DNA from: Candidatus Caldarchaeum sp.
GTDB lineage: Archaea; Thermoproteota; Nitrososphaeria_A; Caldarchaeales; Caldarchaeaceae
Assembly: GCA_038885755.1 (NCBI GenBank)
Contig: JAVZZH010000002.1
Coordinates: forward strand, 64,001-128,000
Length of the DNA stretch: 64,000 bases
Direction of reading: 5' to 3'
Below the pieces are notes generated by a model that searched no databases, was not told where the DNA came from, and saw nothing but the letters and a program-made list of their open reading frames with translations. Numbering within the stretch: position 1 is the first letter of the stretch; each line of letters starts with the position of its first letter. Positions 1 to 64,000 of the stretch are shown here, in pieces. Both the position numbers and the translations under genes were made by a program.

Positions 1-114
1 AGCCGCAAACCCCTCCAACCCCGCCTCAGAGCCGGGCCCCAGAACAACCTGAGCTAGGGCCAGCGCCAACAGCGTTGACGAGAAAAGGACGGGAACGTAC
101 CTCAGCAGCGTCAT
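1..114 (-). CDS. N-terminal part of a secreted or membrane protein, runs off the window edge
   Basis: ATG at 114, immediately after the stop of the flavoprotein gene; reads MTLLRYVPVLFSSTLLALALAQVVLG (signal-like), open to position 1. Confidence 0.55.
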   Translation of the reverse strand, partial: MTLLRYVPVLFSSTLLALALAQVVLGPGSEAGLEGFAA

Positions 115-118
115 CTCT

Positions 119-1474
119 TCAGCCGTAGAGGCTCAGCAGCAGGGACTTCTCCCAAGCCTGCCTCCTACCGAAGTTCTCCTCAGTCGGCTGCCCCACCTTC
201 GGAAAGCCTTGGACAACCCTTCCTTCAGCGTCCCATTCAACCTCGATCACCGACAGCTGCCTTTTGTTGACGTAGCTCCAGCAGATGTTGTACACAGACA
301 CCTTCTCAGGCGGCGAGACTCCAAGCTGCTCGGCTATGAGCTCGGCCAGCCTTCTCCCAGACCTCTGCGCAACGTAGGCCGACTTGGTGTAAGGCGAGGC
401 CACAGCGTCCCCCAAGCCGAAGACGTCGTCATAGCTTCTGGACCTGAAAGTCGACGGGTTTATGTCCATGTACCGTGCTCCGAGCCCCGCTTTACGTATG
501 AAGCCGGGGGCGACGTTCGGCGGCAGCAGCGAGAGAAGGTTGAACTTGACACGCTCACCCTTGTCGGAGACCAGCTCGGAGGCATCGGCGTCAACCTCGA
601 CGACCTTGAAGTTGGGCCTGTAGTCGATTCCAAGCTTGTTCATCTCGTCTGCGAAGATCTTCGCCTTTGCTGGAGGCTGTGGGTTTGCGTTGGCGTCCAG
701 CACTATGAAGTTGACCTTGTCTATCTTGCCGAGCTCCCTCAAGTACTCGTGGCTGAGTAGGGCTACTTCGTAGGGTGCTGGAGGGCATTTGTAGGGCGCT
801 GGAGGGACGGTGAAGACGACGTTGCCTCCTGCGAGTTTGCGGAGCTCCGACCGGAGCTGCACAGCCAGAGCAGGGTCCCATGCGTGGAGGTTTTTCACTT
901 TCTCGAGCCCCGGTATCTCCCAAGTCGCCAGCTCTATGCCGGGAGAAAGAACGAGCAAGTCGTACTGGGTGGAGCCGTAGTTGGTTTGGACAAGCCGCTC
1001 AGCCGGGTCTATCGCCACCACGTTGGCGTTGACCAGCCTAACCCTTTCTCCCACAACCCTGTCGAAGTAAACAACAGCATCCTTCAACTCCTTAATCCCG
1101 CCGACGAGGTCGACGTGGCTGGGGCCTGAAACCCAGAAGCTGTTCCGGTCTATTATCGTCACGTTAACGTTCTTGACTAGGTCCGTTAATCTTCTGGCGA
1201 ACTGCACGCCAGCAGGCCCTCCTCCAACCACGACGACGTTAGCCGACCCCGACAACCTCCATGTAAAGTCGCCCGCCGGCACCCTCGCAGCCTGCCGCAA
1301 CACGGTCTCCGTCCTCGTCAACGTCTGAGTCTGCGTAGAGGTTTTCTCAAGGGTCCGTGGGAAGGCTTGCGAGCCCGCTGCCAGGCCTACGACCAAGCTG
1401 GCGGCTGCGGCTATTCCTGTTGTCAGGAAGGACCTTCTTGATGTTTGTTTAGGCTGGGTCATTTCTTTATTCAC
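119..1474 (-). CDS. fccB: Tat-exported FAD-dependent sulfide dehydrogenase flavoprotein (FccB/SoxF, SQR superfamily)
   Basis: RRSFL Tat motif, GGGPAG dinucleotide-binding motif, YKCPPAPYE motif, C-terminal NICWS. Confidence 0.75.
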   Translation of the reverse strand: MNKEMTQPKQTSRRSFLTTGIAAAASLVVGLAAGSQAFPRTLEKTSTQTQTLTRTETVLRQAARVPAGDFTWRLSGSANVVVVGGGPAGVQFARRLTDLVKNVNVTIIDRNSFWVSGPSHVDLVGGIKELKDAVVYFDRVVGERVRLVNANVVAIDPAERLVQTNYGSTQYDLLVLSPGIELATWEIPGLEKVKNLHAWDPALAVQLRSELRKLAGGNVVFTVPPAPYKCPPAPYEVALLSHEYLRELGKIDKVNFIVLDANANPQPPAKAKIFADEMNKLGIDYRPNFKVVEVDADASELVSDKGERVKFNLLSLLPPNVAPGFIRKAGLGARYMDINPSTFRSRSYDDVFGLGDAVASPYTKSAYVAQRSGRRLAELIAEQLGVSPPEKVSVYNICWSYVNKRQLSVIEVEWDAEGRVVQGFPKVGQPTEENFGRRQAWEKSLLLSLYG

Positions 1475-1613
1475 CTTAGCTTATTCTAGAGAAATATCTG
1501 GCTAATAAACTGTTGCGTTCATTGAGGAAGAAAATACTAAAAATACTATGAACCACAGCCTCCAGAGACCGCTCCTCATCTATAAATAACACAGACATCG
1601 GAAAAACACGAAA

Positions 1614-2315
1614 ATGGCCCAGCAAGCCGAGACCCCGACAGTGCAGCCGAACTCCTACGTCCTCGTAGACTACACCATAAAGGTCAAGGACACAGACGAG
1701 CTCGTCGACACAACAGCCGAGGAAGAAGCCAAGAAAACAGGCGTCTTCGACGCATCCAAGACATACGAGCCGAGGCTCGTGATAGTCGGGAAGGGGATTC
1801 TGCTCAAAGCCGTCGAGGACGAGCTGTTAGGCATGAAGCCGGGCGAGAAGAAAACCTTCGAGATAACGCCCGACAAGGCCTTCGGGCCGAGAGACCCGGC
1901 GAAGGTGAGGACTATACCACTTCGGAGGTTCAAGGATGCGGAGGGCTCGTTGAGAGTCGGCAGCGTCGTCAACGTCGAGGGCAGGGAGGGAGTCGTCAGA
2001 GCAATCGGCTCCGGCAGGGTTCAGGTCGACTTCAACCACTACTTGGCGGGCAAGACTCTGGTCTGCAGCGTTGAGGTCAAGTCCATACTACACGACGAGC
2101 TGGAGAAAGCGAAGAGCTTGATTCACAGCAGGATACCCGACATCCCCGTCGACAAGTTTGAGATCACGCTGGCTCCTCCAGAGGCAAGGATAAAAATACC
2201 CGAGGAAGCTTTCCTCATTCCAGGCCTTCAGGTAAGTAAGAGAGGCTTGGCCAGAGAGTTGAAGGAAGCCGTCAAAGGTCTCGAGAAAGTTGTCTTCGTC
2301 GAAGAATATGTCTGA
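1614..2315 (+). CDS. slyD: Long-type FKBP peptidyl-prolyl isomerase (SlyD-like)
   Basis: VDYT..DTT, AFGPRD and VDFNHYLAGKTL motifs plus archaeal C-terminal extension. Confidence 0.9.
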   Translation: MAQQAETPTVQPNSYVLVDYTIKVKDTDELVDTTAEEEAKKTGVFDASKTYEPRLVIVGKGILLKAVEDELLGMKPGEKKTFEITPDKAFGPRDPAKVRTIPLRRFKDAEGSLRVGSVVNVEGREGVVRAIGSGRVQVDFNHYLAGKTLVCSVEVKSILHDELEKAKSLIHSRIPDIPVDKFEITLAPPEARIKIPEEAFLIPGLQVSKRGLARELKEAVKGLEKVVFVEEYV

Positions 2316-2631
2316 TGAATAGGAAGATGTAAAGCATTTGCAGAACGCTGCCGGCCACAAACAAGGCCGACTCCCAGACTCTTCCAGCCATTACGAACTG
2401 TAAGTGTGCAGGAGCTGGAACGGAGACGAGGAGGACGACAACCGCCAGAGCCAATCCAAGCCAGTAGCCGGCAGGCCTTCCGGCGAACACCATAAGAGTG
2501 GCGGCTGCAAAACCAGCCAGCCCCACGCACAAGGCAGTGAACAACCAAGACGGCACAACACCCAAAACCGTGTAAACAAGCACAGACCCAAGCAACGTGC
2601 TAGCTAGGAGAAGAAACCGCAACAGGATCAA
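2272..2631 (-). CDS. Small membrane protein (~4 TM), unknown function
   Basis: Four hydrophobic segments; short tail-to-tail overlap with the FKBP gene. Confidence 0.6.
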   Translation of the reverse strand: MILLRFLLLASTLLGSVLVYTVLGVVPSWLFTALCVGLAGFAAATLMVFAGRPAGYWLGLALAVVVLLVSVPAPAHLQFVMAGRVWESALFVAGSVLQMLYIFLFIRHILRRRQLSRDL

Positions 2632-2676
2632 CCCACAGCATAATCGACGATTCAGATATTTATAGTCGAGTCAGAT

Positions 2677-2980
2677 TCAGATATCGTAGTAACGCAATAA
2701 CGCAGTTAGGAGCCTGTGGGCCAGCGTCTCTGCGTATGCTGCTTTGAGCACGTCGTCCTCGAAGGCTTTGGCGTCAACCATGTAGACCCTGTGGCCGTTG
2801 CTCCGCAGCACCCTGACACCCTGCCTAAGCCTTCTGAGAACCACGTGGAGCTCGGAGGTCTTCCCTAAATGGATGTAGAAGGCGGCCTCAACACCTTCAG
2901 CGGCTCCTCGGCCGGTCAAAACATCGTCAAGCCTTGGCAGCGACACCGTCTCTCGATACAGCAAGCCGTGGAAAAAGTGT
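2677..2980 (-). pseudogene. Probable truncated relic of a conserved archaeal hypothetical protein at the left border of the island
   Basis: Only the distal part (..LHVVLRRLRQGVRV..VDAKAFEDDVLKAAYAETLAHRLLT) looks protein-like; the upstream part of ORF 2677-3243 looks non-coding. Confidence 0.35.
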
Positions 2981-3309
2981 TTCTCCCACGCCAATACGAT
3001 TAAATGGAGGCATGAGAAGGGCTCAAGAAGACGCACGCATACTGAACATAATAGGGTGTATGCTAGGCAAGCCTGACTGAACATGCTATTTCTGAAAAGA
3101 CATATTATGAAGAGGGGAAAATAGGGGAGGTTTGGCTGGAGGCCAACCAGCAAGAACAACACCAGAGAAACCCATGAAAGGCCGGCTGTTAAATATCTGG
3201 TCAAATGCGGGGACATCGCCCGCATAGTAATATGGATTGTCATACCGGCCTCATGGGTTTTTTCTATGTTGTAAAAATAATTTTCGTCGGCTTGTTAAAG
3301 CCTCTTCCG

Positions 3310-3344
3310 GCGAAGACTGATAGGATGACCGAATAATCTCTATA
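3310..3344 (+). repeat. Dispersed repeat, copy 1 (GCGAAGAnnGATAGGATGACCGAATAATCTCTATA)
   Basis: 3319-3344 is identical to 39643-39668 (26 bp) and nearly identical to 10527-10552. Confidence 0.9.
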
Positions 3345-3366
3345 AATTTGTTTTAGACTATATGAG
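3336..3366 (+). promoter_or_regulatory. Putative operator ATCTCTATAAAT, 11-nt spacer, TATA-like box TATATGA for the moaD-aor-oah-had-dch operon
   Basis: Motif 3336-3347, TATA at 3359, ATG 30 nt later at 3389. Confidence 0.55.
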
Positions 3367-3388
3367 CCGGCGTCTGAAAATCGCGGAT

Positions 3389-3811
3389 ATGTGTGCCGAG
3401 GCTGTTGTAAAAATAATTTTCGTCGGCCCTTTACGGACTGCTTTCGGCAGCAGGGAGCTGACCCTCGCTGCAAGGGAGGGGGAGTCCGTCCGCCAGCTGC
3501 TCGTGAGGGTTGCGAGCGGGGCTGGCGGCAGGGGGGTTGAATATCTTTTGGATGAAAACCCAGAGCAGCTCGTCGTCTCTGTCGACGGAGAAGTGGTTAG
3601 AGACTTGGACAGGAAGCTTAGAGGCGGAGAAACCATCATATTGACTCCTGCTCTGTCAGGCGGCTCAAGCTACTCGGTGAGATGCTTAAACTGCTCGGCT
3701 AGAATACCTGTCCAGCAAGGGGTTTCGGAAGCGACCTGTAATAGCTGCGGCACAAGCTACACCATCACCTGGATATCTCCAACACAGCCGAAGATAAGAA
3801 GGGTTGTGTAA
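3389..3811 (+). CDS. MoaD/ThiS ubiquitin-like protein fused after Gly-Gly to a C4 zinc ribbon
   Basis: Beta-grasp pattern (VKIIFVGPLR..VSVDGE..IILTPALSGG) followed by CLNC..CNSC; start may be 3362 or 3389. Confidence 0.8.
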   Translation: MCAEAVVKIIFVGPLRTAFGSRELTLAAREGESVRQLLVRVASGAGGRGVEYLLDENPEQLVVSVDGEVVRDLDRKLRGGETIILTPALSGGSSYSVRCLNCSARIPVQQGVSEATCNSCGTSYTITWISPTQPKIRRVV

Positions 3812-3813
3812 AC

Positions 3814-5703
3814 ATGAAACCCGGCCAGCTCGTGGCATATGTAGACCTGAGCCGAAAAAAGACGTCTGTAGAGCCTGTGCCGGAGCATTGGAGAAAACAT
3901 TTCTTAGGCGGCAGGGGCGTTAACACATACCTTCTCAGCACAATGATTGACGAACGCACAGACCCCCTAGGGCCGGAGAACCCGCTGATAGTAGGGGTGG
4001 GCTTGCTCACAGGGATTTCGGCGCTCGGCTCCGGTAGATGCAATATCTCAGCCCGTTCTCCGCTGACGGGCGCATTGGGCGACAGCAACATAGGCGGTCT
4101 CTTCGCAGCGACAATGCGTAGGACAGGTATAGACTTCTTAGTTGTGTCAGGCAGGGCTGAGAAACCAGTCAGAATACATCTTCACGATAGGAAGGTCATG
4201 ATAGTTGACGGCAGAGACCTTTGGGGCTTAGACTCTTTCGAAGCACAGGAAGAGATTAGAAAGGCAGAGGGTGGAGCCGTCCAGTCTCTGGTCATAGGAC
4301 AGGCAGGCGAAAACCTTGTCAGGTATGCATGTGTGAGAACTGGGAGGAAAAGCTCAGCCGGCAGAACCGGGATGGGCGCGGTTATGGGAAGCAAGAACCT
4401 TAAAGCCATCTCAGCCGTGGGAGACAGGCCGATAGAATGGTATGACACGGCGGCACTTCAAAGGTTTTGCAGAGAATTGATCGATAAAATCATGTCGACG
4501 AAATGGGCTAGGGCTCAATCGGTGCACGGGACAGCCGCCATATTCAACTATACATATCATACGGGGCTGCTTAGGGTTAGAAACTTCCAGACACAGGCGC
4601 TCCTCGACGTCGGAACGCTTGAGCCTGAGAACATCGAGCCATACAAAACAGGGATGTCTGGATGCTCCGCATGCAGCATCAAATGCAGACATGTCTATGA
4701 ACTTGATGATGGGCCCTATCCTCACAAAGGTGAGGGTCCTGAGTACAGCCAGATAGGAAGCTTCGGAACAATGGTTGGAATAAACAGGATTGAAGCAGTG
4801 ATGAACGCCTCATACCTCTGCAACAAATATGGGCTAGACACGATAGAGGTAGGCAACATGATCGCGTGGATTATGGAGCTTTACGAGAAAAACCTCATAC
4901 CCAAAAACCTGCTCGGCGACTTGAAACCGGAGTGGGGTAGTGAGGAGGCGGTTTACAGACTTGTAGAAATGATAGCTCTGCGTCAGGGTTTGGGCGACAT
5001 CCTCGCCGAGGGGATGAAAACAGCTATAACAATACTCGGCCAGGAAACAAGTCGCTACGCCCTCCACATAAAAGGCATGGGAATACTTCTCTCCGACGAC
5101 AGGCCCGTACCCAGCTTCGCCCTCGGGCTTGCTACAGCCACAAGGGGGGCAGACCATTTAAGAAGCAGGCCAGCCGTGGACCTGTACGGGCTGCCTAAAG
5201 AGCTTCTCACCAGCCTCTACGAAGGTGAGGTATCAACAGATTACACAGAGTATGAGGGTAAGAGTAGGATGGTCTGGTGGCATGAGCTCCAGTATGCTGT
5301 GGGTGATTCGCTGGGGCTTTGCAGGTTTCAGATGAAGTTTATCTCAGTCCACGCGCCTTCGTATGATGAGTGGGTAGAGTTGATAAAATATGCGACTGGG
5401 ATGGAAACCTCTAAACATGAGTTGATGATGACGGGCGAAAGGATACTGGCTGTTGAGAGGATGCTGAACAACAGGCTTGGCTTCAGCAGGAAAGACGACA
5501 CACTTCCTGAACGCTACTACATTGAACCAACAGTGGCTGGGATGCCAAAAACCAGAGGTAGAAAGATAGATAGGCAGAAGTTCGAGCAAATGCTTGATGA
5601 ATACTACAGTCTCCATGGCTGGGATGAAAACGGTGTTCCCAAAAGAGAGACGCTTGAAAGGCTCGGCCTCGTCGAACACCCTATCTATTCACAAGGTGTG
5701 TGA
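3814..5703 (+). CDS. aor: AOR-family tungstopterin aldehyde:ferredoxin oxidoreductase
   Basis: FLGGRG, SPLTG, GRTGMGAVMGSKNLKAI, CSACSIKC, GLDTIE and RGADH motifs. Confidence 0.9.
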   Translation: MKPGQLVAYVDLSRKKTSVEPVPEHWRKHFLGGRGVNTYLLSTMIDERTDPLGPENPLIVGVGLLTGISALGSGRCNISARSPLTGALGDSNIGGLFAATMRRTGIDFLVVSGRAEKPVRIHLHDRKVMIVDGRDLWGLDSFEAQEEIRKAEGGAVQSLVIGQAGENLVRYACVRTGRKSSAGRTGMGAVMGSKNLKAISAVGDRPIEWYDTAALQRFCRELIDKIMSTKWARAQSVHGTAAIFNYTYHTGLLRVRNFQTQALLDVGTLEPENIEPYKTGMSGCSACSIKCRHVYELDDGPYPHKGEGPEYSQIGSFGTMVGINRIEAVMNASYLCNKYGLDTIEVGNMIAWIMELYEKNLIPKNLLGDLKPEWGSEEAVYRLVEMIALRQGLGDILAEGMKTAITILGQETSRYALHIKGMGILLSDDRPVPSFALGLATATRGADHLRSRPAVDLYGLPKELLTSLYEGEVSTDYTEYEGKSRMVWWHELQYAVGDSLGLCRFQMKFISVHAPSYDEWVELIKYATGMETSKHELMMTGERILAVERMLNNRLGFSRKDDTLPERYYIEPTVAGMPKTRGRKIDRQKFEQMLDEYYSLHGWDENGVPKRETLERLGLVEHPIYSQGV

Positions 5704-6644
5704 AAATGTCCGCAAAAGAGTATAAAGATATAGTCTACGACAGAAACTACCATACACATACTGCGCTTATTCAGATAAACAGGCCTGACGAATACAACTC
5801 CTACCTCCTCACTACTTTAAAGGAGATGATAGACGCTTTTGAAGACGCGATGTGGGATGATAACATACAGTTCATCGTTCTGTCAGGGGCTGGTGAGAAA
5901 GCCTTCTGCACGGGAGGCAACATCGGAGAGTACGCCGATATCTACAGCAAAAAGCCGTCAGACTGGTGGAAGTGGGGCGAGGTATACGGAAGGTTCCTAG
6001 ACATAATTCTCCACTGCGGCAAACCTGTCATCGCAAGAGTTAACGGCATGGTGGCTGGCGGCGGTTTCGAGTTTGTAGCCGCCTCCGACCTCGCCATAGC
6101 AGCACAGCATGCGAAGTTTCTCTCACCCGGGCCAAGGGTTGGAATGACCTCTATAGGCGGTCTTTCCCAGTGGCTTCCGCTCCACATAGGTCTGAAGAGA
6201 ACGGCTCAGCTCGTTATGACGAGCGAAGAGATAACGGCTCAAAAAGCTCTAGAATGGGGGATAGTGAACGACGTGGTGCCCCTCGAAAAGCTCGACGAAA
6301 GAGTTAAACAGCTTATAGACGTAATGCTCGACCTCTCCCCAACCAGCCTCCACTACTTCAAAGTACATCTAAACTGGTGGCGTGACCTTGTCTGGAAGCT
6401 CACATGGGAGCATGCTAAGGAATTCTTCTCACTGAACATCGGCGGCATCGAACCCGTGGAAGGGCTTCACGCCTTCAAAGAAAAGAGGAAGAGACGTTAC
6501 AGAGAAGTGAGAGACGACCTGGCTAAAGGCGTGGATCCAAGATACCCGCACGGCCCCTACATGCTTACGTGTAAAACATGCAACGCCAGATACCTGCCCC
6601 TCAACTCTGTTTACTGTCTAAAATGCGGGAGCAGGCTTGGGTGA
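5700..6644 (+). CDS. oah: 6-oxocyclohex-1-ene-1-carbonyl-CoA hydrolase (Oah/BamA/BzdY), ring-opening crotonase
   Basis: YNSY, KAFCTGGN.GEYA..Y and KPVIARVNGM.AGGG BamA-type signatures; context with had/dch/bcr; C-terminal CxxC..CxxC. Confidence 0.85.
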   Translation: MKMSAKEYKDIVYDRNYHTHTALIQINRPDEYNSYLLTTLKEMIDAFEDAMWDDNIQFIVLSGAGEKAFCTGGNIGEYADIYSKKPSDWWKWGEVYGRFLDIILHCGKPVIARVNGMVAGGGFEFVAASDLAIAAQHAKFLSPGPRVGMTSIGGLSQWLPLHIGLKRTAQLVMTSEEITAQKALEWGIVNDVVPLEKLDERVKQLIDVMLDLSPTSLHYFKVHLNWWRDLVWKLTWEHAKEFFSLNIGGIEPVEGLHAFKEKRKRRYREVRDDLAKGVDPRYPHGPYMLTCKTCNARYLPLNSVYCLKCGSRLG

Positions 6645-6650
6645 GAGCGT

Positions 6651-7673
6651 GTGAAAGCCGCGGTTTTCAGGGGGGCTGGGCAGTCTCTGGAAATAGCTGA
6701 CGTAGAGGCTCCGAAGATTGGTTATGGAGAGGTTTTGGTGAAGGTGTCGGCGTGCGGCATCTGCGCCACAGACCTACATTATCTCCATGGGGTACCTACT
6801 TTCAAGAAACCCCCTCTAATACTTGGACATGAGATCTCTGGAACAGTGGCGGAGGTCGGAGAGGGCGTCAGAGGGTTCAGTGTTGGAGAACAGGTGCTCG
6901 TTCCACCGGTTATCTCATGTGGGCTGTGTCTAAGATGTCTTGAAGGCCGCGACAACATATGCGAGAACATGCAGATGGTCGGCAACCATATCGACGGCGG
7001 GTTCGCCGAATACGTCAAAGCACCTGCCAGAAACCTTGTCCGTCTGCCTGAAAGCCTGCCTTTAAGAGAGAGCTCAATAATCTCCGACGCCGTCTCAACA
7101 CCCTACCATGCTGTGAAGAACAGAGGAGCTGTCCGGGGTGGAGAATGGGTGGCTGTCTTCGGATGCGGAGGGGTTGGGATAAACGCCGTCCAAATAGCAT
7201 CTGCGTTAGGGGGGTTGGTGATAGCAGTCGACATAGACGACCGCAAGCTCCAGCTCGCCAAACAGCTGGGCGCAGTCGAGACCATAAACTCGAGGGAGTC
7301 GGATCCGGTAAAAAATATTCAAAAAATAGTCGGAGGCGGGGTTGACGTCGCCTTCGAGGTTGTTGGCAAGCCGACGACGCTTGAACAGGCTTTAAGCACG
7401 GTAAGGCCTGGCGGAAAGCTTGTCGTAGTGGGCTACAGCGCCGAAACATGGAGCATGAGGGTCAGCAGGCTCATGTTCAGAGAAATAACCGTGGTCGGCT
7501 CGCTTGGATGCAGGCTAGCCGAATACCCTGCTCTTTTGAACATGGTGAAGACGGGGAAGATAAAACTTGAGCCGGTGATATCAGACAGGCTGAGGCTGGA
7601 GGAGGTTAATGAGGCTCTTAAACGGCTGGAGGAGGGAAAGACCGTCGGACGGCAGATAATCGTCGTCAGCTGA
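6651..7673 (+). CDS. had: Zn-dependent dehydrogenase, probable 6-hydroxycyclohex-1-ene-1-carbonyl-CoA dehydrogenase
   Basis: CATDLH, GHE, structural Zn cysteines, GCGGVG, GSLGC; located between oah and dch. Confidence 0.8.
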   Translation: MKAAVFRGAGQSLEIADVEAPKIGYGEVLVKVSACGICATDLHYLHGVPTFKKPPLILGHEISGTVAEVGEGVRGFSVGEQVLVPPVISCGLCLRCLEGRDNICENMQMVGNHIDGGFAEYVKAPARNLVRLPESLPLRESSIISDAVSTPYHAVKNRGAVRGGEWVAVFGCGGVGINAVQIASALGGLVIAVDIDDRKLQLAKQLGAVETINSRESDPVKNIQKIVGGGVDVAFEVVGKPTTLEQALSTVRPGGKLVVVGYSAETWSMRVSRLMFREITVVGSLGCRLAEYPALLNMVKTGKIKLEPVISDRLRLEEVNEALKRLEEGKTVGRQIIVVS

Positions 7674-7687
7674 GGGGCTGCATCGCC

Positions 7688-8464
7688 ATGACACAATCCT
7701 TCAAAACAATAACCATAGACTTTAAGGATAGAGTGTCGACAATCACCCTCACCAGCCCACCCCTCAACATCATCAACATCCAGATGATGGACGAGCTTTC
7801 CGAAGCCCTTGGAAAACTTGCAACAAACACTGAGCTGGCAGCACTAGTAGTCAAATCAGGTGTAGACGGCGTTTTCAGCGCCGGAGCAGACGTTAGAGAA
7901 CATCTTCCCGAGAAGGCTGAGCAGCTGATAAGAAAGTTCGAAAACCTCATTATGAAGCTGTTCAGCTTCCCAGCCCCAACCATATGCGTTGTTGATGGAA
8001 GATGCCTCGGCGGTGGAATGGAGCTGGCTATGGTGTGCGACTTTGTGGTCGCGTCGGAGGCAGCTGAGTTTGGACAGCCTGAGATTAAGGTCGGAGTCTT
8101 CCCCCCGGTCGCGGCCGCACTCTATCCAAGGCTGACAAGCCTCAAAAACGTACAAACACTGATACTGTTGGGAAAGACAGTAAAGGCGGCCGAGGCAAAA
8201 CAGCTGGGTCTTGTGAACGAGGTTGTTGAAAAACAGCGGCTTGAAGAGGTTCTGAAATCTTTCACGGACCAGCTGCTGGCAAACAGCAGCGCTGTTATGA
8301 GATATGCAAAGAGAGCGGTCCTCAGCTCGCTGGAGCTGTCTTTTGAACAAGCCTTGGCAAAAGCTTCCGACCTTTATCTGAACGAGTTGATGAAGACAGA
8401 AGACGCTGTAGAAGGTCTCAAAGCATTTCTCGAGAAACGGAGACCTCTCTGGAGACATAGATAA
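7688..8464 (+). CDS. dch: Crotonase, probable cyclohexa-1,5-diene-1-carbonyl-CoA hydratase
   Basis: PPLNI, FSAGADVREH, CLGGGMEL, GQPEIKVGVFPP, LYLNELM..EDAVEG typical of Dch/BzdW. Confidence 0.8.
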   Translation: MTQSFKTITIDFKDRVSTITLTSPPLNIINIQMMDELSEALGKLATNTELAALVVKSGVDGVFSAGADVREHLPEKAEQLIRKFENLIMKLFSFPAPTICVVDGRCLGGGMELAMVCDFVVASEAAEFGQPEIKVGVFPPVAAALYPRLTSLKNVQTLILLGKTVKAAEAKQLGLVNEVVEKQRLEEVLKSFTDQLLANSSAVMRYAKRAVLSSLELSFEQALAKASDLYLNELMKTEDAVEGLKAFLEKRRPLWRHR

Positions 8465-8567
8465 AGGTCTGTTCCGTTATCCGGCTCGGTTTTTAGACAA
8501 TATGATTCTCATGGTTTTTGGAAACGATTTCTGGAGAAATAAATAAAACCCCATACTTTCATTTACT

Positions 8568-9476
8568 ATGAAGCAGAAAGTAACTACTTTGAAACAGGCT
8601 GTTGAGACGTTTATCCAAGACGGATGCTCACTGGCCCTATGTCTGAGCTTAGAGCACGCCATCCCCTTCGCCGCCGTCCATGAAATAATAAGGCAGGGAA
8701 AGCGCAACCTCACCCTGATAGGCCCGATCTCTGACGCCGCCTTCGACCAGTTGGTTGGCGCAGGATGTGCTTCGAAGGTGATGGCTGCATGGGTAGGCAA
8801 CGTATCCTACGGCATTGGCTACTGCTTCAGCAGAGCATATGAGAAGGGGCGTGTAAAAATGATAGACTACTCCAACCTCAGCATCGCTTCAGCCATCTTG
8901 GCCGCCGCCCTTGGAATCCCGTTTATACCGACGAAAACGTTGATAGGCTCAGACATTCTTGAAGGGCTTGTGGCCGAAGGCTTGGCCAAGCTGTCTGAAT
9001 GCCCCTTCACCGGTGAGGTGGTTGTTCTTCTCAAAGCCGTCAAGCCTGACGTCGCGGTGGTCCACGTCCAGAGATGCGACGATAAAGGATATGCGCAAAT
9101 GTGGGGGAACCTCGGGATAGTTAGGGAGGCATGTCAGGCAGCCGATAAAGTGATGGTGACAACTGAGGAGGTGGTCGACCATGAAACCATAACCCTCGAC
9201 CCGAACTCCGTCATATGCCCGCCGTACAAAGTAGCTGCAGTCTGTCAGGTTAGATACGGAGCCCATCCATCCCCTCTGGCAGGATATTACAACAGAGACC
9301 ACAACTTTTTCAGAGAATACTACGAGATGAGCAAGACGCCGGAAGGTTTTAGGAAATGGCTGGAGAAATGGGTTCTGTCTGTCGGGAGCAGGGATGAATA
9401 CCTGAAGAATGTCGAGCTTGACAGAATCAGGGTTGCTAAACCTTTAGAGGCTGGGGCGAGGCTGTATGGCTACTGA
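8568..9476 (+). CDS. Family I CoA transferase, subunit A (glutaconate CoA-transferase-like)
   Basis: IPFAAVHEIIRQG, GIPFIPT..GSD, PDVAVVHVQRCD..G, GAHPS. Confidence 0.85.
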   Translation: MKQKVTTLKQAVETFIQDGCSLALCLSLEHAIPFAAVHEIIRQGKRNLTLIGPISDAAFDQLVGAGCASKVMAAWVGNVSYGIGYCFSRAYEKGRVKMIDYSNLSIASAILAAALGIPFIPTKTLIGSDILEGLVAEGLAKLSECPFTGEVVVLLKAVKPDVAVVHVQRCDDKGYAQMWGNLGIVREACQAADKVMVTTEEVVDHETITLDPNSVICPPYKVAAVCQVRYGAHPSPLAGYYNRDHNFFREYYEMSKTPEGFRKWLEKWVLSVGSRDEYLKNVELDRIRVAKPLEAGARLYGY

Positions 9477-10206
9477 CAGCTTCACAGCACGTGAGATGAT
9501 GGTGGTCTCGGCAGCCCGCATGATCAAGAACCGGGACATCGTTTTCGTCGGCATGCGTCTACCCTTGCTTGCCTTCAGTCTAGCCAAAAACCTATGGGCC
9601 GCTGAAGCAGTGGCACTGTATGAGGCTGGTATAATGCGGGAAAAACATTGCGGCGAATATGTTCACACAATGTGCGACCTACCTCTCCAGACGCAGGCTT
9701 CATGGCTTACGGGGCTTGTAGAAGTAATGTCCTGCCTTCAACGGGGTGAGGTGGATGTTGGAATAATAGGCGGAGCTCAGATAGACGTATGTGGAAACAT
9801 CAACAGCACCTTAGTGAAGACGGCAAGCGGTGTCAGAAGGTTGCCTGGAAGCGGAGGCGCATGCGACATCGCTGTTTTCGTAAAAAAACTAATCGTGATG
9901 ATGCCGCTGGAGTCTAGGAGACTGGCCTCGAAGGTCGACTACATAACATCCCCCTCTGTCTGCGGTAGAAATGGACGGAAACAGTTCAAGGACATCTACT
10001 TGGTCACGGACAAAACGGTGCTTTCGGTGGATGGCTCAAAATTTACAGTCGTCGCGCGTTATCGTGGGGTTAGCATAGAAGACATCATGGACCATGTGGG
10101 CGGACTAGTTACAGAACTGGCTGAAGCCCCTATTCAGCAGCCACCTACAGAAGAAGAGCTTAAAACGTTAAGAGCATTGGACAGAGAAGGATTTTGGACA
10201 CGTTAA
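9466..10206 (+). CDS. Family I CoA transferase, subunit B
   Basis: VFVGM.LP, catalytic-type YEAG, GGAQID..GNINST, RLPGSGGACD. Confidence 0.85.
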   Translation: MATDSFTAREMMVVSAARMIKNRDIVFVGMRLPLLAFSLAKNLWAAEAVALYEAGIMREKHCGEYVHTMCDLPLQTQASWLTGLVEVMSCLQRGEVDVGIIGGAQIDVCGNINSTLVKTASGVRRLPGSGGACDIAVFVKKLIVMMPLESRRLASKVDYITSPSVCGRNGRKQFKDIYLVTDKTVLSVDGSKFTVVARYRGVSIEDIMDHVGGLVTELAEAPIQQPPTEEELKTLRALDREGFWTR

Positions 10207-10502
10207 TCAAATAGCGGCAGACGGGCAGCTGGCAACCATCGCGTCATCCCTTAAAGAGAAGGTTCAGAGCTTCCAGCGGAGAAGTGGAGAGGGAGGTGGG
10301 GATAGCGGAGGTTGAGCTCATGGGCAGGAGAGGGGGACTGACACTGAGCTTTGGAGAGAAAGAGAGAGAAACAGCATTCTAACTGAAAGATAGGACAAAG
10401 AGGCTGGAAAAACATAGCAGCTGGATAACGCTAATACACAACACGTCAATAAAGTTAACAGTAACGACGTGTTCAACGAACATTGGACGACCCGTCCAGC
10501 GT

Positions 10503-10608
10503 TTAAAGCCTTTTTCGGCGAAGATGGATAGGATGACCGAATAATTTCTATAAATTTGTCGCCATAACTGGAGGGTTGAACATCTTTCGGATGAAAACCC
10601 AGAGCAGC
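10503..10608 (+). repeat. Dispersed repeat, copy 2: internally deleted duplicate of the moaD promoter and a moaD coding fragment
   Basis: 10503-10559 matches 3295-3351; 10573-10608 (GGGTTGAAcATCTTTcGGATGAAAACCCAGAGCAGC) matches 3534-3569 with 2 mismatches. Confidence 0.85.
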
Positions 10609-10656
10609 CCAGACGGTCGTATTCCAGACACTATCTTCATGTTGTTTAACCACTTG

Positions 10657-11826
10657 TCAATCGAACATAATCGATTCAGCGAATGTTTCAAGCATTGTTC
10701 TCACATGTTCAAAGCTTGATGTAGACTCCTCGTATTCGAGATGCAGGTAGGGGATGTTGTGTTCGTCTAAAACGGTCTTGTATATCATGTAGTCGTAGAG
10801 CGCTGGCTCGCAGAACTTGGGAGTTATGAAGACGACGCCTTCAGCCTTAGTTGCTTTAACAAGCTTAAGAATGTAGCTATGTTTGTCGACTGAGGGGTTG
10901 TATCTGACGGTTAATGGCTCCTGTTGTTTGACATAGGCTTGAGCTAAAGTTCTTAAGGGGTTTTCACCATCTTTTACCTCTATCTCGCCTATCCACCGAG
11001 CTCCTATCAAAACCTCGTCCGAGACGATGTAGCATCCCGCGTCCTCGATTGTCTTCATGAACATTAAAGGAGGTTGTTCGCAGAAGTCGCCCATAACGAT
11101 AACTCTCACTCTGTCCGCGGGCCTTACCTCTCTTGAACGAACTTCGTCCAAAAACCTCTCTAAGAGCGGGAGGTATTTTTCGACGGGCATGAACTGGCCG
11201 GCTCTCACCGCCAAATAGTATTCATGATAGGGTAGGAGCCAAGGTTTTTCGCGTCTCAGCTCGTTAAGGATGTTAAGCATCCTTCTCTTCTTGTTGTAGA
11301 GCTTGATCGCCTCCACCAGCTTCTCTTGCTCGAACTTTTTCCCCGAAACTCTTTCAAGACCTTCGACGATCCTTCTATAGTCTTGCTCAAGATAAGTTAT
11401 CGCGCTCTCGGAAACGTTGTTGATGGGGTAGTGGATGTAATCCATGTGGATTTTGTCGCCGAAGTTGCGCATCATTATGCCGGAAAGGTTTCGTGCAACG
11501 TCGCATATATTGGAGAATATCAGGGCGTCAAAGACGTTGAGCAGCCCTTGGGCAGCTAGCTGGAAAACGCTTTTTGTTATGCTGCAGACAAATGACTGGG
11601 TGTGGGCTGTCGCTATGTCGAGGGGGAGTCTACCAGAAGCTCCTAAGAGGTTGATGGGGATCATGTTAAGAACATGGGCAAGCTCCTCTGGAAAGTAGAC
11701 GGGGAAATAGCCAAGGGCTTTCCAGCCTAGCCTTCGCCTCCACTCCCTTACATGGTTAAACGTTGTGTAGGAATCTTCTACGACTTCCTCGAAGGTTTGG
11801 ATTGTTTCTTGCTTGGCTTCTGTCAA
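10657..11826 (-). CDS. bcrC: Benzoyl-CoA reductase subunit C (BcrC/BadD)
   Basis: GYFPVY.PEE, QSFVC, SNICDVARNLSG, GDFCEQPP, KFCEPAL. Confidence 0.85.
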   Translation of the reverse strand: MTEAKQETIQTFEEVVEDSYTTFNHVREWRRRLGWKALGYFPVYFPEELAHVLNMIPINLLGASGRLPLDIATAHTQSFVCSITKSVFQLAAQGLLNVFDALIFSNICDVARNLSGIMMRNFGDKIHMDYIHYPINNVSESAITYLEQDYRRIVEGLERVSGKKFEQEKLVEAIKLYNKKRRMLNILNELRREKPWLLPYHEYYLAVRAGQFMPVEKYLPLLERFLDEVRSREVRPADRVRVIVMGDFCEQPPLMFMKTIEDAGCYIVSDEVLIGARWIGEIEVKDGENPLRTLAQAYVKQQEPLTVRYNPSVDKHSYILKLVKATKAEGVVFITPKFCEPALYDYMIYKTVLDEHNIPYLHLEYEESTSSFEHVRTMLETFAESIMFD

Positions 11827-12623
11827 CCTGCTTGATACCCCCTTTTCTTCATCAGCCTTCTAAAGCCTAGCACAGCAGCTCCTACTGCGCCTGCGTAAAA
11901 GAGCTGGGGTGAAACATTTGGCTTAAGGTTTAGTTTTTCTTCCAACACCTTGGGTATCGCTGGGTTTAGAACGAGCCCGCCTGTTATGGTTAGCTCAGGC
12001 TCCACCCCGATCTGTTTCAATGTGACCAGCACTCTTCCAGCCACGGATAGGTGGGCCCCCATCAAAATATCTTCCAATGGAACCTCCTGCGTCATCAGGT
12101 TTATCACCTCTGACTCGGCGAAGACCGAGCACACGGTTGATATCGGGACAGGGTTTTTGGATGAGAGGGCGATGACACCTATATCGGCTACGTCGAACCC
12201 AGTATAGTATGCGATTTTCTCTAGGAAGCCTCCACCTCCCGCCGCACATTTCTCAGTAGACCTGAACTTGACGACCTTCCCCTTCTCATCTACCTTAGCG
12301 GCTCTAGAGTTTCCAGCGCCTATGTCCAAGACTGATTTTGTTCCGGGGTAGAAGAACTTTGCACCCCTACTGTTTGCAGTTATGTCCGTCACGTTTATGT
12401 CTCTAAAGTCCACCCTGTATCTTCCAAAGCCTGTGGCCACAATGTATTCGACGTCTCCGCTTCTAAGGCCTAACTCGTTGAGCGAGGCGTTGAAGAGCTG
12501 CTTGGCCGTGTTGTTGAAGTCGAAGGATGTTTTAGCAGTTTTCGTCAAAAGAATTTTCCCACCGTCCTCTATGAAAGCTATCTTGGTGTTTCTTGTTCCA
12601 ACATCTATTCCAACGGTGATCAT
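11823..12623 (-). CDS. bcrD: Benzoyl-CoA reductase ATP-binding activase subunit D (BcrD/BzdP)
   Basis: ASKHA motifs GIDVG, ATGFGR, VLDIGA..SRA, KCAAGGG.FLE, CSVFAESE; start reset to MITVGID. Confidence 0.8.
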   Translation of the reverse strand: MITVGIDVGTRNTKIAFIEDGGKILLTKTAKTSFDFNNTAKQLFNASLNELGLRSGDVEYIVATGFGRYRVDFRDINVTDITANSRGAKFFYPGTKSVLDIGAGNSRAAKVDEKGKVVKFRSTEKCAAGGGGFLEKIAYYTGFDVADIGVIALSSKNPVPISTVCSVFAESEVINLMTQEVPLEDILMGAHLSVAGRVLVTLKQIGVEPELTITGGLVLNPAIPKVLEEKLNLKPNVSPQLFYAGAVGAAVLGFRRLMKKRGYQAG

Positions 12624-12624
12624 T

Positions 12625-13440
12625 TCACCATCCTCCGACGGATACCAGCTGGCTTGCCTTAACCTTCTCCAGACCGAATAATGCGGCACCTATCGCTCCA
12701 CAGTACACTGTTAGGCTTGAGGTGTTTATCTCCATGTTAAGCTGTTCCTTCAAACATTTGACCATCCCGATGTTCTGCGAAACCCCTCCCGTGAACGTTA
12801 GCTCAGGCTCTATCCCAACTCTACGCAGCAATCCTATAGACCTTATCGCCATGGAGGTGTGGACACCGTATAGAACGTCTTCGATGCTGTTCCCCCACGC
12901 AAGCTGCTCCATCGTCTCGGTTTCGGCGAAGACAGCGCATGTGCTTGATATTTTGACAGGTTTCCTACCCTTGAGCGAAAGCTCTCCTACCTCACTCAGG
13001 GTTAGGCCGAGAGCTTTCGCAGCGCCTTCAATGAACCTTCCCGTTCCCGCGGCGCATTTATCGTTCATGCAGAAGTCAACCACCTCCCCTCTGTCGTTTA
13101 TCCTGATTGCTTTCGTGTCCTGACCGCCCATGTCGAGGACTGTTCTTGTTTTTGGAAACAGGTAGTGTGCGCCTCTGGCGTGACAGCTTATCTCTGTTAC
13201 CTGCATGTTGCCAAACGTTATGTTATATCTTCCGTAGCCGGTGCCGACTAGGATGGAGACCTCTTCCTCAGATATGCCGGCTTTCTTAAGGACCTCGCTG
13301 AACGCTTTTTTCGCCGCCTCGTTTATCCTAATGCCTGTCATCAGTATCGAGGTGGCTACGAGCCTTCCGCTCTCATCAATTATTGCGGCTTTGGTGTATG
13401 TAGAGCCTGCATCAACCCCGGCTGAATAGATCTTCGCCAT
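12625..13440 (-). CDS. bcrA: Benzoyl-CoA reductase ATP-binding activase subunit A (short, BzdQ-sized)
   Basis: GVDAGST, GTGYGR, EISCHARGA, DMGGQDTK, MNDKCAAGTGRF, STCAVFAE. Confidence 0.8.
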   Translation of the reverse strand: MAKIYSAGVDAGSTYTKAAIIDESGRLVATSILMTGIRINEAAKKAFSEVLKKAGISEEEVSILVGTGYGRYNITFGNMQVTEISCHARGAHYLFPKTRTVLDMGGQDTKAIRINDRGEVVDFCMNDKCAAGTGRFIEGAAKALGLTLSEVGELSLKGRKPVKISSTCAVFAETETMEQLAWGNSIEDVLYGVHTSMAIRSIGLLRRVGIEPELTFTGGVSQNIGMVKCLKEQLNMEINTSSLTVYCGAIGAALFGLEKVKASQLVSVGGW

Positions 13441-13442
13441 TT

Positions 13443-14726
13443 CTACATCCCTTTCCTGACGGATAGGCTTTCGAAGAATGCGTCAACCCTGTTTTTAAGC
13501 TGGGCCTCGCTGTAGTACCTTGGGTCAACGTGGTCTGACTCGATGTGAAGAGCTGGGACGTCTAACTGTTTTATCAAGTATTCCCTTATGTCGCCGTGTC
13601 CCATGGAGAATGAGCGGCAGCTCTTAATCGAGTGAATGACAACCCCGTCAGCGCTGTATTCTTGTACATATCTACGGATAAGGTCTTTCCGCATAACCAT
13701 GTTCCAGTTACAGTATGCGTGAATCATGTATTCTGCGAGTGATTCTAAAGGCTTGTCGGGGTTGAGTCTGAAAACGTCAACGTCGGCCATCCCCGCCACC
13801 TTCGGATATGTTGAGGCAACGCATCTAGAGTTCCAAGCCTTGAACAGGTTCCAGAAGCGTTTGAAGAATGGATAGTTGGGAACCCCCTCGAAAACAAGTC
13901 TGAATCTCTCTTCAGGCGTAGGGCCTAACCCTTTCTCATAACGTTCCTGAAGCTCTTTTAAAAGGTAGGCGTAGAAATCAACGCATTCCCTGCTCCCTCT
14001 TAACAGTGTTATCGCTGACATGTAGTAGATTGCTTCGAAGTAGGCGTCGAGCGGCGACGGCTTCAGCTTACCCATGTGGAGGCATTTCTTCCAAAGCTCC
14101 CATGCTTCAGCAGACAACCTAACATACTCTTTCAGCTTCTCCTCATCATACCTGACTCCCGTGAACTGCTCCAGCTTTGGAATGAGCTCCTCAAGCTGGG
14201 ATGAAACATAGTTTATGTCGTGTTTGGGAACGCTGCCGTTGTAGTTTCTGACGTAGGGGACGTCTACGGTGAAGACAGGTGTCTTCGTGATGTACTGGTA
14301 CTGCTCCCACCAGTGTATGTAGATCTGGCAACCTGAGTATGTCAGCATAGCCATGTCCGGCGTCGGTATGTACCCTATCGGGGTTTGCCCTTTGTTGAGG
14401 ACTGTAGCCACCCCCATCTTGACATATCCACAGCAGTCCGTTGAGTAGCCGAACTCCTCGGACAAGCCGATGAGGGAAGGGGCGCTGCCTTTGTAGGAGA
14501 TTTGCAGCGATGTTATCTCGGGGTAGACTGGGGCTATGTTGAAGACTCTTAGAAGCTCTATGGGGTTTGCCATGACGAAGCAGTAGGCTACCTTCCCCCC
14601 GCCCGCCTTTACATCCCTAACCCAGCTGTAGTATTGTTTCACAAGTTCCCCTTGGAGCTGTTTCGCCCTGTCGAGCCCGGCCTCCTCGGCCGTGGGGCGG
14701 GTTGGTGACGTTGACAGGGTCGTCAT
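13443..14726 (-). CDS. bcrB: Benzoyl-CoA reductase subunit B (BcrB/BadE)
   Basis: PVYPEI..LQ, DCCGYVK, YSGC, RLVFEG.PN, STY.KV.G, HSIKSCRSFS.G, IESD.VDPRY.SEAQLKNR. Confidence 0.85.
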   Translation of the reverse strand: MTTLSTSPTRPTAEEAGLDRAKQLQGELVKQYYSWVRDVKAGGGKVAYCFVMANPIELLRVFNIAPVYPEITSLQISYKGSAPSLIGLSEEFGYSTDCCGYVKMGVATVLNKGQTPIGYIPTPDMAMLTYSGCQIYIHWWEQYQYITKTPVFTVDVPYVRNYNGSVPKHDINYVSSQLEELIPKLEQFTGVRYDEEKLKEYVRLSAEAWELWKKCLHMGKLKPSPLDAYFEAIYYMSAITLLRGSRECVDFYAYLLKELQERYEKGLGPTPEERFRLVFEGVPNYPFFKRFWNLFKAWNSRCVASTYPKVAGMADVDVFRLNPDKPLESLAEYMIHAYCNWNMVMRKDLIRRYVQEYSADGVVIHSIKSCRSFSMGHGDIREYLIKQLDVPALHIESDHVDPRYYSEAQLKNRVDAFFESLSVRKGM

Positions 14727-14748
14727 CGATGTCTATGCCGGCGTTTCA

Positions 14749-14779
14749 ATTATATACTTTCGGACTAATTTCTATAAAT
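14749..14779 (-). promoter_or_regulatory. Putative operator (ATTTCTATAAAT on + strand), BRE-like CGAAAG and TATATAAT for bcrBADC
   Basis: Motif 14768-14779 within the near-palindrome TAATTTCTATAAATTA; 11-nt spacer; TATA starts 30 nt before the ATG. Confidence 0.6.
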
Positions 14780-14781
14780 TA

Positions 14782-15702
14782 TCAACGCCTACGCATCAGA
14801 AAACCCATGTATCCCTGCACACTTATTCTTAAAAGCCTGTTCAGCAGGATGTCTCTGACATAGCTGTCTAGCCCGTTCAAGCCAACCCCGTGTCTCTCAA
14901 GAAGTTTTTTACGCAGTCTTTCAGCTATGGCGTTTGCTCCCAGCCCCTCGTCGAGCATACGTCCTATCTCGTCCCGCCACGTCGTTATAGACGCTCTCTC
15001 TTCTTCAAACAGTTGGCTGTCAACTTGTTTGATGCCGAAGTGAGGCGTGTAGAGTGTCGTGGGTTTTAAGCTTCTTATCTTGTCAAGGCTCTGTAGCGCT
15101 GAGTCGACGTCGTAGAATGGCGGGCTGGCGGGCGGCAGGGGGAATGGCAGGGCTGGATGTCTGACGCACATGGCGTCGCCCGTGAAGACCGAGCCCTCTT
15201 CCTCCAAGTAAAGTGAGATGTGGCCTGGCGCATGCCCCGGCGTGAACAGCACCTCCAGCCTGACGTCGCCCAGCTCGTAGCTTTCTTCCTTAACAGGCTC
15301 GATTCTCTCGGGCTGTATCGGCTGCAGGCCTCCGATGTAGTGTGCTATGTCTTCTCCGAAAGCTGCCAGCGCTGCGTCAACAAGCCTCGACGGATCGATC
15401 AACGTTCTCACAGCAGCTTCATGCACCATAAGCTGAGCGTTAGGCATGTTCTGCAGCGCTGTGTGAGAGCCGCCGGCGTGGTCTAGGTGGAAATGGGTTA
15501 GAAAAACATACTTCACGTCGCTGAGTTTGACGCCGAGCTCACGTAAACCGTTCAATACAAAGCTCCATGAAGTCGAGTATCCGACGTCGACCAGAGCAGC
15601 TCCATCGCCTCCTCTAACCACGTAAGAGGCCACAGCACCCTTTGAGCCGTACCCGTGTGTGTCGATGACTGCTACATGCCTGCTGGCCCAGCTGCCCGAC
15701 AT
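14782..15702 (-). CDS. Metallo-beta-lactamase-fold hydrolase (glyoxalase II-like)
   Basis: THFHLDHAGG, TPGHAPGH, FTGDA, PHFG. Confidence 0.85.
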   Translation of the reverse strand: MSGSWASRHVAVIDTHGYGSKGAVASYVVRGGDGAALVDVGYSTSWSFVLNGLRELGVKLSDVKYVFLTHFHLDHAGGSHTALQNMPNAQLMVHEAAVRTLIDPSRLVDAALAAFGEDIAHYIGGLQPIQPERIEPVKEESYELGDVRLEVLFTPGHAPGHISLYLEEEGSVFTGDAMCVRHPALPFPLPPASPPFYDVDSALQSLDKIRSLKPTTLYTPHFGIKQVDSQLFEEERASITTWRDEIGRMLDEGLGANAIAERLRKKLLERHGVGLNGLDSYVRDILLNRLLRISVQGYMGFLMRRR

Positions 15703-15805
15703 TCCAAAAACAGCTGCCGCCGACCAGGTTATTTAGCTGTCAAACGTAATTATAGAAGTATAGCTGGCCAGTTTCCTGTCTAGGTTTATGTCTCGCATGC
15801 ACCAT

Positions 15806-15821
15806 CTATTTATATAAATAG
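15806..15821. promoter_or_regulatory. Perfect 16-bp palindrome CTATTTATATAAATAG in the divergent MBL / oxidoreductase promoter region
   Basis: Seen directly; core ATTTATATAAAT is the consensus of the island motif; a weaker copy at 15748-15759 faces the MBL gene. Confidence 0.55.
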
Positions 15822-15870
15822 GCATCTAACGAATATTATCAATCGTTTTTGTTTAGAACTAGGTTTTTGG

Positions 15871-16761
15871 ATGAGGCTTAAAATAAGGTTTCACGGAAGG
15901 GGCGGGCAGGGGATAAAAACAGCGGGAAGAATAGTTGGGACCGCCGCCTTCCTCGAAGGGTATGCTGTTCAGGATTCGCCGATGTACGGTCCCGAGCGGA
16001 GGGGGGCTCACGTCATCTCGTTTGTGAGGATATCTGAAGACGGGGTTGGGGGAAGAGGCTACATCTTTGACCCTGACGCGGTTGTTGTAGCTGACACGTC
16101 GCTGCTAAGCCTTCAGCCCAGCCCTCTTCAAGGCTTGAAGGAAAGCGGCGTAGTTGTTCTAAACTCTCAGCGGAATGTTCCCCTAGTCCATGGATACGTT
16201 TCTGTAGTCTACGACGTTACGTCTTCGGCGTCTAGGCTACTGGGGATGAGGAGCGCCATAAGCTCCGGCGTGGCTGCGTTGGCATGCAAAGCCCTGGGAA
16301 TAGCGCGATGGAGCTCTGTTGAAGAAGCTGTTAAAGAGGAGGTGGCTGAGCTCGGGCTTAGGGATGAGCTGGTTGAGGCCAACATCAAGCTTGCTGAAGA
16401 ATGCTACATGAACCCGCCTACTGTCAAGCCGTCGATGGAAAACCATCGGCTACAGCCTACGGAAAGCAGAGTTGTTGAATTACCTTACGTTAGCCCAACC
16501 CTGTCGACAGCCATGATACTCAACCTCGGCAACACTGCTTTGAAAAAGACTGGTGCCTGGAGGGGTGCGACACCCGTCATCGACTATGTTAAATGCACCC
16601 GCTGCATGGTGTGTTTCGTATACTGCCCGGATTCATGCATATCGCTTGAGGATGACCTGACGCCGAAGATAGACTACGATAACTGCAAAGGCTGTCTGGT
16701 CTGCTTCACAGAATGCCCCATCAAAGCGATAAAGCTCGTTGAAGGAGGAAGCATCGCTTGA
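15871..16761 (+). CDS. 2-oxoacid:ferredoxin oxidoreductase gamma-delta fusion (probable phenylglyoxylate oxidoreductase, PadE/PadF-like)
   Basis: HGRGGQG, YGPERRGA, TGAWR, two CxxCxxCxxxCP motifs. Confidence 0.85.
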   Translation: MRLKIRFHGRGGQGIKTAGRIVGTAAFLEGYAVQDSPMYGPERRGAHVISFVRISEDGVGGRGYIFDPDAVVVADTSLLSLQPSPLQGLKESGVVVLNSQRNVPLVHGYVSVVYDVTSSASRLLGMRSAISSGVAALACKALGIARWSSVEEAVKEEVAELGLRDELVEANIKLAEECYMNPPTVKPSMENHRLQPTESRVVELPYVSPTLSTAMILNLGNTALKKTGAWRGATPVIDYVKCTRCMVCFVYCPDSCISLEDDLTPKIDYDNCKGCLVCFTECPIKAIKLVEGGSIA

Positions 16762-18014
16762 GGAAGATGCTGACTGGAAACTCAGCCGCAGCATGGGGTG
16801 CAAGGGTTTCGGACGTCGACTACGTAGCAGCATACCCTATAACCCCACAATCCGAGATAGTCGAGACGTTGTCTAAGTGGGTTGCGGAAGGCGTTATGAA
16901 AGCCAGGTTTGTGAACTTTGAGTCGGAGCATTCGATGATCACGGCGGCGGGCGCAGCATCCCTCACCGGTGCCCGATCGTTTACAGCGACTTCGAGCCAA
17001 GGCTTGTTTTACGCTTTTGAAGCGCTTTACACGGTTTCCGGATGGCGTGCCCCGATCGTGCTGGTCAACGTAGCTAGGGGAGTCGGCATGCCGATGGTTC
17101 TGCAGGTGGAGCACGGTGATGTTTTGGCGGCTAGGGACAGCGGCTTCATCCAACTTCACGCCGAAAACTGCCAAGAGGTGCTGGACTTCATACTTCTGGG
17201 CTACAGAGTTGGTGAAGACCATGAAGTTCTTCTGCCCGTGATAGTTAACATGGATGGCTTTGTCTTGTCGTTTGCACGAGAGCCTGTGGAAATACCTGAG
17301 AAGGAGTTGGTGGAGCAGTTTCTCCCCCAGTTCACGTATCCAAGGCCTCTGGGAGGAGATGAAGGCAGCATGGTTGCCTATGCGCCCACAGTAACTGAGG
17401 GAGCGCCTTACACGTTCTTCAAATACCAGCTACACACTGCAGCGCTTAGGGCTAGGGATGTTTTCAAAGAGGCTGCGAAGGATTTTCGGAAAACATTCGG
17501 CAGACAACACGACGTTGTTGAGAGGTTTATGATGGATGACGCCGAGTGCGCCCTAGTTTGTTCAAACTCATACAGCTCGATAATCAGGTCCGGCGTGGAA
17601 AGGTTAAGGAAAATGGGTTTGAAGGTTGGAATGGTTAGGCTGAAGATGGTAAGGCCTTTCCCGAGCGAGGAGCTGAGAGAAACGTTGTCGCCCGTGCATG
17701 CCGTGGCTGTCTTCGAGCAGAACATATCACCCGGTAAGGGAGGTGCCCTTTACCCTGAGATTGTCGAAGCCCTCTACCATTCGCAGCAAAAGCCATCCGC
17801 CATCGTATCCTTCATAGGAGGGCTTGGAGGAGCAAACATAGGCGAAGAAGAAGTCAGCTACATGGTCAAGTTTGCGATGGATGCTGCGAAGAAAGGCAAG
17901 ACACCGAAAGGACCTGTCCTAGTGTTCAGGGAAGATGATTGGATGAGGCTTAGAGAGTATCTCAGGACAGCGGGCATACCACCGGAGATGATCGAGGCGA
18001 TGCATCGTGTCTGA
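16758..18014 (+). CDS. 2-oxoacid:ferredoxin oxidoreductase alpha subunit (PadG-like)
   Basis: YPITPQSEI, ESEHS, TATSSQG, DGFVLS, RPFP. Confidence 0.9.
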   Translation: MRKMLTGNSAAAWGARVSDVDYVAAYPITPQSEIVETLSKWVAEGVMKARFVNFESEHSMITAAGAASLTGARSFTATSSQGLFYAFEALYTVSGWRAPIVLVNVARGVGMPMVLQVEHGDVLAARDSGFIQLHAENCQEVLDFILLGYRVGEDHEVLLPVIVNMDGFVLSFAREPVEIPEKELVEQFLPQFTYPRPLGGDEGSMVAYAPTVTEGAPYTFFKYQLHTAALRARDVFKEAAKDFRKTFGRQHDVVERFMMDDAECALVCSNSYSSIIRSGVERLRKMGLKVGMVRLKMVRPFPSEELRETLSPVHAVAVFEQNISPGKGGALYPEIVEALYHSQQKPSAIVSFIGGLGGANIGEEEVSYMVKFAMDAAKKGKTPKGPVLVFREDDWMRLREYLRTAGIPPEMIEAMHRV

Positions 18015-18918
18015 GCCGTCGGCTTTCAGAACGTTGAAAGACACGCCGCGAGCCGACTTTCTAACGCCCGGCTCCCCGCTTTGCGCAGGCTGTGGCGGAG
18101 AGCTTTTGCTAAGGCTGGCGTTGAAGGTTTTAGGGCCTAAAACTATTGTAGTCAGCGTACCAGGCTGCCTCGCCTTGCTGGAGCTCTATCCATACGTCTC
18201 TATAAGAAACCCGATGCTGTTCGCACCGTTCGGAGCGGGGCCGGCGGCTGCCCAAGGCTTGGTTGACGGAATACTGGCTAAGGTTGAGAAGGGAAAGAGA
18301 CGCGACACGGATGCAAAAGTGCTGCTGTTAACAGGCGACGGAGCTGCCTATGACATAGGGTTGCAGGCGACGTCGGGAGCCATACACAGAGGGCTTGACT
18401 TCTACTACCTTGTCTACGACAACGAAGCCTACGGTAACACGGGCTTCCAGTTCTCGAGCGCCACACTGCCATACTCCTGGACTTCGACAACCCCTGATGG
18501 AAACCTAAGCAGCAAAAAGGATTTGTTCGAGATATGGAGGGCCCACAGGCCGCCCTACATCGCTACGGTGGCGGCTTCAAGGCCTGTTGACCTGCTGAAA
18601 AAGTTTGAGAAAGCCACGAAGATTAAAGGCCCGAAGCTTTTCATAGGTCTTGGCGTATGCCCCACAGGATGGGGTGCTGACCCAAGCATAATGATAAGGC
18701 TGGACAAGCTGGCCGTTGAGACGGGAGTTTTCCCGCTTAAAGAAGCCGTCGACGGAGTGGTCAGACACACCTACATACCGAAGAACAGGAAGCCGGTGGA
18801 GGAGTACCTTAAGTTGCAGAAAAGGTTTGAACACCTGTTTAAGCCGGTGAAGCGCGACGATATAATCCAGCAGATACAGCGTCAAGTCGACAGCTACTGG
18901 ATGAACGTCAAAGAGTAG
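18007..18918 (+). CDS. 2-oxoacid:ferredoxin oxidoreductase beta subunit (PadI-like, TPP-binding)
   Basis: CAGCG, GDG..DIG..YDNEAYGNTG, CPTGW. Confidence 0.9.
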   Translation: MSEPSAFRTLKDTPRADFLTPGSPLCAGCGGELLLRLALKVLGPKTIVVSVPGCLALLELYPYVSIRNPMLFAPFGAGPAAAQGLVDGILAKVEKGKRRDTDAKVLLLTGDGAAYDIGLQATSGAIHRGLDFYYLVYDNEAYGNTGFQFSSATLPYSWTSTTPDGNLSSKKDLFEIWRAHRPPYIATVAASRPVDLLKKFEKATKIKGPKLFIGLGVCPTGWGADPSIMIRLDKLAVETGVFPLKEAVDGVVRHTYIPKNRKPVEEYLKLQKRFEHLFKPVKRDDIIQQIQRQVDSYWMNVKE

Positions 18919-19150
18919 GGCCCACAGGCATCATGTGAGAGAGTTGTGCCTGACGTAGCAGGCTCCGTGAAAAAGTTCAGACATTCTCCGAGGAGCTATG
19001 AGTTAAGCATGGGCTGGAGAAATGACGGCCGGCATGCGCCAGCCTCCAACTCAACCCGACGAGGACCGGTGGACTGCGAAGAATCGGCAGTTTAACGTAA
19101 GCCACCGCCTACCTGTTCAGGAAACGGTTGCGACCGTAATTTGACAGAGG

Positions 19151-19927
19151 TCACGGCTCCAGAGGAGGTAATACGGGCAGCTTGTAGGACATACGGATGA
19201 TAACCACGTACTTGAAGAGGCTGGAGCTTAGGAGAAGCATGGCTCCCGCTAGAAGCATGGAAGTGGGAGACGATGCGACAGCAACGGCCGCGGCAGCCAT
19301 TGAAAACAACAGGTAAACCAAGTTGCCTTCAGCCTTAAGCGATTGTTTAAAGTATTTCGTGGCTCCGGGCCACGTCGCGTAAGAGGCGCCAAGGACAATC
19401 GTCGACAAGCCGAGCAAGATAGGTGCTGTGGGGTTTTGGATTTTGTTGAGAACCGCTGCTATTCCTAAGCCTGCTGAGAGGCTTAAAACAACGAACAACG
19501 GAGGCGTGGCAGGCGTGTTCCAGCTGGGTATCTTCTTGGCCGCAGCCAGCATAAACCCTTGGCTGACGACGTAGGCGGCTGAACAAAACCAAGCCAACGT
19601 CTTGAACAACACGCTGGGCCGCAGAACATCTAGGACAGAAAACAAAACGAACCCCGTCGCGAAAACAGCCTCCCTCGACATCCACGAGTGTCTGAAGTTG
19701 CGGAACACGTGGAAAGCTTTCGTCGGATTTCCAGCCTCAAGACCCACGAATGCAAGTCCCGCTGCAATAAGGCCGGCCGACGCCAGAGTCAGAGGAAGAT
19801 CGGTTAAGCCTGTTAGGAAGGCTACAGCATACAGACCGCCACCGGCCCCGCCTACTAGAAAGTTTCCTAGAGCCAGCCACTCCCACACACGCTGCTTCTC
19901 GAGGGGGTAGGAAGCCATGCGGTTCAC
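19151..19927 (-). CDS. padD: DmsC/NrfD-like membrane anchor (PadD-like)
   Basis: Multiple TM helices; NF..GGAG.G, SWMSREA and IPSWN motifs. Confidence 0.7.
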   Translation of the reverse strand: MNRMASYPLEKQRVWEWLALGNFLVGGAGGGLYAVAFLTGLTDLPLTLASAGLIAAGLAFVGLEAGNPTKAFHVFRNFRHSWMSREAVFATGFVLFSVLDVLRPSVLFKTLAWFCSAAYVVSQGFMLAAAKKIPSWNTPATPPLFVVLSLSAGLGIAAVLNKIQNPTAPILLGLSTIVLGASYATWPGATKYFKQSLKAEGNLVYLLFSMAAAAVAVASSPTSMLLAGAMLLLSSSLFKYVVIIRMSYKLPVLPPLEP

Positions 19928-20562
19928 CAGACGTAATAGACGGATGGCTCGGTGTCCATGTCGGTCAAAAGCCTGAATGCTCTTTTCCGCCGTATCATGG
20001 TGGAGACCTCGCTCTCCGGGTCGTCTAAGTCGCCGAAGAACAAGGCCCTCGCTATGCAGGAGTTGACGCAGACAGGTGTTGCGTCTGGGTCTCTGCCTGG
20101 GACAAGGTTGTTGGCAAGCCCGTAGTCTATCCTATCCATGCAGAAATCGCACTTGGTGCAGACACCTACCTTATCAGCTAAAGGGCTCAGCTTCTCAGGC
20201 TGTGTTGTTTCATCAAAGTATTCTTTCCTACCTTTCAACAACCACCTAGCCTCGTATGGGCATGCCAGTATGCAGTATCCGCAGCCGATGCATTTGTTGT
20301 AGTCTATGTATACTATTCCATCGCCACGTCTTTGGGTTGCTGTTGTCGGGCATACGGTTAAGCACGGCGGTTTCTCGCAGTGCATGCAGTGGAGAGGTAG
20401 GAAAATCCTTGTGGCGTTAGGGTAGGCTCCAAGCTCAACATCTCTAACAAACCTCCAGAAGATGCCGGGCGGGGTTCCGTTGTCTAGCTTGCAGGCGATG
20501 GTGCATGTCTGACAGCCAACGCATTTACGCAGGTCTATGACCATCCCCCACCTAGCCATCAT
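19924..20562 (-). CDS. padC: 4x[4Fe-4S] electron-transfer subunit (PadC-like)
   Basis: WGMVIDLRKCVGCQTC, CMHCEKPPC, CIGCGYC, KCDFC..PVCVNSC. Confidence 0.85.
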   Translation of the reverse strand: MMARWGMVIDLRKCVGCQTCTIACKLDNGTPPGIFWRFVRDVELGAYPNATRIFLPLHCMHCEKPPCLTVCPTTATQRRGDGIVYIDYNKCIGCGYCILACPYEARWLLKGRKEYFDETTQPEKLSPLADKVGVCTKCDFCMDRIDYGLANNLVPGRDPDATPVCVNSCIARALFFGDLDDPESEVSTMIRRKRAFRLLTDMDTEPSVYYVW

Positions 20563-23282
20563 CGCCCCACCTTCTCAACTCTCACTTTCACGAGGTCTGC
20601 TCCGCTGCCAGTGCCGTCGGTGGTCTCTAAAGCTATCGGAACAAGCCTGTTCATGTTGGGCGCGTCTATGTTTTTTGGGACGGGGGTCACCCAGTGTCCG
20701 AACTGCTGCACCGCAACCAGTGTATCAGGTCTTATGCCTTTTCTCAACAAAACCCTGCCTCTAACCCTGCCTATGGGCGACTCTATTAAGACCTCGTCCC
20801 CTGTCTTCAGCCCGAGCCTTCTGCCAGCCTCCTCGTTCATCATCACAGCATTATGGCCCATGACGTGTTTTGAAACATCGGCGAGGACCGGTATGGCCAC
20901 GTTAGCACCCCAAGCATATTGCATGCTCCTGCTTGTTACAAGCCAGAACGGATAGTCCTCGGGCCTCTTGCCGTAAAGCTTCGGCAGGTTCTCAAAGATT
21001 TCTGGAAAATCCTCCCACCCGGGCATGGCTTCGTACTCCTCCAGCTGCTTATCCCACCATCTTATCCCACGCTCGTGAAGACGTCTTTTAAGCTCCTGCC
21101 CAACCCGCATAACCCTTTCTTGGTAGGGAAGCTCGTACCTAAGCTTCTTGGCTACCATTACTGGATGTAGGTACCAGTTGACGCGTCTGAAGGGTATCAG
21201 GTAAGCGCCGTTTTTCCTAAACCATTCAAGCCCGTGCTCATGCCGGCCGTTGCTCAAAGTCATCGTGGCCGCCCTGCACAGCCTGTCCCATATCTCGTAA
21301 GACTTGTACTTCCTTTCTGGGTCTAGGCTGTAGTCGTATAAAGGCGTCCTAAGCCTGAAGCCCAGCACGCCGTTGTTTATCGCCTCGTTATACTCTCTCA
21401 GAAGACCTGTTCTGTCAGCCAGCTCCGTAGCTATGTCGGTGAGGTCCATCGTGTTGTATGGAGGTTCGGCTACGGGCTGTCGGACGGCGACGCCCGTGTA
21501 TTCCCAGAACTGCTCCTGATAGCTCGTCCCCCCGACTCTGAACAGCTGATAGCTTTCGAGGTCGACGTTGTCTGGGAGAAGGACGTCCGCAAACCAGTTT
21601 GTCTCGTCATACGTGTAGGCGAAGGCGGCTATGAATGGAAAATCCTCTAAACACTTGGCCACGAGCTCCGGCTCCCAGCTGGATATGAGTGGGTTCGTCC
21701 TGTATATCATCCAAACATCGGGAGGAGTTGGCCTAGGCCAGTTCTCCGGAGCCTGCTTCATGAAAAGCCAGGGTAGATGAGCCGGCCCCAACGCTTGGCT
21801 CCAGGACGAGTCGAGCACCAAAGGGCTTAGGGTTTTGTAGGCGTTCCTGACGCGTGGGGTGGCCTCCCAGTGCTCTCTGTCGGTCGGGTTCAAGCTCTGG
21901 GCCATGAACCCGTCCTCGCCTATCCTAACGCTCTCAAGCCTGTCGAACACAGGCCTGTTGAGCCTTATGGTGACGCCTAAGATGGAGCCAGGTACCTCGA
22001 CGGCTCCGACCAGAGACTGTAAAACTGTTCTCGCCCACACCGCTTGGTAGGCTCCCCAGCCGTTAGACACCGTTTTTCCAAGCAGTATGGCCACAGGCCT
22101 TAAAGGCATCTTCAAGCCGTCTACCGTCACAGTCGCGCCAACCATTGCGTTGTCTACAAACTCTTTCGCAAGCCTCCGGATGGTTGACGGGCTTACGTCG
22201 CAGATTTCGCCAGCCCATTCGGGCGTGTAGCTCTTCACATGCTCCACAAGCTTCGTAAAAGCTGTTTTGCCGACTACATCTGTATGTTCTATAACTTCCT
22301 TGTCAGGCCCTACTTCAACAGCTTTCTTAACGGTGAACTCGCCGTAAAGCGCGGGGCTGTGGATTGTTTTGTCGTCGAAGGTTTTTGCAGAGCTGCTCAC
22401 CGTATCCCATATGAAAGGCCTGTGTGTAGACGGGTCGCGTAAGTAGTATCCGTTAGGACCTATGAGATATGGGCTGCTGGTCCTGTTCTTGAGAAAATCT
22501 AGGTCGCATACCTTCTCCCATCCCAGCTCATGCAGAACCGTGTACAGCATGGCGTAGAGGAATGCCGCATCAGTCTTCGGCTTTATCGGAATCCACTCGT
22601 CCGCCGTGGCTCCGGTGACCGAGAGATGCGGCTCAACCTGAACCCATTTCATGCCCGCAGCCCTAGCCTCAGCGTTGCGCCAAACACCTGTGACGCCGCC
22701 TGCAGCGTTGTCGTTATGGCCGAAGGAGATAACAAGCCTTGTGTAAGGTGTGTCGTGGGCGACGATGAACGACCTATGCCAGTACTCGCCGAAAAGATGT
22801 TCTGTGTGGTAGCATTTAACTCCCTGACCGCTTCCGAGGCTGAAGTCTATCGGCCCCCAAGCCGCGAAGAAGGCGTTGAGCGTGCCGAAGTAGGCTTGAG
22901 GGGTGCCGGCGCCGCCGAGGGTTACCGCGAACCTTGGATAGCCAGCGCCATCCACCAACCCCTTCATCCTTATTTCGGAAAGCTTCTCGGCGACGATGTC
23001 GAGGGCTTCATTCCACGAAACCGGAGTCCAGTGAGGGTTTTCGCCTAGACCTTTCCGACTGTTCCCCCTCACCATAGGCTGCTTGACGCGTTTAGGGTTG
23101 TACATCTTCTGAACAAGCCCGTAGGCTTTAACACAGACCCTGCCCCCTGCGGGATGTTTGTCGGCGAAGTCAAAGTTGGGCTCCACCCCCACCGGAACAC
23201 CATCCTTGACAACAACTTTTAGGAGGTCGGGGCCGCATACGCATTGGTAGCAGTATGTCGGCACCTTGGTTATAGTAACCAT
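20559..23282 (-). CDS. padB: Mo-bisPGD catalytic subunit, probable phenylacetyl-CoA:acceptor oxidoreductase
   Basis: N-terminus TYCYQCV.GPDLL..HPAGGRVCVKAYGL.QK.YNP, GSGQGVKC.H.EH..GE.WHR and RSMQYAWG.N resemble PadB as I recall it; no Tat signal; adjacent to paaK. Confidence 0.8.
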   Translation of the reverse strand: MVTITKVPTYCYQCVCGPDLLKVVVKDGVPVGVEPNFDFADKHPAGGRVCVKAYGLVQKMYNPKRVKQPMVRGNSRKGLGENPHWTPVSWNEALDIVAEKLSEIRMKGLVDGAGYPRFAVTLGGAGTPQAYFGTLNAFFAAWGPIDFSLGSGQGVKCYHTEHLFGEYWHRSFIVAHDTPYTRLVISFGHNDNAAGGVTGVWRNAEARAAGMKWVQVEPHLSVTGATADEWIPIKPKTDAAFLYAMLYTVLHELGWEKVCDLDFLKNRTSSPYLIGPNGYYLRDPSTHRPFIWDTVSSSAKTFDDKTIHSPALYGEFTVKKAVEVGPDKEVIEHTDVVGKTAFTKLVEHVKSYTPEWAGEICDVSPSTIRRLAKEFVDNAMVGATVTVDGLKMPLRPVAILLGKTVSNGWGAYQAVWARTVLQSLVGAVEVPGSILGVTIRLNRPVFDRLESVRIGEDGFMAQSLNPTDREHWEATPRVRNAYKTLSPLVLDSSWSQALGPAHLPWLFMKQAPENWPRPTPPDVWMIYRTNPLISSWEPELVAKCLEDFPFIAAFAYTYDETNWFADVLLPDNVDLESYQLFRVGGTSYQEQFWEYTGVAVRQPVAEPPYNTMDLTDIATELADRTGLLREYNEAINNGVLGFRLRTPLYDYSLDPERKYKSYEIWDRLCRAATMTLSNGRHEHGLEWFRKNGAYLIPFRRVNWYLHPVMVAKKLRYELPYQERVMRVGQELKRRLHERGIRWWDKQLEEYEAMPGWEDFPEIFENLPKLYGKRPEDYPFWLVTSRSMQYAWGANVAIPVLADVSKHVMGHNAVMMNEEAGRRLGLKTGDEVLIESPIGRVRGRVLLRKGIRPDTLVAVQQFGHWVTPVPKNIDAPNMNRLVPIALETTDGTGSGADLVKVRVEKVGR

Positions 23283-23309
23283 GTCAAGGCACTATATGTT
23301 TGATGATAG

Positions 23310-23340
23310 CTTATATTATTTTAATTCTATTTATATAGAT
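23310..23340 (-). promoter_or_regulatory. Putative operator (ATTTATATAGAT on + strand) and TATA-like box for padBCD
   Basis: Motif 23329-23340, 11-nt spacer, then AATATAAG on the - strand. Confidence 0.5.
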
Positions 23341-24404
23341 TCCAAACTCAAAACAGTCCCCAACGGCTGAGTCCTCAACGGGCTGAGTATCCTGTTGGCG
23401 GCCGCGTCGGCTATGGCGATGCTGTAGCCAGCTATCCTCCTTATGTCTCTAAGTATGAAGAGAAGGGTCATCGCCTGCTCGATGTCTTTCACACTGTGTA
23501 TTATGTCTAGGCTGAGCCTCTCCTCGTAGAATTTCACGTCCTGTATAAGGTTGCTGACCCTCATGACGCTGTTGAAGTCTTTGTCTATGAAGGCTTCAAT
23601 CGCACGCTGCTGCATGAACTGAACCATTTCAGACAAAGGGACTATCTGAGGAAGCATCTTCAAGACAGTTATCCTACGGCCAAGCCTGATGAGATTCTTC
23701 GATATGTAGAGGGCGTGGTAGAATATTCTATGCAGGTCTCTGGCCAGCAGCACATACGTTATCAGCTCGTTGCTGTCCCTAATCCCGCAACAGTAAGCTA
23801 TCTCGGGGTTCATGCTGCTCAACGACAGATGCCTAATCAGCTTACGGTAGATCCTCAGCATGTCCGGCTCACGGTTCGTAACCTCCAGCGCAAGCCTTAG
23901 GTTGTTTTCAGTAAGAGCGCGGATAGAATCCCTGTGGGTGTGGAGCGCCATGTCATGTATAGTTAGCACAATGTCGTCGATTTTCTCCTTCACAACGTCT
24001 GTGATAACGCTGTAAACAACTTTGTTGGAGTCTTCATGGCTTATCTCTACACCCGGCATCTCAAGCCTCATCTCCCTGAGCTTCTTCTTTTTGTCCGACG
24101 ACATCGGACGGGACGATTTCACGATGAGCGTGTAGGCGCCCTGCATGTAGTATGTTAGAAGACAGTATCTAACCGACCGCGTGTCGTCAAACCTGTCCAA
24201 ATCTATTTCAACAGTCTTCTTCATCTTAGGCGAATCTTTGAAGGACAAACGGAGGGAGTAGCCGTCCTCCACCGTGAACAGCCTCGCACCCTTTTCAACC
24301 TCATACTTGTCCACCCACCACTTGGGTAGAGTTACTGTATAGCTGCCTCCCCTGATCAGCTGTAGGACGCGGAGGCCAGGTCTGTGGGGAACAACCCTGC
24401 CCAT
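23331..24404 (-). CDS. AbrB/MazE DNA-binding domain plus PhoU-repeat regulator (paralog 1)
   Basis: LQLIRGGSYTVTLPKWWV AbrB motif, TYYMQGA, PhoU-like helical repeats. Confidence 0.8.
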   Translation of the reverse strand: MGRVVPHRPGLRVLQLIRGGSYTVTLPKWWVDKYEVEKGARLFTVEDGYSLRLSFKDSPKMKKTVEIDLDRFDDTRSVRYCLLTYYMQGAYTLIVKSSRPMSSDKKKKLREMRLEMPGVEISHEDSNKVVYSVITDVVKEKIDDIVLTIHDMALHTHRDSIRALTENNLRLALEVTNREPDMLRIYRKLIRHLSLSSMNPEIAYCCGIRDSNELITYVLLARDLHRIFYHALYISKNLIRLGRRITVLKMLPQIVPLSEMVQFMQQRAIEAFIDKDFNSVMRVSNLIQDVKFYEERLSLDIIHSVKDIEQAMTLLFILRDIRRIAGYSIAIADAAANRILSPLRTQPLGTVLSLESI

Positions 24405-24592
24405 TGTTCATTGTTCGCGCCGACAACATTATTATAATTTGCGGATTTTTTCCGATTTTTGCCGAACTAATGCGGGGAAAAAACAAAGGTTTATCGAAAA
24501 AGTGAAAAGTTATGTAAAAGTGTTGCGTCAATTATATTATTTGATTTAATTGTTTAAAATACAGTGATAAACTTCAATGTTTGCGCAGCAAA

Positions 24593-25915
24593 ATGGTGGG
24601 AAGAACACAGTACTGGGAGCCTAACTTAGAGACCGCCGGGCGGAATGAAATAAGGGAGCTTCAGCTGAAACGCCTGAGGTTCATCCTCCGATACGTGTAC
24701 GAGCACAGCCCGTTCTATAGACGTAGGTTTAACGAGGCAGGTGTAAAGCCGGAAGACGTGAAGAACCTAGACGACGTCAGAAAACTCCCCTTCACAACGA
24801 AAGACGACCTACGACTCTATAGCTACCCCTACGGCGGCGATTTTCTATGCGTGCCGAGGGAGGAGCTCATCTGCTGGCACATGACTTCGGGGACGACGGG
24901 CAAGCCTACTGTAGGCCCATACACATTAAAAGACTATGAGACATGGATGAACCTGATGGCTAGGTGTTTGGTGGCATGCGGTGTGCGGAAAGGGGACATA
25001 ATGCTAAACATTTACGGCTACGGTCTGTTTACAGGCGGGCTTGGCTTCCACCAGTCAGCACATCTCGTGGGTGCAGCCGTCATCCCATGGAGTGTCGGAA
25101 GAACAGAGGCATTGATACAGACGTTGAAGGATTTCCAGCCAACTGTTATGACAGGCACGCCGTCATACAACCTCTACATAGCTGAGCAGATGCGTAAGCA
25201 AGGCGTGAAGCCGAACGACATATCGCTGAGGATAACCATCAACGGAGCCGAGATGTGGACGGAGGAGACTAGGAAGAGAATAGAGGAAGGGTTTGGGCTC
25301 AGGGAAAGAGGCGGAGGAGCGATGAACATTTACGGCGCAACCGAGGTTTTCGGCCCGGGCAGCGGGGTGGAATGCGAGCAGCAGCAGGGCTTTCACTTCT
25401 GGATAGACCATTTCATCCTAGAGCTTGTAGACCCGGAGACGCTTGAGCCTGTGCAGCCCGGCGAGAGAGGGGAGATGGTTGTGACTACGTTGACAAAGGA
25501 GGGAATGCCATTAATCAGATACAGGATGAGGGACGTAACCGTATTAGACGACAGCGGATGCGAATGCGGCAGAGACGCCTTCCCGAGATGCAAATGGATC
25601 ACGGGCAGGGTTGACGACGTAATCCACTACAAGGGTGCTAAAATATGGCCGAGCACCATTCAGGAAACCCTACTAGGGTTTCCGGAAGTGCTGGAATACC
25701 AGGTCCTAGTTGATAAATCACCTGCCTCAGGACAGTTCACCATACGGGTTGAGTTAGACAAAGAGAAAGATGGTATGGAAAAAAGAGAGAAAATAGTTTC
25801 CGAGCTACGTAAAAACCTGTTCTTCATAAACCCGCACATAGAGTTCGTGCCCGAGGGAACACTTCCACGCTACGAAGGCAAGTCGAAGAGGATAATTGTA
25901 AAAGAGGTGATGTAG
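24593..25915 (+). CDS. paaK: Phenylacetate-CoA ligase
   Basis: LPFTTKDDLR, TSGTTGKP, YGYGLFTGGLGFH, GAEMW, IYGATEV.GPG, GRVDD, GKSKR; start may be 24581. Confidence 0.9.
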   Translation: MVGRTQYWEPNLETAGRNEIRELQLKRLRFILRYVYEHSPFYRRRFNEAGVKPEDVKNLDDVRKLPFTTKDDLRLYSYPYGGDFLCVPREELICWHMTSGTTGKPTVGPYTLKDYETWMNLMARCLVACGVRKGDIMLNIYGYGLFTGGLGFHQSAHLVGAAVIPWSVGRTEALIQTLKDFQPTVMTGTPSYNLYIAEQMRKQGVKPNDISLRITINGAEMWTEETRKRIEEGFGLRERGGGAMNIYGATEVFGPGSGVECEQQQGFHFWIDHFILELVDPETLEPVQPGERGEMVVTTLTKEGMPLIRYRMRDVTVLDDSGCECGRDAFPRCKWITGRVDDVIHYKGAKIWPSTIQETLLGFPEVLEYQVLVDKSPASGQFTIRVELDKEKDGMEKREKIVSELRKNLFFINPHIEFVPEGTLPRYEGKSKRIIVKEVM

Positions 25916-25916
25916 C

Positions 25917-26099
25917 ATGTCTTCGCATGATGCGTTAAGCGAGAAACTGGAGCTGATTCTGAAAGAGTTCAAGGAGATGAAGATGCTGGCCAGGTCTATG
26001 GGGGTCTACAGCGTTGAAAGAAACGTTGAACACATCATCAGCCACATCCAAACCATGCTGGAGTCTCTTAAAAAAACAGAAGCGGGGTACTCGCTGTGA
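25917..26099 (+). CDS. Small helical hypothetical protein directly after paaK
   Basis: ATG 2 nt after the paaK stop; 60 aa, amphipathic helices. Confidence 0.6.
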   Translation: MSSHDALSEKLELILKEFKEMKMLARSMGVYSVERNVEHIISHIQTMLESLKKTEAGYSL

Positions 26100-26139
26100 A
26101 CAGATAAAGTTGAGCTACAAGCATACTTGGCTGTAGCAA

Positions 26140-26170
26140 AAATATATAATTTGCCTAAAAAGTTTATCAA
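26140..26170 (+). promoter_or_regulatory. Putative operator AAATATATAATT, BRE-like AAAAAG and TTTATCAA for the transporter operon
   Basis: Motif 26140-26151, 11-nt spacer, TATA at 26163, start codon 31 nt later. Confidence 0.45.
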
Positions 26171-26193
26171 ACTTTAGACCGATAAACCGTCTC

Positions 26194-27675
26194 GTGGCTG
26201 AAAAAGAAAAAACCGGTGTTGACAGACGTTCCTTCCTCAAATATGCTGCCACAGCTGGAATCGCCGCCGTAGTCGCAGGAGCTGCGGGATACTTCTCCGC
26301 ATCCACGCAAACCGAGGTAATAACCAAGACAATCCCAGCTGGAGAGGTGACGAGAACAGTCACCGTCGGCGGACAGACGGTTACCGTCGGCGGCGCAACC
26401 GTCACGCAGACCCGAACAGTAACTGTTACAGCAACACCTACCCCGCCGGCTCCGAGACCGCCTCCTGGAAAGACCGAGGTTAGGATTGGGGTGCTGGCCC
26501 CGCTGGCAGCTCGTGAGGGAAAGGTTCAGGAGAACGCCGCCCGCCTAGCAATCGAAGAAATCAACGCTAAAGGTGGGATACTTGGTCTCCCGGTAAAACT
26601 CGTGGTAGCCGACGACAAGCTCAGCGCCGACACCGCTGTAGCAGAGTTTAGACGATTGGTGACGGCTGAGAAAGTCGACGTGATGATAGGCGGTTACTCA
26701 AGCGGCGTGATGACAGCCACTATGGAGCCTATGGCGGAGTTAAAGACCATATTCCTAGCGGACGCTTCATCACCGGCTCACGCCAGAAAAGTTGGAGCCA
26801 ACTATGACAAATACAAGTATTGGTTTAGGATAACCCAGAACAACGGCATAACCTTCGCCCTCGACGGAATCACGCAGATCGAATACCTTGCTGCAAACGG
26901 CGTCAAAATCGAAAAGCTGTACATAATAAGAGACGAGCATATATGGGTTGATGAATGGGAGCCCATGCTTACGGATCTGCTGAAGCAGAAGAACATCGAA
27001 GTAGTCAAGAGTGTTAAGATACCGCGAGGATACACGGAGTACGAGCCTCTTCTTATAGAGGCAAATAGGCTCGGTGCTCAAGCAGTATTCAACATGCTGG
27101 CTATCTCTGGGACAGGCGACGTGCTGGCAAAGCAGTGGGGCACGCTCAAGCTTCCGCTGCTTCTGATGGGCCATGACTTGGCCGCCATAGACCTTGGGTT
27201 CTGGGAGAAGACGGGAGGTGCTTGCGAGTACGAGATTTTCATGGCTGACGGAGGAGTTGTCCAGACAGCACCTCCAACTCAGATGTGCAGACAATTCATA
27301 GAGAACTATACAAAGAAGTATGGGTATCCGCCTGAGGCCCATCAAGGCTACGGAGCATATGATGCAGTCTACCTGTACAAAAAGGTGGTTGAGGAGGCTG
27401 CTGCCGCAGGTGAGAGCAACCCGTTTGATTCAGACACACTGGTTAAATACCTCGAGAGGTACACGCTCGGAAACGCTATTGAGCTGACGAGGAAGGTGGC
27501 GTTCTATCCTAAGGGCGCGTGGGGGGCTGACGGGACGAGATGGGACCACGACCTAGTCTGGGGGGATGAATACGTGAAGAACTGGGTGTCGCAATGGCAG
27601 GCTGGAAAACAATATTTGCTTGCGCCGTCTTGGCTCAAAAACGCAGACCTAAAACTACCGCCATGGTTCAAATAA
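26194..27675 (+). CDS. Liv-type ABC transporter substrate-binding protein with Tat signal and Thr/Val-rich linker
   Basis: DRRSFLK Tat motif, TVTVGG repeats, RIGVLAP..EEINAKGGILG..DD, GGYSS. Confidence 0.9.
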   Translation: MAEKEKTGVDRRSFLKYAATAGIAAVVAGAAGYFSASTQTEVITKTIPAGEVTRTVTVGGQTVTVGGATVTQTRTVTVTATPTPPAPRPPPGKTEVRIGVLAPLAAREGKVQENAARLAIEEINAKGGILGLPVKLVVADDKLSADTAVAEFRRLVTAEKVDVMIGGYSSGVMTATMEPMAELKTIFLADASSPAHARKVGANYDKYKYWFRITQNNGITFALDGITQIEYLAANGVKIEKLYIIRDEHIWVDEWEPMLTDLLKQKNIEVVKSVKIPRGYTEYEPLLIEANRLGAQAVFNMLAISGTGDVLAKQWGTLKLPLLLMGHDLAAIDLGFWEKTGGACEYEIFMADGGVVQTAPPTQMCRQFIENYTKKYGYPPEAHQGYGAYDAVYLYKKVVEEAAAAGESNPFDSDTLVKYLERYTLGNAIELTRKVAFYPKGAWGADGTRWDHDLVWGDEYVKNWVSQWQAGKQYLLAPSWLKNADLKLPPWFK

Positions 27676-27722
27676 GCTCCTAATTTTTTTAACAATAGCA
27701 TACGCTGTTGACGGTGCGGTAG

Positions 27723-28589
27723 ATGATAGGTATTGAAAACTTCATCGTCCTACTTGTTTACGGCGCGACCCTGAGCGGTGTATGGGCCCTGATGTCGTCT
27801 GGGTTTACGTTGATTTTCGGAGTCTGCAGACTTCTCAACCTTGCCCACGGAGGCCTGTTCATAGCAGGCGCCTACATCGGCCTATCGCTTGTCAGAAGCC
27901 TGGGACTCGACCCGTTAAGCTCCACGGTTTTGAGCATGCTGGCTGTTGGTGTTATTGGGGCAGGTGTTTACATAGGCTTGCTTGCAAAAGTTAAGGAGCA
28001 TGAGGTAACAGTAGTGATCATAACTCTTGCCCTAGCCCTCATAATAGAGCAGGTCATTCTGATCATGTTTGGAGAGCATGGGATAAACTTCCCACCCATA
28101 TTGGCTGGCGTGGTGTACTTGGGTGATGTACCGCTTCCAGCCATCAGGATTTTCGGGTTGGCTGTGGCCTTAGCTGCTCTTCTTCTTCTAGGGCTGTTTG
28201 TCTCCAGAACAAGGATAGGAAAAGAGATTACGGCTGCGTCGCAGGACATAGAAGCAGCTACCTTCATCGGATTAGACGTGCATAGACTGTTTATCATAAC
28301 GATGTTCATATCATCCATTCTAGCAGGTTTGGGCGGTGTTCTATACTCTCAGATATACGCGGCTAACCCGTTTCTGGTTGTGAAAGCGCTGATATTCGCG
28401 TTTGCCATCGTGATTTTGGGAGGTCTTGGAAGCGTCAAAGGAAGCATCGTAGCCTCGTTCATCATAGGATACATAATGACAGCTGTCATCATGTTTCTGG
28501 GGGCGAGATGGTCGGAGCTTTTCGCCCTGCTGATAATCATAGCCGTTCTGATAATACGGCCTTCAGGGCTTTTCGGTGTAAAGGAATGA
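27723..28589 (+). CDS. livH: Liv-type ABC permease
   Basis: GFTLIFGV..LNLAHG, AIVILGGLGS, RPSGLFG. Confidence 0.9.
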   Translation: MIGIENFIVLLVYGATLSGVWALMSSGFTLIFGVCRLLNLAHGGLFIAGAYIGLSLVRSLGLDPLSSTVLSMLAVGVIGAGVYIGLLAKVKEHEVTVVIITLALALIIEQVILIMFGEHGINFPPILAGVVYLGDVPLPAIRIFGLAVALAALLLLGLFVSRTRIGKEITAASQDIEAATFIGLDVHRLFIITMFISSILAGLGGVLYSQIYAANPFLVVKALIFAFAIVILGGLGSVKGSIVASFIIGYIMTAVIMFLGARWSELFALLIIIAVLIIRPSGLFGVKE

Positions 28590-29593
28590 TGAGAAACAGG
28601 TTTGTTGGAGACGCTGTCGGCGTAGCTGTCTTGGCTGGCCTGTTGGCGTCAGCACCTCTGTACATCCCTGAAGCCTTGATCTGGATATTGGGTATGTCAT
28701 TTCTCTTCATAGTCATAGCTCTGAGCTGGGACTTGGCGACAGGCTACGCTGGTCAGATTAACCTTGGGTTGACCAGCTTCGTCGGCTTAGGGGCCTACAC
28801 CTCAGCACTGCTTCAGGTAACGAGCAGGCTTAGAGGAACACCTTTCGAGTTTCTAGCAGGCCAGCCGACCGTTCCAGTAGAGTTGACGCTGCCAGCCGGC
28901 GGCGTAGCTTCGGCGTTGGTTGGCGCTGCGATAGGAGGTGTGACACTCAGGCTTAAAGGATGGTACCTAGCTTTGGTTACCGCTATTCTCCCAATAGCTT
29001 TCGTCCAAAGCACGTATGTGTGGAAAGATGTTTTCGGGGGCGAGGAAGGCTTCACACTGCCAACCGGTCTCGCCCCAACACCCATAGGCAAATACTACAT
29101 AGCTCTAGTGATCATGTTGCTGTCGCTGGCCACGATGCTTTTGATAACTAGGAGCAGGCTTTCTCTGAGGCTGAGGGCTTTGAGGGATGAACCTGAGCTG
29201 GCGGAATCCATAGGACTTGATACGGTGAAGCTGAAGGTCCTCGCCTTCACAGTAAGCTCTTTCTTCTCAGGCATAGCCGGAGCGGCCATAGTTAACTACA
29301 GGCAGGTGGCCAACAACGACCTATACGACGTGCCTTTGATGCTTTTGGTAATACTTGCGGTTGTCATAGGCGGTGCTGGGACGATGTGGGGCCCGGTCGT
29401 CGGCGGCTTCCTAGTTTATACTATGAAGTTCTGGTGGCTGAAGGGTGTTGTATACGAGCTGGCCAGCTCTACAGGGCTGCCCATCAACGACGACGTAATA
29501 CTATACACAGTACTCATAGTGTTAGCGATATTGGCGCCAAAAGGTTTATGGGCTGTGCTAGGCGAAAATATTTCAAAGAAGCTGAGACGTTAG
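28586..29593 (+). CDS. livM: Liv-type ABC permease
   Basis: GYAGQINLG, RLKGWYLALVT, VIGGAGT..GPVVG; ATGA overlap with livH. Confidence 0.9.
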   Translation: MMRNRFVGDAVGVAVLAGLLASAPLYIPEALIWILGMSFLFIVIALSWDLATGYAGQINLGLTSFVGLGAYTSALLQVTSRLRGTPFEFLAGQPTVPVELTLPAGGVASALVGAAIGGVTLRLKGWYLALVTAILPIAFVQSTYVWKDVFGGEEGFTLPTGLAPTPIGKYYIALVIMLLSLATMLLITRSRLSLRLRALRDEPELAESIGLDTVKLKVLAFTVSSFFSGIAGAAIVNYRQVANNDLYDVPLMLLVILAVVIGGAGTMWGPVVGGFLVYTMKFWWLKGVVYELASSTGLPINDDVILYTVLIVLAILAPKGLWAVLGENISKKLRR

Positions 29594-29594
29594 G

Positions 29595-30287
29595 TCATAT
29601 CTTTTCGAGATAATAGTTTTCGAGACCTCTGATGTTGGAGGCGGGCCCGCTCTCAACTATCTCGCCCTTAATCAGAAGGCTCACTTCATCAGCCAGCTCC
29701 AAAGCTAAGCGGATGTTCTGTTCAACGAGGAGGATAGATGTGTCTGAGCTGTTTTGGATTGTTTTTATGGCATCCCTTATCCTCATAAGCACTATAGGAG
29801 CTATGCCGTGAGAGGGCTCGTCCAACATCAGGAGCTTTGGCTTGCTCATCAAAGCCCTGCCTATAGCCGTCATCTGCTGCTCGCCGCCGCTGGTCAGCCT
29901 AGACAAGGTGTTTCTCCTCCTTTTGATCTCGGGAAACAGGCTGTAGACAAGCTCAAGCTGGTCGTCGCAGTCTTTCGACACCGCTCCCAGCTTAAGGTTT
30001 TCTTCAACAGTCATGTATGGGAAAAGCTTACGCCCCTCAGGGCATATCGAAATCCCCATACGTATCCTCTGGTGCGGCTTGTACTTTGACAGGTCCTCGT
30101 TTTCAAAGGATATTTTCCCCGTCGTGTGAACTGTTCCCACCACTGCTTTAAGCAAAGTTGTTTTCCCAGCTCCGTTTGGCCCAAGAACCGCGACGGTTTC
30201 GCCGTTTCCTACTTTCATGTTTATGTTTCTTAAAACCTCCGCTTTGTCGTAGTACGCCCTTAAGTTCTTGATCTCAAGAACCGTCAT
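29595..30287 (-). CDS. livF: Liv-type ABC ATPase
   Basis: GPNGAGKTT, PEGRKLF, SGGEQQM, LDEPS, LLVEQN. Confidence 0.9.
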   Translation of the reverse strand: MTVLEIKNLRAYYDKAEVLRNINMKVGNGETVAVLGPNGAGKTTLLKAVVGTVHTTGKISFENEDLSKYKPHQRIRMGISICPEGRKLFPYMTVEENLKLGAVSKDCDDQLELVYSLFPEIKRRRNTLSRLTSGGEQQMTAIGRALMSKPKLLMLDEPSHGIAPIVLMRIRDAIKTIQNSSDTSILLVEQNIRLALELADEVSLLIKGEIVESGPASNIRGLENYYLEKI

Positions 30288-30960
30288 AGCCAACACCTAG
30301 GTATGCTTCAACAACCTTTCTGTCTTCAACAACCTCTTGAGGGCTGCCCTCGCAGATAAGCCGGCCGTAGTTAAGAACTAGAACGCGGCTCACATGGTTA
30401 AAAAGCTCCCGCAGCTTGTGCTCGACGATCACCATCGTAAGACCGTTCCTCCTGAGCTTTTCTATGACTAGCCCCAGCTCAACACCCTCTCTTGGGCTCA
30501 GCCCTGAGAAAGGCTCGTCCAACAGAAGAAGCTTTGGCCTCGCCGCCAAAGCCATTGCAATGCTCAGTCTCCTAAGGTCTCCCTGCGGCAAATCTCTAAC
30601 GGAAAAGTTTTTTCTATCTGACAGCCCTATCTCTTCAACCAGCCAGTCTACGTTGTCGTTCACAACCGACAGGCTTTCCAACACCGTCATGGTTTTAAAG
30701 GTCTTTATGACTTGGAAGGTCCTTGCTATGCCACGTTTAACCAGCTCGTGGGGAGGCTTTCCCGTCACGTCCACGCCCATAAACTCCACCCTTCCCGCGT
30801 TAGGCTTCATAAAACCTGATATGATGTTGAACAGTGTTGTTTTCCCAGCGCCGTTAGGCCCTATTATTCCCACGCACTCTCCCTGCCTGACTTCAAAGCT
30901 GACGCCGCTCAACGCTGTTAGCTCGCCGAACTTTTTCGTGACGTTAACGACCCGCAGCAT
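30274..30960 (-). CDS. livG: Liv-type ABC ATPase
   Basis: GPNGAGKTTLFN, GIARTFQ, LLLDEP, VEH, EAYLG. Confidence 0.9.
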   Translation of the reverse strand: MLRVVNVTKKFGELTALSGVSFEVRQGECVGIIGPNGAGKTTLFNIISGFMKPNAGRVEFMGVDVTGKPPHELVKRGIARTFQVIKTFKTMTVLESLSVVNDNVDWLVEEIGLSDRKNFSVRDLPQGDLRRLSIAMALAARPKLLLLDEPFSGLSPREGVELGLVIEKLRRNGLTMVIVEHKLRELFNHVSRVLVLNYGRLICEGSPQEVVEDRKVVEAYLGVGYDGS

Positions 30961-30990
30961 ACAACAACCTTCTTAAATACGTCGGTGGAT

Positions 30991-31022
30991 AATATAATAT
31001 ATTACCGTGAATTTATAGAGAA
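30991..31022 (-). promoter_or_regulatory. Putative operator (ATTTATAGAGAA on + strand) and TTATATAT box for livGF
   Basis: Motif 31011-31022, 11-nt spacer, TATA from 30999 on the - strand. Confidence 0.5.
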
Positions 31023-31025
31023 AAC

Positions 31026-32123
31026 CTAACTATGGGGTTGTTGAGAAGAAATGTCAAGCGATGTTTTAGGGCCTAAAGTCCTGTTGGCAGCTATGTCAGC
31101 CATCGCAACAGCGTATCCAGCAACCCTCCTAAGCTCCCTACCAATCATCATGGCTATGACCGCTTTGCCCGTCTCCCTCACGGTTTGAAGAACATGCATG
31201 TTTAACTCTTCATCCAACTGCCTAACCTTCTCCATACTCTTAACAACTGAGAAAATCTTATTCATGTCTTTTTCAAGAAAAGCGTCAACAGCCTGTCTGC
31301 TCATCTGGTGAGCTGCATCCGACATCTGCTGGATGATTTCCAGAAGTTGCTTGTCATCCAAAGGCCTGCCGTATCTCGTGAAATGTCTGGCGACGTAGAG
31401 GCTGTGGTAAACAGACCTGTTCAAATCTCTTGCCAAAACAGCGTATGTTATCAGCTCTCTGCTGTTGCTTATCCCGCTCTTGTAAGCTGTTTCAGGGTTC
31501 ATGCTGCATAGAGCTATCTGTCTTATGACACGGCGGTAAATCCTCAGAAGCTCCGGCTCACGGCCAACCACCTCAGAGGCCATCTCAACATCGCCGTTCA
31601 AAACAGATTTGACAGCGTCTTGCTGGATGGCTAATGCCGTGCTATGCATCGACCTTATGACCGAGTCGAGCGGGACGTCGTCAAACTCCCCTGCCACAAC
31701 ATATGTTATAGAGCGTTCATCCTCTTTCGCTATGTCTATACCCTGCAAATCCATCCTAAGCTCACGGAGTCTGCGTTTTTTCTCCAAAGTTATGGGGCTG
31801 GAGGACTTCACCGTAATCTCGTCAGCCCCCTGCATGTAGTATGTCCAGACCGTGTAGATCGCATGCTGGGGATCCTCCATCTGGTCAAGGTCTATCACCG
31901 CGGTTTTCTTCGCACGCAAAGCCGCCGTCGATGTTATCTTCAGCGATTGGCCGTCTTCAGCTAGGATTAGCTTGGAGCCTTTTTTGAGGCGTTGTTTATC
32001 AACCCACCATCTAGGAATGGTAAGCGTGAAGCTGCCGCCTTTAATAAGCTGCAGGCTCCTTACATTCAGCCTCCGCGAATCATATTTCAACATAGGGCCA
32101 GCAATAAGACGGAACACGAACAT
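31026..32123 (-). CDS. AbrB/MazE plus PhoU-repeat regulator (paralog 2)
   Basis: LQLIKGGSFTLTIPRWWV, TYYMQGA, ELITY..LARDL shared with 23331-24404; start possibly at MLKYD (32093). Confidence 0.8.
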   Translation of the reverse strand: MFVFRLIAGPMLKYDSRRLNVRSLQLIKGGSFTLTIPRWWVDKQRLKKGSKLILAEDGQSLKITSTAALRAKKTAVIDLDQMEDPQHAIYTVWTYYMQGADEITVKSSSPITLEKKRRLRELRMDLQGIDIAKEDERSITYVVAGEFDDVPLDSVIRSMHSTALAIQQDAVKSVLNGDVEMASEVVGREPELLRIYRRVIRQIALCSMNPETAYKSGISNSRELITYAVLARDLNRSVYHSLYVARHFTRYGRPLDDKQLLEIIQQMSDAAHQMSRQAVDAFLEKDMNKIFSVVKSMEKVRQLDEELNMHVLQTVRETGKAVIAMMIGRELRRVAGYAVAMADIAANRTLGPKTSLDISSQQPHS

Positions 32124-32280
32124 CTAAACCTTTTTATAAAGCATGCAAACACCGTTCCCTTAAAAGAAAACAAAAAGGATAAACCACTCCCCAACATGTT
32201 TCAAACATGGCTTCCAGCCTTTCGCACAGCGGCTCAAGACACGGGCTGGCGCAGAGGCCGGCGCCAGAGGTTGACCTGCG

Positions 32281-32928
32281 ATGTTGGAGGCAGTTTTAGA
32301 GCTCCGCATCCCCTACTACTGTTTCATGGCCGCCTCCAAGGATATTGACGGTGAAATATCCGTAGACGCGATACTTTACAGGGATGGATGTGTTCAGCAT
32401 CTTCTGAGTATAAGGTGTAGAAAGGTTTTAGATAGAAAATCAGCCATACTCAACGTTCTTAGGAAATATCCTGCCAGCTTCTTCCATCTCACGAAGATCA
32501 GTAGCAAAAGCTTCATAGCGGTCGCTGAAACCCATGCCTGTATGCTGTGCTCCAGCGCAATCGAGAACGGTTGTTTCATAGAGAGGGAGCAAAGCGATCG
32601 AAACAATTCGTTCATGACATGGCGTGTCCTCTCACCTTCCCGTAAAAACCTCAACAACCTTGTGAGAGACCTTAAGACCTTCGGAGCGAATCCTAGCATA
32701 CTTTACGTTGGTAAGCCGCGGCAGGGTAAGAACACGCTGACAGCTAAACAGGCACGTGCTCTCGAGACGGCTGCGAAACACGGCTTTTTTGAAACTCCCA
32801 GACGTGTGTCAACCATTTCGTTGGCAGAGTTATTGAAAGTATCGCCGTCAACGTTCTCGGAAACGCTGAGAAGAGCCCTCAACAAAATAGTCAACAACTA
32901 CATCAGCACAACACACGCCGTCGTATAG
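32281..32928 (+). CDS. Bacterio-opsin-activator-type (HTH_10) transcription regulator
   Basis: LTAKQ..AL..A...GFFETPRR....LA..L.VSPSTFSETLRRA. Confidence 0.85.
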   Translation: MLEAVLELRIPYYCFMAASKDIDGEISVDAILYRDGCVQHLLSIRCRKVLDRKSAILNVLRKYPASFFHLTKISSKSFIAVAETHACMLCSSAIENGCFIEREQSDRNNSFMTWRVLSPSRKNLNNLVRDLKTFGANPSILYVGKPRQGKNTLTAKQARALETAAKHGFFETPRRVSTISLAELLKVSPSTFSETLRRALNKIVNNYISTTHAVV

Positions 32929-33189
32929 CAACGCCTTCAAAACGTCGACCGGGTTCTTGTAGCGGCCCGGTGCAGCCATCCAAACCGGCTAAAACCCTAA
33001 AAACTCCAGACAAAAGAGGCAACAGAGAATAAGGTTAGTGTTCCTCCATCTGTTCTCGGTAGCGGATGTCGTAGAGATTACAGGAACATGGACACAGATG
33101 TCTAGGACATGGTATAAAGCTAAGGAAAACTCGCGGGAAAAAGGGAGGACAGGAAACGAGTTTAACAGACTATGGAGATGGCGGATGTG

Positions 33190-33573
33190 ATGACAGCCGA
33201 CAACACGGCAGACGACAACACTTTCCTACGTGGATTCTTTGATAGTGAAGGATGTGCAAGAAAGGAGAGATGGTTGTCGACAACGCCGACCTAAGATTGA
33301 TTAGATACGTCAAACAACTACTGTCTTTCCTAGGGATAGAGACGAACGGGCCACAGCCTAAAACGAAACATGGAACACCTTTCGTAGACCCGAGGAACGG
33401 AAAAACATACCCATGCAAAGAAGGATGTCTACCGTCTCTACGTCCCCGCTGACCATCGTCATCAATACTACAGATACGTTAGCTTAACAATCAGAAGAAA
33501 ACAGCGGAGGCTGGAGCAATACCCTACCAGAAGAGGACTGCTGACGCCACCAGCCAAACACCCCCCTCACTAA
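33190..33573 (+). pseudogene. Frameshifted free-standing LAGLIDADG homing endonuclease relic
   Basis: FLRGFFDSEG at ~33223, then after a frameshift NADLRLIRYVKQLLSFLGI, then after another frameshift VYRLYV..YYRYVSLTIRRKQRRLE with stop at 33573. Confidence 0.75.
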
Positions 33574-33590
33574 TCATGCTATTCATATTG

Positions 33591-33664
33591 TGGACCGGGA
33601 GGGATTTGAACCCTCGACCTACCGAGTGCAAGTCGGTCGTTCTTCCAGGCTGAACTACCGGCCC
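33591..33664 (-). tRNA. tRNA-Ala (UGC), no intron, CCA not encoded
   Basis: Cloverleaf GGGCCGG..ACCGA-CTTGCAC-TCGGT..TTCAAAT..CCGGTCCA with the G3:U70 Ala determinant. Confidence 0.95.
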
Positions 33665-33720
33665 TCTCGAAAACCATTATCTGTGTCGTATATTTAGGTT
33701 CTCGCGTGTTGACGATGCTT

Positions 33721-34059
33721 TCAACCGTGTTGTAGAACCTCCACCTCCGCTCCCTCGTCGTAGCCCTTAACCTCCTCGGGTACGACAGGCAGTCCGTTGG
33801 CGTTGGTGAGGGTTGAGAGGAGACCCGACCCAGTAAAAGGCTCCACGAGGACTCCGTCCTGCGTCCACGCAAGCCTTACACGCATGAAAAGCCTCGCCGC
33901 TGTATGGTTGACAACACGACTCGTGAGCTTGCCTCGGACCCTGCAGGGGCCGGGGCTGTTGTGGCCGTACTTAACGAAGAGTTGGAAACCGGTCAAGGCG
34001 GGTACGGGGTATCCTGAAAGCATGAAGACAGGCTTCCCGTCAACGACCCCGGCTACCAC
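33721..34059 (-). pseudogene. Degraded C-terminal fragment of moeA
   Basis: VDGKPVFMLSGYP..GFQLFVK..TGSGLLSTLT.ANGL.VVPEEV.GYDEG.EVEV aligns with the end of 35409-36674, with small deletions. Confidence 0.85.
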
Positions 34060-34311
34060 ATCCTGACTCCTCCCCGGGTCGACTGGGCTTTACACAGCAC
34101 GCACATCAGGTGTCTCAATAACCTTGGTTTTCACCGTAAGCATGCTTGCATGGACAGCAGCCTGTCTGACCACGGTCGTCATTTTATTCAACCGGCAGGA
34201 CTTCTAATACTCCTTACGGCCGGCCAGCGTATGGCGGCCACTGAGACCCTAGCAAGCACGTGGTTCGTAATCCAAAAATGATTTAAGGAGGTTTTGCCAA
34301 ATGTTTAGTCA

Positions 34312-35124
34312 GTGACAAACGACGGCATATCCACCGTTGTCAGAGGCGTCAGATACGATGGAGAAGTCGTCGAGGACCACGTCGCTTTAGAGTTCCCTGT
34401 AAACATATACATCAACGACAAACATTTTGTCACGGTTTTTGCAACTCCTCACGAGCTTAGAGAAATGGTCATAGGCCATCTCCTCGGACACGGCATCGTC
34501 GACAGGCTGGAGCAGATCGTGGACTTGGCTGTAGACGGCCTCGACATACTAACCTACGTCAATGTCGATGAACGTGAGCTGGGTAGAAGGCTCGAAAAAC
34601 ATAAAGAGTTCAAGCTCATCCTCACATCATGCGGCTCTGTTGAAGACTATATCAGGGCTTTCGACAACCTCCACAAGCCGAGGGTTTATTCAGATTTCAG
34701 GATTTCGTCGGAACGGCTTCGCTCCATCGTGACAGAGTTTGGAAGACTGTCCAAGCACACGGTCTCGGTCCACTCAGCCGCGGTCTACTCGGACGTTGAG
34801 GGAAAAATCCTCGGCCTTTCAGAGGACGTCAGCAGACACGTCGCCGTTGACAAGATAGTAGGTAAGATGGTGTTGAAGAACGTTGACTTCTCAAAATGTG
34901 TTCTCCTGACTACAGGCAGGCAGGCCTCCGACATGGTTTTGAGGGCTGCACGCGTGGGAATACCGGTGACCGCCTCCCTCAGGGGGCCTATTTTCTCCGG
35001 GCTGTACGCGGCTTTGAAAAGCGGGATCACGATGGTTAGCATGGTTAGGGGAAAAGGTCTGACGATATACTCCTACCCAGAGAGAATAATTCATAATAGT
35101 GTGGAGGAGCAGCTGGTTAGCTAG
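34312..35124 (+). CDS. fdhD: FdhD/NarQ-family molybdopterin sulfurtransferase
   Basis: ATPHELRE..IG, TSCG, VHSAA, EDVSRHVAVDK, TTGR, GIP. Confidence 0.85.
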   Translation: MTNDGISTVVRGVRYDGEVVEDHVALEFPVNIYINDKHFVTVFATPHELREMVIGHLLGHGIVDRLEQIVDLAVDGLDILTYVNVDERELGRRLEKHKEFKLILTSCGSVEDYIRAFDNLHKPRVYSDFRISSERLRSIVTEFGRLSKHTVSVHSAAVYSDVEGKILGLSEDVSRHVAVDKIVGKMVLKNVDFSKCVLLTTGRQASDMVLRAARVGIPVTASLRGPIFSGLYAALKSGITMVSMVRGKGLTIYSYPERIIHNSVEEQLVS

Positions 35125-35125
35125 C

Positions 35126-35353
35126 ATGTCGGAGCAGACACGCTCAGCTCTGAAGGTCTTCGGCATAAACGTGACAAAGCTGGAGGAAGCAGTCGAGAGG
35201 CTTGAGAGAGAACCGGACAAACACTCGGCGGAAAACTACGTCGAAGCCTCAAAACAGGTGAACGACAGCTTGGCCGAGTTGATGAGGCTTATTCTCCAGC
35301 TACATGAGAGGGGTGTTTCAGCGCTCACGAAGGCTTTGTCTGAAAAATCCTAA
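35126..35353 (+). CDS. Small helical hypothetical protein
   Basis: ATG right after the fdhD stop; MSEQTRSALKVFG, coiled helices. Confidence 0.6.
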   Translation: MSEQTRSALKVFGINVTKLEEAVERLEREPDKHSAENYVEASKQVNDSLAELMRLILQLHERGVSALTKALSEKS

Positions 35354-35408
35354 ACCCTGTGAAACACTTAAATCAGCCGACGGTGTTTAACCCGTTTAGA
35401 ACGATCTT

Positions 35409-36674
35409 ATGAGCAGTAGGAAAATGTCCGGCTTCCCCACTCTAGCCAGCGTGGAGGAGGCTTTTTCAATACTTGTTAACAAGCTCGCGGTAAAAAACCC
35501 AGCCGTAGAGTATGTCCCGCTGGAAGAATGTCTGGGCAGGTTCTGTGGACAGGATGTTTTTTCACCAGCCAACGTTCCGCCGTTCGACAGGAGCGCCGTC
35601 GACGGCTACGCTGTCAAAGCATCGGACACCTTCGGAGCCTCCCCCACAAACCCTGTGGCGATGAAGCTGGTCGGCGTATCACACGCAGGGTTGAGGAAGG
35701 ATCTGACTCCTAAAATATCGTCGGGGCAGGCTGTCGAAATATACACTGGGGCGCCGGTTCCTGAAGGGGCTGACGCTGTCGTCATGGCTGAGTACTGTAA
35801 AAAATCCGGAGAGGGATACGTGGAAGTTTTCCGCCAAGCCCATCCATTCCAGAACATTTCACGGACGGGTGAGGATTTCAGGATGAGTGAGCTGGTGGTC
35901 GGCAGAGGCACAAGATTAAAGTCTTGGCACATAGGAGCTTTAGCATCCCTTAACATCGTAAAAATCCCCGTCTACCAAAGGCTCCGCGTCTCAGTCCTCA
36001 GCACGGGGAGCGAGCTTGTAGAACCAGGCCAGACACCTCGGGAAGACCAGATAATAAACAGCTCCAAACCCATGCTCAAGTCGCTGATTGTAGAGAACGG
36101 ATGCGTCCCCGTAGACCTAGGCACGGTCGAGGACGACGTCCAGCTTGTAGCGTCGAAGATAGCCGAAGGTGTGAACGTCTCCGACATCGTAATAGTCACC
36201 GGAGGCACAAGCATAGGAGAAAGAGACATAGTTCCCGACGCTGTGAACAAGGCTGGGAAGCCGGGAGTCATATTCCACGGGGTCAGGATAAGGCCTGCCA
36301 AGCCTACCGGAGCTGGAATAGTCGACGGAAAACCCGTCTTCATGCTCTCAGGGTTCCCTGTCTCGGCGTTGATCGGCTTCCAGCTGTTCGTGAAACCAGT
36401 CATAGACATGATGTATTGTCGCAGAAGCTCCGGAGCCTGTTTGGTTAGGGGTAGGCTGACCAGACGTGTGGCAAACCATACTGCGTCGAGGCTTTTCGTC
36501 CGCGTCAGGGTTGAAAAAACAGAGAGCGGGGTTGTCGTGGAGCCGTTGATGCTAACGGGCTCGGGTCTTCTTTCAACGCTGACGAAGGCGAACGGGCTGC
36601 TGGTCGTGCCCGAGGAAGTGGAAGGATACGACGAAGGCGAGGAAGTGGAGGTGCAGCTTCTAGAACATGACTGA
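35409..36674 (+). CDS. moeA: Molybdopterin molybdo/tungstotransferase MoeA
   Basis: PPFDRSAVDGYAV, IYTGAPVPEGADAVVM.E, STGSEL, TGGTS.G..D, RPAKP. Confidence 0.95.
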   Translation: MSSRKMSGFPTLASVEEAFSILVNKLAVKNPAVEYVPLEECLGRFCGQDVFSPANVPPFDRSAVDGYAVKASDTFGASPTNPVAMKLVGVSHAGLRKDLTPKISSGQAVEIYTGAPVPEGADAVVMAEYCKKSGEGYVEVFRQAHPFQNISRTGEDFRMSELVVGRGTRLKSWHIGALASLNIVKIPVYQRLRVSVLSTGSELVEPGQTPREDQIINSSKPMLKSLIVENGCVPVDLGTVEDDVQLVASKIAEGVNVSDIVIVTGGTSIGERDIVPDAVNKAGKPGVIFHGVRIRPAKPTGAGIVDGKPVFMLSGFPVSALIGFQLFVKPVIDMMYCRRSSGACLVRGRLTRRVANHTASRLFVRVRVEKTESGVVVEPLMLTGSGLLSTLTKANGLLVVPEEVEGYDEGEEVEVQLLEHD

Positions 36675-36690
36675 AAACAGGTGAAACCCG

Positions 36691-38652
36691 GTGGCGACCG
36701 TCTTCCACAACCTAGTCAGCGTCGAAGAAGCTTTGGAGATGATAGATGCCGCGCTAGGCGGGGTCAGGCCTCTTGGTGTAGAGAGGGTGAAAGTGAGCGA
36801 GGCTTTAGGCCGAACGCTTGCCGAAGACGTTGTTGCCGCGGCTGCTGCACCGCCTTTCGACAGGTCTACCGTAGACGGCTACGCTGTAGTAGCTTCAGAC
36901 ACATACGCAGCAACCGAGGAGAAGCCTATCACGCTGGAGGTTGTTGGGAAAGCCGAGGTCGGCCGCGTATACGAAGGCTTTTTAGAGAAAGGAAAATGCG
37001 CCGAGATATCGACTGGCGCAGCCATACCGCGGGGAGCCAACGCTGTGGTGATGGTCGAGTTCACCAAGAAGACCTCAGAAAACACCGTGCAAGTCTTCAA
37101 GCCAGTCTCTCCGAACGAGAATATAGCTCAAGCCGGGTCAGACATCTCCGTCGGCGACATAATCCTCAGAAAAGGCAGCCTGATAACTCCCCGGGAGATA
37201 GCTGTGTTAACTTCTGTGGGGCTTGAGGAAGTTCCTGTCTACAGAAAGGCTAGGGTCGCGGTCTTCTCCACCGGAAACGAGGTCGTTGAGGTCGGCAAAC
37301 CTCTTGACCTAGGAAAAATCTACGACGTCAACGGCCCAACGTTGACCGCCATGCTCGCCGAGGCCGGAGCCGATGCAGATTTTCTCGGAATAATCCCCGA
37401 CGACCACGACTTGATGCTGAAGCGTATAAGCCAAGCTCTCGAGGCCGGCTACGACATGATCGTCACTTCAGGAAGTACTTCAGCAGGCTTCGGAGACATG
37501 ATATACAAAGTTTTCAGAGAGTTGAGCGGCGGCAAAGTCCTCGCTCACGGGCTGAAGGTCAGACCCGGCAAACCAACCGCCGTCGCCGTGGCTGGAGGAA
37601 AGCTGCTGATAGGGCTGCCGGGATTCCCTCTGTCGGCGATGATGGTTTTCATGAAGCTCGTCAAACCAGTCATCCAGCGCATGTGCGGTACAAACACCTC
37701 GGCGTCGAAAACAGTGAGGGCCAAAATCCCATTCAAGGTAGACGCTGGAAAAGGCAAGCTGGAGATGTTGCCCGTCCAGATAGTGTCGACAGGAAGCGAG
37801 AACGTTGCATATCCCTTGCTCGGGCATTCAGGGTCTACGTATGTTTTATCGGTCGCCGACGGCGTGGTAGAGGTGGCTGAGAACAAGGAGTTTCTCGACG
37901 AAGGTGAGGAAGTTGAAGTCAGCCTTCTCTCAGACAGGATAAAACCCGCCGAGCTCTTCATAATCGGAAGCCACTGCCCTGGAATCGACATACTTTTAGA
38001 GGAGGCTGGTTTACTTGAGACAAAAGTTGTGAACGTTGGCTCGGTTGCTGGATGGTATGCGGTTAAGCGTGGAGAAGCCGACTTGGCTGGAACGCATTTG
38101 CTGGATGAAAGGACGGGCGAATACAACCGTCACATGCTGGAAAGGCTTAGCCTGAAAGACAAGGCTGTTCTTGTCAGAGGGTACGCGAGGAGGATTGGCT
38201 TCGCGACAAAGAAAGGAAACCCGCTCAGAATCAAGTCCTTCGAAGACCTTCTGAGAAAAGACATAATGTTTGTCAACAGGGTTAGAGGCTCTGGGATAAG
38301 AGCTCTCCTCGACATAAGGTTCGCCGAGCTCGGCGTGCAAGAACCTTTAAAACAGGTCAAGGGATACGACTACGAGGTTAGAACGCATACAGGTGTTGCG
38401 GCAGCAGTAGCTCAGGGAAGAGCCGACGTGGGAATAACGCTCGAAGCCGTAGCCAAACACTATGGATTAGACTTCATCCCAATAGGTGATGAAATGTTTG
38501 ATTTTGCTGTCTCCAAACAGAGGATGGACAAGAAACAGGTTAAAAAATTTATAGAAACACTGTCCTCAAAAAAGTTCGGCGAAAAGCTGCAGAAAACACT
38601 GCCGGGATACCGTGTAGTAAATGAGACGGGAAAAGTCCTCGAAATCAAATGA
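36691..38652 (+). CDS. moeA: MoeA fused to a C-terminal PBP (molybdate/tungstate-binding) domain
   Basis: MoeA motifs plus IIGSHCPG, GEADLAGTHLLD, FVNR..GSG.R, TH..VAAAV. Confidence 0.95.
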   Translation: MATVFHNLVSVEEALEMIDAALGGVRPLGVERVKVSEALGRTLAEDVVAAAAAPPFDRSTVDGYAVVASDTYAATEEKPITLEVVGKAEVGRVYEGFLEKGKCAEISTGAAIPRGANAVVMVEFTKKTSENTVQVFKPVSPNENIAQAGSDISVGDIILRKGSLITPREIAVLTSVGLEEVPVYRKARVAVFSTGNEVVEVGKPLDLGKIYDVNGPTLTAMLAEAGADADFLGIIPDDHDLMLKRISQALEAGYDMIVTSGSTSAGFGDMIYKVFRELSGGKVLAHGLKVRPGKPTAVAVAGGKLLIGLPGFPLSAMMVFMKLVKPVIQRMCGTNTSASKTVRAKIPFKVDAGKGKLEMLPVQIVSTGSENVAYPLLGHSGSTYVLSVADGVVEVAENKEFLDEGEEVEVSLLSDRIKPAELFIIGSHCPGIDILLEEAGLLETKVVNVGSVAGWYAVKRGEADLAGTHLLDERTGEYNRHMLERLSLKDKAVLVRGYARRIGFATKKGNPLRIKSFEDLLRKDIMFVNRVRGSGIRALLDIRFAELGVQEPLKQVKGYDYEVRTHTGVAAAVAQGRADVGITLEAVAKHYGLDFIPIGDEMFDFAVSKQRMDKKQVKKFIETLSSKKFGEKLQKTLPGYRVVNETGKVLEIK

Positions 38653-38828
38653 AAAACATACAGGCATTTTCCTCTGCCACCGATCCATCGTAAAAGCTAA
38701 ATCAACTATGAACGTCTCAGCCGCGATGCATCATGTTACCTAATTGCGGCAACACACTTTAACATGTCGCCAAACTTTAGGTAAAGCATAAGATATTAGG
38801 AGGGTGTTTTGAAACAGTTGGTAGGCCG

Positions 38829-39620
38829 TTGCATGGATTAAAGCCTGACATAATCAGCCCGGAAAGACTGTTGGACAACCTTGATGATTACATCCTGATC
38901 GATGTGAGAAGGTTTATCGAATACAAGACAGGGCATATCCCGAACGCGCTCCCCTGCTCCTTCACACATTTCATAAAGATATGGGGTGTGTCTCTCCTAC
39001 CAGCTGACAGCGAAGAACTTGTCCGAAACCTTTCCAGGCTGGGTGTCGACATGGACAGGACGATAGTTGTTTATGACAATTTCTACGGAAGGCATGCGGC
39101 TCGAGCTGTCTACACGCTCGAGCTTCTCGGCTTCAGCAAGCTTGCGCTGCTCGACAGAACTTTCGAAGAATACGTGGCTGGTGGATACCCTGTGACAGAC
39201 GAGAAGCCGGTCTACAAGCCGTCGGAGCTTCCGAGACTCCAATACGATGAAAGCCGTCTCCTGACAAGAGAGAAGATCGCAAGCCTCATCCAAGAGTGGG
39301 ATGGCTCGGCTGCGATAGTGGATTCCCGGGACGCAGCCGACTACGGGTTTGGCCACATACCTCACGCGATAAACATTCCATGGCACAACATCTACGCTTC
39401 CAAGGGATTGTTTAACATCGAGGCTGTCAGAAAAGCTGTGGAAGCCAACGGCCTCTCAGGGTTTAAAACCGTCATCTGCTACTGCGAGGAGGGGACGAGC
39501 TCTTCTCTCGCGATGTACGCTTTCAGGCACGCGGGCCTGCTCAGTACGCATACATACCTAGCCTCATACCCCGACTGGGTCGGCACACTCCAAACCCCGG
39601 TCGAGAAACAAACCCGGTAA
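38829..39620 (+). CDS. Two-domain rhodanese/thiosulfate sulfurtransferase
   Basis: IDVR..EY..GHIPNA, VDSR..GHIPHA, active-site ICYCEEG. Confidence 0.85.
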   Translation: MHGLKPDIISPERLLDNLDDYILIDVRRFIEYKTGHIPNALPCSFTHFIKIWGVSLLPADSEELVRNLSRLGVDMDRTIVVYDNFYGRHAARAVYTLELLGFSKLALLDRTFEEYVAGGYPVTDEKPVYKPSELPRLQYDESRLLTREKIASLIQEWDGSAAIVDSRDAADYGFGHIPHAINIPWHNIYASKGLFNIEAVRKAVEANGLSGFKTVICYCEEGTSSSLAMYAFRHAGLLSTHTYLASYPDWVGTLQTPVEKQTR

Positions 39621-39633
39621 ACGCCTTCAGCCA

Positions 39634-39668
39634 GCGAAGATGGATAGGATGACCGAATAATCTCTATA
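39634..39668 (+). repeat. Dispersed repeat, copy 3 (right border of the accessory block)
   Basis: 39634-39661 is identical to 10518-10545; 39643-39668 is identical to 3319-3344. Confidence 0.9.
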
Positions 39669-39767
39669 CACCGGCGCATCCCTCATGTAAATCATCCATC
39701 TCCATAAACATCAAAAAAGCCTTTAACATTGAATAGCTTTAAATTGGTTCAGCGCCATCCCTATTAC

Positions 39768-40616
39768 ATGAAAGTCTTCAGTCTTCTAACGATGGTTCTT
39801 CTGACAACGGGGTTGATTGTTGCTTCTTCAGGGGTTGAAGCAGGCGCTGGGTCGTTCTTCAGCTACACCTACGCACTGTCCTTAGAGTCGGGCAGGAGTG
39901 TGTCGGGGTCGATTTCCTCAACTGTTGTTGAAGTTTTGGGCGATGGACGTATCAGGCTTAGGCTTGAATCTTCCTTCAACGACGGGCTGGCGACGCTGGA
40001 GAAGAACATGCCCGGCGAAGCGTTCAAGCCTTTCATCCTCGACCTTGGAGGAATGGAAGGCAGGTACAGCCTACGCAGAGAAAACTTCAGCATGACAGTC
40101 TCGGTGGTTAACGCCGGCGAGGGAAGCGTAGTGGTTGGAGGAAGAACCTACGGAACCGAGAAATACATTGTTTCAGCGCTCGTCGAAAGGCTTGGCAGAA
40201 CCGTCTCGGTCGAAGCTGAAGCCGAGGTCGTCAAAGGCTCGGCGGTTGTCTACAGGCTTACAGCCAGCTTCTCAGAGGACGGTCGACGCAGCGGCGCGTT
40301 CACGCTACAGCTCACAGACACAAACACCGACCTAACAGCCTTCACGCATCACGGAAGCAGCGCTGCACAACTCTCCCAACTAGCATCCCTAGCCCTCTCC
40401 TCAGGAGCGCTGGACCGAGCAGACATACCCACAGCACTCCTCCAACAACCACTCAACACAAGCCCTACTCAAAGCACAGCCAACGAAGGCGGGACCGAGA
40501 GAATAGCTCTGTTCGGTCTGGCGGGAGTATCGGCTCTAGCTGCAACGGGCCTGCTGGGTTTCAGAGCTCGAAAAACACCGTCCACAACGTATGAAAGAAA
40601 GCCCCACTATGTTTGA
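39768..40616 (+). CDS. Secreted beta-rich protein with a C-terminal membrane anchor
   Basis: Signal peptide MKVFSLLTMVLL.., C-terminal TM helix plus basic tail; overlaps the ABC ATPase gene. Confidence 0.7.
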   Translation: MKVFSLLTMVLLTTGLIVASSGVEAGAGSFFSYTYALSLESGRSVSGSISSTVVEVLGDGRIRLRLESSFNDGLATLEKNMPGEAFKPFILDLGGMEGRYSLRRENFSMTVSVVNAGEGSVVVGGRTYGTEKYIVSALVERLGRTVSVEAEAEVVKGSAVVYRLTASFSEDGRRSGAFTLQLTDTNTDLTAFTHHGSSAAQLSQLASLALSSGALDRADIPTALLQQPLNTSPTQSTANEGGTERIALFGLAGVSALAATGLLGFRARKTPSTTYERKPHYV

Positions 40617-41563
40617 GGAGAACATGGTTGGACACGGTTGTGTCGGTCGAGGCGTTGGTCAAGGTCTACGGCGACAAAGGCAGGGTCGGGCCCATCTCGC
40701 TGAGCATGCAGAAGGGTGAGGTCTACGGCCTCGTTGGACCCAACGGCTCAGGCAAGACAACCACTCTGAGAGCCATCCTCGGCCTCCTGAAGCCGACGAC
40801 CGGCAAAGTATCTGTCTTCGGCTTAGACCCATTCAACGAGCCCGAGAAAGTCAACCAGCTAGTCGGATACTCGGCCGAGATACCTGTCTTCCCGCCCTTC
40901 TTCACAGCCCGAAAACTCCTTGAACTAACCTGCCGTATCAAGGGGACCTCGCCCGTCAAAGACGAAGTCAACAGAATACTCGACTTGACCGGGCTTGTAA
41001 ACCACGCCGACAGAAAAATAGGAAACTTCTCGAAAGGAATGGTGCAGCGTCTCTCAATAGGCCAGGCCCTCGTCGGAGACCCTGATCTCCTGATCTTGGA
41101 TGAGCCGATGCTGGGAGTAGACCCCGTGGGTAGAGCCCACATAAGAGAAGTTCTGCAGCATCTCCGACGTCGGGGAAAGACTATTCTTTTCTCGTCGCAC
41201 GAGCTGTACGAGGTTGAGAGGCTTGCGGACAGAGTCGGCATGGTCTACCTAGGCAAAACCGTGATGGAGGGGTCTCTAGACCAGCTCCTGTCCCGCAACG
41301 GCTTCCGCCGAGCCGTCCACGTCGTAGCTAAAAAGCAGGCCGACATGAAGCTGGTCTCGGCAATCAGAAGGATTGAGGGCGTTAAAGAAGTCCAAGCCGA
41401 TGGAACGGTCTTAACGATTGAGCTGGACGGGGTGAACGACCCGAGGGACAGGATAGCGGAGACGGTGGTGGGTTCAGGATACGGCCTCGTCGAGATGAAG
41501 ACTTCAGGGTCTTCGCTCGAGCAGGTGTTCATCGAGATGGTGAGAAATGACACGGCTAGCTAG
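40613..41563 (+). CDS. ABC-2-type transporter ATP-binding protein
   Basis: GPNGSGKTT, FSKGMVQR, ILDEP, SSH. Confidence 0.9.
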   Translation: MRRTWLDTVVSVEALVKVYGDKGRVGPISLSMQKGEVYGLVGPNGSGKTTTLRAILGLLKPTTGKVSVFGLDPFNEPEKVNQLVGYSAEIPVFPPFFTARKLLELTCRIKGTSPVKDEVNRILDLTGLVNHADRKIGNFSKGMVQRLSIGQALVGDPDLLILDEPMLGVDPVGRAHIREVLQHLRRRGKTILFSSHELYEVERLADRVGMVYLGKTVMEGSLDQLLSRNGFRRAVHVVAKKQADMKLVSAIRRIEGVKEVQADGTVLTIELDGVNDPRDRIAETVVGSGYGLVEMKTSGSSLEQVFIEMVRNDTAS

Positions 41564-42392
41564 CAAGCTCAAGCTACTCGTGGAATACGAGCTTAGGAGA
41601 AGCCTAGCACGCAAAAGAATAATCATGCTTGTCGCAGCTACTTTCCTTCTGCAGGTCGGCGTCTACCTCGTCTTCACAAGACTACCTCCCAGCCTAGTCT
41701 CCCCGATCACCCCATACACATGGATGATAGGAGTCCTAGCTCCCTCAACCGCGCTCATACACATCCTCGCACTAACAATAGGAGCATCGACGTCGGCGGA
41801 GGAGTACGAGTTAGGGACAGCCGACTACTGGTTCACACGACCCCTCGCAAGACACGAGTACTTCCTCGGAAAAATACTCGGCGGCTTCGTGCTAATCAGC
41901 CTCCTCATCACCACTTACAGCCTACTCGCCCTCGCCCTCTCATCGTACGTCTTCGGCCCCCAGAGCCGGCTAGACGTGTTTACCCTAGCCGTGGCCGCCT
42001 CCGTAGCTTCCTCCCTCCCTTTCTACTCGATGGGGCTTGCCGTCGGAGAGATTGTAAGGCGCAGCATGGTCTCCACAATCATCGCAGGAACTGTTTTCTT
42101 CGCATCCTTCCTCACAGAAAGCTACGCCAACGTCGCCGCAGTCCTAGGAGGAGACAGAAGCCTGCTAGAAGCCGTGAAGCTTCTGCCGACGTGGGGATCG
42201 GTCGGGCTGACGTCAGCCATCGTCCTCGATAACCTCAGCCTACCAACTGCGGCCCTCCTCAGCCTCTTCAACCGCATAAACCAGCAGGACATACCAACAG
42301 CACTCCTAAACCTCTTCGTCTACACAGCTGCAGCAACAACCCTGGCGTGGCTAAAATTCAGGTACAGCGATGTCTCGAGAAGGGCGCTGTAA
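41547..42392 (+). CDS. ABC-2-type permease
   Basis: Six TM helices; EEYELGT....TRP..R....GK motif. Confidence 0.85.
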   Translation: MTRLASKLKLLVEYELRRSLARKRIIMLVAATFLLQVGVYLVFTRLPPSLVSPITPYTWMIGVLAPSTALIHILALTIGASTSAEEYELGTADYWFTRPLARHEYFLGKILGGFVLISLLITTYSLLALALSSYVFGPQSRLDVFTLAVAASVASSLPFYSMGLAVGEIVRRSMVSTIIAGTVFFASFLTESYANVAAVLGGDRSLLEAVKLLPTWGSVGLTSAIVLDNLSLPTAALLSLFNRINQQDIPTALLNLFVYTAAATTLAWLKFRYSDVSRRAL

Positions 42393-42418
42393 AAATCCAC
42401 GGAGACCACGTAAAGACC

Positions 42419-42493
42419 TAGCGGGGGGTGGACTCGAACCACCGATCTCCGGGTTATGAGCCCGGCGGGTTAACCTGGCTACCCTACCCCGCT
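42419..42493 (-). tRNA. Initiator tRNA-Met (CAU)
   Basis: AGCGGGG..CCGGG-CTCATAA-CCCGG..TTCGAGT..CCCCGCTA; A1:U72 pair and three G:C pairs in the anticodon stem. Confidence 0.95.
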
Positions 42494-43030
42494 GCCGCTC
42501 CACTCAGTTTCTAGCTATTGGCCTTAATTATACCTTTGCGTTGCAAATCCGGCACACCAACCCATCAACCATCCCGCCCAAACTTCAGGCAAACCCTATC
42601 TCGCAGCCTCCCCATCAAAACAGCAGCTTCGCCGACTGGTTCATGGAAAACAGCCCCCTCCCATACTTTGACAACACCGCCTCAGCCCAACAACCTCGCA
42701 CAAAGCAGGTCCCCGGAGAAAAAGCCTATTTCCAATACCTCGCCGTTCCTCGGCACCAGCCCATCCCAGCAGCAGCATCGGGAAAACCAAGCTCTCCAAC
42801 CATGACCTTAACATGTACAGCCGCATGATTCTCGACGCCGGGAGCTGAACCTAGCTCCGCAAACCCGGCTGAAACCCGCTTACCCAACCTGAGAGCCAAG
42901 AACGCCCGTCGGAGGGTAGAATCCTCGGAGAAAGGCTGACGACCGTGGAGGCAGGTGTGAGATCTTTATAAAAGTTGGTTCGGCGTGTGTTTTTAAGCAT
43001 GTTTAACAGCGTATTCGGCGGTGTCGTGTC

Positions 43031-43951
43031 ATGGCTTTGTTCTTCGGCGCTGTGCTTCCCCGCTACGACGTCGAGTTCAGGAAAGTAGTTGACTTGGCGG
43101 TTGAGTTCGAGGATCTGGGTTTTTCATCCCTCTGGATGACTGACCATCTGCAGCCCCGCAGGGCGTCTACTGTGTTTGAGACGTGGACTTTGCTTTCGGC
43201 GCTAGCTCCGTTGACCGACGTTAGGCTCGGGACCGTGGTTCTGTGCTCTTGCTATCGCCATCCCTCGGTTCTCGCTAAGATGGCGGCTACGCTTGATGTT
43301 GTAAGCGGTGGAAGGCTTGAGCTTGGACTGGGTACTGGCTCGGAGTCGCAGGGGGAGGAGCTTGAGGCGCTCGGCATGGAGATGTGGCGTGGCTTGGATA
43401 GATTTGAAAGGTTCAGGGAGTATGTCGAGGTAGTGCGTCTCTTGATGAAGGACGGCGGGTCGGTAGATTACAGCGGCAAGTTTTACAGGCTTTCAAAAGC
43501 AGCGTGCAACACTCCGTGCATACAGAAGCCTGCTCCACCCATATGGGTTGGCGGTAGAAGGAGTAGAATGGTGTCGATGGCTGCTGAGGCCGGTGATGGT
43601 TGGAACTTTTACGGCGAGACGCTGGAGGAGTATGAGAGAATGGTGAAGTTGTTTGACGATAAATGTAGGCAGCTCGGCCGGAGGGTTGTCAAGTCTGTTT
43701 TCACGAACGTCGTGATTTATTCGTCCGACTCTGAGAAGAGTGAGAGGATGGGTAGGCTGGGGGTTTTCAGCACGGATGAGGAGGCGCTGAGAAGGACGTT
43801 CACGCTTCTTCACGGCAAGCCAGACGAGGTTGTCGAACAGCTGGAGCGGCTGCAGAGCCTTGGCGTTGGGCTTGTGATAGTTAGGGACATGCACGTCGAG
43901 GCGTCAAGCATCCGGGTCTTCGCAAAGGAAGTGATGCCTTCTTTCACCTGA
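43031..43951 (+). CDS. LLM-class (luciferase-like) flavin/F420-dependent oxidoreductase
   Basis: LWMTDH, RHPSVLAKMAATLDVVSGGRLELGLG, PPIWVGG. Confidence 0.9.
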   Translation: MALFFGAVLPRYDVEFRKVVDLAVEFEDLGFSSLWMTDHLQPRRASTVFETWTLLSALAPLTDVRLGTVVLCSCYRHPSVLAKMAATLDVVSGGRLELGLGTGSESQGEELEALGMEMWRGLDRFERFREYVEVVRLLMKDGGSVDYSGKFYRLSKAACNTPCIQKPAPPIWVGGRRSRMVSMAAEAGDGWNFYGETLEEYERMVKLFDDKCRQLGRRVVKSVFTNVVIYSSDSEKSERMGRLGVFSTDEEALRRTFTLLHGKPDEVVEQLERLQSLGVGLVIVRDMHVEASSIRVFAKEVMPSFT

Positions 43952-43989
43952 CTTCACGCAGGCCCAGAGTGTTGATGGTGTTCCCGGTA

Positions 43990-44130
43990 GAATGTTGTCT
44001 TCGAGGCTTATCCCGAGTCTTCCAAGCAGGTAGATTCCAAGCTCCACGGTGAATGTCATGCCCGGTTTCAAAGCTGTCTGGTTTCCCTCCCTGACGTATG
44101 GTTCTTCATGGACCTCGACGCCGAGGACGT
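43990..44130 (-). pseudogene. Fragment of an Xaa-Pro (M24) peptidase
   Basis: GVEVHEEPY..LKPGMTFTVELGIY..G..GISLED, an isolated C-terminal piece. Confidence 0.75.
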
Positions 44131-44288
44131 CGATAAAAGAGCTGAACCTCAGCTGAACAGACTGGGTCATAGTCGCGAACCACGTGTCAGCTTTGGGCGA
44201 CTACAGGGCTGCATCCGCCATGCTGAGGAACGCTCTCGGAATCCCGAATTAGTCGTAGCGCTTGGTTTGCGCGGGAGTTCAAATATTA

Positions 44289-44729
44289 ATGCAGGCGATT
44301 CCGACTAGTGGTGTGAAGGCCTACACGGAGACTATCAGCCTAAACACTAGGTCTAGGGTTGAGTTGAACGACGTGACAAGCTTGGTTGAGAGGGTTGTCG
44401 CTGCTTCGGGTGTTAAGAACGGAGTCGTCAACGTATTCTCTCTTCACACGACGCTGGGTCTTTATCTCAACGAAAACGAGCCGAACCTGAAGCAGGATGT
44501 TCTCGAGTTTCTGGAAAGGCTCGCTCCCCAAACCTCAGGCTACCACCACGACACCATCGACCCCACCGCAAACACCTTCTCACACCTCCGCTCCCTGCTG
44601 CTCGCGCCCGTGATAACGCTCGCCGTCCAAAACGGAAAACCCGTACGCGGGACGTGGCAGTCGATCATAGCTGCTGAGTTTGACGGGCCGCGGTCGAGAA
44701 AACTCTTGGTCCAAGTGCTAGGCGAGTAG
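44289..44729 (+). CDS. yjbQ: YjbQ/UPF0047 family protein
   Basis: HTT.GL..NENEP, Y.HD..N..SHL, GTWQ....EFDGPR.R. Confidence 0.9.
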   Translation: MQAIPTSGVKAYTETISLNTRSRVELNDVTSLVERVVAASGVKNGVVNVFSLHTTLGLYLNENEPNLKQDVLEFLERLAPQTSGYHHDTIDPTANTFSHLRSLLLAPVITLAVQNGKPVRGTWQSIIAAEFDGPRSRKLLVQVLGE

Positions 44730-44734
44730 TCGCG

Positions 44735-45955
44735 CTATTCGACGTACTCCCTTCCGATGACTTCCCGGGCGACTATCAGGCGTAGAATGTTTTCCGCTCC
44801 CTCAGCCCCGACCACGTAGCTGAAGGCCGCCAGCCACGCCCTGTAGATTGGAGTCTCCTTGAAGTAAGCCGCTCCGCCGTGAATCTTCATCACCTCCTCG
44901 CCCAGGTCAACAGCGAGCGATGCACACTTCAGCTTGGCCATCGCCCCGACCCGGGCCACGTCAGCCAACGTCCCCTGACCATCACGGTAATACCTGTCAG
45001 CGGTCCAAGCAGCCTTGTAGCTCAGAAGCCTAGCGGCCTCGAGTTCAGTCGCAAAATCAGCGAGCTTGAAGCTCACTCCCTGGTAGGAGGCTATCGGCTT
45101 TCCGAAGACTTTTCGAGCCCTGACCCATTCTAAGGCTCTGTCCATCAGCCAGCGGGCGCATCCTACGCAGATGGCTCCGATCATGGTGCGGGCGAGGTTG
45201 AAGCCTTCCATGGCTATCTTGAACCCGCCGTTTACGGGGCCGACCCTGTAGACGTCGTCGACGACTGCGTTGTCGATGGTCAACACGGAGGTGTCAAGCC
45301 CTTTCCTCGCAAACTCCGTCCACGGCTTGTAGGAGATTCCCTCCAAACGCACACCGTTCCTCTTCATCAAGAGTATGAAGTCCGTGATCGTGCGGTGTCG
45401 CAGGCCGGGGTCTCCAGTCCTAGCTATGAGAAACCAGCCGCCGCCCCACGGCATGTTCTCAATTACTGACGGAAGGGAGACCATCGATTTTTCCCCACTT
45501 ATTCTCCAGCTCCTGTCGTCAACCTTATCCGCCCTAACCTTGACAGAGGAAACGTCGCTTCCCCCATGCGCCTCCGTGCTGGCAATACCTATCGCAGCCT
45601 CGCCTGCCGCGATGCGTCGGAGAAACTCGTGCTTAGCCTCGTCAGACCCGTAGAGCGCGACCATGTATCCCCATGAACACTGGAGAAGATACATCACGGC
45701 GAGTGAGAGGGCGGGGCCGTGGTAGGCCAGCTCCTCGCCCGCTATGGCTGCTTCGAGAAACGAGCCCTCCTGACCACCGTACTCGGATGGGATCGTCATT
45801 CCGAACAACCCCACCTCAGCCATCTTCTCGACAACATCCCTAGTTATTTCGCCTCTCTCATCTATCTCGAGCCAGCGGGGTTCGATTACTCTTCTGCAGA
45901 ACTCGGAGATCTTGTCGCGGAGAAGAGACTGCTCAGCGTTTAGGCGGAAATCCAT
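44735..45955 (-). CDS. Acyl-CoA dehydrogenase
   Basis: IPSEYGG, TEAHGGSD, G.K, R.VFGKPIASYQG, IHGG, AEGAENI. Confidence 0.9.
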   Translation of the reverse strand: MDFRLNAEQSLLRDKISEFCRRVIEPRWLEIDERGEITRDVVEKMAEVGLFGMTIPSEYGGQEGSFLEAAIAGEELAYHGPALSLAVMYLLQCSWGYMVALYGSDEAKHEFLRRIAAGEAAIGIASTEAHGGSDVSSVKVRADKVDDRSWRISGEKSMVSLPSVIENMPWGGGWFLIARTGDPGLRHRTITDFILLMKRNGVRLEGISYKPWTEFARKGLDTSVLTIDNAVVDDVYRVGPVNGGFKIAMEGFNLARTMIGAICVGCARWLMDRALEWVRARKVFGKPIASYQGVSFKLADFATELEAARLLSYKAAWTADRYYRDGQGTLADVARVGAMAKLKCASLAVDLGEEVMKIHGGAAYFKETPIYRAWLAAFSYVVGAEGAENILRLIVAREVIGREYVE

Positions 45956-45991
45956 GCGCAGAGGTGAGAAGAGCTGGTATATGTGTCTAAC

Positions 45992-46276
45992 TTAGGGCTG
46001 CTCGACGACGACCTTCATGTAGCTTATTCTTCTAAGCCTTCCGTTCATCTCAAAGTCTTCGCTCCAGATACTTATGTCCTTGATGCGGAGGTCTCTCCTG
46101 AAAGAGTTCCGCAGAAGCTCGACGGTGTCCACGCAGAGGGGAATGTTCCGGCCTCTAGCCACCAGCTCTATCTCCTTACAGCCTCTGTTGAGCAGCGTGA
46201 TTGAAGCGGTCACGTAGCGGAACACGGGTTTTTTCCCGATGATCACCAGCCTTGTCCTCGGAGGGGCTGAGGCCAT
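45992..46276 (-). CDS. albA: Chromatin protein Alba
   Basis: IGKKP..RYV, ARGRNI...VDTVE. Confidence 0.9.
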   Translation of the reverse strand: MASAPPRTRLVIIGKKPVFRYVTASITLLNRGCKEIELVARGRNIPLCVDTVELLRNSFRRDLRIKDISIWSEDFEMNGRLRRISYMKVVVEQP

Positions 46277-46483
46277 TTATGGGTTAGGGAGTTTGAGAGG
46301 CTTATAAGGGTTGTAGACGCCCATCCGGGGGACAAAGGCTTCAATCGTGTCGCGGCGAAGTTGATTATAGCTCTCATCCATGTCCGTCTGTCAAAAAGGC
46401 TCTAGACCTGCTTCTATGCTGTGTATTTTTCGACGACCAACCCCAAGCCCGACTGGAACGCAACATAAAGGCCTAGGCCCTCG

Positions 46484-46826
46484 GTGTCAGCCGCAGCAAC
46501 CGCCTACCTGATGTACGCCATGACCATGGAGCCTTCCACAGCCGGCGAAGAGAGGATAACGGTCTACATGGGGGAGTACACGCCCAACGAGGTTCACGTC
46601 AGGAGGAACGTGCGGACGTTGGTCTTCTCCGTCAACGGCGGAGCCTACCCTCACAACGCCTACTTGAAAGAGGATATTGGTGCCTGTGATGTATCCCGGA
46701 AACTCGACGTCCGTGGAGCTTGTGTTCGGGCGGGCGGGTGTTTACAGTATCCTGTGCACGGTTGCTCATCCGGCTCCTGTGAGTCATTACGAGCTGGGAA
46801 CGGTGGCTGGGCTGGTTGTTAGGTGA
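46484..46826 (+). pseudogene. Frameshifted cupredoxin (blue copper) protein relic
   Basis: One frame gives PNEVHV..NGGAYPHN; a second frame gives PGNSTSVELVF..GVYSILCTVAH....HYELGT, with Thr where the Met ligand is expected. Confidence 0.65.
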
Positions 46827-46864
46827 AGGCTTATATCGTGGCGGGCCGGCGCATATCGAACTAA

Positions 46865-47122
46865 ATGGTTGAAGAAAAGCGGCTGACCAAGAAGGGATGG
46901 GTCAGCCAGACGCCTGAGGGGGAGCTTCTCTTGGTGAACGAGAACGGGGATGCATACAGGGTTAACGAGGCTGTTGTAGCTGTGTGGAATCTTTTCGAGG
47001 ACAGAACGGTTGCAGACGTTGTAGCGGAGATCGCTAGCCAGATCAGTCGTGAACCCGCCGAGATAAGGGATTCGATAGAGCAGCTGGCTGTGAAGCTGAT
47101 GGACGCAGGGTTGATAGGTTAG
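46865..47122 (+). CDS. Stand-alone PqqD-like (RRE fold) protein
   Basis: Three-strand/three-helix pattern: LLLVN..AYRVNE....VWNL...TV.D...EI..L...GLI. Confidence 0.65.
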   Translation: MVEEKRLTKKGWVSQTPEGELLLVNENGDAYRVNEAVVAVWNLFEDRTVADVVAEIASQISREPAEIRDSIEQLAVKLMDAGLIG

Positions 47123-47134
47123 GTGTGATGAGCG

Positions 47135-48901
47135 TTAAACCAGCAGGGCTGTGGCAGCGGCTAGCGTGAAGGCGGCCAAGCCTGCGAGACCGTATGCTTT
47201 TACGCCGAAGGAGACGCTGTTCTCCACGGTTTCAAGAAAATCAGAGAAGACTGGCACGTCCTTAAACACGACCGACTTGAACGCTGTAGATGCTTTGGTC
47301 AGGGTCTCCACAGCTCTTCTGTGAACTTCGTCCAGCAGCGAGTTGAGGGTGGAGCGGTCGACGGCTTCTCCGAGCGGACGGTATCCCCGGCCTCCCAGCA
47401 TCACAGCGTTAACCATGTGCGTGTCGGTTGTACACAGCTCTGCGTCCTCACACCCATATTTTCTCCCCGTCTCCTGAACAGCCTCCCGAACCCATGGCTC
47501 GGCGTTGTTGGAGTCAGCAACTACGACGGACATCCTCCTAGATCCGTCGTCGAAAACTATGCATGAAAGACCTCCAGACCCCATGCCTTCAGCCAGCCCT
47601 ATCTGAGACGGCACCAGCCTCGCAAACCCTACCAATGCCTCACCGACGACAGGTCTTTCCCCGCCCAGCTTCGACAGAACCTCCCTAGTTTTCTCAATCA
47701 TGTCGTTGTCCAAAGCTTCAAAGCCGTCGTTGAAACAGTTGTGGGCGTCTACAACCACCATGTCGCTTGCGATTCCAGCTGGAACGACTTCGGGAGGCAG
47801 GTCCTCCATGGGGTGTGGGTGGAGCGTTAGTATGGCCACTCTCCTGCCCGCCATAACCCAGCTGAGAGAGCTGACGCCGTTAAGTGTTTGCCTGACGGGA
47901 AAGCTGAGGGATTGTGAGAATACGGATGATTTCAGCAAGGCTTCAGCCTCCTCCGCTATGCTTTCAGCAATTCTCTCCGACACCTCGTAGCTCGCGAGGT
48001 TCTTCTCGTGGCTGGAAAGGCCCTTGAACACAACGGCTTCGAAGCCTCTCGCAGCTAGCTTCTGCTGTATCAGGCTGGGGAACATGCTCGACCCGACGAC
48101 ACGGAACGGCCCCGGATGAACCTCGGAGACGACGATGGCTAGAGGAGGATGGCCGTCTCTCTTGACGGTGAACAACTCACATCTAACGTCCTCAAGCCTG
48201 CCAAGCCTCGAGATCATGCTCTCAAGCATCCTAGACTCTCCCGACAGAAGGCTGGCTAGGAAAGCCTGCAACAGGTTGAAGGGCTTCATCCCCTTGATTC
48301 GCCCACGAACGTCTATCAAGTACCTCGAAGACTCCATCAGGACTACTCCGATAACGTAGGATGCGAATGCGGTCTGCAGGGCTTTCAGCAAGCTGTCGAG
48401 ATATATTTGAAGCGGGATGATTGACGCAACCATCGGAGGCGTGGACAGGAGCGAAGTAAGTAAGGGATGAACTCTGTAGCCTATGGCTCTCCTAACAGAG
48501 TAGCCGATGAACACCGAGGCAGTTATGAACGGAGCTATCACGTACTTCGCACCACCGGGGTGAACCAGCTGCGCGAGGAGAGAGGTGGGCAACGCCGTCA
48601 AGACCATGAACATCTCGACGATCGACAGGGAGTTGAGCCGTCTAGCGGTGTAGTTTAAGCAACGCCTGCCCAGAGTCCTTCCGACCAAGTTGTTCACAAG
48701 CAGGGTTGAGGACAGGATGACCGTGATGCAGGCTAAAACGAGAAGCAGGCTGCCGGAGATGAGGTACACGAAGAAGCCGAAGGCTAGAGATAAAGCCGAC
48801 AGGATCGCCAGCAGCTGCCGGCTCCCGCCGTGGAAACCCTTGATCAGCCTATACCTGCCGGCTATCGCTCCAGCCGAGGTGTTAGCCATATAAAGCACCA
48901 C
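47135..48901 (-). CDS. DUF2070-family membrane protein
   Basis: N-terminal TM helices; HPGPF..VGSS, SHE, VDAHN, DSNN, TTDTH. Confidence 0.8.
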   Translation of the reverse strand: MVLYMANTSAGAIAGRYRLIKGFHGGSRQLLAILSALSLAFGFFVYLISGSLLLVLACITVILSSTLLVNNLVGRTLGRRCLNYTARRLNSLSIVEMFMVLTALPTSLLAQLVHPGGAKYVIAPFITASVFIGYSVRRAIGYRVHPLLTSLLSTPPMVASIIPLQIYLDSLLKALQTAFASYVIGVVLMESSRYLIDVRGRIKGMKPFNLLQAFLASLLSGESRMLESMISRLGRLEDVRCELFTVKRDGHPPLAIVVSEVHPGPFRVVGSSMFPSLIQQKLAARGFEAVVFKGLSSHEKNLASYEVSERIAESIAEEAEALLKSSVFSQSLSFPVRQTLNGVSSLSWVMAGRRVAILTLHPHPMEDLPPEVVPAGIASDMVVVDAHNCFNDGFEALDNDMIEKTREVLSKLGGERPVVGEALVGFARLVPSQIGLAEGMGSGGLSCIVFDDGSRRMSVVVADSNNAEPWVREAVQETGRKYGCEDAELCTTDTHMVNAVMLGGRGYRPLGEAVDRSTLNSLLDEVHRRAVETLTKASTAFKSVVFKDVPVFSDFLETVENSVSFGVKAYGLAGLAAFTLAAATALLV

Positions 48902-48983
48902 ATGCTCGCAGAGTTAAGCTAATTTAACTCTATTTCCACGCCGCAGAAAACGACTATATACATGCTTCGCAAGGATTGATGGA

Positions 48984-49952
48984 TTGCCCAGCATTACCTT
49001 CAACGGCGGCGTGAGGATTGCTCATCTCGGCCGGACAGTCTTCTTCGACTCAGCCAGCAGCACAACGCCCGGCCACCTACGTCTGATATCACACGCCCAC
49101 TCCGACCACGTAGCCAACACTGGCAGAATACTCGCCACGTCTCCCACTGTTGGCTTGATGAAGTCGGTCTGGGAGATGAGGGGGAAGACCACTTCAGTTC
49201 AGTACCATGAGTTGATGAAGCTGGAGAACGGGCTCGCAGTCAAGCCGCTCAACTCGGGTCACGTCCTAGGCTCCGCGGCCTTCAACATACAGGGCGACGG
49301 CCTCAGCCTAACCTACACAGGAGACATAAACACCGTCGAAACCCTAACCACTCAGCCGGCTGAAACATGTCACTCGGAGTTCCTGGTCATGGAGTCTACC
49401 TACGGGCATCCAAGCTTCGTCTTCCCACCCCGCCACCAAACATATGCGAGAATACTCCGATGGACGCTGGAATGTCTGTCGGACGGTGTGCTGCCCGCCT
49501 TCAAAGCATACTCGATAGGAAAGTCTCAAGAGCTGATAAAGCTGTTCAACACCTACACAACCCTGCCGGTAGTAGCTGGACCGACGGTCTCCAAAGCATC
49601 CAAGGTTTACGTAGATTTCGGGGAAAAGCTCGACTACATGCCGTACAACGACGCCGACGCAGTCAAGCTGCTTGCCTCAGGCGGCTGCGTCTACGTCGAC
49701 AGCCAAGTAAGACGTATGATTACGCACAGGAGGATGAGATGGGCTTATGTCTCCGGCTGGGCTCTCCAGTACAGGTTCGAAGACATGGACGCAGCTTTTC
49801 CGCTGAGCAGCCACGCAGACTACAACGGGCTTCTGAAGTATGTTGAGGAGACAGAGCCTAGGAAAGTATACGTCTTCCACGGGTTCAGCGGCTACTTTGC
49901 GAGAACGCTGAGGAGGCTTGGGTTTGACGCCGAGCCTCTCGGCGGGCGTTAG
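48984..49952 (+). CDS. MBL/beta-CASP-like nuclease
   Basis: SHAHSDH, SGHVLGS, YTGD, ESTYG, GKSQE, SGW, LSSHAD, HG. Confidence 0.85.
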   Translation: MPSITFNGGVRIAHLGRTVFFDSASSTTPGHLRLISHAHSDHVANTGRILATSPTVGLMKSVWEMRGKTTSVQYHELMKLENGLAVKPLNSGHVLGSAAFNIQGDGLSLTYTGDINTVETLTTQPAETCHSEFLVMESTYGHPSFVFPPRHQTYARILRWTLECLSDGVLPAFKAYSIGKSQELIKLFNTYTTLPVVAGPTVSKASKVYVDFGEKLDYMPYNDADAVKLLASGGCVYVDSQVRRMITHRRMRWAYVSGWALQYRFEDMDAAFPLSSHADYNGLLKYVEETEPRKVYVFHGFSGYFARTLRRLGFDAEPLGGR

Positions 49953-49991
49953 CGACACGTATATTAGACGGCGGCTTAGAAGCAGGTGTGG

Positions 49992-50162
49992 ATGAGCACT
50001 AAAAGGAGAAAGGAGGCGCCCATGCCTGCGAGCGGGGCTGGGCTGCTTCGGTTCTTCGAGGAAGAGTCGAAGGGCATCAAAGTAAGGCCCGAGATAGTGA
50101 TAGGAGCCTCGGCTGCACTCATAGTATTAATCTACATCCTCAGAGCGGTAGCACCCCTCTAG
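49992..50162 (+). CDS. Preprotein translocase subunit Sec61beta (absent from the ORF track)
   Basis: MSTKRRKEAPMPASGAGLLRFFEEESKGIKVRPE plus one TM helix, 56 aa. Confidence 0.9.
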   Translation: MSTKRRKEAPMPASGAGLLRFFEEESKGIKVRPEIVIGASAALIVLIYILRAVAPL

Positions 50163-50425
50163 GCAAGCGATTCCTCGAGAGAAGCCTGCCCCGCGCCAGT
50201 AAGTTTCCAGTGGAACCTCCTCCCAACCCTCTTCCTCTCCACGACGCCGTCAACCAGCATGTTGCGCAGATGATATCTTATGCGTCTCCGGGGGATTCCA
50301 GCCAGCCTGCTTATCTCCCCCACCGTCAGCTGTCCACGAGAAAGAACCTCCACTATCCTCGTCCTTGTTTCAAGCCCCCTCCTAACGTTCTTCACACTCC
50401 TCAGGTAGGCTTTCGGGCTTATCAT
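50159..50425 (-). CDS. Small winged-helix (ArsR-like) protein
   Basis: TR.RI...L....TV.EI.....I......YHL..M...GVV; overlaps the polC stop. Confidence 0.75.
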   Translation of the reverse strand: MISPKAYLRSVKNVRRGLETRTRIVEVLSRGQLTVGEISRLAGIPRRRIRYHLRNMLVDGVVERKRVGRRFHWKLTGAGQASLEESLA

Positions 50426-53400
50426 GACATATACGACTCGAGACGCGTCTGCTTCAACTCCCTAGGCTTGTTCGATGAAGACTTGAACAGGTCGACGACC
50501 GTCTCAACGGCTGCAACCGTGTTCTCTCTGAGGTAGGAGCTGCGCAGTCTCTTCTCAGCCATCTGCTCCGCCAGTTCTATGTATTTTTCGACGGCTCCTC
50601 TGAACACGGTCAGGCTGAGGTCGACCTGGCAGTAGGGGCATTTACCTGTAAGCGGTATGCGTCGGTATTTTTTGTTGCATTTCTTGCATCGGAAGCTCTG
50701 CACCATGAAGGCTTTGACGTTCCCGATTATGTCGGGTAAGATGTGGGAGGAGACTATGCTGTCGACGAGGGCTGCGTCCTTAACGCCTGCCAGCTGGTCC
50801 ATCAGCTCAAGCTGCACGGATATCTTGTCCATCATCGTCTCGAGGGTTTTGTAGGCCGAGACTATTCCTGGAACGGTGAGAGTTGACTGGGGATGTGTGA
50901 AGGACGTGCCAACAGCCTCCGTCCCAGCCTCAAGGTCGTCTTCAACAGTCCTCACCAGCCCACGGGCCTCAGATATCTTCTTTCTCTCCGACGCCAGCCT
51001 GTAAAACTCGGCTGGAATTCTAGGCCACACGTCGACGTTGTGAGCCTGCTCATCAACCTCCTCCGGGTACACTATCCTCGTTATCAGCAGAGGCGTGTCC
51101 ATCTTTCCTCCAATCCTATCAGGGATGTACAGACGTGAGAAATTCATCAACACGTCAGCCAGCAGCATCACACTATCCTCGTCGCCATCGCAGTCCCTTC
51201 TCTTCGCAGCATGGAAAACCGGGTGAGCGAAGTTAACCTCAGCGTCGACAAAGCCCACAACCCTGCCGACCACGGCGACGTAGGTGTGCGGTGAAAGGCC
51301 TACAACCAAGTGCCCCAGAAGGTCGTCGGCTTTTTCAATCCCGTACAGTCTCTCCAACCCAGCTTGGTACTGGAGGAGGTCGTCGACGTATTTTGAGACT
51401 TTGACGAGGTAGGCTGCTGCTTTCTTCGACAGCACGATGTCTTGGAGCTTGAGCTCGCATACTTGGTGAGGCGAGGTCAGCGGGTTTCCGTGGATGTCGT
51501 GAGTGTAGCCGAGGTTTCTGAGACGCTCGACGCTTACTCCAACCATGGCTGGGGTGAAGTGCGTCATGGGGGCGTTTGTGGCGTCGAAACGCACCGTTCC
51601 ATCCTTGTAGACTGTTAGCCCGTGCTTAGCTCTGAGCACTCCCTTCAGAAAGTTCTCGGGGGTCTTCGTCAAACTCGTGAGACCCTTGACACCGCTCAGC
51701 CGTGAAGGCGGCGGCTCGCCGATCTTCTGGAGAGCTTCGGAAAGTTCCTTCCTCACGTCGACTCTCTGCATGGCTGTGTACCTTACCGGGCCTCCGCATT
51801 TGACGCAAGCCTCAACAACTACGCCTAGGTGAGAGTGTTTACATCGTGTGCAGACGCCGAAAACTTCTGCTGCCGCCCTGCAGCTTCCACAGACCTCAGC
51901 CCAGCCGACGGAGCCGCATTTACTACACTTCCTAACCACAAGCTCCGCAGCAACAACGCCTCCCTCCGCGTAGACGTTCATCACATCCCTCGTCTGGCCT
52001 CCAGCAAGACCGAGAGGGAAGAGAAAATGCACTGCTGGAGTCATGCGGCGTGGACCAGCCTTCTCAGGACGGCCCATCTTGGCCGTGATGCTCGACCCTC
52101 TCTTGTCCATCACGACTATGCCCGAGATCTTCTGAAGTATCTTCAGAGTGTCGCCCTCGTCTTCAACATAAACTTCTTCACCGGGCTTCAGAAGGGTCTT
52201 CAAAACGACGTAGTCTGTTTTGCTCAGGACTAAGTGGTCTCTGTCGACCCTGTGCTCGACGAGGATGGCTTCAAGCACCTGCTTTATCTCCGGGTCGTTG
52301 ACAAGGCGGGCCTCGGATTCTGTTTCATGTAGGACGGCTGATAACCATTTCCTCAGGAGGTGTAGTTTTTCAGGCGTGATGTTGGTCCAGAAATGCAGGT
52401 ATCGGGGATGGAGAGGTATGCCTAGTTCGAGGCTCAGCCTTAACGCTTCGTCGACTGTTGGAATGATGCGTAGAGGGTTCTCCAAGAAAGAGGCCAGTCG
52501 GTTTACGTGTATGCCGGTCTTCTCCGAGGCTTCAAGCAGGCTTTTCTCGGAGACTTTAGCCATGAGGTCGTTGCTCCACCATTCCTCGCAGTAGCCTGCA
52601 GGCCTCAGCTCGACGTTGTTCTCAACACAGTCTCCCACGGATACGAGTATGTCTCCTAGGAAGAGAACCTGCTCCAAACGGTCTGCTATTTGTTTGAAAA
52701 CCTCCTCCGACTCGACTCTCACGACGCTTCCGTCCACGGTCTTGACCACGGGAGGCTCAAGCACGTCCACCGGAGCCACGACTCCCCCCTTTCCCGGAAA
52801 GTCAGCCTTCAGCTGGGTGCCTGCCACGATGTAGCCCTTGAGAACCCTCATGGTTATTGGGTGCAGTCCGTAGGCAGCCATGCCGGTTGTGAAGGCCCTG
52901 CCGTATCTTATTCTGAAGCCGCCGAAGGTGTTTGCGAGCGAGATCACCGGCCGCCCACCTATTACCTCAATCTCCTGCTCGTCCTCCTCCCCCTTGCTGA
53001 GCTGGGCTCTGGCAAGCTCCTCAATCCAGTCCCACCCCGACATACCCATCGACCTAACAACCTTCAGCACCTTCTTAGCCCGGCCTACGATTCCGTCGTT
53101 GACGACCCTCAAAGCACCACCCCTGAGATAGTTTGTCTCTATCCTCTCGAGATTACGGTAGGAGGGGGTGAGTATGTTGTCTGTAGCCACTCCGCTTATC
53201 TCGACAGGCGTCATCTTATAGGCGTAGGCTATCAGCTTGTCGGGGACGTTGTACTGAAACCTGCCCACCCGCCTTACGTAGGTGCGCAGCTCCTCTACAA
53301 ACCTCTTGACCTCCTCCTCCCTTGCCTTGAAACGGTCCAGCCCGAACAACCTTCTAACATAGTCAGCCAGCACGACGACCGTTGCCAGCTCCGTGCCTCC

Positions 53401-53847
53401 GGCAGCCCTTATCGGGCCTGCGAAGTAAACGGCTAGGTACTTGCTTCCGTCATCGTTCTGCTTTATCCTGACGTGGGATATTCCCTCAGAGGGAGCGGCG
53501 GTTATGCAGGGAGGGGTAAGAACAGCGAGAGCCGTGCAAATGGCTTGCTTGACTACCTCCTCCTCGGGAGACACGCCCATGCTCGAGTAGACAATCTCCT
53601 CGCACAGCTTGAACGCCAGCTCGATGCCCGACAGCCGGCCCTTGTATTTTCGTATTGTTTCAGACACGCCCTTAGGGCCTACGAGCAGCTCAACCCTCTC
53701 CTCCATTCTGTCGGCGAAAACAGTTTCTACGAAGGGCAGTGGGCTGTTGGTCCTCCTCCTAAACTCTGACGCGACAGCGTAAACCTTCTCCACTTCACGG
53801 AGAAGCGACGACCGATACTCCTCGAGTTCCGGGTCCAAACCAGACAT
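50422..53847 (-). CDS. polC: DNA polymerase D large subunit DP2, no intein
   Basis: AGPIRAAGGT, GGFRIRYGR, GRPEKA, KDGTVRFD, HAAKRRDCDGDED, GGKMD.PL, C-terminal Zn fingers; start reset to MSGLDPE. Confidence 0.97.
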   Translation of the reverse strand: MSGLDPELEEYRSSLLREVEKVYAVASEFRRRTNSPLPFVETVFADRMEERVELLVGPKGVSETIRKYKGRLSGIELAFKLCEEIVYSSMGVSPEEEVVKQAICTALAVLTPPCITAAPSEGISHVRIKQNDDGSKYLAVYFAGPIRAAGGTELATVVVLADYVRRLFGLDRFKAREEEVKRFVEELRTYVRRVGRFQYNVPDKLIAYAYKMTPVEISGVATDNILTPSYRNLERIETNYLRGGALRVVNDGIVGRAKKVLKVVRSMGMSGWDWIEELARAQLSKGEEDEQEIEVIGGRPVISLANTFGGFRIRYGRAFTTGMAAYGLHPITMRVLKGYIVAGTQLKADFPGKGGVVAPVDVLEPPVVKTVDGSVVRVESEEVFKQIADRLEQVLFLGDILVSVGDCVENNVELRPAGYCEEWWSNDLMAKVSEKSLLEASEKTGIHVNRLASFLENPLRIIPTVDEALRLSLELGIPLHPRYLHFWTNITPEKLHLLRKWLSAVLHETESEARLVNDPEIKQVLEAILVEHRVDRDHLVLSKTDYVVLKTLLKPGEEVYVEDEGDTLKILQKISGIVVMDKRGSSITAKMGRPEKAGPRRMTPAVHFLFPLGLAGGQTRDVMNVYAEGGVVAAELVVRKCSKCGSVGWAEVCGSCRAAAEVFGVCTRCKHSHLGVVVEACVKCGGPVRYTAMQRVDVRKELSEALQKIGEPPPSRLSGVKGLTSLTKTPENFLKGVLRAKHGLTVYKDGTVRFDATNAPMTHFTPAMVGVSVERLRNLGYTHDIHGNPLTSPHQVCELKLQDIVLSKKAAAYLVKVSKYVDDLLQYQAGLERLYGIEKADDLLGHLVVGLSPHTYVAVVGRVVGFVDAEVNFAHPVFHAAKRRDCDGDEDSVMLLADVLMNFSRLYIPDRIGGKMDTPLLITRIVYPEEVDEQAHNVDVWPRIPAEFYRLASERKKISEARGLVRTVEDDLEAGTEAVGTSFTHPQSTLTVPGIVSAYKTLETMMDKISVQLELMDQLAGVKDAALVDSIVSSHILPDIIGNVKAFMVQSFRCKKCNKKYRRIPLTGKCPYCQVDLSLTVFRGAVEKYIELAEQMAEKRLRSSYLRENTVAAVETVVDLFKSSSNKPRELKQTRLESYMS

Positions 53848-53896
53848 AGCTGTGGCAGACGGATAAAAAAGTATCTGCCTCGAAAAGCCTCTGGTC

Positions 53897-54664
53897 TTAC
53901 CTCTCGGGGTTCGCTCCAACAGGTATGCTGAGCTTCCGGAGGTAGTCGTCGAAAGGCTCGTGGATGACGATCCCTCTCTCAGGCTCTATCGTGAAAACAT
54001 ACATCGTCGAGTCCATCGACGACCAACGCATCTTCCTGACAAAGATCGTCCGGACGAGTCTACCGCCTATCTGGCGCACGCCGAGAACGATAACCCCTGA
54101 AGCCAGGAACTCCTCCAGCATGAACCTGCTCATCCGCTTAGAGCCCGTCGGTATATCCGTCGTCATCAAAGTCGTCACCCCAAACCTTTCCTCAATCATC
54201 GTAATGATCTCACGCAGGTATTCACGGACGTAGAACTCGTCCTTCGCCCCCTGAGCAAGAGCTGAGACCGGGTCGAGGACCAAGCGTGAGAAGCGTTTTC
54301 CACGTGTGGCGTTGAAGATGGCGTCGACGAAGGCTCTGCTCTCCTTGCCGTATTTCCGGGCCTCCGCAGCGTAGAGTCGGAGCTCGAGCGGTATGAACCT
54401 ACCTGACTCCATGAAGGCCCAGAAATTCCAGCCGAGCGACTCGGCTCCTCTCAAAACTCCCTCGACACGCTCGTCGATTGTTACGTAGACACATGTTTCT
54501 TTGGAGGTTAGGCCGTTGAGAAGGAACTGAAGCGAGAGGATTGTTTTGCCTACGCCCGTCTCGCCCGTGACGAGGTATGTGCGGCCCTTGATGAACCCTC
54601 CTCCCAGCATTCTGTCGAGCATGGGGTTGCCCGTGGAAAGCCGCTCGTCAGCCGTCTCAGCCAT
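53897..54664 (-). CDS. KaiC/RAD55-like RecA-superfamily ATPase
   Basis: STG...LD..LGGG, GETGVGKT, RLVLD, EFLASGVI, KMR. Confidence 0.9.
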   Translation of the reverse strand: MAETADERLSTGNPMLDRMLGGGFIKGRTYLVTGETGVGKTILSLQFLLNGLTSKETCVYVTIDERVEGVLRGAESLGWNFWAFMESGRFIPLELRLYAAEARKYGKESRAFVDAIFNATRGKRFSRLVLDPVSALAQGAKDEFYVREYLREIITMIEERFGVTTLMTTDIPTGSKRMSRFMLEEFLASGVIVLGVRQIGGRLVRTIFVRKMRWSSMDSTMYVFTIEPERGIVIHEPFDDYLRKLSIPVGANPER

Positions 54665-54773
54665 AGAATCAACACACAACAACAACGTATTAAGAGTGAT
54701 GTTGGGATGTGTTGTTCGACAAAGGCCAAACAGAGCAAGCCTTATTACAGCACCACTGCGGAGAAGGTTCTGG

Positions 54774-55361
54774 ATGGCTACGCTGGAGGAGATCGCTGAG
54801 GAGATAAAGAGGTGTAATCTATGCCCTCTGTGGCGTGGGAGGACGAACGCCGTCCCGGGCGAGGGAAGCCAGCGAGCTGAGTTAATGATTGTCGGCGAAG
54901 GCCCGGGGGAGGAGGAGGACTTGCAGGGGAGGCCTTTCGTCGGAAGGTCTGGAAGACTGCTGACAGAGGCATTGGAGAAAGCTGGGCTGAGACGTGAAGA
55001 GGTCTACATAACCAACGTAGTCAAGTGCAGGCCTCCGGAGAACAGGGAGCCCTCCCCCGAAGAGCGGAGCACGTGCGTCAGCAGGTATCTGTTCAGGCAG
55101 ATGGACGCGGTCAAGCCGAGGATGGTTCTACTGCTCGGCTCCGTAGCTGTTCAGACACTTCTCGGAAAACCCTCGATAACAGCCGTGAGAGGGAGAGCTT
55201 TCGAGAAAGACGGCATAATCTATTTCTGCACCTACCATCCGGCGGCCGCGCTCTACAACCCAGCGAACAAAACAATTTTTTTCAAAGACCTCGAAAAAGC
55301 CAAGACGCTGCTTAACGACCTAAAGGCTTTCGCAAAGCAGAAAACCCTCGACGAAACCTAG
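54774..55361 (+). CDS. udg: Family 4 (Fe-S) uracil-DNA glycosylase
   Basis: C..C.L, GEGPG, GRPFVG, TNVVKCRPPENR.P, YHPAA. Confidence 0.95.
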   Translation: MATLEEIAEEIKRCNLCPLWRGRTNAVPGEGSQRAELMIVGEGPGEEEDLQGRPFVGRSGRLLTEALEKAGLRREEVYITNVVKCRPPENREPSPEERSTCVSRYLFRQMDAVKPRMVLLLGSVAVQTLLGKPSITAVRGRAFEKDGIIYFCTYHPAAALYNPANKTIFFKDLEKAKTLLNDLKAFAKQKTLDET

Positions 55362-55367
55362 GCCTTG

Positions 55368-55940
55368 ATGGTGGATGGAGTGAGGCTGGACCGTGATTTC
55401 TACGACCGGGACACGGTAGAGCTGGCGAAGAGGCTTCTGGGCAAGGTGCTCGTGGTGAAGAACGACGCTGTTAAGCGTGTTAGAGTGGTTGAGGTTGAAG
55501 CCTACGTGAAGAACGACAGAGCAAACCACGCCTACAAAGGCATGACAAAACGCAACAAAAGCATGTTCGGCCCTCCGGGAACGCTGTATGTCTACATGGT
55601 TCACACACACAACTGCATGAACGTCGTCAGGGGAGGCGGTGAAGCGGTGCTGGTGAGATCAGCGGAGCCGCTTGCCGGGGTCGAGGCTAGAACAGACGGG
55701 CCCGGTAGACTCTGCAGAGCGCTCGGGATAGACAGGTCGTATGATGGACTCGACCTCTGCGTCTCCGATAAAGTATGGGTCGAGGACGATGGATACGTCT
55801 TCGACAAAATTGCCGTATCGAGACGGATAGGCGTGACGGCCAGCGTCAACCGCTTGCTTCGCTTCTACGTAGCAGACAGTCCATGGGTATCACGTAAAAA
55901 CAGCCCTCCAGCTAGGGTTTTCGAGAAACCCCCGAGTTAG
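55368..55940 (+). CDS. mpg: 3-methyladenine DNA glycosylase (AAG/MPG family)
   Basis: A..LLGK, VEVEAY, MFGPPG.LYVY, AVLVR, GPGRLC.AL.I, RIGV. Confidence 0.9.
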   Translation: MVDGVRLDRDFYDRDTVELAKRLLGKVLVVKNDAVKRVRVVEVEAYVKNDRANHAYKGMTKRNKSMFGPPGTLYVYMVHTHNCMNVVRGGGEAVLVRSAEPLAGVEARTDGPGRLCRALGIDRSYDGLDLCVSDKVWVEDDGYVFDKIAVSRRIGVTASVNRLLRFYVADSPWVSRKNSPPARVFEKPPS

Positions 55941-55949
55941 TCCGGCGAG

Positions 55950-57254
55950 TCACCGAGAGTCCTCGTTAAGCAGACGACCAGCCGCCGCAGCATGAGCCGT
56001 CAAACCCTCAGCCAACGCCAGCACAGCCGCATGCCTCCCCATCCTCCTCGCAGCACCCTTCTGAACACGCACCTCCACAACCAGCTTGACAAAGTCCAAC
56101 ACGCTCAACCCTCCACGCACACGAGCCTGCCCACCCGTCGGCAAGACATGATTCACGCCGACGACGTAATCACACAAAGCTGGCGAGGTAAATCTACCGG
56201 AGGATATCAAGCCGGCGTTGGTTGCGTGAGGAGCTATCCGCTCAGCCTTAGACGCTAGGAAAAGATGCTCGGGGGCAAGTTCTTGAATAAAGTCAACAAC
56301 CGTTTTAAGCCCGTCGCATAAAGCAATAAACCCGTTGCTCTCGAGAGACTGCTCAACCGTCTTGCCGCGCTCCAGCCGTGCAGCTATCAGCTTCAAATAC
56401 TTCAACACCTCATTAGCCAAGTCGTCGGAGGTAGTGATTAAACCGACCAACGTGTCGGCGCTGTGCTCAGCCTGCGCACACATATCCAGAGCTATGTCCT
56501 CAGCGTCCCTCACATCGTCGCCGAAAACAAGCAGCTCCGTCGGCCCCGCGAGCATGTCAACCGGAACATCAACACTAACAAGCTTCTTAGCAGCGGTGAC
56601 GTAAGGCCCGCCAGGCCCGACTATCTTAAACACAGGCCTAACCGTCTCGGTTCCGTACGCCATCGCAGCCACAGCATGCGGCCCTCCCATCGCATACACC
56701 TCGTCCGCTCCCGCCATGTATAGAGCTGCGAGGACCACGTCGTCCACAACACCCTCCTCACTCGGCGGAGTGCAGACAACCACTCTAGACACACCAGCCA
56801 CCTTGGCGGGCAGAACAGTCATCAACGCCGTGCTCGGATACCTAGCCAAGCCTCCGGGAACGTAGCAGCCCACTGCGGGCAGGGGAGCTGCACGCTGGAA
56901 AACCTTAACACCTTGGTCAACGGTTCGGGCAAAGCTCAGTCTCCCGAGCTGAGCCCTACAGAGCTTCGAGATGTTTTCAGCCGACTTCTTGAGAGCGTTC
57001 CTTGTCCGATGGTCCAGCTTGCTGTACGCCTTAGCCAAGCTAGTCTCAGCTATCCGTAAACCGTCCAAAGTTATTCTGGATGAGTCAAACCTGTTCACGT
57101 ACTCGATCAACGCCTTATCCCCCCTCACCTTGACATCCTCAACAATCCCCCTAACGTAGTCCACGTAGAAGTCCAGCGGCTTTCTCGACGAAACGACCTC
57201 ACCAACAACCTTCTGAACGTTCTGCCTGTCGACCCTGAAAAACCTCAAGCCCAA
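55950..57254 (-). CDS. hisD: Histidinol dehydrogenase
   Basis: YVPGG..YPST, GPG..YV..AK, DMLAGPTE, QAEH, APEH, NHVLPT, EGL.AH. Confidence 0.95.
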   Translation of the reverse strand: MGLRFFRVDRQNVQKVVGEVVSSRKPLDFYVDYVRGIVEDVKVRGDKALIEYVNRFDSSRITLDGLRIAETSLAKAYSKLDHRTRNALKKSAENISKLCRAQLGRLSFARTVDQGVKVFQRAAPLPAVGCYVPGGLARYPSTALMTVLPAKVAGVSRVVVCTPPSEEGVVDDVVLAALYMAGADEVYAMGGPHAVAAMAYGTETVRPVFKIVGPGGPYVTAAKKLVSVDVPVDMLAGPTELLVFGDDVRDAEDIALDMCAQAEHSADTLVGLITTSDDLANEVLKYLKLIAARLERGKTVEQSLESNGFIALCDGLKTVVDFIQELAPEHLFLASKAERIAPHATNAGLISSGRFTSPALCDYVVGVNHVLPTGGQARVRGGLSVLDFVKLVVEVRVQKGAARRMGRHAAVLALAEGLTAHAAAAGRLLNEDSR

Positions 57255-57271
57255 CTAACGACAAAAACCCA

Positions 57272-58258
57272 TCAATTAAACCCTGTCGACACAACCCGCA
57301 GGTCGTACACCTTCATCACAGACTTGGGCGAAACTTCCTTCACGACACGACCCCCCACAGGCCGAAGCTGGCTAAAACATTTCAAAACATATTCTAGAAC
57401 AGAGCCCGGGCTGGTTCGCTCCTCAACGACGTAGAGATGAACGACTGCGTTGGGTGCTGCTTTCTGAACAGCTGTCGGCAAGTATCTCACCGATGAATGT
57501 GGGAGGTTCATGATAATCCGGTTGAACTCCGTGTCCAGTTTGGGGATAACTTCCGCTGAATCTCCCTGAAAGGGCTTGACACGACCCACAGCCTTGTTCA
57601 GCTCGATGTTGATGCAAAGATACTTGAACGCGTCGGGATTTTTCTCCACGGCGTATACAGTCGCCGACGCATTCCTACGAGCTATGACTATGGAGAACGG
57701 CCCCACGCCTGCGAACATGTCTAACACCTTCTCATTCTCACCCACCTGAGAAGCAACCCTGATACGCTCCCCAGAAAGACGAGGGCTGAAAAAGGTCTTA
57801 GCCACATCGAGCCTGAATAAACACCCAGATTCACGGTGAGTAGTCTCGGTACACGGATCGCCCAACAACAGACGGTAAGACGCAACCCTTTCCTCGCCTG
57901 AAACCTCTCCAGTCTTCTGCAGAACGGTCCGCACACGTGGATGCCGCCGAACTATGTCCTTCGCAAGCTCAACAGCCTCATCATAAGGCATGTCCATGTC
58001 GTTCACCACAGCCACCCAGCCGACAACGTCGAACGCCGCCCTCAGAAAAGGTGTTTTTAAACGCCTGCTGACAGGCAGATCAGCCTCAACAACCTCCAAC
58101 CCATGTCCCGGCACAACACGCACAGGTATGAGTACCGTATCCCCCTCCCTCAAAATACTACGCGAACCGTCGAAAAGATTTTCCCTGACAAGCATACGCC
58201 GCACCTCTTCAGCCCTATTCTTCGGAACCCTAACCGCAAGCCTCTCCAACCCATCCAC
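57272..58258 (-). CDS. trm5: Trm5/Tyw2-family tRNA methyltransferase
   Basis: HRESGC.F.LD....FFSPRL..ER, DMFAGVGPF, EKNP, IIMNLP. Confidence 0.85.
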   Translation of the reverse strand: MDGLERLAVRVPKNRAEEVRRMLVRENLFDGSRSILREGDTVLIPVRVVPGHGLEVVEADLPVSRRLKTPFLRAAFDVVGWVAVVNDMDMPYDEAVELAKDIVRRHPRVRTVLQKTGEVSGEERVASYRLLLGDPCTETTHRESGCLFRLDVAKTFFSPRLSGERIRVASQVGENEKVLDMFAGVGPFSIVIARRNASATVYAVEKNPDAFKYLCINIELNKAVGRVKPFQGDSAEVIPKLDTEFNRIIMNLPHSSVRYLPTAVQKAAPNAVVHLYVVEERTSPGSVLEYVLKCFSQLRPVGGRVVKEVSPKSVMKVYDLRVVSTGFN

Positions 58259-58323
58259 ACCACGTCACCCCTGCTTAAGTGTTTACAAAAACATAAAAGA
58301 TAAGCCGCGCAAACACAAGAAGA

Positions 58324-60384
58324 ATGGCTAAAGACCCCGTGTGCGGAATGTACGTCGAGGAGTCGGAGGAAGCCCTCAAAGCAACCATCAGGGGCAGGGA
58401 GTACTTCTTCTGCTCCGAATCATGCTTAAAAACCTTTGTAGCGCCCGAAGCCGAGTTCCAGAAGCTCAAGCACCTAACACTGCTGAGCTTCAGCCTGGGA
58501 ATTCCAGCCCTCATGCTCACGTGGCTGCCAATCCTTCCAACCGCTCTGAACGACTACGTGCTGTTCGCCCTAACCACTCCCGTCCAGTTCATCGCAGGCA
58601 TGCGCTTCTACAAAGGCATGCTCCACGCCCTGAGGGCTGGAGCGGCTAACATGGACACGCTGATAGCAGTTGGCACATCAGCAGCATGGGGGTACAGCAC
58701 GCTTGTAGCCTTCTTCCCGCACAGCTTCCCACACGGCACTTACTTCGAGGTATCAGCCTTGATAATCGCCTTCATCCTCCTAGGTAGAGTTCTGGAACAC
58801 CGGGTCAGGCTGAGAGCCTCGGACGCCGTTAGAAAGCTGCTGGAGCTGAGGCCGTCGATGGCCAGAGTCTTGCGGAACGGGTCTGAGGTTTTGGTCCCCG
58901 TCGAAGATGTGCAAGTAGGCGATGTGATGGTCGTCCGTCCGGGTGAAAAAATACCAACCGACGGAGTGATACTCGAGGGACACGCATCGATTGACGAGAG
59001 AATGATCACCGGGGAAAGCACGCCTGTCGACAAGACTGTAGGCGAAGAAGTCATAGGCGGCACAATCAACAAAACAGGCTTCGTCAAAGTCAAAGCCACA
59101 CGCATAGGCTCCGACACAGTATTAGCCAAGATCATCGAGCTCGTCGAGAGAGCACAGGCCGGGCGAGCACCTGTCGAACGACTAGCCGACAAAGTATCAT
59201 CCTACTTCGTCCCCGCAGTAGTTGCAGTAGCCCTGCTCTCACTCGTAGCATGGACCTTGGTCAAGGGCACAGCCTTTCCAACAGGCTTCGTGGCCTTCGT
59301 CGCCGTGCTGATAGTCGCATGCCCCTGCGCCCTAGGGTTGGCAACCCCGGCAGCGCTGGTAGTCGGAGTCGGCAGAGGAGCTGAGAACGGCGTGTTGGTT
59401 AAAGGCGGAGAATACGTCGAGAAAGCAAGCAAAGTAGACACAGTGGTGTTCGACAAGACCGGAACCCTCACAGTTGGCGAGCCAGCCACGACCGACATAA
59501 TTCCCGTCAAAGAGGTCGGGGAGCTCGATGTCCTACGTTTCGCCGCAGCCGCAGAGAAAGGTTCTGAACACCCGCTGGGAAAAGCCGTTGTCGAGCACGC
59601 GTTGAAGAAAGGGTTAGAGATTCCCGAGCCCAAAGAGTTCACCTACCTGCCCGGAATAGGTGTCAAAGCAGTCGTCGAACAACACACGATAGCGGTTGGA
59701 AAAATTAAGATGCTCGAGCTCGCAGCAGCCAAAACAGACCGCGTCGAGAAAGTCGTAGAAGACCTCCAAAACCAAGGAAAGACAGCTATCGTCGTCGTCG
59801 TAGACGGCGAGGCCGTGGGGGTGCTGGGACTCGCAGACACGCTCAAGCCCAACGCAGAAGAAACAATCAAGAAGCTGAAGACCATGGGGCTGAAGATCAT
59901 GATGCTTACAGGAGACAACGAAAGAACAGCCAGAACAATAGCCAAGCAGGCAGGTATAGACGAAGTCGTAGCAGAGGTCCTGCCCGCGCAAAAAGCGGAA
60001 GCTATCAAGAAACTGATGGAGCAGGGACGTCGAGTGGCCATGGTCGGCGACGGAGTCAACGACGCACCAGCACTAGCAACAGCAGACATAGGAATAGCCC
60101 TAGGCAGCGGCACGGACGTAGCCGTAGAGTCAGCCGGCATAGTGTTGCTTAGCGACGACTTGAGGAAAGTAGCGACAGCCATAAGCCTCAGCAGGCACAC
60201 CATGCGAAAGATCAAGCAGAACCTTTTCTGGGCCTTCATCTACAACACCGTCTTAATACCCGTCGCAGCGATAGGAATCCTCAACCCCATACTAGCTGCC
60301 GCAGCCATGGCTCTCAGCTCGGTCTCGGTCCTAACCAACTCACTAAGCCTAAAAACAATCAAGCTCTGGCCCCAAAACACTTAA
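58324..60384 (+). CDS. copA: Cu(I)-exporting P1B-type ATPase with N-terminal YHS/TRASH domain
   Basis: DPVCGM..FCS..C, TGES, CPCALG, DKTGT, SEHP, GDGVNDAP, YN and MALSS. Confidence 0.95.
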   Translation: MAKDPVCGMYVEESEEALKATIRGREYFFCSESCLKTFVAPEAEFQKLKHLTLLSFSLGIPALMLTWLPILPTALNDYVLFALTTPVQFIAGMRFYKGMLHALRAGAANMDTLIAVGTSAAWGYSTLVAFFPHSFPHGTYFEVSALIIAFILLGRVLEHRVRLRASDAVRKLLELRPSMARVLRNGSEVLVPVEDVQVGDVMVVRPGEKIPTDGVILEGHASIDERMITGESTPVDKTVGEEVIGGTINKTGFVKVKATRIGSDTVLAKIIELVERAQAGRAPVERLADKVSSYFVPAVVAVALLSLVAWTLVKGTAFPTGFVAFVAVLIVACPCALGLATPAALVVGVGRGAENGVLVKGGEYVEKASKVDTVVFDKTGTLTVGEPATTDIIPVKEVGELDVLRFAAAAEKGSEHPLGKAVVEHALKKGLEIPEPKEFTYLPGIGVKAVVEQHTIAVGKIKMLELAAAKTDRVEKVVEDLQNQGKTAIVVVVDGEAVGVLGLADTLKPNAEETIKKLKTMGLKIMMLTGDNERTARTIAKQAGIDEVVAEVLPAQKAEAIKKLMEQGRRVAMVGDGVNDAPALATADIGIALGSGTDVAVESAGIVLLSDDLRKVATAISLSRHTMRKIKQNLFWAFIYNTVLIPVAAIGILNPILAAAAMALSSVSVLTNSLSLKTIKLWPQNT

Positions 60385-60420
60385 AAACACACAACACCAA
60401 CATGATGACAGAGCAAAAAC

Positions 60421-61551
60421 ATGGCAGTCCGCTTAAAAAAGACCCTCTTCAAACTACTCAAGGAAGATTACGAGTTCCGCTACGCGTTAGCAGGCTTCCT
60501 CGGAATGGATGAGGTGCTGAAACGGCTTGACCGACATGAAGCCGAGCTAGTAAAGCTGAGAGAAGACATGATAGCGGGGTTCAGAAGACACGATGAGGAG
60601 CTGGCGGCACTAAGAGCAGAAACCAACAAGCTTAGAGAAGACATGATAGCATGGTTCAGAAGACACGACGAAGAGCTTGCAGCGCTCAGAGCTGAAACTA
60701 ACAAGCTTAGAGAAGACATGATGATGGGGTTCAGGAGGCATGATGAAGAGCTGACTGCGCTAAGAGCAGAAACTAACAAACTTAGAGAGGATATGATGAT
60801 GGGGTTCAAAAGACACGACGAGGAGCTGGCTGCGCTAAGAGCTGAAACCAACAAGCTGCGAGAGGACATGATAGCGGGGTTCAGAAGACATGATGAGGAG
60901 CTGGCGGCACTCAGAGCAGAAACTAATAAGCTGAGAGAGGACATGATGATGGGGTTCAAGAGACACGATGAAGAGCTTGCAGCGCTCAGAGCAGAAACTA
61001 ACAAGCTAAGAGAAGACATGATGATGGGGTTCAGGAGGCATGATGAAGAGCTGACTGCGCTGAGAGCAGAAACTAACAAGCTCAGAGAGGATATGATGAT
61101 GGGGTTCAAGAGGCATGATGAGGAGCTTGTTCGGCTCCGTATGGACATGAACAGGGGATTTGAGTTGGTGAACCGTCGCTTGGATGCGCTGGGCGCTCGG
61201 TGGGGTGTTATGGCTGAGTCGGCTTTCCGTGAGGGGTTGAAGGGTGTTTTGGAGAAGGAAATAGGGCTGTCTGTCGAAAGGTGGACTGCTTTTGACGAGG
61301 AGGGGGTTGTGTATGGTTTTCCCAGCCCTGTAGAGATAGACTTGGCTGTTAGGGATGGGAAGACGGTTTTGGTTGAGGTTAAGTCTAGTGTTAGGTTGTC
61401 GGATGTCAGCGAGTTCAGCAGGAAGGTGGAGTTTTTCAGCGCTAAGACGGGGAGGAGGCCGGACAGGAAGGTGATGGTCGCGCCTTATGTCGATGAGGAG
61501 GCGTTGAAGGCGGCTGGAAAGCTGGGCATAGAGGTTTACACGAAGGTCTGA
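60421..61551 (+). CDS. Coiled-coil repeat protein with C-terminal PD-(D/E)XK domain (DUF3782-like)
   Basis: LGARWG..AESAFREG, EIDL......LVEVKS. Confidence 0.85.
   Translation: MAVRLKKTLFKLLKEDYEFRYALAGFLGMDEVLKRLDRHEAELVKLREDMIAGFRRHDEELAALRAETNKLREDMIAWFRRHDEELAALRAETNKLREDMMMGFRRHDEELTALRAETNKLREDMMMGFKRHDEELAALRAETNKLREDMIAGFRRHDEELAALRAETNKLREDMMMGFKRHDEELAALRAETNKLREDMMMGFRRHDEELTALRAETNKLREDMMMGFKRHDEELVRLRMDMNRGFELVNRRLDALGARWGVMAESAFREGLKGVLEKEIGLSVERWTAFDEEGVVYGFPSPVEIDLAVRDGKTVLVEVKSSVRLSDVSEFSRKVEFFSAKTGRRPDRKVMVAPYVDEEALKAAGKLGIEVYTKV
60553..61128 (+). repeat. Intragenic 75-bp tandem repeat: 7 full units plus flanking partial units
   Basis: Unit encodes GF(R/K)RHDEEL(A/T)ALRAETNKLREDM(IA/MM). 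Confidence 0.95.
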
Positions 61552-61646
61552 GCCGTTGCGTTAGTTTCTGCGGACCGTGGTTCCCGGTGTTTATAAGGAC
61601 CGAGCCGGCGAAAGAGTAAATAGCAGTAAAAAGCTGTTTTTAGAGC

Positions 61647-62699
61647 ATGAAGACGTACAGCGTCGCCATACTTGGAGCGACCGGGATGGTCGGCCAGCAT
61701 TATATCAAGCTGCTTAACAACCATCCTTGGTTTAGGGTTAGGGCTCTGACGGGGAAGGAATCGGTTGGTAAGAAGTATGTTGAGGCGGTGCGTGGTGAAG
61801 CGCCTGAGCCTCCGAAGGATATTGCCGAGATGGAGGTTCTGCCCACGGACCCTAAGCACGTCGACGCCGATGTCGTCTTCTCATGCCTTCCGACCGAGGC
61901 TGCTAGGGAGGCTGAGCCGAGTTTCGCTGAGGCTGGATTCCCAGTTTTCAGCGATGCTGCGGCGTTCAGGATGGAGGAGGATGTCCCGTTGATAGTTCCC
62001 GAGATAAACCCGGAGCATTTGCGGATGGTTGAGGTGCAGAGGAAGAACCGTGGCTGGGACGGGTATATAGTTACGACACCTAACTGCACGACTGTGGGGC
62101 TTGTTCTACCGCTTCACCCGTTGAGCCGGGAGCTTGGAGTAAAGCGAGTCATAGCTACTACGATGCAGGCTGTCTCTGGGGCAGGGTATCCGGGTGTTGC
62201 TTCCCTGTCCATTCTTGGCAACGTGATTCCATACATTTCAGGGGAGGAGAGGAAGGTTGAGACCGAGACGTGTAAGATACTTGGGAGGTTTGTCGACGGC
62301 CGGATAGTTCACGAATATGTGGATGTTCTAGCAACTTGCACACGTGTTCCTACCTTGGACGGCCATATGGAGTCTGTTGTGGTCGAGACCGAGAAGCAGA
62401 CGGATAAGGAGACGGTTGCCCGTCTTCTCTCCGAATACGTCTCGCTGCCTCAGGAGCTTGGCCTGCCTACAGCTCCACGACGGCCCATAATCGTAAGGCC
62501 TGAGGAGGACAGGCCTCAGACGAGGATAGATGTTGACGCTGGGTCTGTTCCCGGTATGAGCGTGACTGTTGGCAGGCTTAGGGTTGTCGGAAACAAGGTT
62601 CGGCTTGTCTCTCTCAGCCATAACTTGATACGTGGTGCGGCTGGTGGCACGATTCTCACGGCTGAGCTTGCGAAGCATTTTGGCCTGCTGGATGGTTGA
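61647..62699 (+). CDS. asd: Aspartate-semialdehyde dehydrogenase
   Basis: GATGMVGQ, PNCTT, QAVSGAG, RVP..DGH, HNLIRGAAG. Confidence 0.95.
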   Translation: MKTYSVAILGATGMVGQHYIKLLNNHPWFRVRALTGKESVGKKYVEAVRGEAPEPPKDIAEMEVLPTDPKHVDADVVFSCLPTEAAREAEPSFAEAGFPVFSDAAAFRMEEDVPLIVPEINPEHLRMVEVQRKNRGWDGYIVTTPNCTTVGLVLPLHPLSRELGVKRVIATTMQAVSGAGYPGVASLSILGNVIPYISGEERKVETETCKILGRFVDGRIVHEYVDVLATCTRVPTLDGHMESVVVETEKQTDKETVARLLSEYVSLPQELGLPTAPRRPIIVRPEEDRPQTRIDVDAGSVPGMSVTVGRLRVVGNKVRLVSLSHNLIRGAAGGTILTAELAKHFGLLDG

Positions 62700-62702
62700 C
62701 TG

Positions 62703-63494
62703 GTGATGGTCTTCGGTAAACATGTAAGGATTAGCAGGCTGTTGGAGAACGGGCGTATGCTCTGCGTCCCCATGGACCACGGCACTTCCATAGGCCCTGT
62801 TCAAGGCCTCGAGCAGATCGAGAACACTATGTATCTTTTGGAGGAGGCGGGGGTGACGGCTCTGCTCGCCCACAAAGGAGTCTTCCGGTCTTTGAAGAGA
62901 CCGTTGAAGGTGGGGTCTATAATGCACATGTCGGCTAGCACGCAGCTCAGCAGCCGGTACAACAGGAAGGTCGGTGTGGCCTCTGTTGAGGAAGCCATAC
63001 GTCTCGGTGTTGACGCTGTCTCTGTCCACATTAATATCGGCGGTTCTGACGACGATGTTATGCTACAGCATCTGGGGGAGGCGGCTGATGCTTGCGACGA
63101 GTGGCAGGTTCCGCTTATAGCCATGATGTATCCTCGCGGTGAGAACATCAAGGACGCCAGCGACCCTTTCACCGTGAGCCACGTGGCTAGGGTTGGGGCG
63201 GAGCTTGGAGCGGACATAGTTAAGACTCCTCTGCCATCCTCGAACCCGAGGGATGTTGAGCGTGTGGTAAGGAGTTGCCCTGTTCCAGTTGTCGCAGCAG
63301 GCGGGCCTAAGATGGAGAGGGATGAGGATGTTCTGCGGCTTGCTTATGCTGCTGTGAAGGGCGGCTGCCTCGGCATAACGTTTGGCAGGAATGTCTTCCA
63401 GCACAGCTCTCCCGCGACCATGGTTAGGGCGCTTAGACGTGTGGTTATAGACGGTCTCACGGTTGAAGAAGCTCTGGCGGTTTTAAAGACATGA
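62703..63494 (+). CDS. aroA': 2-amino-3,7-dideoxy-D-threo-hept-6-ulosonate synthase (DhnA-type aldolase)
   Basis: PMDHG, HKG, H.SAST, MMYPRG, ELGADIVKT, AGGPK; lies between asd and aroB'. Confidence 0.85.
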   Translation: MMVFGKHVRISRLLENGRMLCVPMDHGTSIGPVQGLEQIENTMYLLEEAGVTALLAHKGVFRSLKRPLKVGSIMHMSASTQLSSRYNRKVGVASVEEAIRLGVDAVSVHINIGGSDDDVMLQHLGEAADACDEWQVPLIAMMYPRGENIKDASDPFTVSHVARVGAELGADIVKTPLPSSNPRDVERVVRSCPVPVVAAGGPKMERDEDVLRLAYAAVKGGCLGITFGRNVFQHSSPATMVRALRRVVIDGLTVEEALAVLKT

Positions 63495-64000
63495 AGAAAG
63501 CCGTTGTGAACGTCTCGGGAGACGAGGAGCTTTTCAGGAAAGCGGTTAAGATGGGGTTCGACTCGTTTGTGCTGGACAAGCCCGTCGACACACCGCCGTC
63601 CATAACGGTTTACGTGCCAGACCCCGAGGGGTACAGTAGGCTTGGACAGAATCCAGCGAAGGTTCCTCGGGTGTTCATCAAATCTCCTCAGGATCTTGAG
63701 AAGGTTGTGCAGCTTGCCAGAAGCGGAGCTGACGAGGTGGTCATAGCCACCTCTGACTGGAAGATAATACCGGTTGAGAACCTCATAGCTATGATGTCTG
63801 GCCTGAGGTGCAGTATCTTGGCCGAGGTGGGCGGGGTTTCGGAGGCCGAGCTCTTTATCAACATTCTCGAAAGAGGCGTTGACGGGGTCGTCGTGAGGCC
63901 CGGCACGGAGAACGAGGTTAAGATGCTGCGCGACCTGGTAAGGAAACCAAGCAGCCTCGACCTGACGACCGCTGTGGTTGAGGAGGTTAGGGATGTCGGG
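63491..64000 (+). CDS. aroB': 3-dehydroquinate synthase II, N-terminal part (truncated by the window edge)
   Basis: ATG overlaps the aroA' stop; DWKIIPVENLIA and LERGVDGVV motifs. Confidence 0.85.
   Translation, partial: MKKAVVNVSGDEELFRKAVKMGFDSFVLDKPVDTPPSITVYVPDPEGYSRLGQNPAKVPRVFIKSPQDLEKVVQLARSGADEVVIATSDWKIIPVENLIAMMSGLRCSILAEVGGVSEAELFINILERGVDGVVVRPGTENEVKMLRDLVRKPSSLDLTTAVVEEVRDVG

Follow-up and report, generated by a model that had tools for sequence, protein, structure and literature searches.

A conserved gene island in Candidatus Caldarchaeum predicted to support oxygen-independent phenylacetate degradation and aromatic ring cleavage

Bacteria and a few archaea are known to break down phenylacetate and the benzene ring anaerobically, and comparable MAG-based predictions exist for other archaea. 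As a reference, we used the canonical pad-bcr cluster of Thauera aminoaromatica S2 (locus L101), in which the BcrB, BcrC, Dch, Oah, Had, PadG, PadH, PadI, and PaaK proteins encoded around PadB all exceed the NCBIfam equivalog cut-offs.

We compared this cluster with a conserved block of ~30 genes at positions 3362–39620 of a 64,000-nucleotide stretch (the window) of one 256-kb archaeal contig. Pfam and NCBIfam profile searches supplied the family evidence across the island. Every gene family named in the initial annotation was recovered at its place in this single block, and the interval it had drawn, 3310–39668, brackets the island genes exactly; the MBL-fold hydrolase gene, the ThiS-like gene, and the tRNA-Ala gene (33590–33664) were absent from its list. 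Homology and gene context, from which all pathway steps are predicted, lead us to give a probability of roughly 0.7 to an island encoding an oxygen-independent route from phenylacetate through benzoyl-CoA to ring cleavage. The features are as follows (where two values are given, the second is the NCBIfam cut-off):

3362–3811, +: small ThiS/MoaD-like protein, zinc ribbon (CxxC...CxxC) at the C-terminus (Pfam ThiS, 28.5 bits)
3814–5703, +: tungsten-type aldehyde:ferredoxin oxidoreductase, AOR (AFOR_N 237.5, AFOR_C 384.8 bits)
5700–6644, +: Oah-like ring hydrolase candidate, MenB/BadI/Oah-type crotonase (TIGR03200, 157/464 bits)
6651–7673, +: Had-like dehydrogenase (best model TIGR03201, 248/339 bits)
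7688–8464, +: Dch-like dienoyl-CoA hydratase candidate (best model TIGR03189, 178/292.5 bits)
8568–9476, +: family-I CoA-transferase subunit A (CoA_trans 73.6 bits; weak pcaI/scoA match)
9466–10206, +: family-I CoA-transferase subunit B (CoA_trans 63.4 bits; weak pcaJ/scoB match)
10657–11826, −: BcrC-like subunit (HGD-D; TIGR02263, 268/421 bits)
11823–12689, −: BcrD-like ATPase subunit (BcrAD_BadFG 154.9 bits; TIGR02261, 160.6/313 bits)
12625–13440, −: BcrA-like ATPase subunit, short form, 271 aa (BcrAD_BadFG 218.5 bits; TIGR02259, 193/578 bits)
13443–14726, −: BcrB-like catalytic subunit (TIGR02260, 308/487 bits)
14782–15702, −: MBL-fold metallo-hydrolase (Lactamase_B 114 bits)
15871–16761, +: 2-oxoacid:ferredoxin oxidoreductase (OFOR), fused gamma and delta (POR and two 4Fe-4S motifs)
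16758–18014, +: OFOR alpha (PorA_Arch, 367/550 bits)
18007–18918, +: OFOR beta (TPP_enzyme_C; PorB, 250/405 bits)
19151–19927, −: PadD-like membrane anchor (NrfD and DmsC, both weak)
19924–20562, −: PadC-like four-cluster FeS subunit (Fer4_11)
20559–23282, −: PadB-like molybdopterin subunit, phenylacetyl-CoA:acceptor oxidoreductase
23331–24404, −: PhoU-domain protein, candidate regulator (PhoU twice), with a presumably AbrB/SpoVT-like N-terminus
24581–25915, +: PaaK-like phenylacetate-CoA ligase (TIGR02155, 417/646 bits)
26194–27675, +: Liv-type ABC substrate-binding protein (Peripla_BP_6 131.7 bits)
27723–28589, +: LivH-like ABC permease (BPD_transp_2)
28508–29593, +: LivM-like ABC permease (BPD_transp_2)
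29595–30296, −: LivF-like ABC ATPase (ABC_tran)
30274–30960, −: LivG-like ABC ATPase (ABC_tran and BCA_ABC_TP_C)
31026–32123, −: second PhoU-domain candidate regulator (PhoU twice), paralogue of 23331–24404
32281–32928, +: HTH_10 (bacterio-opsin-activator-type) candidate regulator (61 bits)
33590–33664, −: tRNA-Ala(TGC) (ARAGORN; Rfam tRNA 68.5 bits)
34312–35124, +: FdhD-type sulfurtransferase, Mo/W-bisPGD enzyme maturation (FdhD-NarQ 185 bits)
35409–36674, +: MoeA, metal insertion into molybdopterin (MoeA_N, MoCF_biosynth, MoeA_C)
36691–38652, +: MoeA fused to a PBP-like, oxyanion-binding-type domain (MoeA domains; PBP_like 202 bits)
38829–39620, +: tandem rhodanese sulfurtransferase (Rhodanese twice)

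The best NCBIfam models of three neighboring genes (5700–8464) are oah, had, and dch, while bcrB-A-D-C (14726–10657) and padB-C-D (23282–19151) follow in these orders on the minus strand and a livKHM/GF set spans 26194–30960. The ThiS-like gene lies directly 5′ of the AOR gene, an arrangement kept in the related genomes G003, G005, and G016; its product had no match in the NCBIfam search and is probably a pterin-cofactor sulfur carrier. The gene for CoA-transferase subunit A is likewise kept in related genomes. The tRNA gene sits within a 1.4-kb gap between the catabolic and the cofactor genes, where the gene order departs from that of the relatives. The ORFs at 2677–3243 and 10318–10653, of low-complexity make-up and with no family match, were taken as non-genes.

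The host DP2 polymerase is 96% and 94% identical to those of named Caldarchaeum MAGs, placing the host in Candidatus Caldarchaeum (Caldarchaeales, formerly Aigarchaeota), a hot-spring archaeon of the TACK group, as had been proposed. The island occupies 67–104 kb of the contig, which also carries DP2, hisD, and Trm5, and the host genome is 86.5% complete with 0.34% contamination. A chimeric assembly was ruled out, since four related genomes (G003, G005, G015, and G016) carry the block in colinear form. From the ThiS-like to the HTH_10 gene, the order is identical in G005, and the contigs of the other three show full or near colinearity. It is a genuine, conserved block, and its clustering is not chance, since four genomes share its gene order. 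Of 17 further genomes from the host's family, 4 have a BcrB-like gene; none was found in 43 genomes representing the order's other three families. Among 80 PadB loci, a paaK-like gene lies within 10 kb in 39, a bcrB-like gene in 18, and an OFOR-alpha-like gene in 16, and the bcrBADC-MBL-OFOR-pad core is common to loci L032 and L033 (57–75% identity). The island looks like a mosaic: the closest outside relatives of its pad and bcr genes belong to other Nitrososphaerota MAGs and to Rokubacteria/Methylomirabilota-type bacteria, whereas the oxidoreductase is of archaeal stock.

When 10 Thauera pad/bcr proteins were searched against the whole host genome, seven (PadB, PadG, Oah, Had, Dch, BcrC, and BcrB) had their best match inside the island. 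The families proposed in the initial annotation thus stand, but the specific functions are less firmly assigned, as the four Bcr subunits, Dch, Had, Oah, and PaaK all score below the curated NCBIfam equivalog cut-offs of the proposed functions.

PadB has 55% identity to Thauera PadB over 904 of 907 residues. The possibility that it is an unrelated DMSO reductase was ruled out, as it groups with the PadB of the canonical cluster, apart from other enzymes of that family; the next-best solved relative, ArrA, reaches 105 bits, and no other solved Mo enzyme scores higher. Its FeS motif begins at residue 5, which leaves no space for a signal peptide. PadC and the Thauera protein share 54% identity over 214 residues, and the PadD-like protein is 37% identical over 108 residues to the product of the gene 3′ of Thauera padC.

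Two of the island Bcr proteins are HGD-D subunits, and the other two are ATPase subunits that differ from each other. For BcrB and BcrC, 2-hydroxyacyl-CoA dehydratases were weighed as an alternative. The Thauera-type models outscore the dehydratase models for BcrB (308 vs 185 bits for HadB) and BcrC (268 vs 196 bits for HadC), while true dehydratase-type proteins show the opposite pattern (HadB 503 or 439 vs BcrB 105 or 97 bits). The closest solved relatives are the 3-methylbenzoyl-CoA reductase subunits MbdO (240 bits, vs HadB 144 and BzdO 109) for BcrB and MbdN (238 bits, vs HadC 154 and BzdN 101) for BcrC. Cys99, Cys133, and Cys370 of BcrB align with the BzdO cluster ligands, and all three are kept. 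In a BcrB tree rooted on C-type paralogues, island and Thauera BcrB share a 32-row clade (SH-aLRT 99), separate from a HadB/HgdA-like clade. BcrB and BcrC thus fall with the reductases, across the long branch from the dehydratases, as had been anticipated. Within the Bcr-like clade the branching order lacks resolution, and an AU test did not reject a tree with the dehydratase outgroup attached next to the island clade (p = 0.48). The island clade could therefore be the deepest Bcr-like branch, which makes function transfer from Thauera by phylogeny alone weak. Island BcrA differs from the Thauera type in lacking its N-terminal half (TIGR02259 covers model positions 216–431 of 432). BcrD has exactly two Cys, in the contexts CAAG and STVC, and probably starts at the Met at residue 23.

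The TIGR03200 match of the Oah-like protein is limited to residues 20–199, its N-terminal half; it is 37% identical to Thauera Oah over 180 residues, has MenB as best PDB match (133 bits), and ends in a CxxC...CxxC zinc ribbon. Among its named homologues, enoyl-CoA hydratase is the prevailing name; BadI and MenB occur once each, and Oah does not occur. The gene called oah is thus present, but is better described as a divergent MenB/BadI/Oah-type crotonase. The Had-like protein (37% identity) is the genome's only match to Thauera Had at E ≤ 1e-5, and the Dch-like protein (35%) is the best match to Thauera Dch in the whole genome. The best PDB match of AOR is the P. furiosus enzyme (1aor, 340 bits), compared with only 167.5 bits for the class II BCR BamB. 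The PaaK-like ligase scores 399 bits (cut-off 700) with the haloarchaeal PaaK model and is 42.5% identical to Thauera PadJ/PaaK; a second PaaK-like gene, on host contig C1, matches Thauera PaaK at 363 bits vs 322 for the island copy. The MBL-fold hydrolase has only generic PDB matches, and its gene stays beside bcr/OFOR in G003, G005, G015, G016, L032, and L033; a role as phenylglyoxylyl-CoA thioesterase is speculative. Its closest Atlas cluster is auto-named hydroxyacylglutathione hydrolase, a lead only.

In the predicted pathway, aromatic acids would be taken up by the Liv-type ABC system, and phenylacetaldehyde, probably also degraded via the island, would be oxidized to phenylacetate by AOR with reduction of ferredoxin. 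The PaaK-like ligase would form phenylacetyl-CoA, and membrane-bound PadBCD would oxidize its alpha carbon, delivering four electrons to the quinone pool and producing phenylglyoxylyl-CoA. The weakest link in the chain is the following thioester hydrolysis, perhaps by the MBL-fold hydrolase. The archaeal Por-type OFOR would then convert phenylglyoxylate to benzoyl-CoA and CO2, and the ferredoxin that it reduces would serve the four-subunit, ATP-dependent BcrBADC in forming the cyclic dienoyl-CoA. Hydration, oxidation, and ring opening by the Dch-like, Had-like, and Oah/BadI/MenB-type enzymes would most likely yield an open-chain C7 dicarboxyl-CoA, with beta-oxidation enzymes encoded outside the island completing the route. 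PadB and AOR would obtain mature Mo/W cofactors through the FdhD, two MoeA, rhodanese, and ThiS-like proteins.

Calling the module self-contained proved too strong: the window holds no stand-alone ferredoxin gene, and the thiolases and a 3-hydroxyacyl-CoA dehydrogenase for beta-oxidation are encoded elsewhere in the genome. Use of phenylalanine as well as phenylacetate had been suggested; the phenylacetate route is the likeliest function, but no indolepyruvate oxidoreductase for the phenylalanine entry step was found in the 86.5% complete genome. The proposed independence from O2 agrees with the failure to find an aerobic PaaA epoxidase in the host genome; on the other side, the gene set includes a haem-copper oxidase subunit I, and the host can therefore probably respire O2. 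No NarG-type nitrate reductase was found in the genome, and a Ttr-like reductase, the sole anaerobic candidate found, is a possible electron sink.

In line with the novelty claimed for this lineage, our literature searches, together with the main text of selected Aigarchaeota/Caldarchaeales genomics papers, gave no report of the trait in Caldarchaeales. The 2-oxoacid oxidoreductase departs from that of Thauera: its three genes (15871–18918) are present as announced, but orthology to PadEFGHI was rejected. The alpha subunit is 53% identical to a host paralogue on C1 and 35% to Thauera PadG, and in the tree it joins that paralogue (support 100), apart from the pad-linked bacterial enzymes. Alpha scores 281 bits with PadG and beta 132 bits with PadI, both below cut-offs of 700, and no PadH homologue was found in the host genome (best match 27% over 184 residues), while the fused gamma/delta protein exceeds the cut-offs of both TIGR02175 and TIGR02179. 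Where Thauera uses PadEFGHI, the island thus carries an archaeal Por-like enzyme.

The genes of the island were taken from an ORF listing and Pfam scans of the window, and the gene list and coordinates that the initial annotation had proposed for the aromatic block agreed with both. From start to end, the island carries:

3362 onward (island start): ThiS-like gene, then AOR
Three genes after AOR: two crotonases and one Zn-dehydrogenase
After the ring-opening genes: CoA-transferase, two subunits
14726-10657, minus strand: two HGD-D subunits and two different BcrAD_BadFG ATPases (Pfam), four adjacent genes (bcrBADC)
After the bcr genes: MBL-fold metallo-hydrolase (MBL), one gene
2-oxoacid:ferredoxin oxidoreductase (OFOR): three genes, gamma and delta fused
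Minus strand: Mo-bisPGD enzyme, FeS subunit, and membrane subunit (padBCD)
First PhoU-domain protein, then PaaK-type ligase
Liv-type ABC transporter, five genes
Second PhoU-domain protein, then HTH_10 regulator
33590-33664: tRNA-Ala
Up to 39620 (island end): fdhD, moeA, moeA-PBP fusion, tandem rhodanese

Judging from these genes, the island would degrade phenylacetate via benzoyl-CoA with reductive dearomatisation, a reading to which we give a probability of about 70%. The initial annotation, in which a self-contained module dearomatised phenylalanine or phenylacetate, was largely right on gene content and overstated on three points: self-containment, phenylalanine, and enzyme identity. The module falls short of being self-contained in that no stand-alone ferredoxin was found in the window by a regular-expression scan for 2x[4Fe-4S] motifs; the OFOR delta domain and PadC were its sole hits. 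As for the enzymes, equivalog cut-offs were missed, the OFOR is not PadEFGHI, and the match of the Oah-like protein is partial.

ORFs at 10318-10653 and 2677-3243 were ruled out as genes, being of low complexity and without family match, and an Rfam search returned two tRNAs and nothing else. Between the catabolic and cofactor genes lies a 1.4-kb stretch (32929-34311) that holds the tRNA-Ala but no convincing ORF. Two unrelated island proteins, the Oah-like crotonase (5700-6644) and the ThiS-like protein (3362-3811), end in zinc-ribbon tails (CxxC...CxxC). Upstream of the island, positions 119-1474 encode a sulfide:quinone-oxidoreductase/flavocytochrome-c-like flavoprotein (Pyr_redox_2, FCSD_central), and just outside it, at 43031-45955, are genes for a luciferase-like monooxygenase and for an acyl-CoA dehydrogenase. 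The best NCBIfam models of the latter (acryloyl-CoA reductase, non-decarboxylating glutaryl-CoA dehydrogenase, and cyclohexanecarboxyl-CoA dehydrogenase) all score far below cut-off; this enzyme could have a part in the lower pathway. Farther along, at 60421-61551, is a 376-aa protein with DUF3782 and PD-(D/E)XK nuclease domains, the N-terminal part of which has many weak coiled-coil-type Pfam matches.

A scan of species-representative genomes for PadB gave 80 loci, among them the pad-bcr locus of Thauera aminoaromatica S2 (L101), whose Mo enzyme is 55% identical to the window PadB over 904/907 residues. The neighbors of this enzyme exceed the NCBIfam cut-offs (BcrB 821, BcrC 811, Dch 481, Oah 724, Had 650, PadG 766, PadH 738, PadI 839, and PaaK 689 bits), marking a canonical pad-bcr region, and the Thauera Mo enzyme is therefore PadB. 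The catalytic Mo-bisPGD subunit of the island is orthologous to the PadB of this verified cluster: searched against the whole host genome, Thauera PadB retrieved the island gene at 1051 bits and the next match at 67, while none of the other solved Mo enzymes in the PDB reached more than 105 bits with the window PadB. NCBIfam holds no PadB model, and the Thauera and window proteins both match just PhsA, weakly (~167 bits each). The mean column identity of the PadB-like family is 74% over 12 diverse members. The FeS subunit PadC is 54% identical to its Thauera counterpart over 214 residues, and for the membrane anchor PadD the identity is 37% over 108 residues, its NrfD/DmsC Pfam matches being weak. 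The Fe4S4 domain of the window PadB begins at residue 5, as does the family alignment, and no Tat signal is present; a catalytic subunit facing the cytoplasm, needed for a CoA-ester substrate, would be a defining feature of PadBCD. The function predicted for the window PadBCD is the oxidation of phenylacetyl-CoA to phenylglyoxylate.

In a FastTree analysis of 79 PadB sequences, the window belongs to a fully supported clade of six, whose other members are two MAGs of Caldarchaeum, two of other Nitrososphaerota, and one that bears just the title "bacterium". The clade adjoins Rokubacteria, Methylomirabilota, and Tectomicrobia, with 58 Pseudomonadota, including Thauera, on the other side. A MAG titled only "bacterium" (L033, DAIDAO010000009.1) carries a padB-bcrBADC-OFOR-MBL block. 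In the PadB, BcrB, and OFOR trees, this block is sister to that of a Nitrososphaerales MAG, and the bin may in fact be archaeal.

For the island ligase, the PaaK models are by far the best (the next reaches 212 bits), with cut-offs missed (TIGR02155 417/646 and NF041878 399/700; here and below, such pairs give bits over the NCBIfam equivalog cut-off). A second PaaK-like ligase lies outside the window on contig C1 of the host genome (G000:C1:122527-123798), at 44% identity and 363 bits to Thauera PaaK, which it matches slightly better than the island copy does in the reverse search.

The four adjacent bcr genes give the make-up of a heterotetramer, with two HGD-D subunits and two different ATPases, as in reductases, where the dehydratase loci inspected have a single activase. 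All subunits score below cut-off (TIGR02260 308/487, TIGR02263 268/421, TIGR02259 193/578, and TIGR02261 161/313), and the best NCBIfam models for subunits B and C are Thauera-type BcrB (308 bits) and BcrC (268 bits), against 185 for HadB and 196 for HadC. As calibration, the Thauera control reached 821 and 811 bits on the Bcr B and C models, and the HadB-like protein of Proteus and the HgdA-like protein of Fusobacterium scored 503 and 439 bits on the HadB model but only 105 and 97 on BcrB. The best solved relatives are MbdO (240 bits) and MbdN (238 bits) of 3-methylbenzoyl-CoA reductase, compared with HadB 144, HadC 154, BzdO 109, and BzdN 101; our literature search found no paper on the MbdO structure. 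Window BcrB is 44-50% identical to homologs in MAGs that NCBI labels Thermoplasmata, Thorarchaeota, and Heimdallarchaeota. At 271 aa, the BcrA-like protein spans just model positions 216-431 of 432, so that it is not a long BcrA with N-terminal extension.

In a quick 42-row IQ-TREE phylogeny of BcrB, rooted on C-type paralogs and containing one canonical reductase and three dehydratase-type rows but neither Bzd nor Bad, window BcrB and Thauera BcrB share a 32-row clade (SH-aLRT 99), to which many homologs from uncultured bacteria and archaea also belong. The HadB/HgdA-like clade is separate (support 97), and a branch of length 1.39 divides the dehydratase-type sequences from the Bcr-like clade. 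Within the latter the branching order is unresolved, and since attaching the dehydratases beside the window's clade was not rejected (AU test, p = 0.48), this clade may be the deepest reductase-like branch. PMC11971306 gives Cys95, Cys128, and Cys380 as the [4Fe-4S] ligands of BzdO, with which Cys99, Cys133 (one column off, beside a gap), and Cys370 of the window protein align; these cysteines are shared by HadB and so do not separate reductase from dehydratase. A residue-level separation by the BzdO active site as set out in that paper was rejected, as the residues do not discriminate: in PDB alignments, MbdO, HadB, and window BcrB all have the Cys ligands, a Tyr following the first of them, and the "PE"-motif Glu. 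The position of BzdO His131 is Tyr in window BcrB and Phe in MbdO.

For the three adjacent ring-opening genes, the top-ranking NCBIfam models are oah, had, and dch, none of which reaches its cut-off: TIGR03189 178/292.5 for the Dch-like and TIGR03201 248/339 for the Had-like protein. Conversely, the best genome-wide matches of Thauera Dch, Had, and Oah are the island genes. The Oah assignment is the weakest of the three. On TIGR03200 the protein scores 157/464, only its residues 20-199 matching model positions 37-216 of 360, and its identity to Thauera Oah is 37% over 180 residues, beyond which the two do not match; full-length similarity was thus not found. It has 314 aa, compared with 377 for Oah, and ends in the CxxC...CxxC zinc ribbon. 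Its best solved relative is MenB and its top three NCBIfam models are those of the MenB/BadI/Oah C-C-cleaving subgroup, to which its sequence assigns it.

Homologs of the Oah-like protein at 60-75% identity occur in uncultured archaea and bacteria (60-72% for those labeled Thermoplasmata and Bathyarchaeia MAGs). Of those with a source name, most are called enoyl-CoA hydratase, one BadI, one MenB, and none Oah, and some homologs carry the zinc-ribbon Pfam PF13240 in precomputed annotation. Several lie on contigs equal in size to those of BcrB or PadB matches (35107, 21339, 1704986, 400380, 38715, 29732, and 26185 bases), which indirectly suggests that other lineages, too, carry this module as a unit.

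The island OFOR is scored best by archaeal PorA/PorB models, and lower by PadG (281/700) and PadI (132/700). Its alpha subunit is 53% identical to the second OFOR of the host (contig C1) and only 35% to Thauera PadG, and in a 17-row tree it joins the host paralog at full support (100), apart from the pad-linked bacterial OFORs. No PadH homolog was found in the host genome (best match 27% over 184 residues), and the features of PadEFGHI, five subunits including an FAD/NADH PadH and an alpha subunit orthologous to PadG, are not seen. The island-type OFOR is kept beside bcr and pad in four related genomes (G003, G005, G015, and G016) and in two further loci sharing the bcrBADC-MBL-OFOR-pad core (L032 and L033). 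We infer that it is a non-orthologous replacement of PadEFGHI, which may carry out the same phenylglyoxylate reaction with ferredoxin.

Phenylglyoxylyl-CoA hydrolysis is named as a pathway step in PMC9765128. For the MBL protein, the PDB and the Atlas give only generic MBL or glyoxalase-II-like leads; from its position and the weak glyoxalase-II-like lead, this conserved gene is, speculatively, a candidate for the phenylglyoxylyl-CoA thioesterase. The AOR belongs to the tungsten AOR family (Pfam AFOR_N 237.5 and AFOR_C 384.8 bits; in the PDB, P. furiosus AOR 340, FOR 285, and BamB 167.5 bits) and misses the E. coli-type equivalog NF007354 (201/868).

The host lineage is a hot-spring TACK group, usually described as aerobic or microaerobic chemoorganotrophs or lithotrophs. 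The host genome contains haem-copper oxidase subunit I, thiolases, and 3-hydroxyacyl-CoA dehydrogenase; the aerobic PaaA epoxidase, NarG, and IOR were not found in it. Its only further Mo-bisPGD enzyme is a Ttr-like complex (TtrA 475 and TtrB 212 bits, both below cut-off), encoded at G000:C6:392-8287 (L124) by genes for a TtrB-like protein, a 369-aa protein without family match, and a TtrA-like subunit of 1148 aa, and preceded by a 689-aa protein with a formylmethanofuran-dehydrogenase-subunit-C-like/GXGXG domain. This operon is possibly that of a sulfur-compound respiratory reductase. Given this gene set, the host looks like a facultative organism.

The window spans bases 64001-128000 of a 256-kb contig in a 1.33-Mb genome of 10 contigs (completeness 86.5%, contamination 0.34%) and also encodes DP2 (archaeal DNA polymerase II large subunit), a KaiC-like ATPase, hisD, Trm5/TYW2, and DUF2070. 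DP2 is 96% and 94% identical to that of two MAGs titled Candidatus Caldarchaeum sp., and 10 of the 15 DP2 loci found bear Caldarchaeum titles; the host is therefore rightly placed as an Aigarchaeota-like TACK archaeon, as first proposed. The BcrB-like gene occurs in 5 of 61 genomes searched, the host included, with 4 of the 17 others of the same family positive and none in the other three families of the order (0/19, 0/4, and 0/20). In a phylum-wide sample, 9 of 401 genomes, again with the host, have a PadB-like gene (E <= 1e-100): six among 16 other genomes of the family, of which one is just 37% identical and one partial, and two outside the order (49% identical). G005 is fully colinear with the window from ThiS to HTH_10, at 72-93% protein identity, and G003, G015, and G016 show the same gene order as far as their contigs reach, with MBL/OFOR locally inverted in G016. 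Since the island is shared by Caldarchaeaceae relatives, by few genomes each time, it is a real, patchy trait of this family and not a chimera.

Unlike in the window, fdhD-moeA-moeA-rhodanese lies directly upstream of ThiS-AOR in G003 and G005, and the FKBP gene, which precedes ThiS in the window, lies beyond HTH_10 in G005. Close relatives thus differ by a rearrangement of the island with respect to its flanks. Its proteins are better conserved between genomes than DP2 (BcrB 93%, 83%, and 81% identical in G005, G015, and G016, against 77%, 59%, and 61% for DP2), a comparison from which nothing on transfer within the family can be concluded because rates differ among protein families. With a GC content of 51.5% (genome mean 54.7%; as low in 2.8% of 493 equal-length windows) and a tetranucleotide distance matched by 5.4% of 166 windows, the island lies in the outer 3-5% of the genome, which fits an acquired region without proving it and is a hint of foreign origin.

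That same unusual composition, and the fact that the nearest relatives of PadB outside the phylum are bacterial, would also be expected if bacterial DNA had entered an archaeal MAG through faulty assembly or binning. This origin is extremely improbable: the island is internal to the contig with archaeal flanks (DP2, Trm5/TYW2, and DUF2070), the block recurs with the same flanking FKBP and cofactor genes in independently assembled genomes of the Caldarchaeum family, its OFOR groups with the host's own paralog, and the contamination of the genome is 0.34%. We regard it as very unlikely, though less so, that the product of the bcr-like genes is an ATP-activated 2-hydroxyacyl-CoA dehydratase or some other ketyl-radical enzyme of amino-acid fermentation, leaving the island without dearomatisation. 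The Pfam family is indeed HGD-D, NCBI names the closest homolog "2-hydroxyacyl-CoA dehydratase family protein", the HadB and HadC models still reach 185 and 196 bits, and the AU test leaves a basal position open; against this, the Bcr models and the MbdO/MbdN structures clearly outscore their dehydratase counterparts, real dehydratase-type proteins show the reverse pattern, the window stands on the reductase side of the 1.39-long branch (SH-aLRT 99), two distinct ATPase genes replace the single activase of the dehydratase loci inspected, and the bcr genes adjoin dch-, had-, and oah-like genes and padBCD.

The same architecture might also serve another arylacetate or aryl-carboxylate (4-hydroxyphenylacetate, indoleacetate, a methyl- or hydroxy-benzoate), in which case the Bcr-like enzyme would be an aryl-CoA reductase of other specificity. 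Among solved structures, BcrB and BcrC come closest to a 3-methylbenzoyl-CoA reductase rather than a benzoyl-CoA reductase, every equivalog cut-off is missed, the PaaK-like ligase reaches 417 bits for a cut-off of 646, and the window's Bcr clade is apart from that of Thauera and may be basal. We nevertheless consider a different substrate rather unlikely, as PadB shares 55% identity with the Thauera phenylacetyl-CoA enzyme in a family of 74% mean column identity, the best models for the ligase, dch, had, and oah are the phenylacetate/benzoyl-CoA versions, and the window showed none of the hydroxylase, dehydroxylase, or decarboxylase genes that substituted rings would call for.

Within the preferred reading, phenylacetate degradation via benzoyl-CoA, a bolder version, which we rate as less likely than not, is that Caldarchaeaceae have a mosaic thermophilic archaeal pathway with a closed electron loop of its own. 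An archaeal ferredoxin-type OFOR would stand in for the five-subunit, NADH-linked phenylglyoxylate dehydrogenase; it would perform the phenylglyoxylate step and supply reduced ferredoxin to the reductase; with this replacement, each phenylglyoxylate oxidised would yield the two low-potential ferredoxin electrons that the ATP-dependent reductase needs. The MBL-fold enzyme would be the lacking phenylglyoxylyl-CoA thioesterase, and the ring would be opened by an unrecognised clade of zinc-ribbon hydrolases, overlooked by standard BamA/Oah marker searches. If this is true, the module is widespread in uncultured Nitrososphaerota, Thermoplasmata, and Bathyarchaeia, and archaeal anaerobic aromatic degradation is under-counted by surveys. 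The gene set, which in one conserved block would cover uptake, activation, alpha-oxidation, decarboxylation, dearomatisation, ring opening, and the supply of cofactors, is among the most complete and best linked in archaea so far, and it offers as targets a thermostable class I reductase, a ferredoxin-type phenylglyoxylate oxidoreductase, and a ring-hydrolase clade undetectable by BamA-based surveys.

The anaerobic phenylacetate/benzoyl-CoA pathway itself is textbook knowledge. The island follows the pathway logic of Thauera and Aromatoleum and shares with T. aromatica and T. aminoaromatica the enzyme families and the physical linkage of pad and bcr, with identities to Thauera of 55% for PadB, 54% for PadC, 42.5% for PaaK, 37% for BcrB, 34% for BcrC, 37.5% for Had, and 35% for Dch. 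However, the Thauera cluster is bacterial with the bcr order C-B-A-D, whereas the island is archaeal with the order bcrB-A-D-C; Thauera BcrA has the N-terminal half that the island BcrA lacks; PadEFGHI with its NADH-linked PadH has as counterpart a three-gene archaeal ferredoxin-type OFOR; and the 377-aa Oah corresponds to a 314-aa protein that matches in its N-terminal half only and has a zinc-ribbon end. The island also adds AOR, the MBL hydrolase, the CoA-transferase, the Liv transporter, and cofactor genes, and has no ferredoxin gene. Activated dehydratases (HadBC/HadI and HgdAB/HgdC) have in common with the window Bcr the HGD-D fold, a BcrAD_BadFG-type ATPase, and a three-Cys [4Fe-4S] site. 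HadBC and HgdAB differ from it in their reversed score pattern, their separate clade, and, in the dehydratase loci inspected, one activase gene in place of two ATPase genes.

Among cultured archaea, anaerobic opening of the benzene ring has to our knowledge been shown essentially only for Ferroglobus, a euryarchaeon where the island host is a TACK archaeon; otherwise there are predictions from MAGs. The Ferroglobus reductase is of the Azoarcus (Bzd) type, from which the island reductase, nearer the Thauera/Mbd type (BzdO only 109 bits), is set apart. According to statements and references in PMC6472368 and PMC10581246, Ferroglobus placidus (Archaeoglobi) uses a class I BCR in its anaerobic degradation of benzoate and aromatic amino acids; it is a thermophilic archaeon with an ATP-dependent class I BCR and a Dch-Had-Oah route, as predicted for the island host. 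Earlier papers predict Bcr-Dch-Had-Oah in Thermoplasmata and Bathyarchaeota MAGs (PMC6472368) and for Hermodarchaeota (cited in PMC11291895), and a phenylacetate route for ANME (PMC10581246); in the passages covered, PMC12806544 names bcrABCD in a figure legend only. Our literature search found no paper in which Aigarchaeota, Caldarchaeales, or Caldarchaeum are connected with benzoyl-CoA or padBCD, and the words "benzoyl", "benzoate", and "phenylacet" are absent from the main text of the lineage genomics papers PMC6053391 and PMC10547907, whose supplementary tables could hold such calls. The archaeal MAG predictions are, like ours, made from genomes only and concern lineages other than Caldarchaeales; the island differs from them in that bcr is joined to high-identity padBCD, paaK, AOR, transporter, and cofactor genes in one conserved block. 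Archaeal Bcr predictions are thus already in print. New here are the lineage, the finding that an archaeon has a high-identity padBCD physically linked to a bcr-type reductase, and three components of variant form, namely the Por-type OFOR, the short BcrA, and the zinc-ribbon hydrolase.
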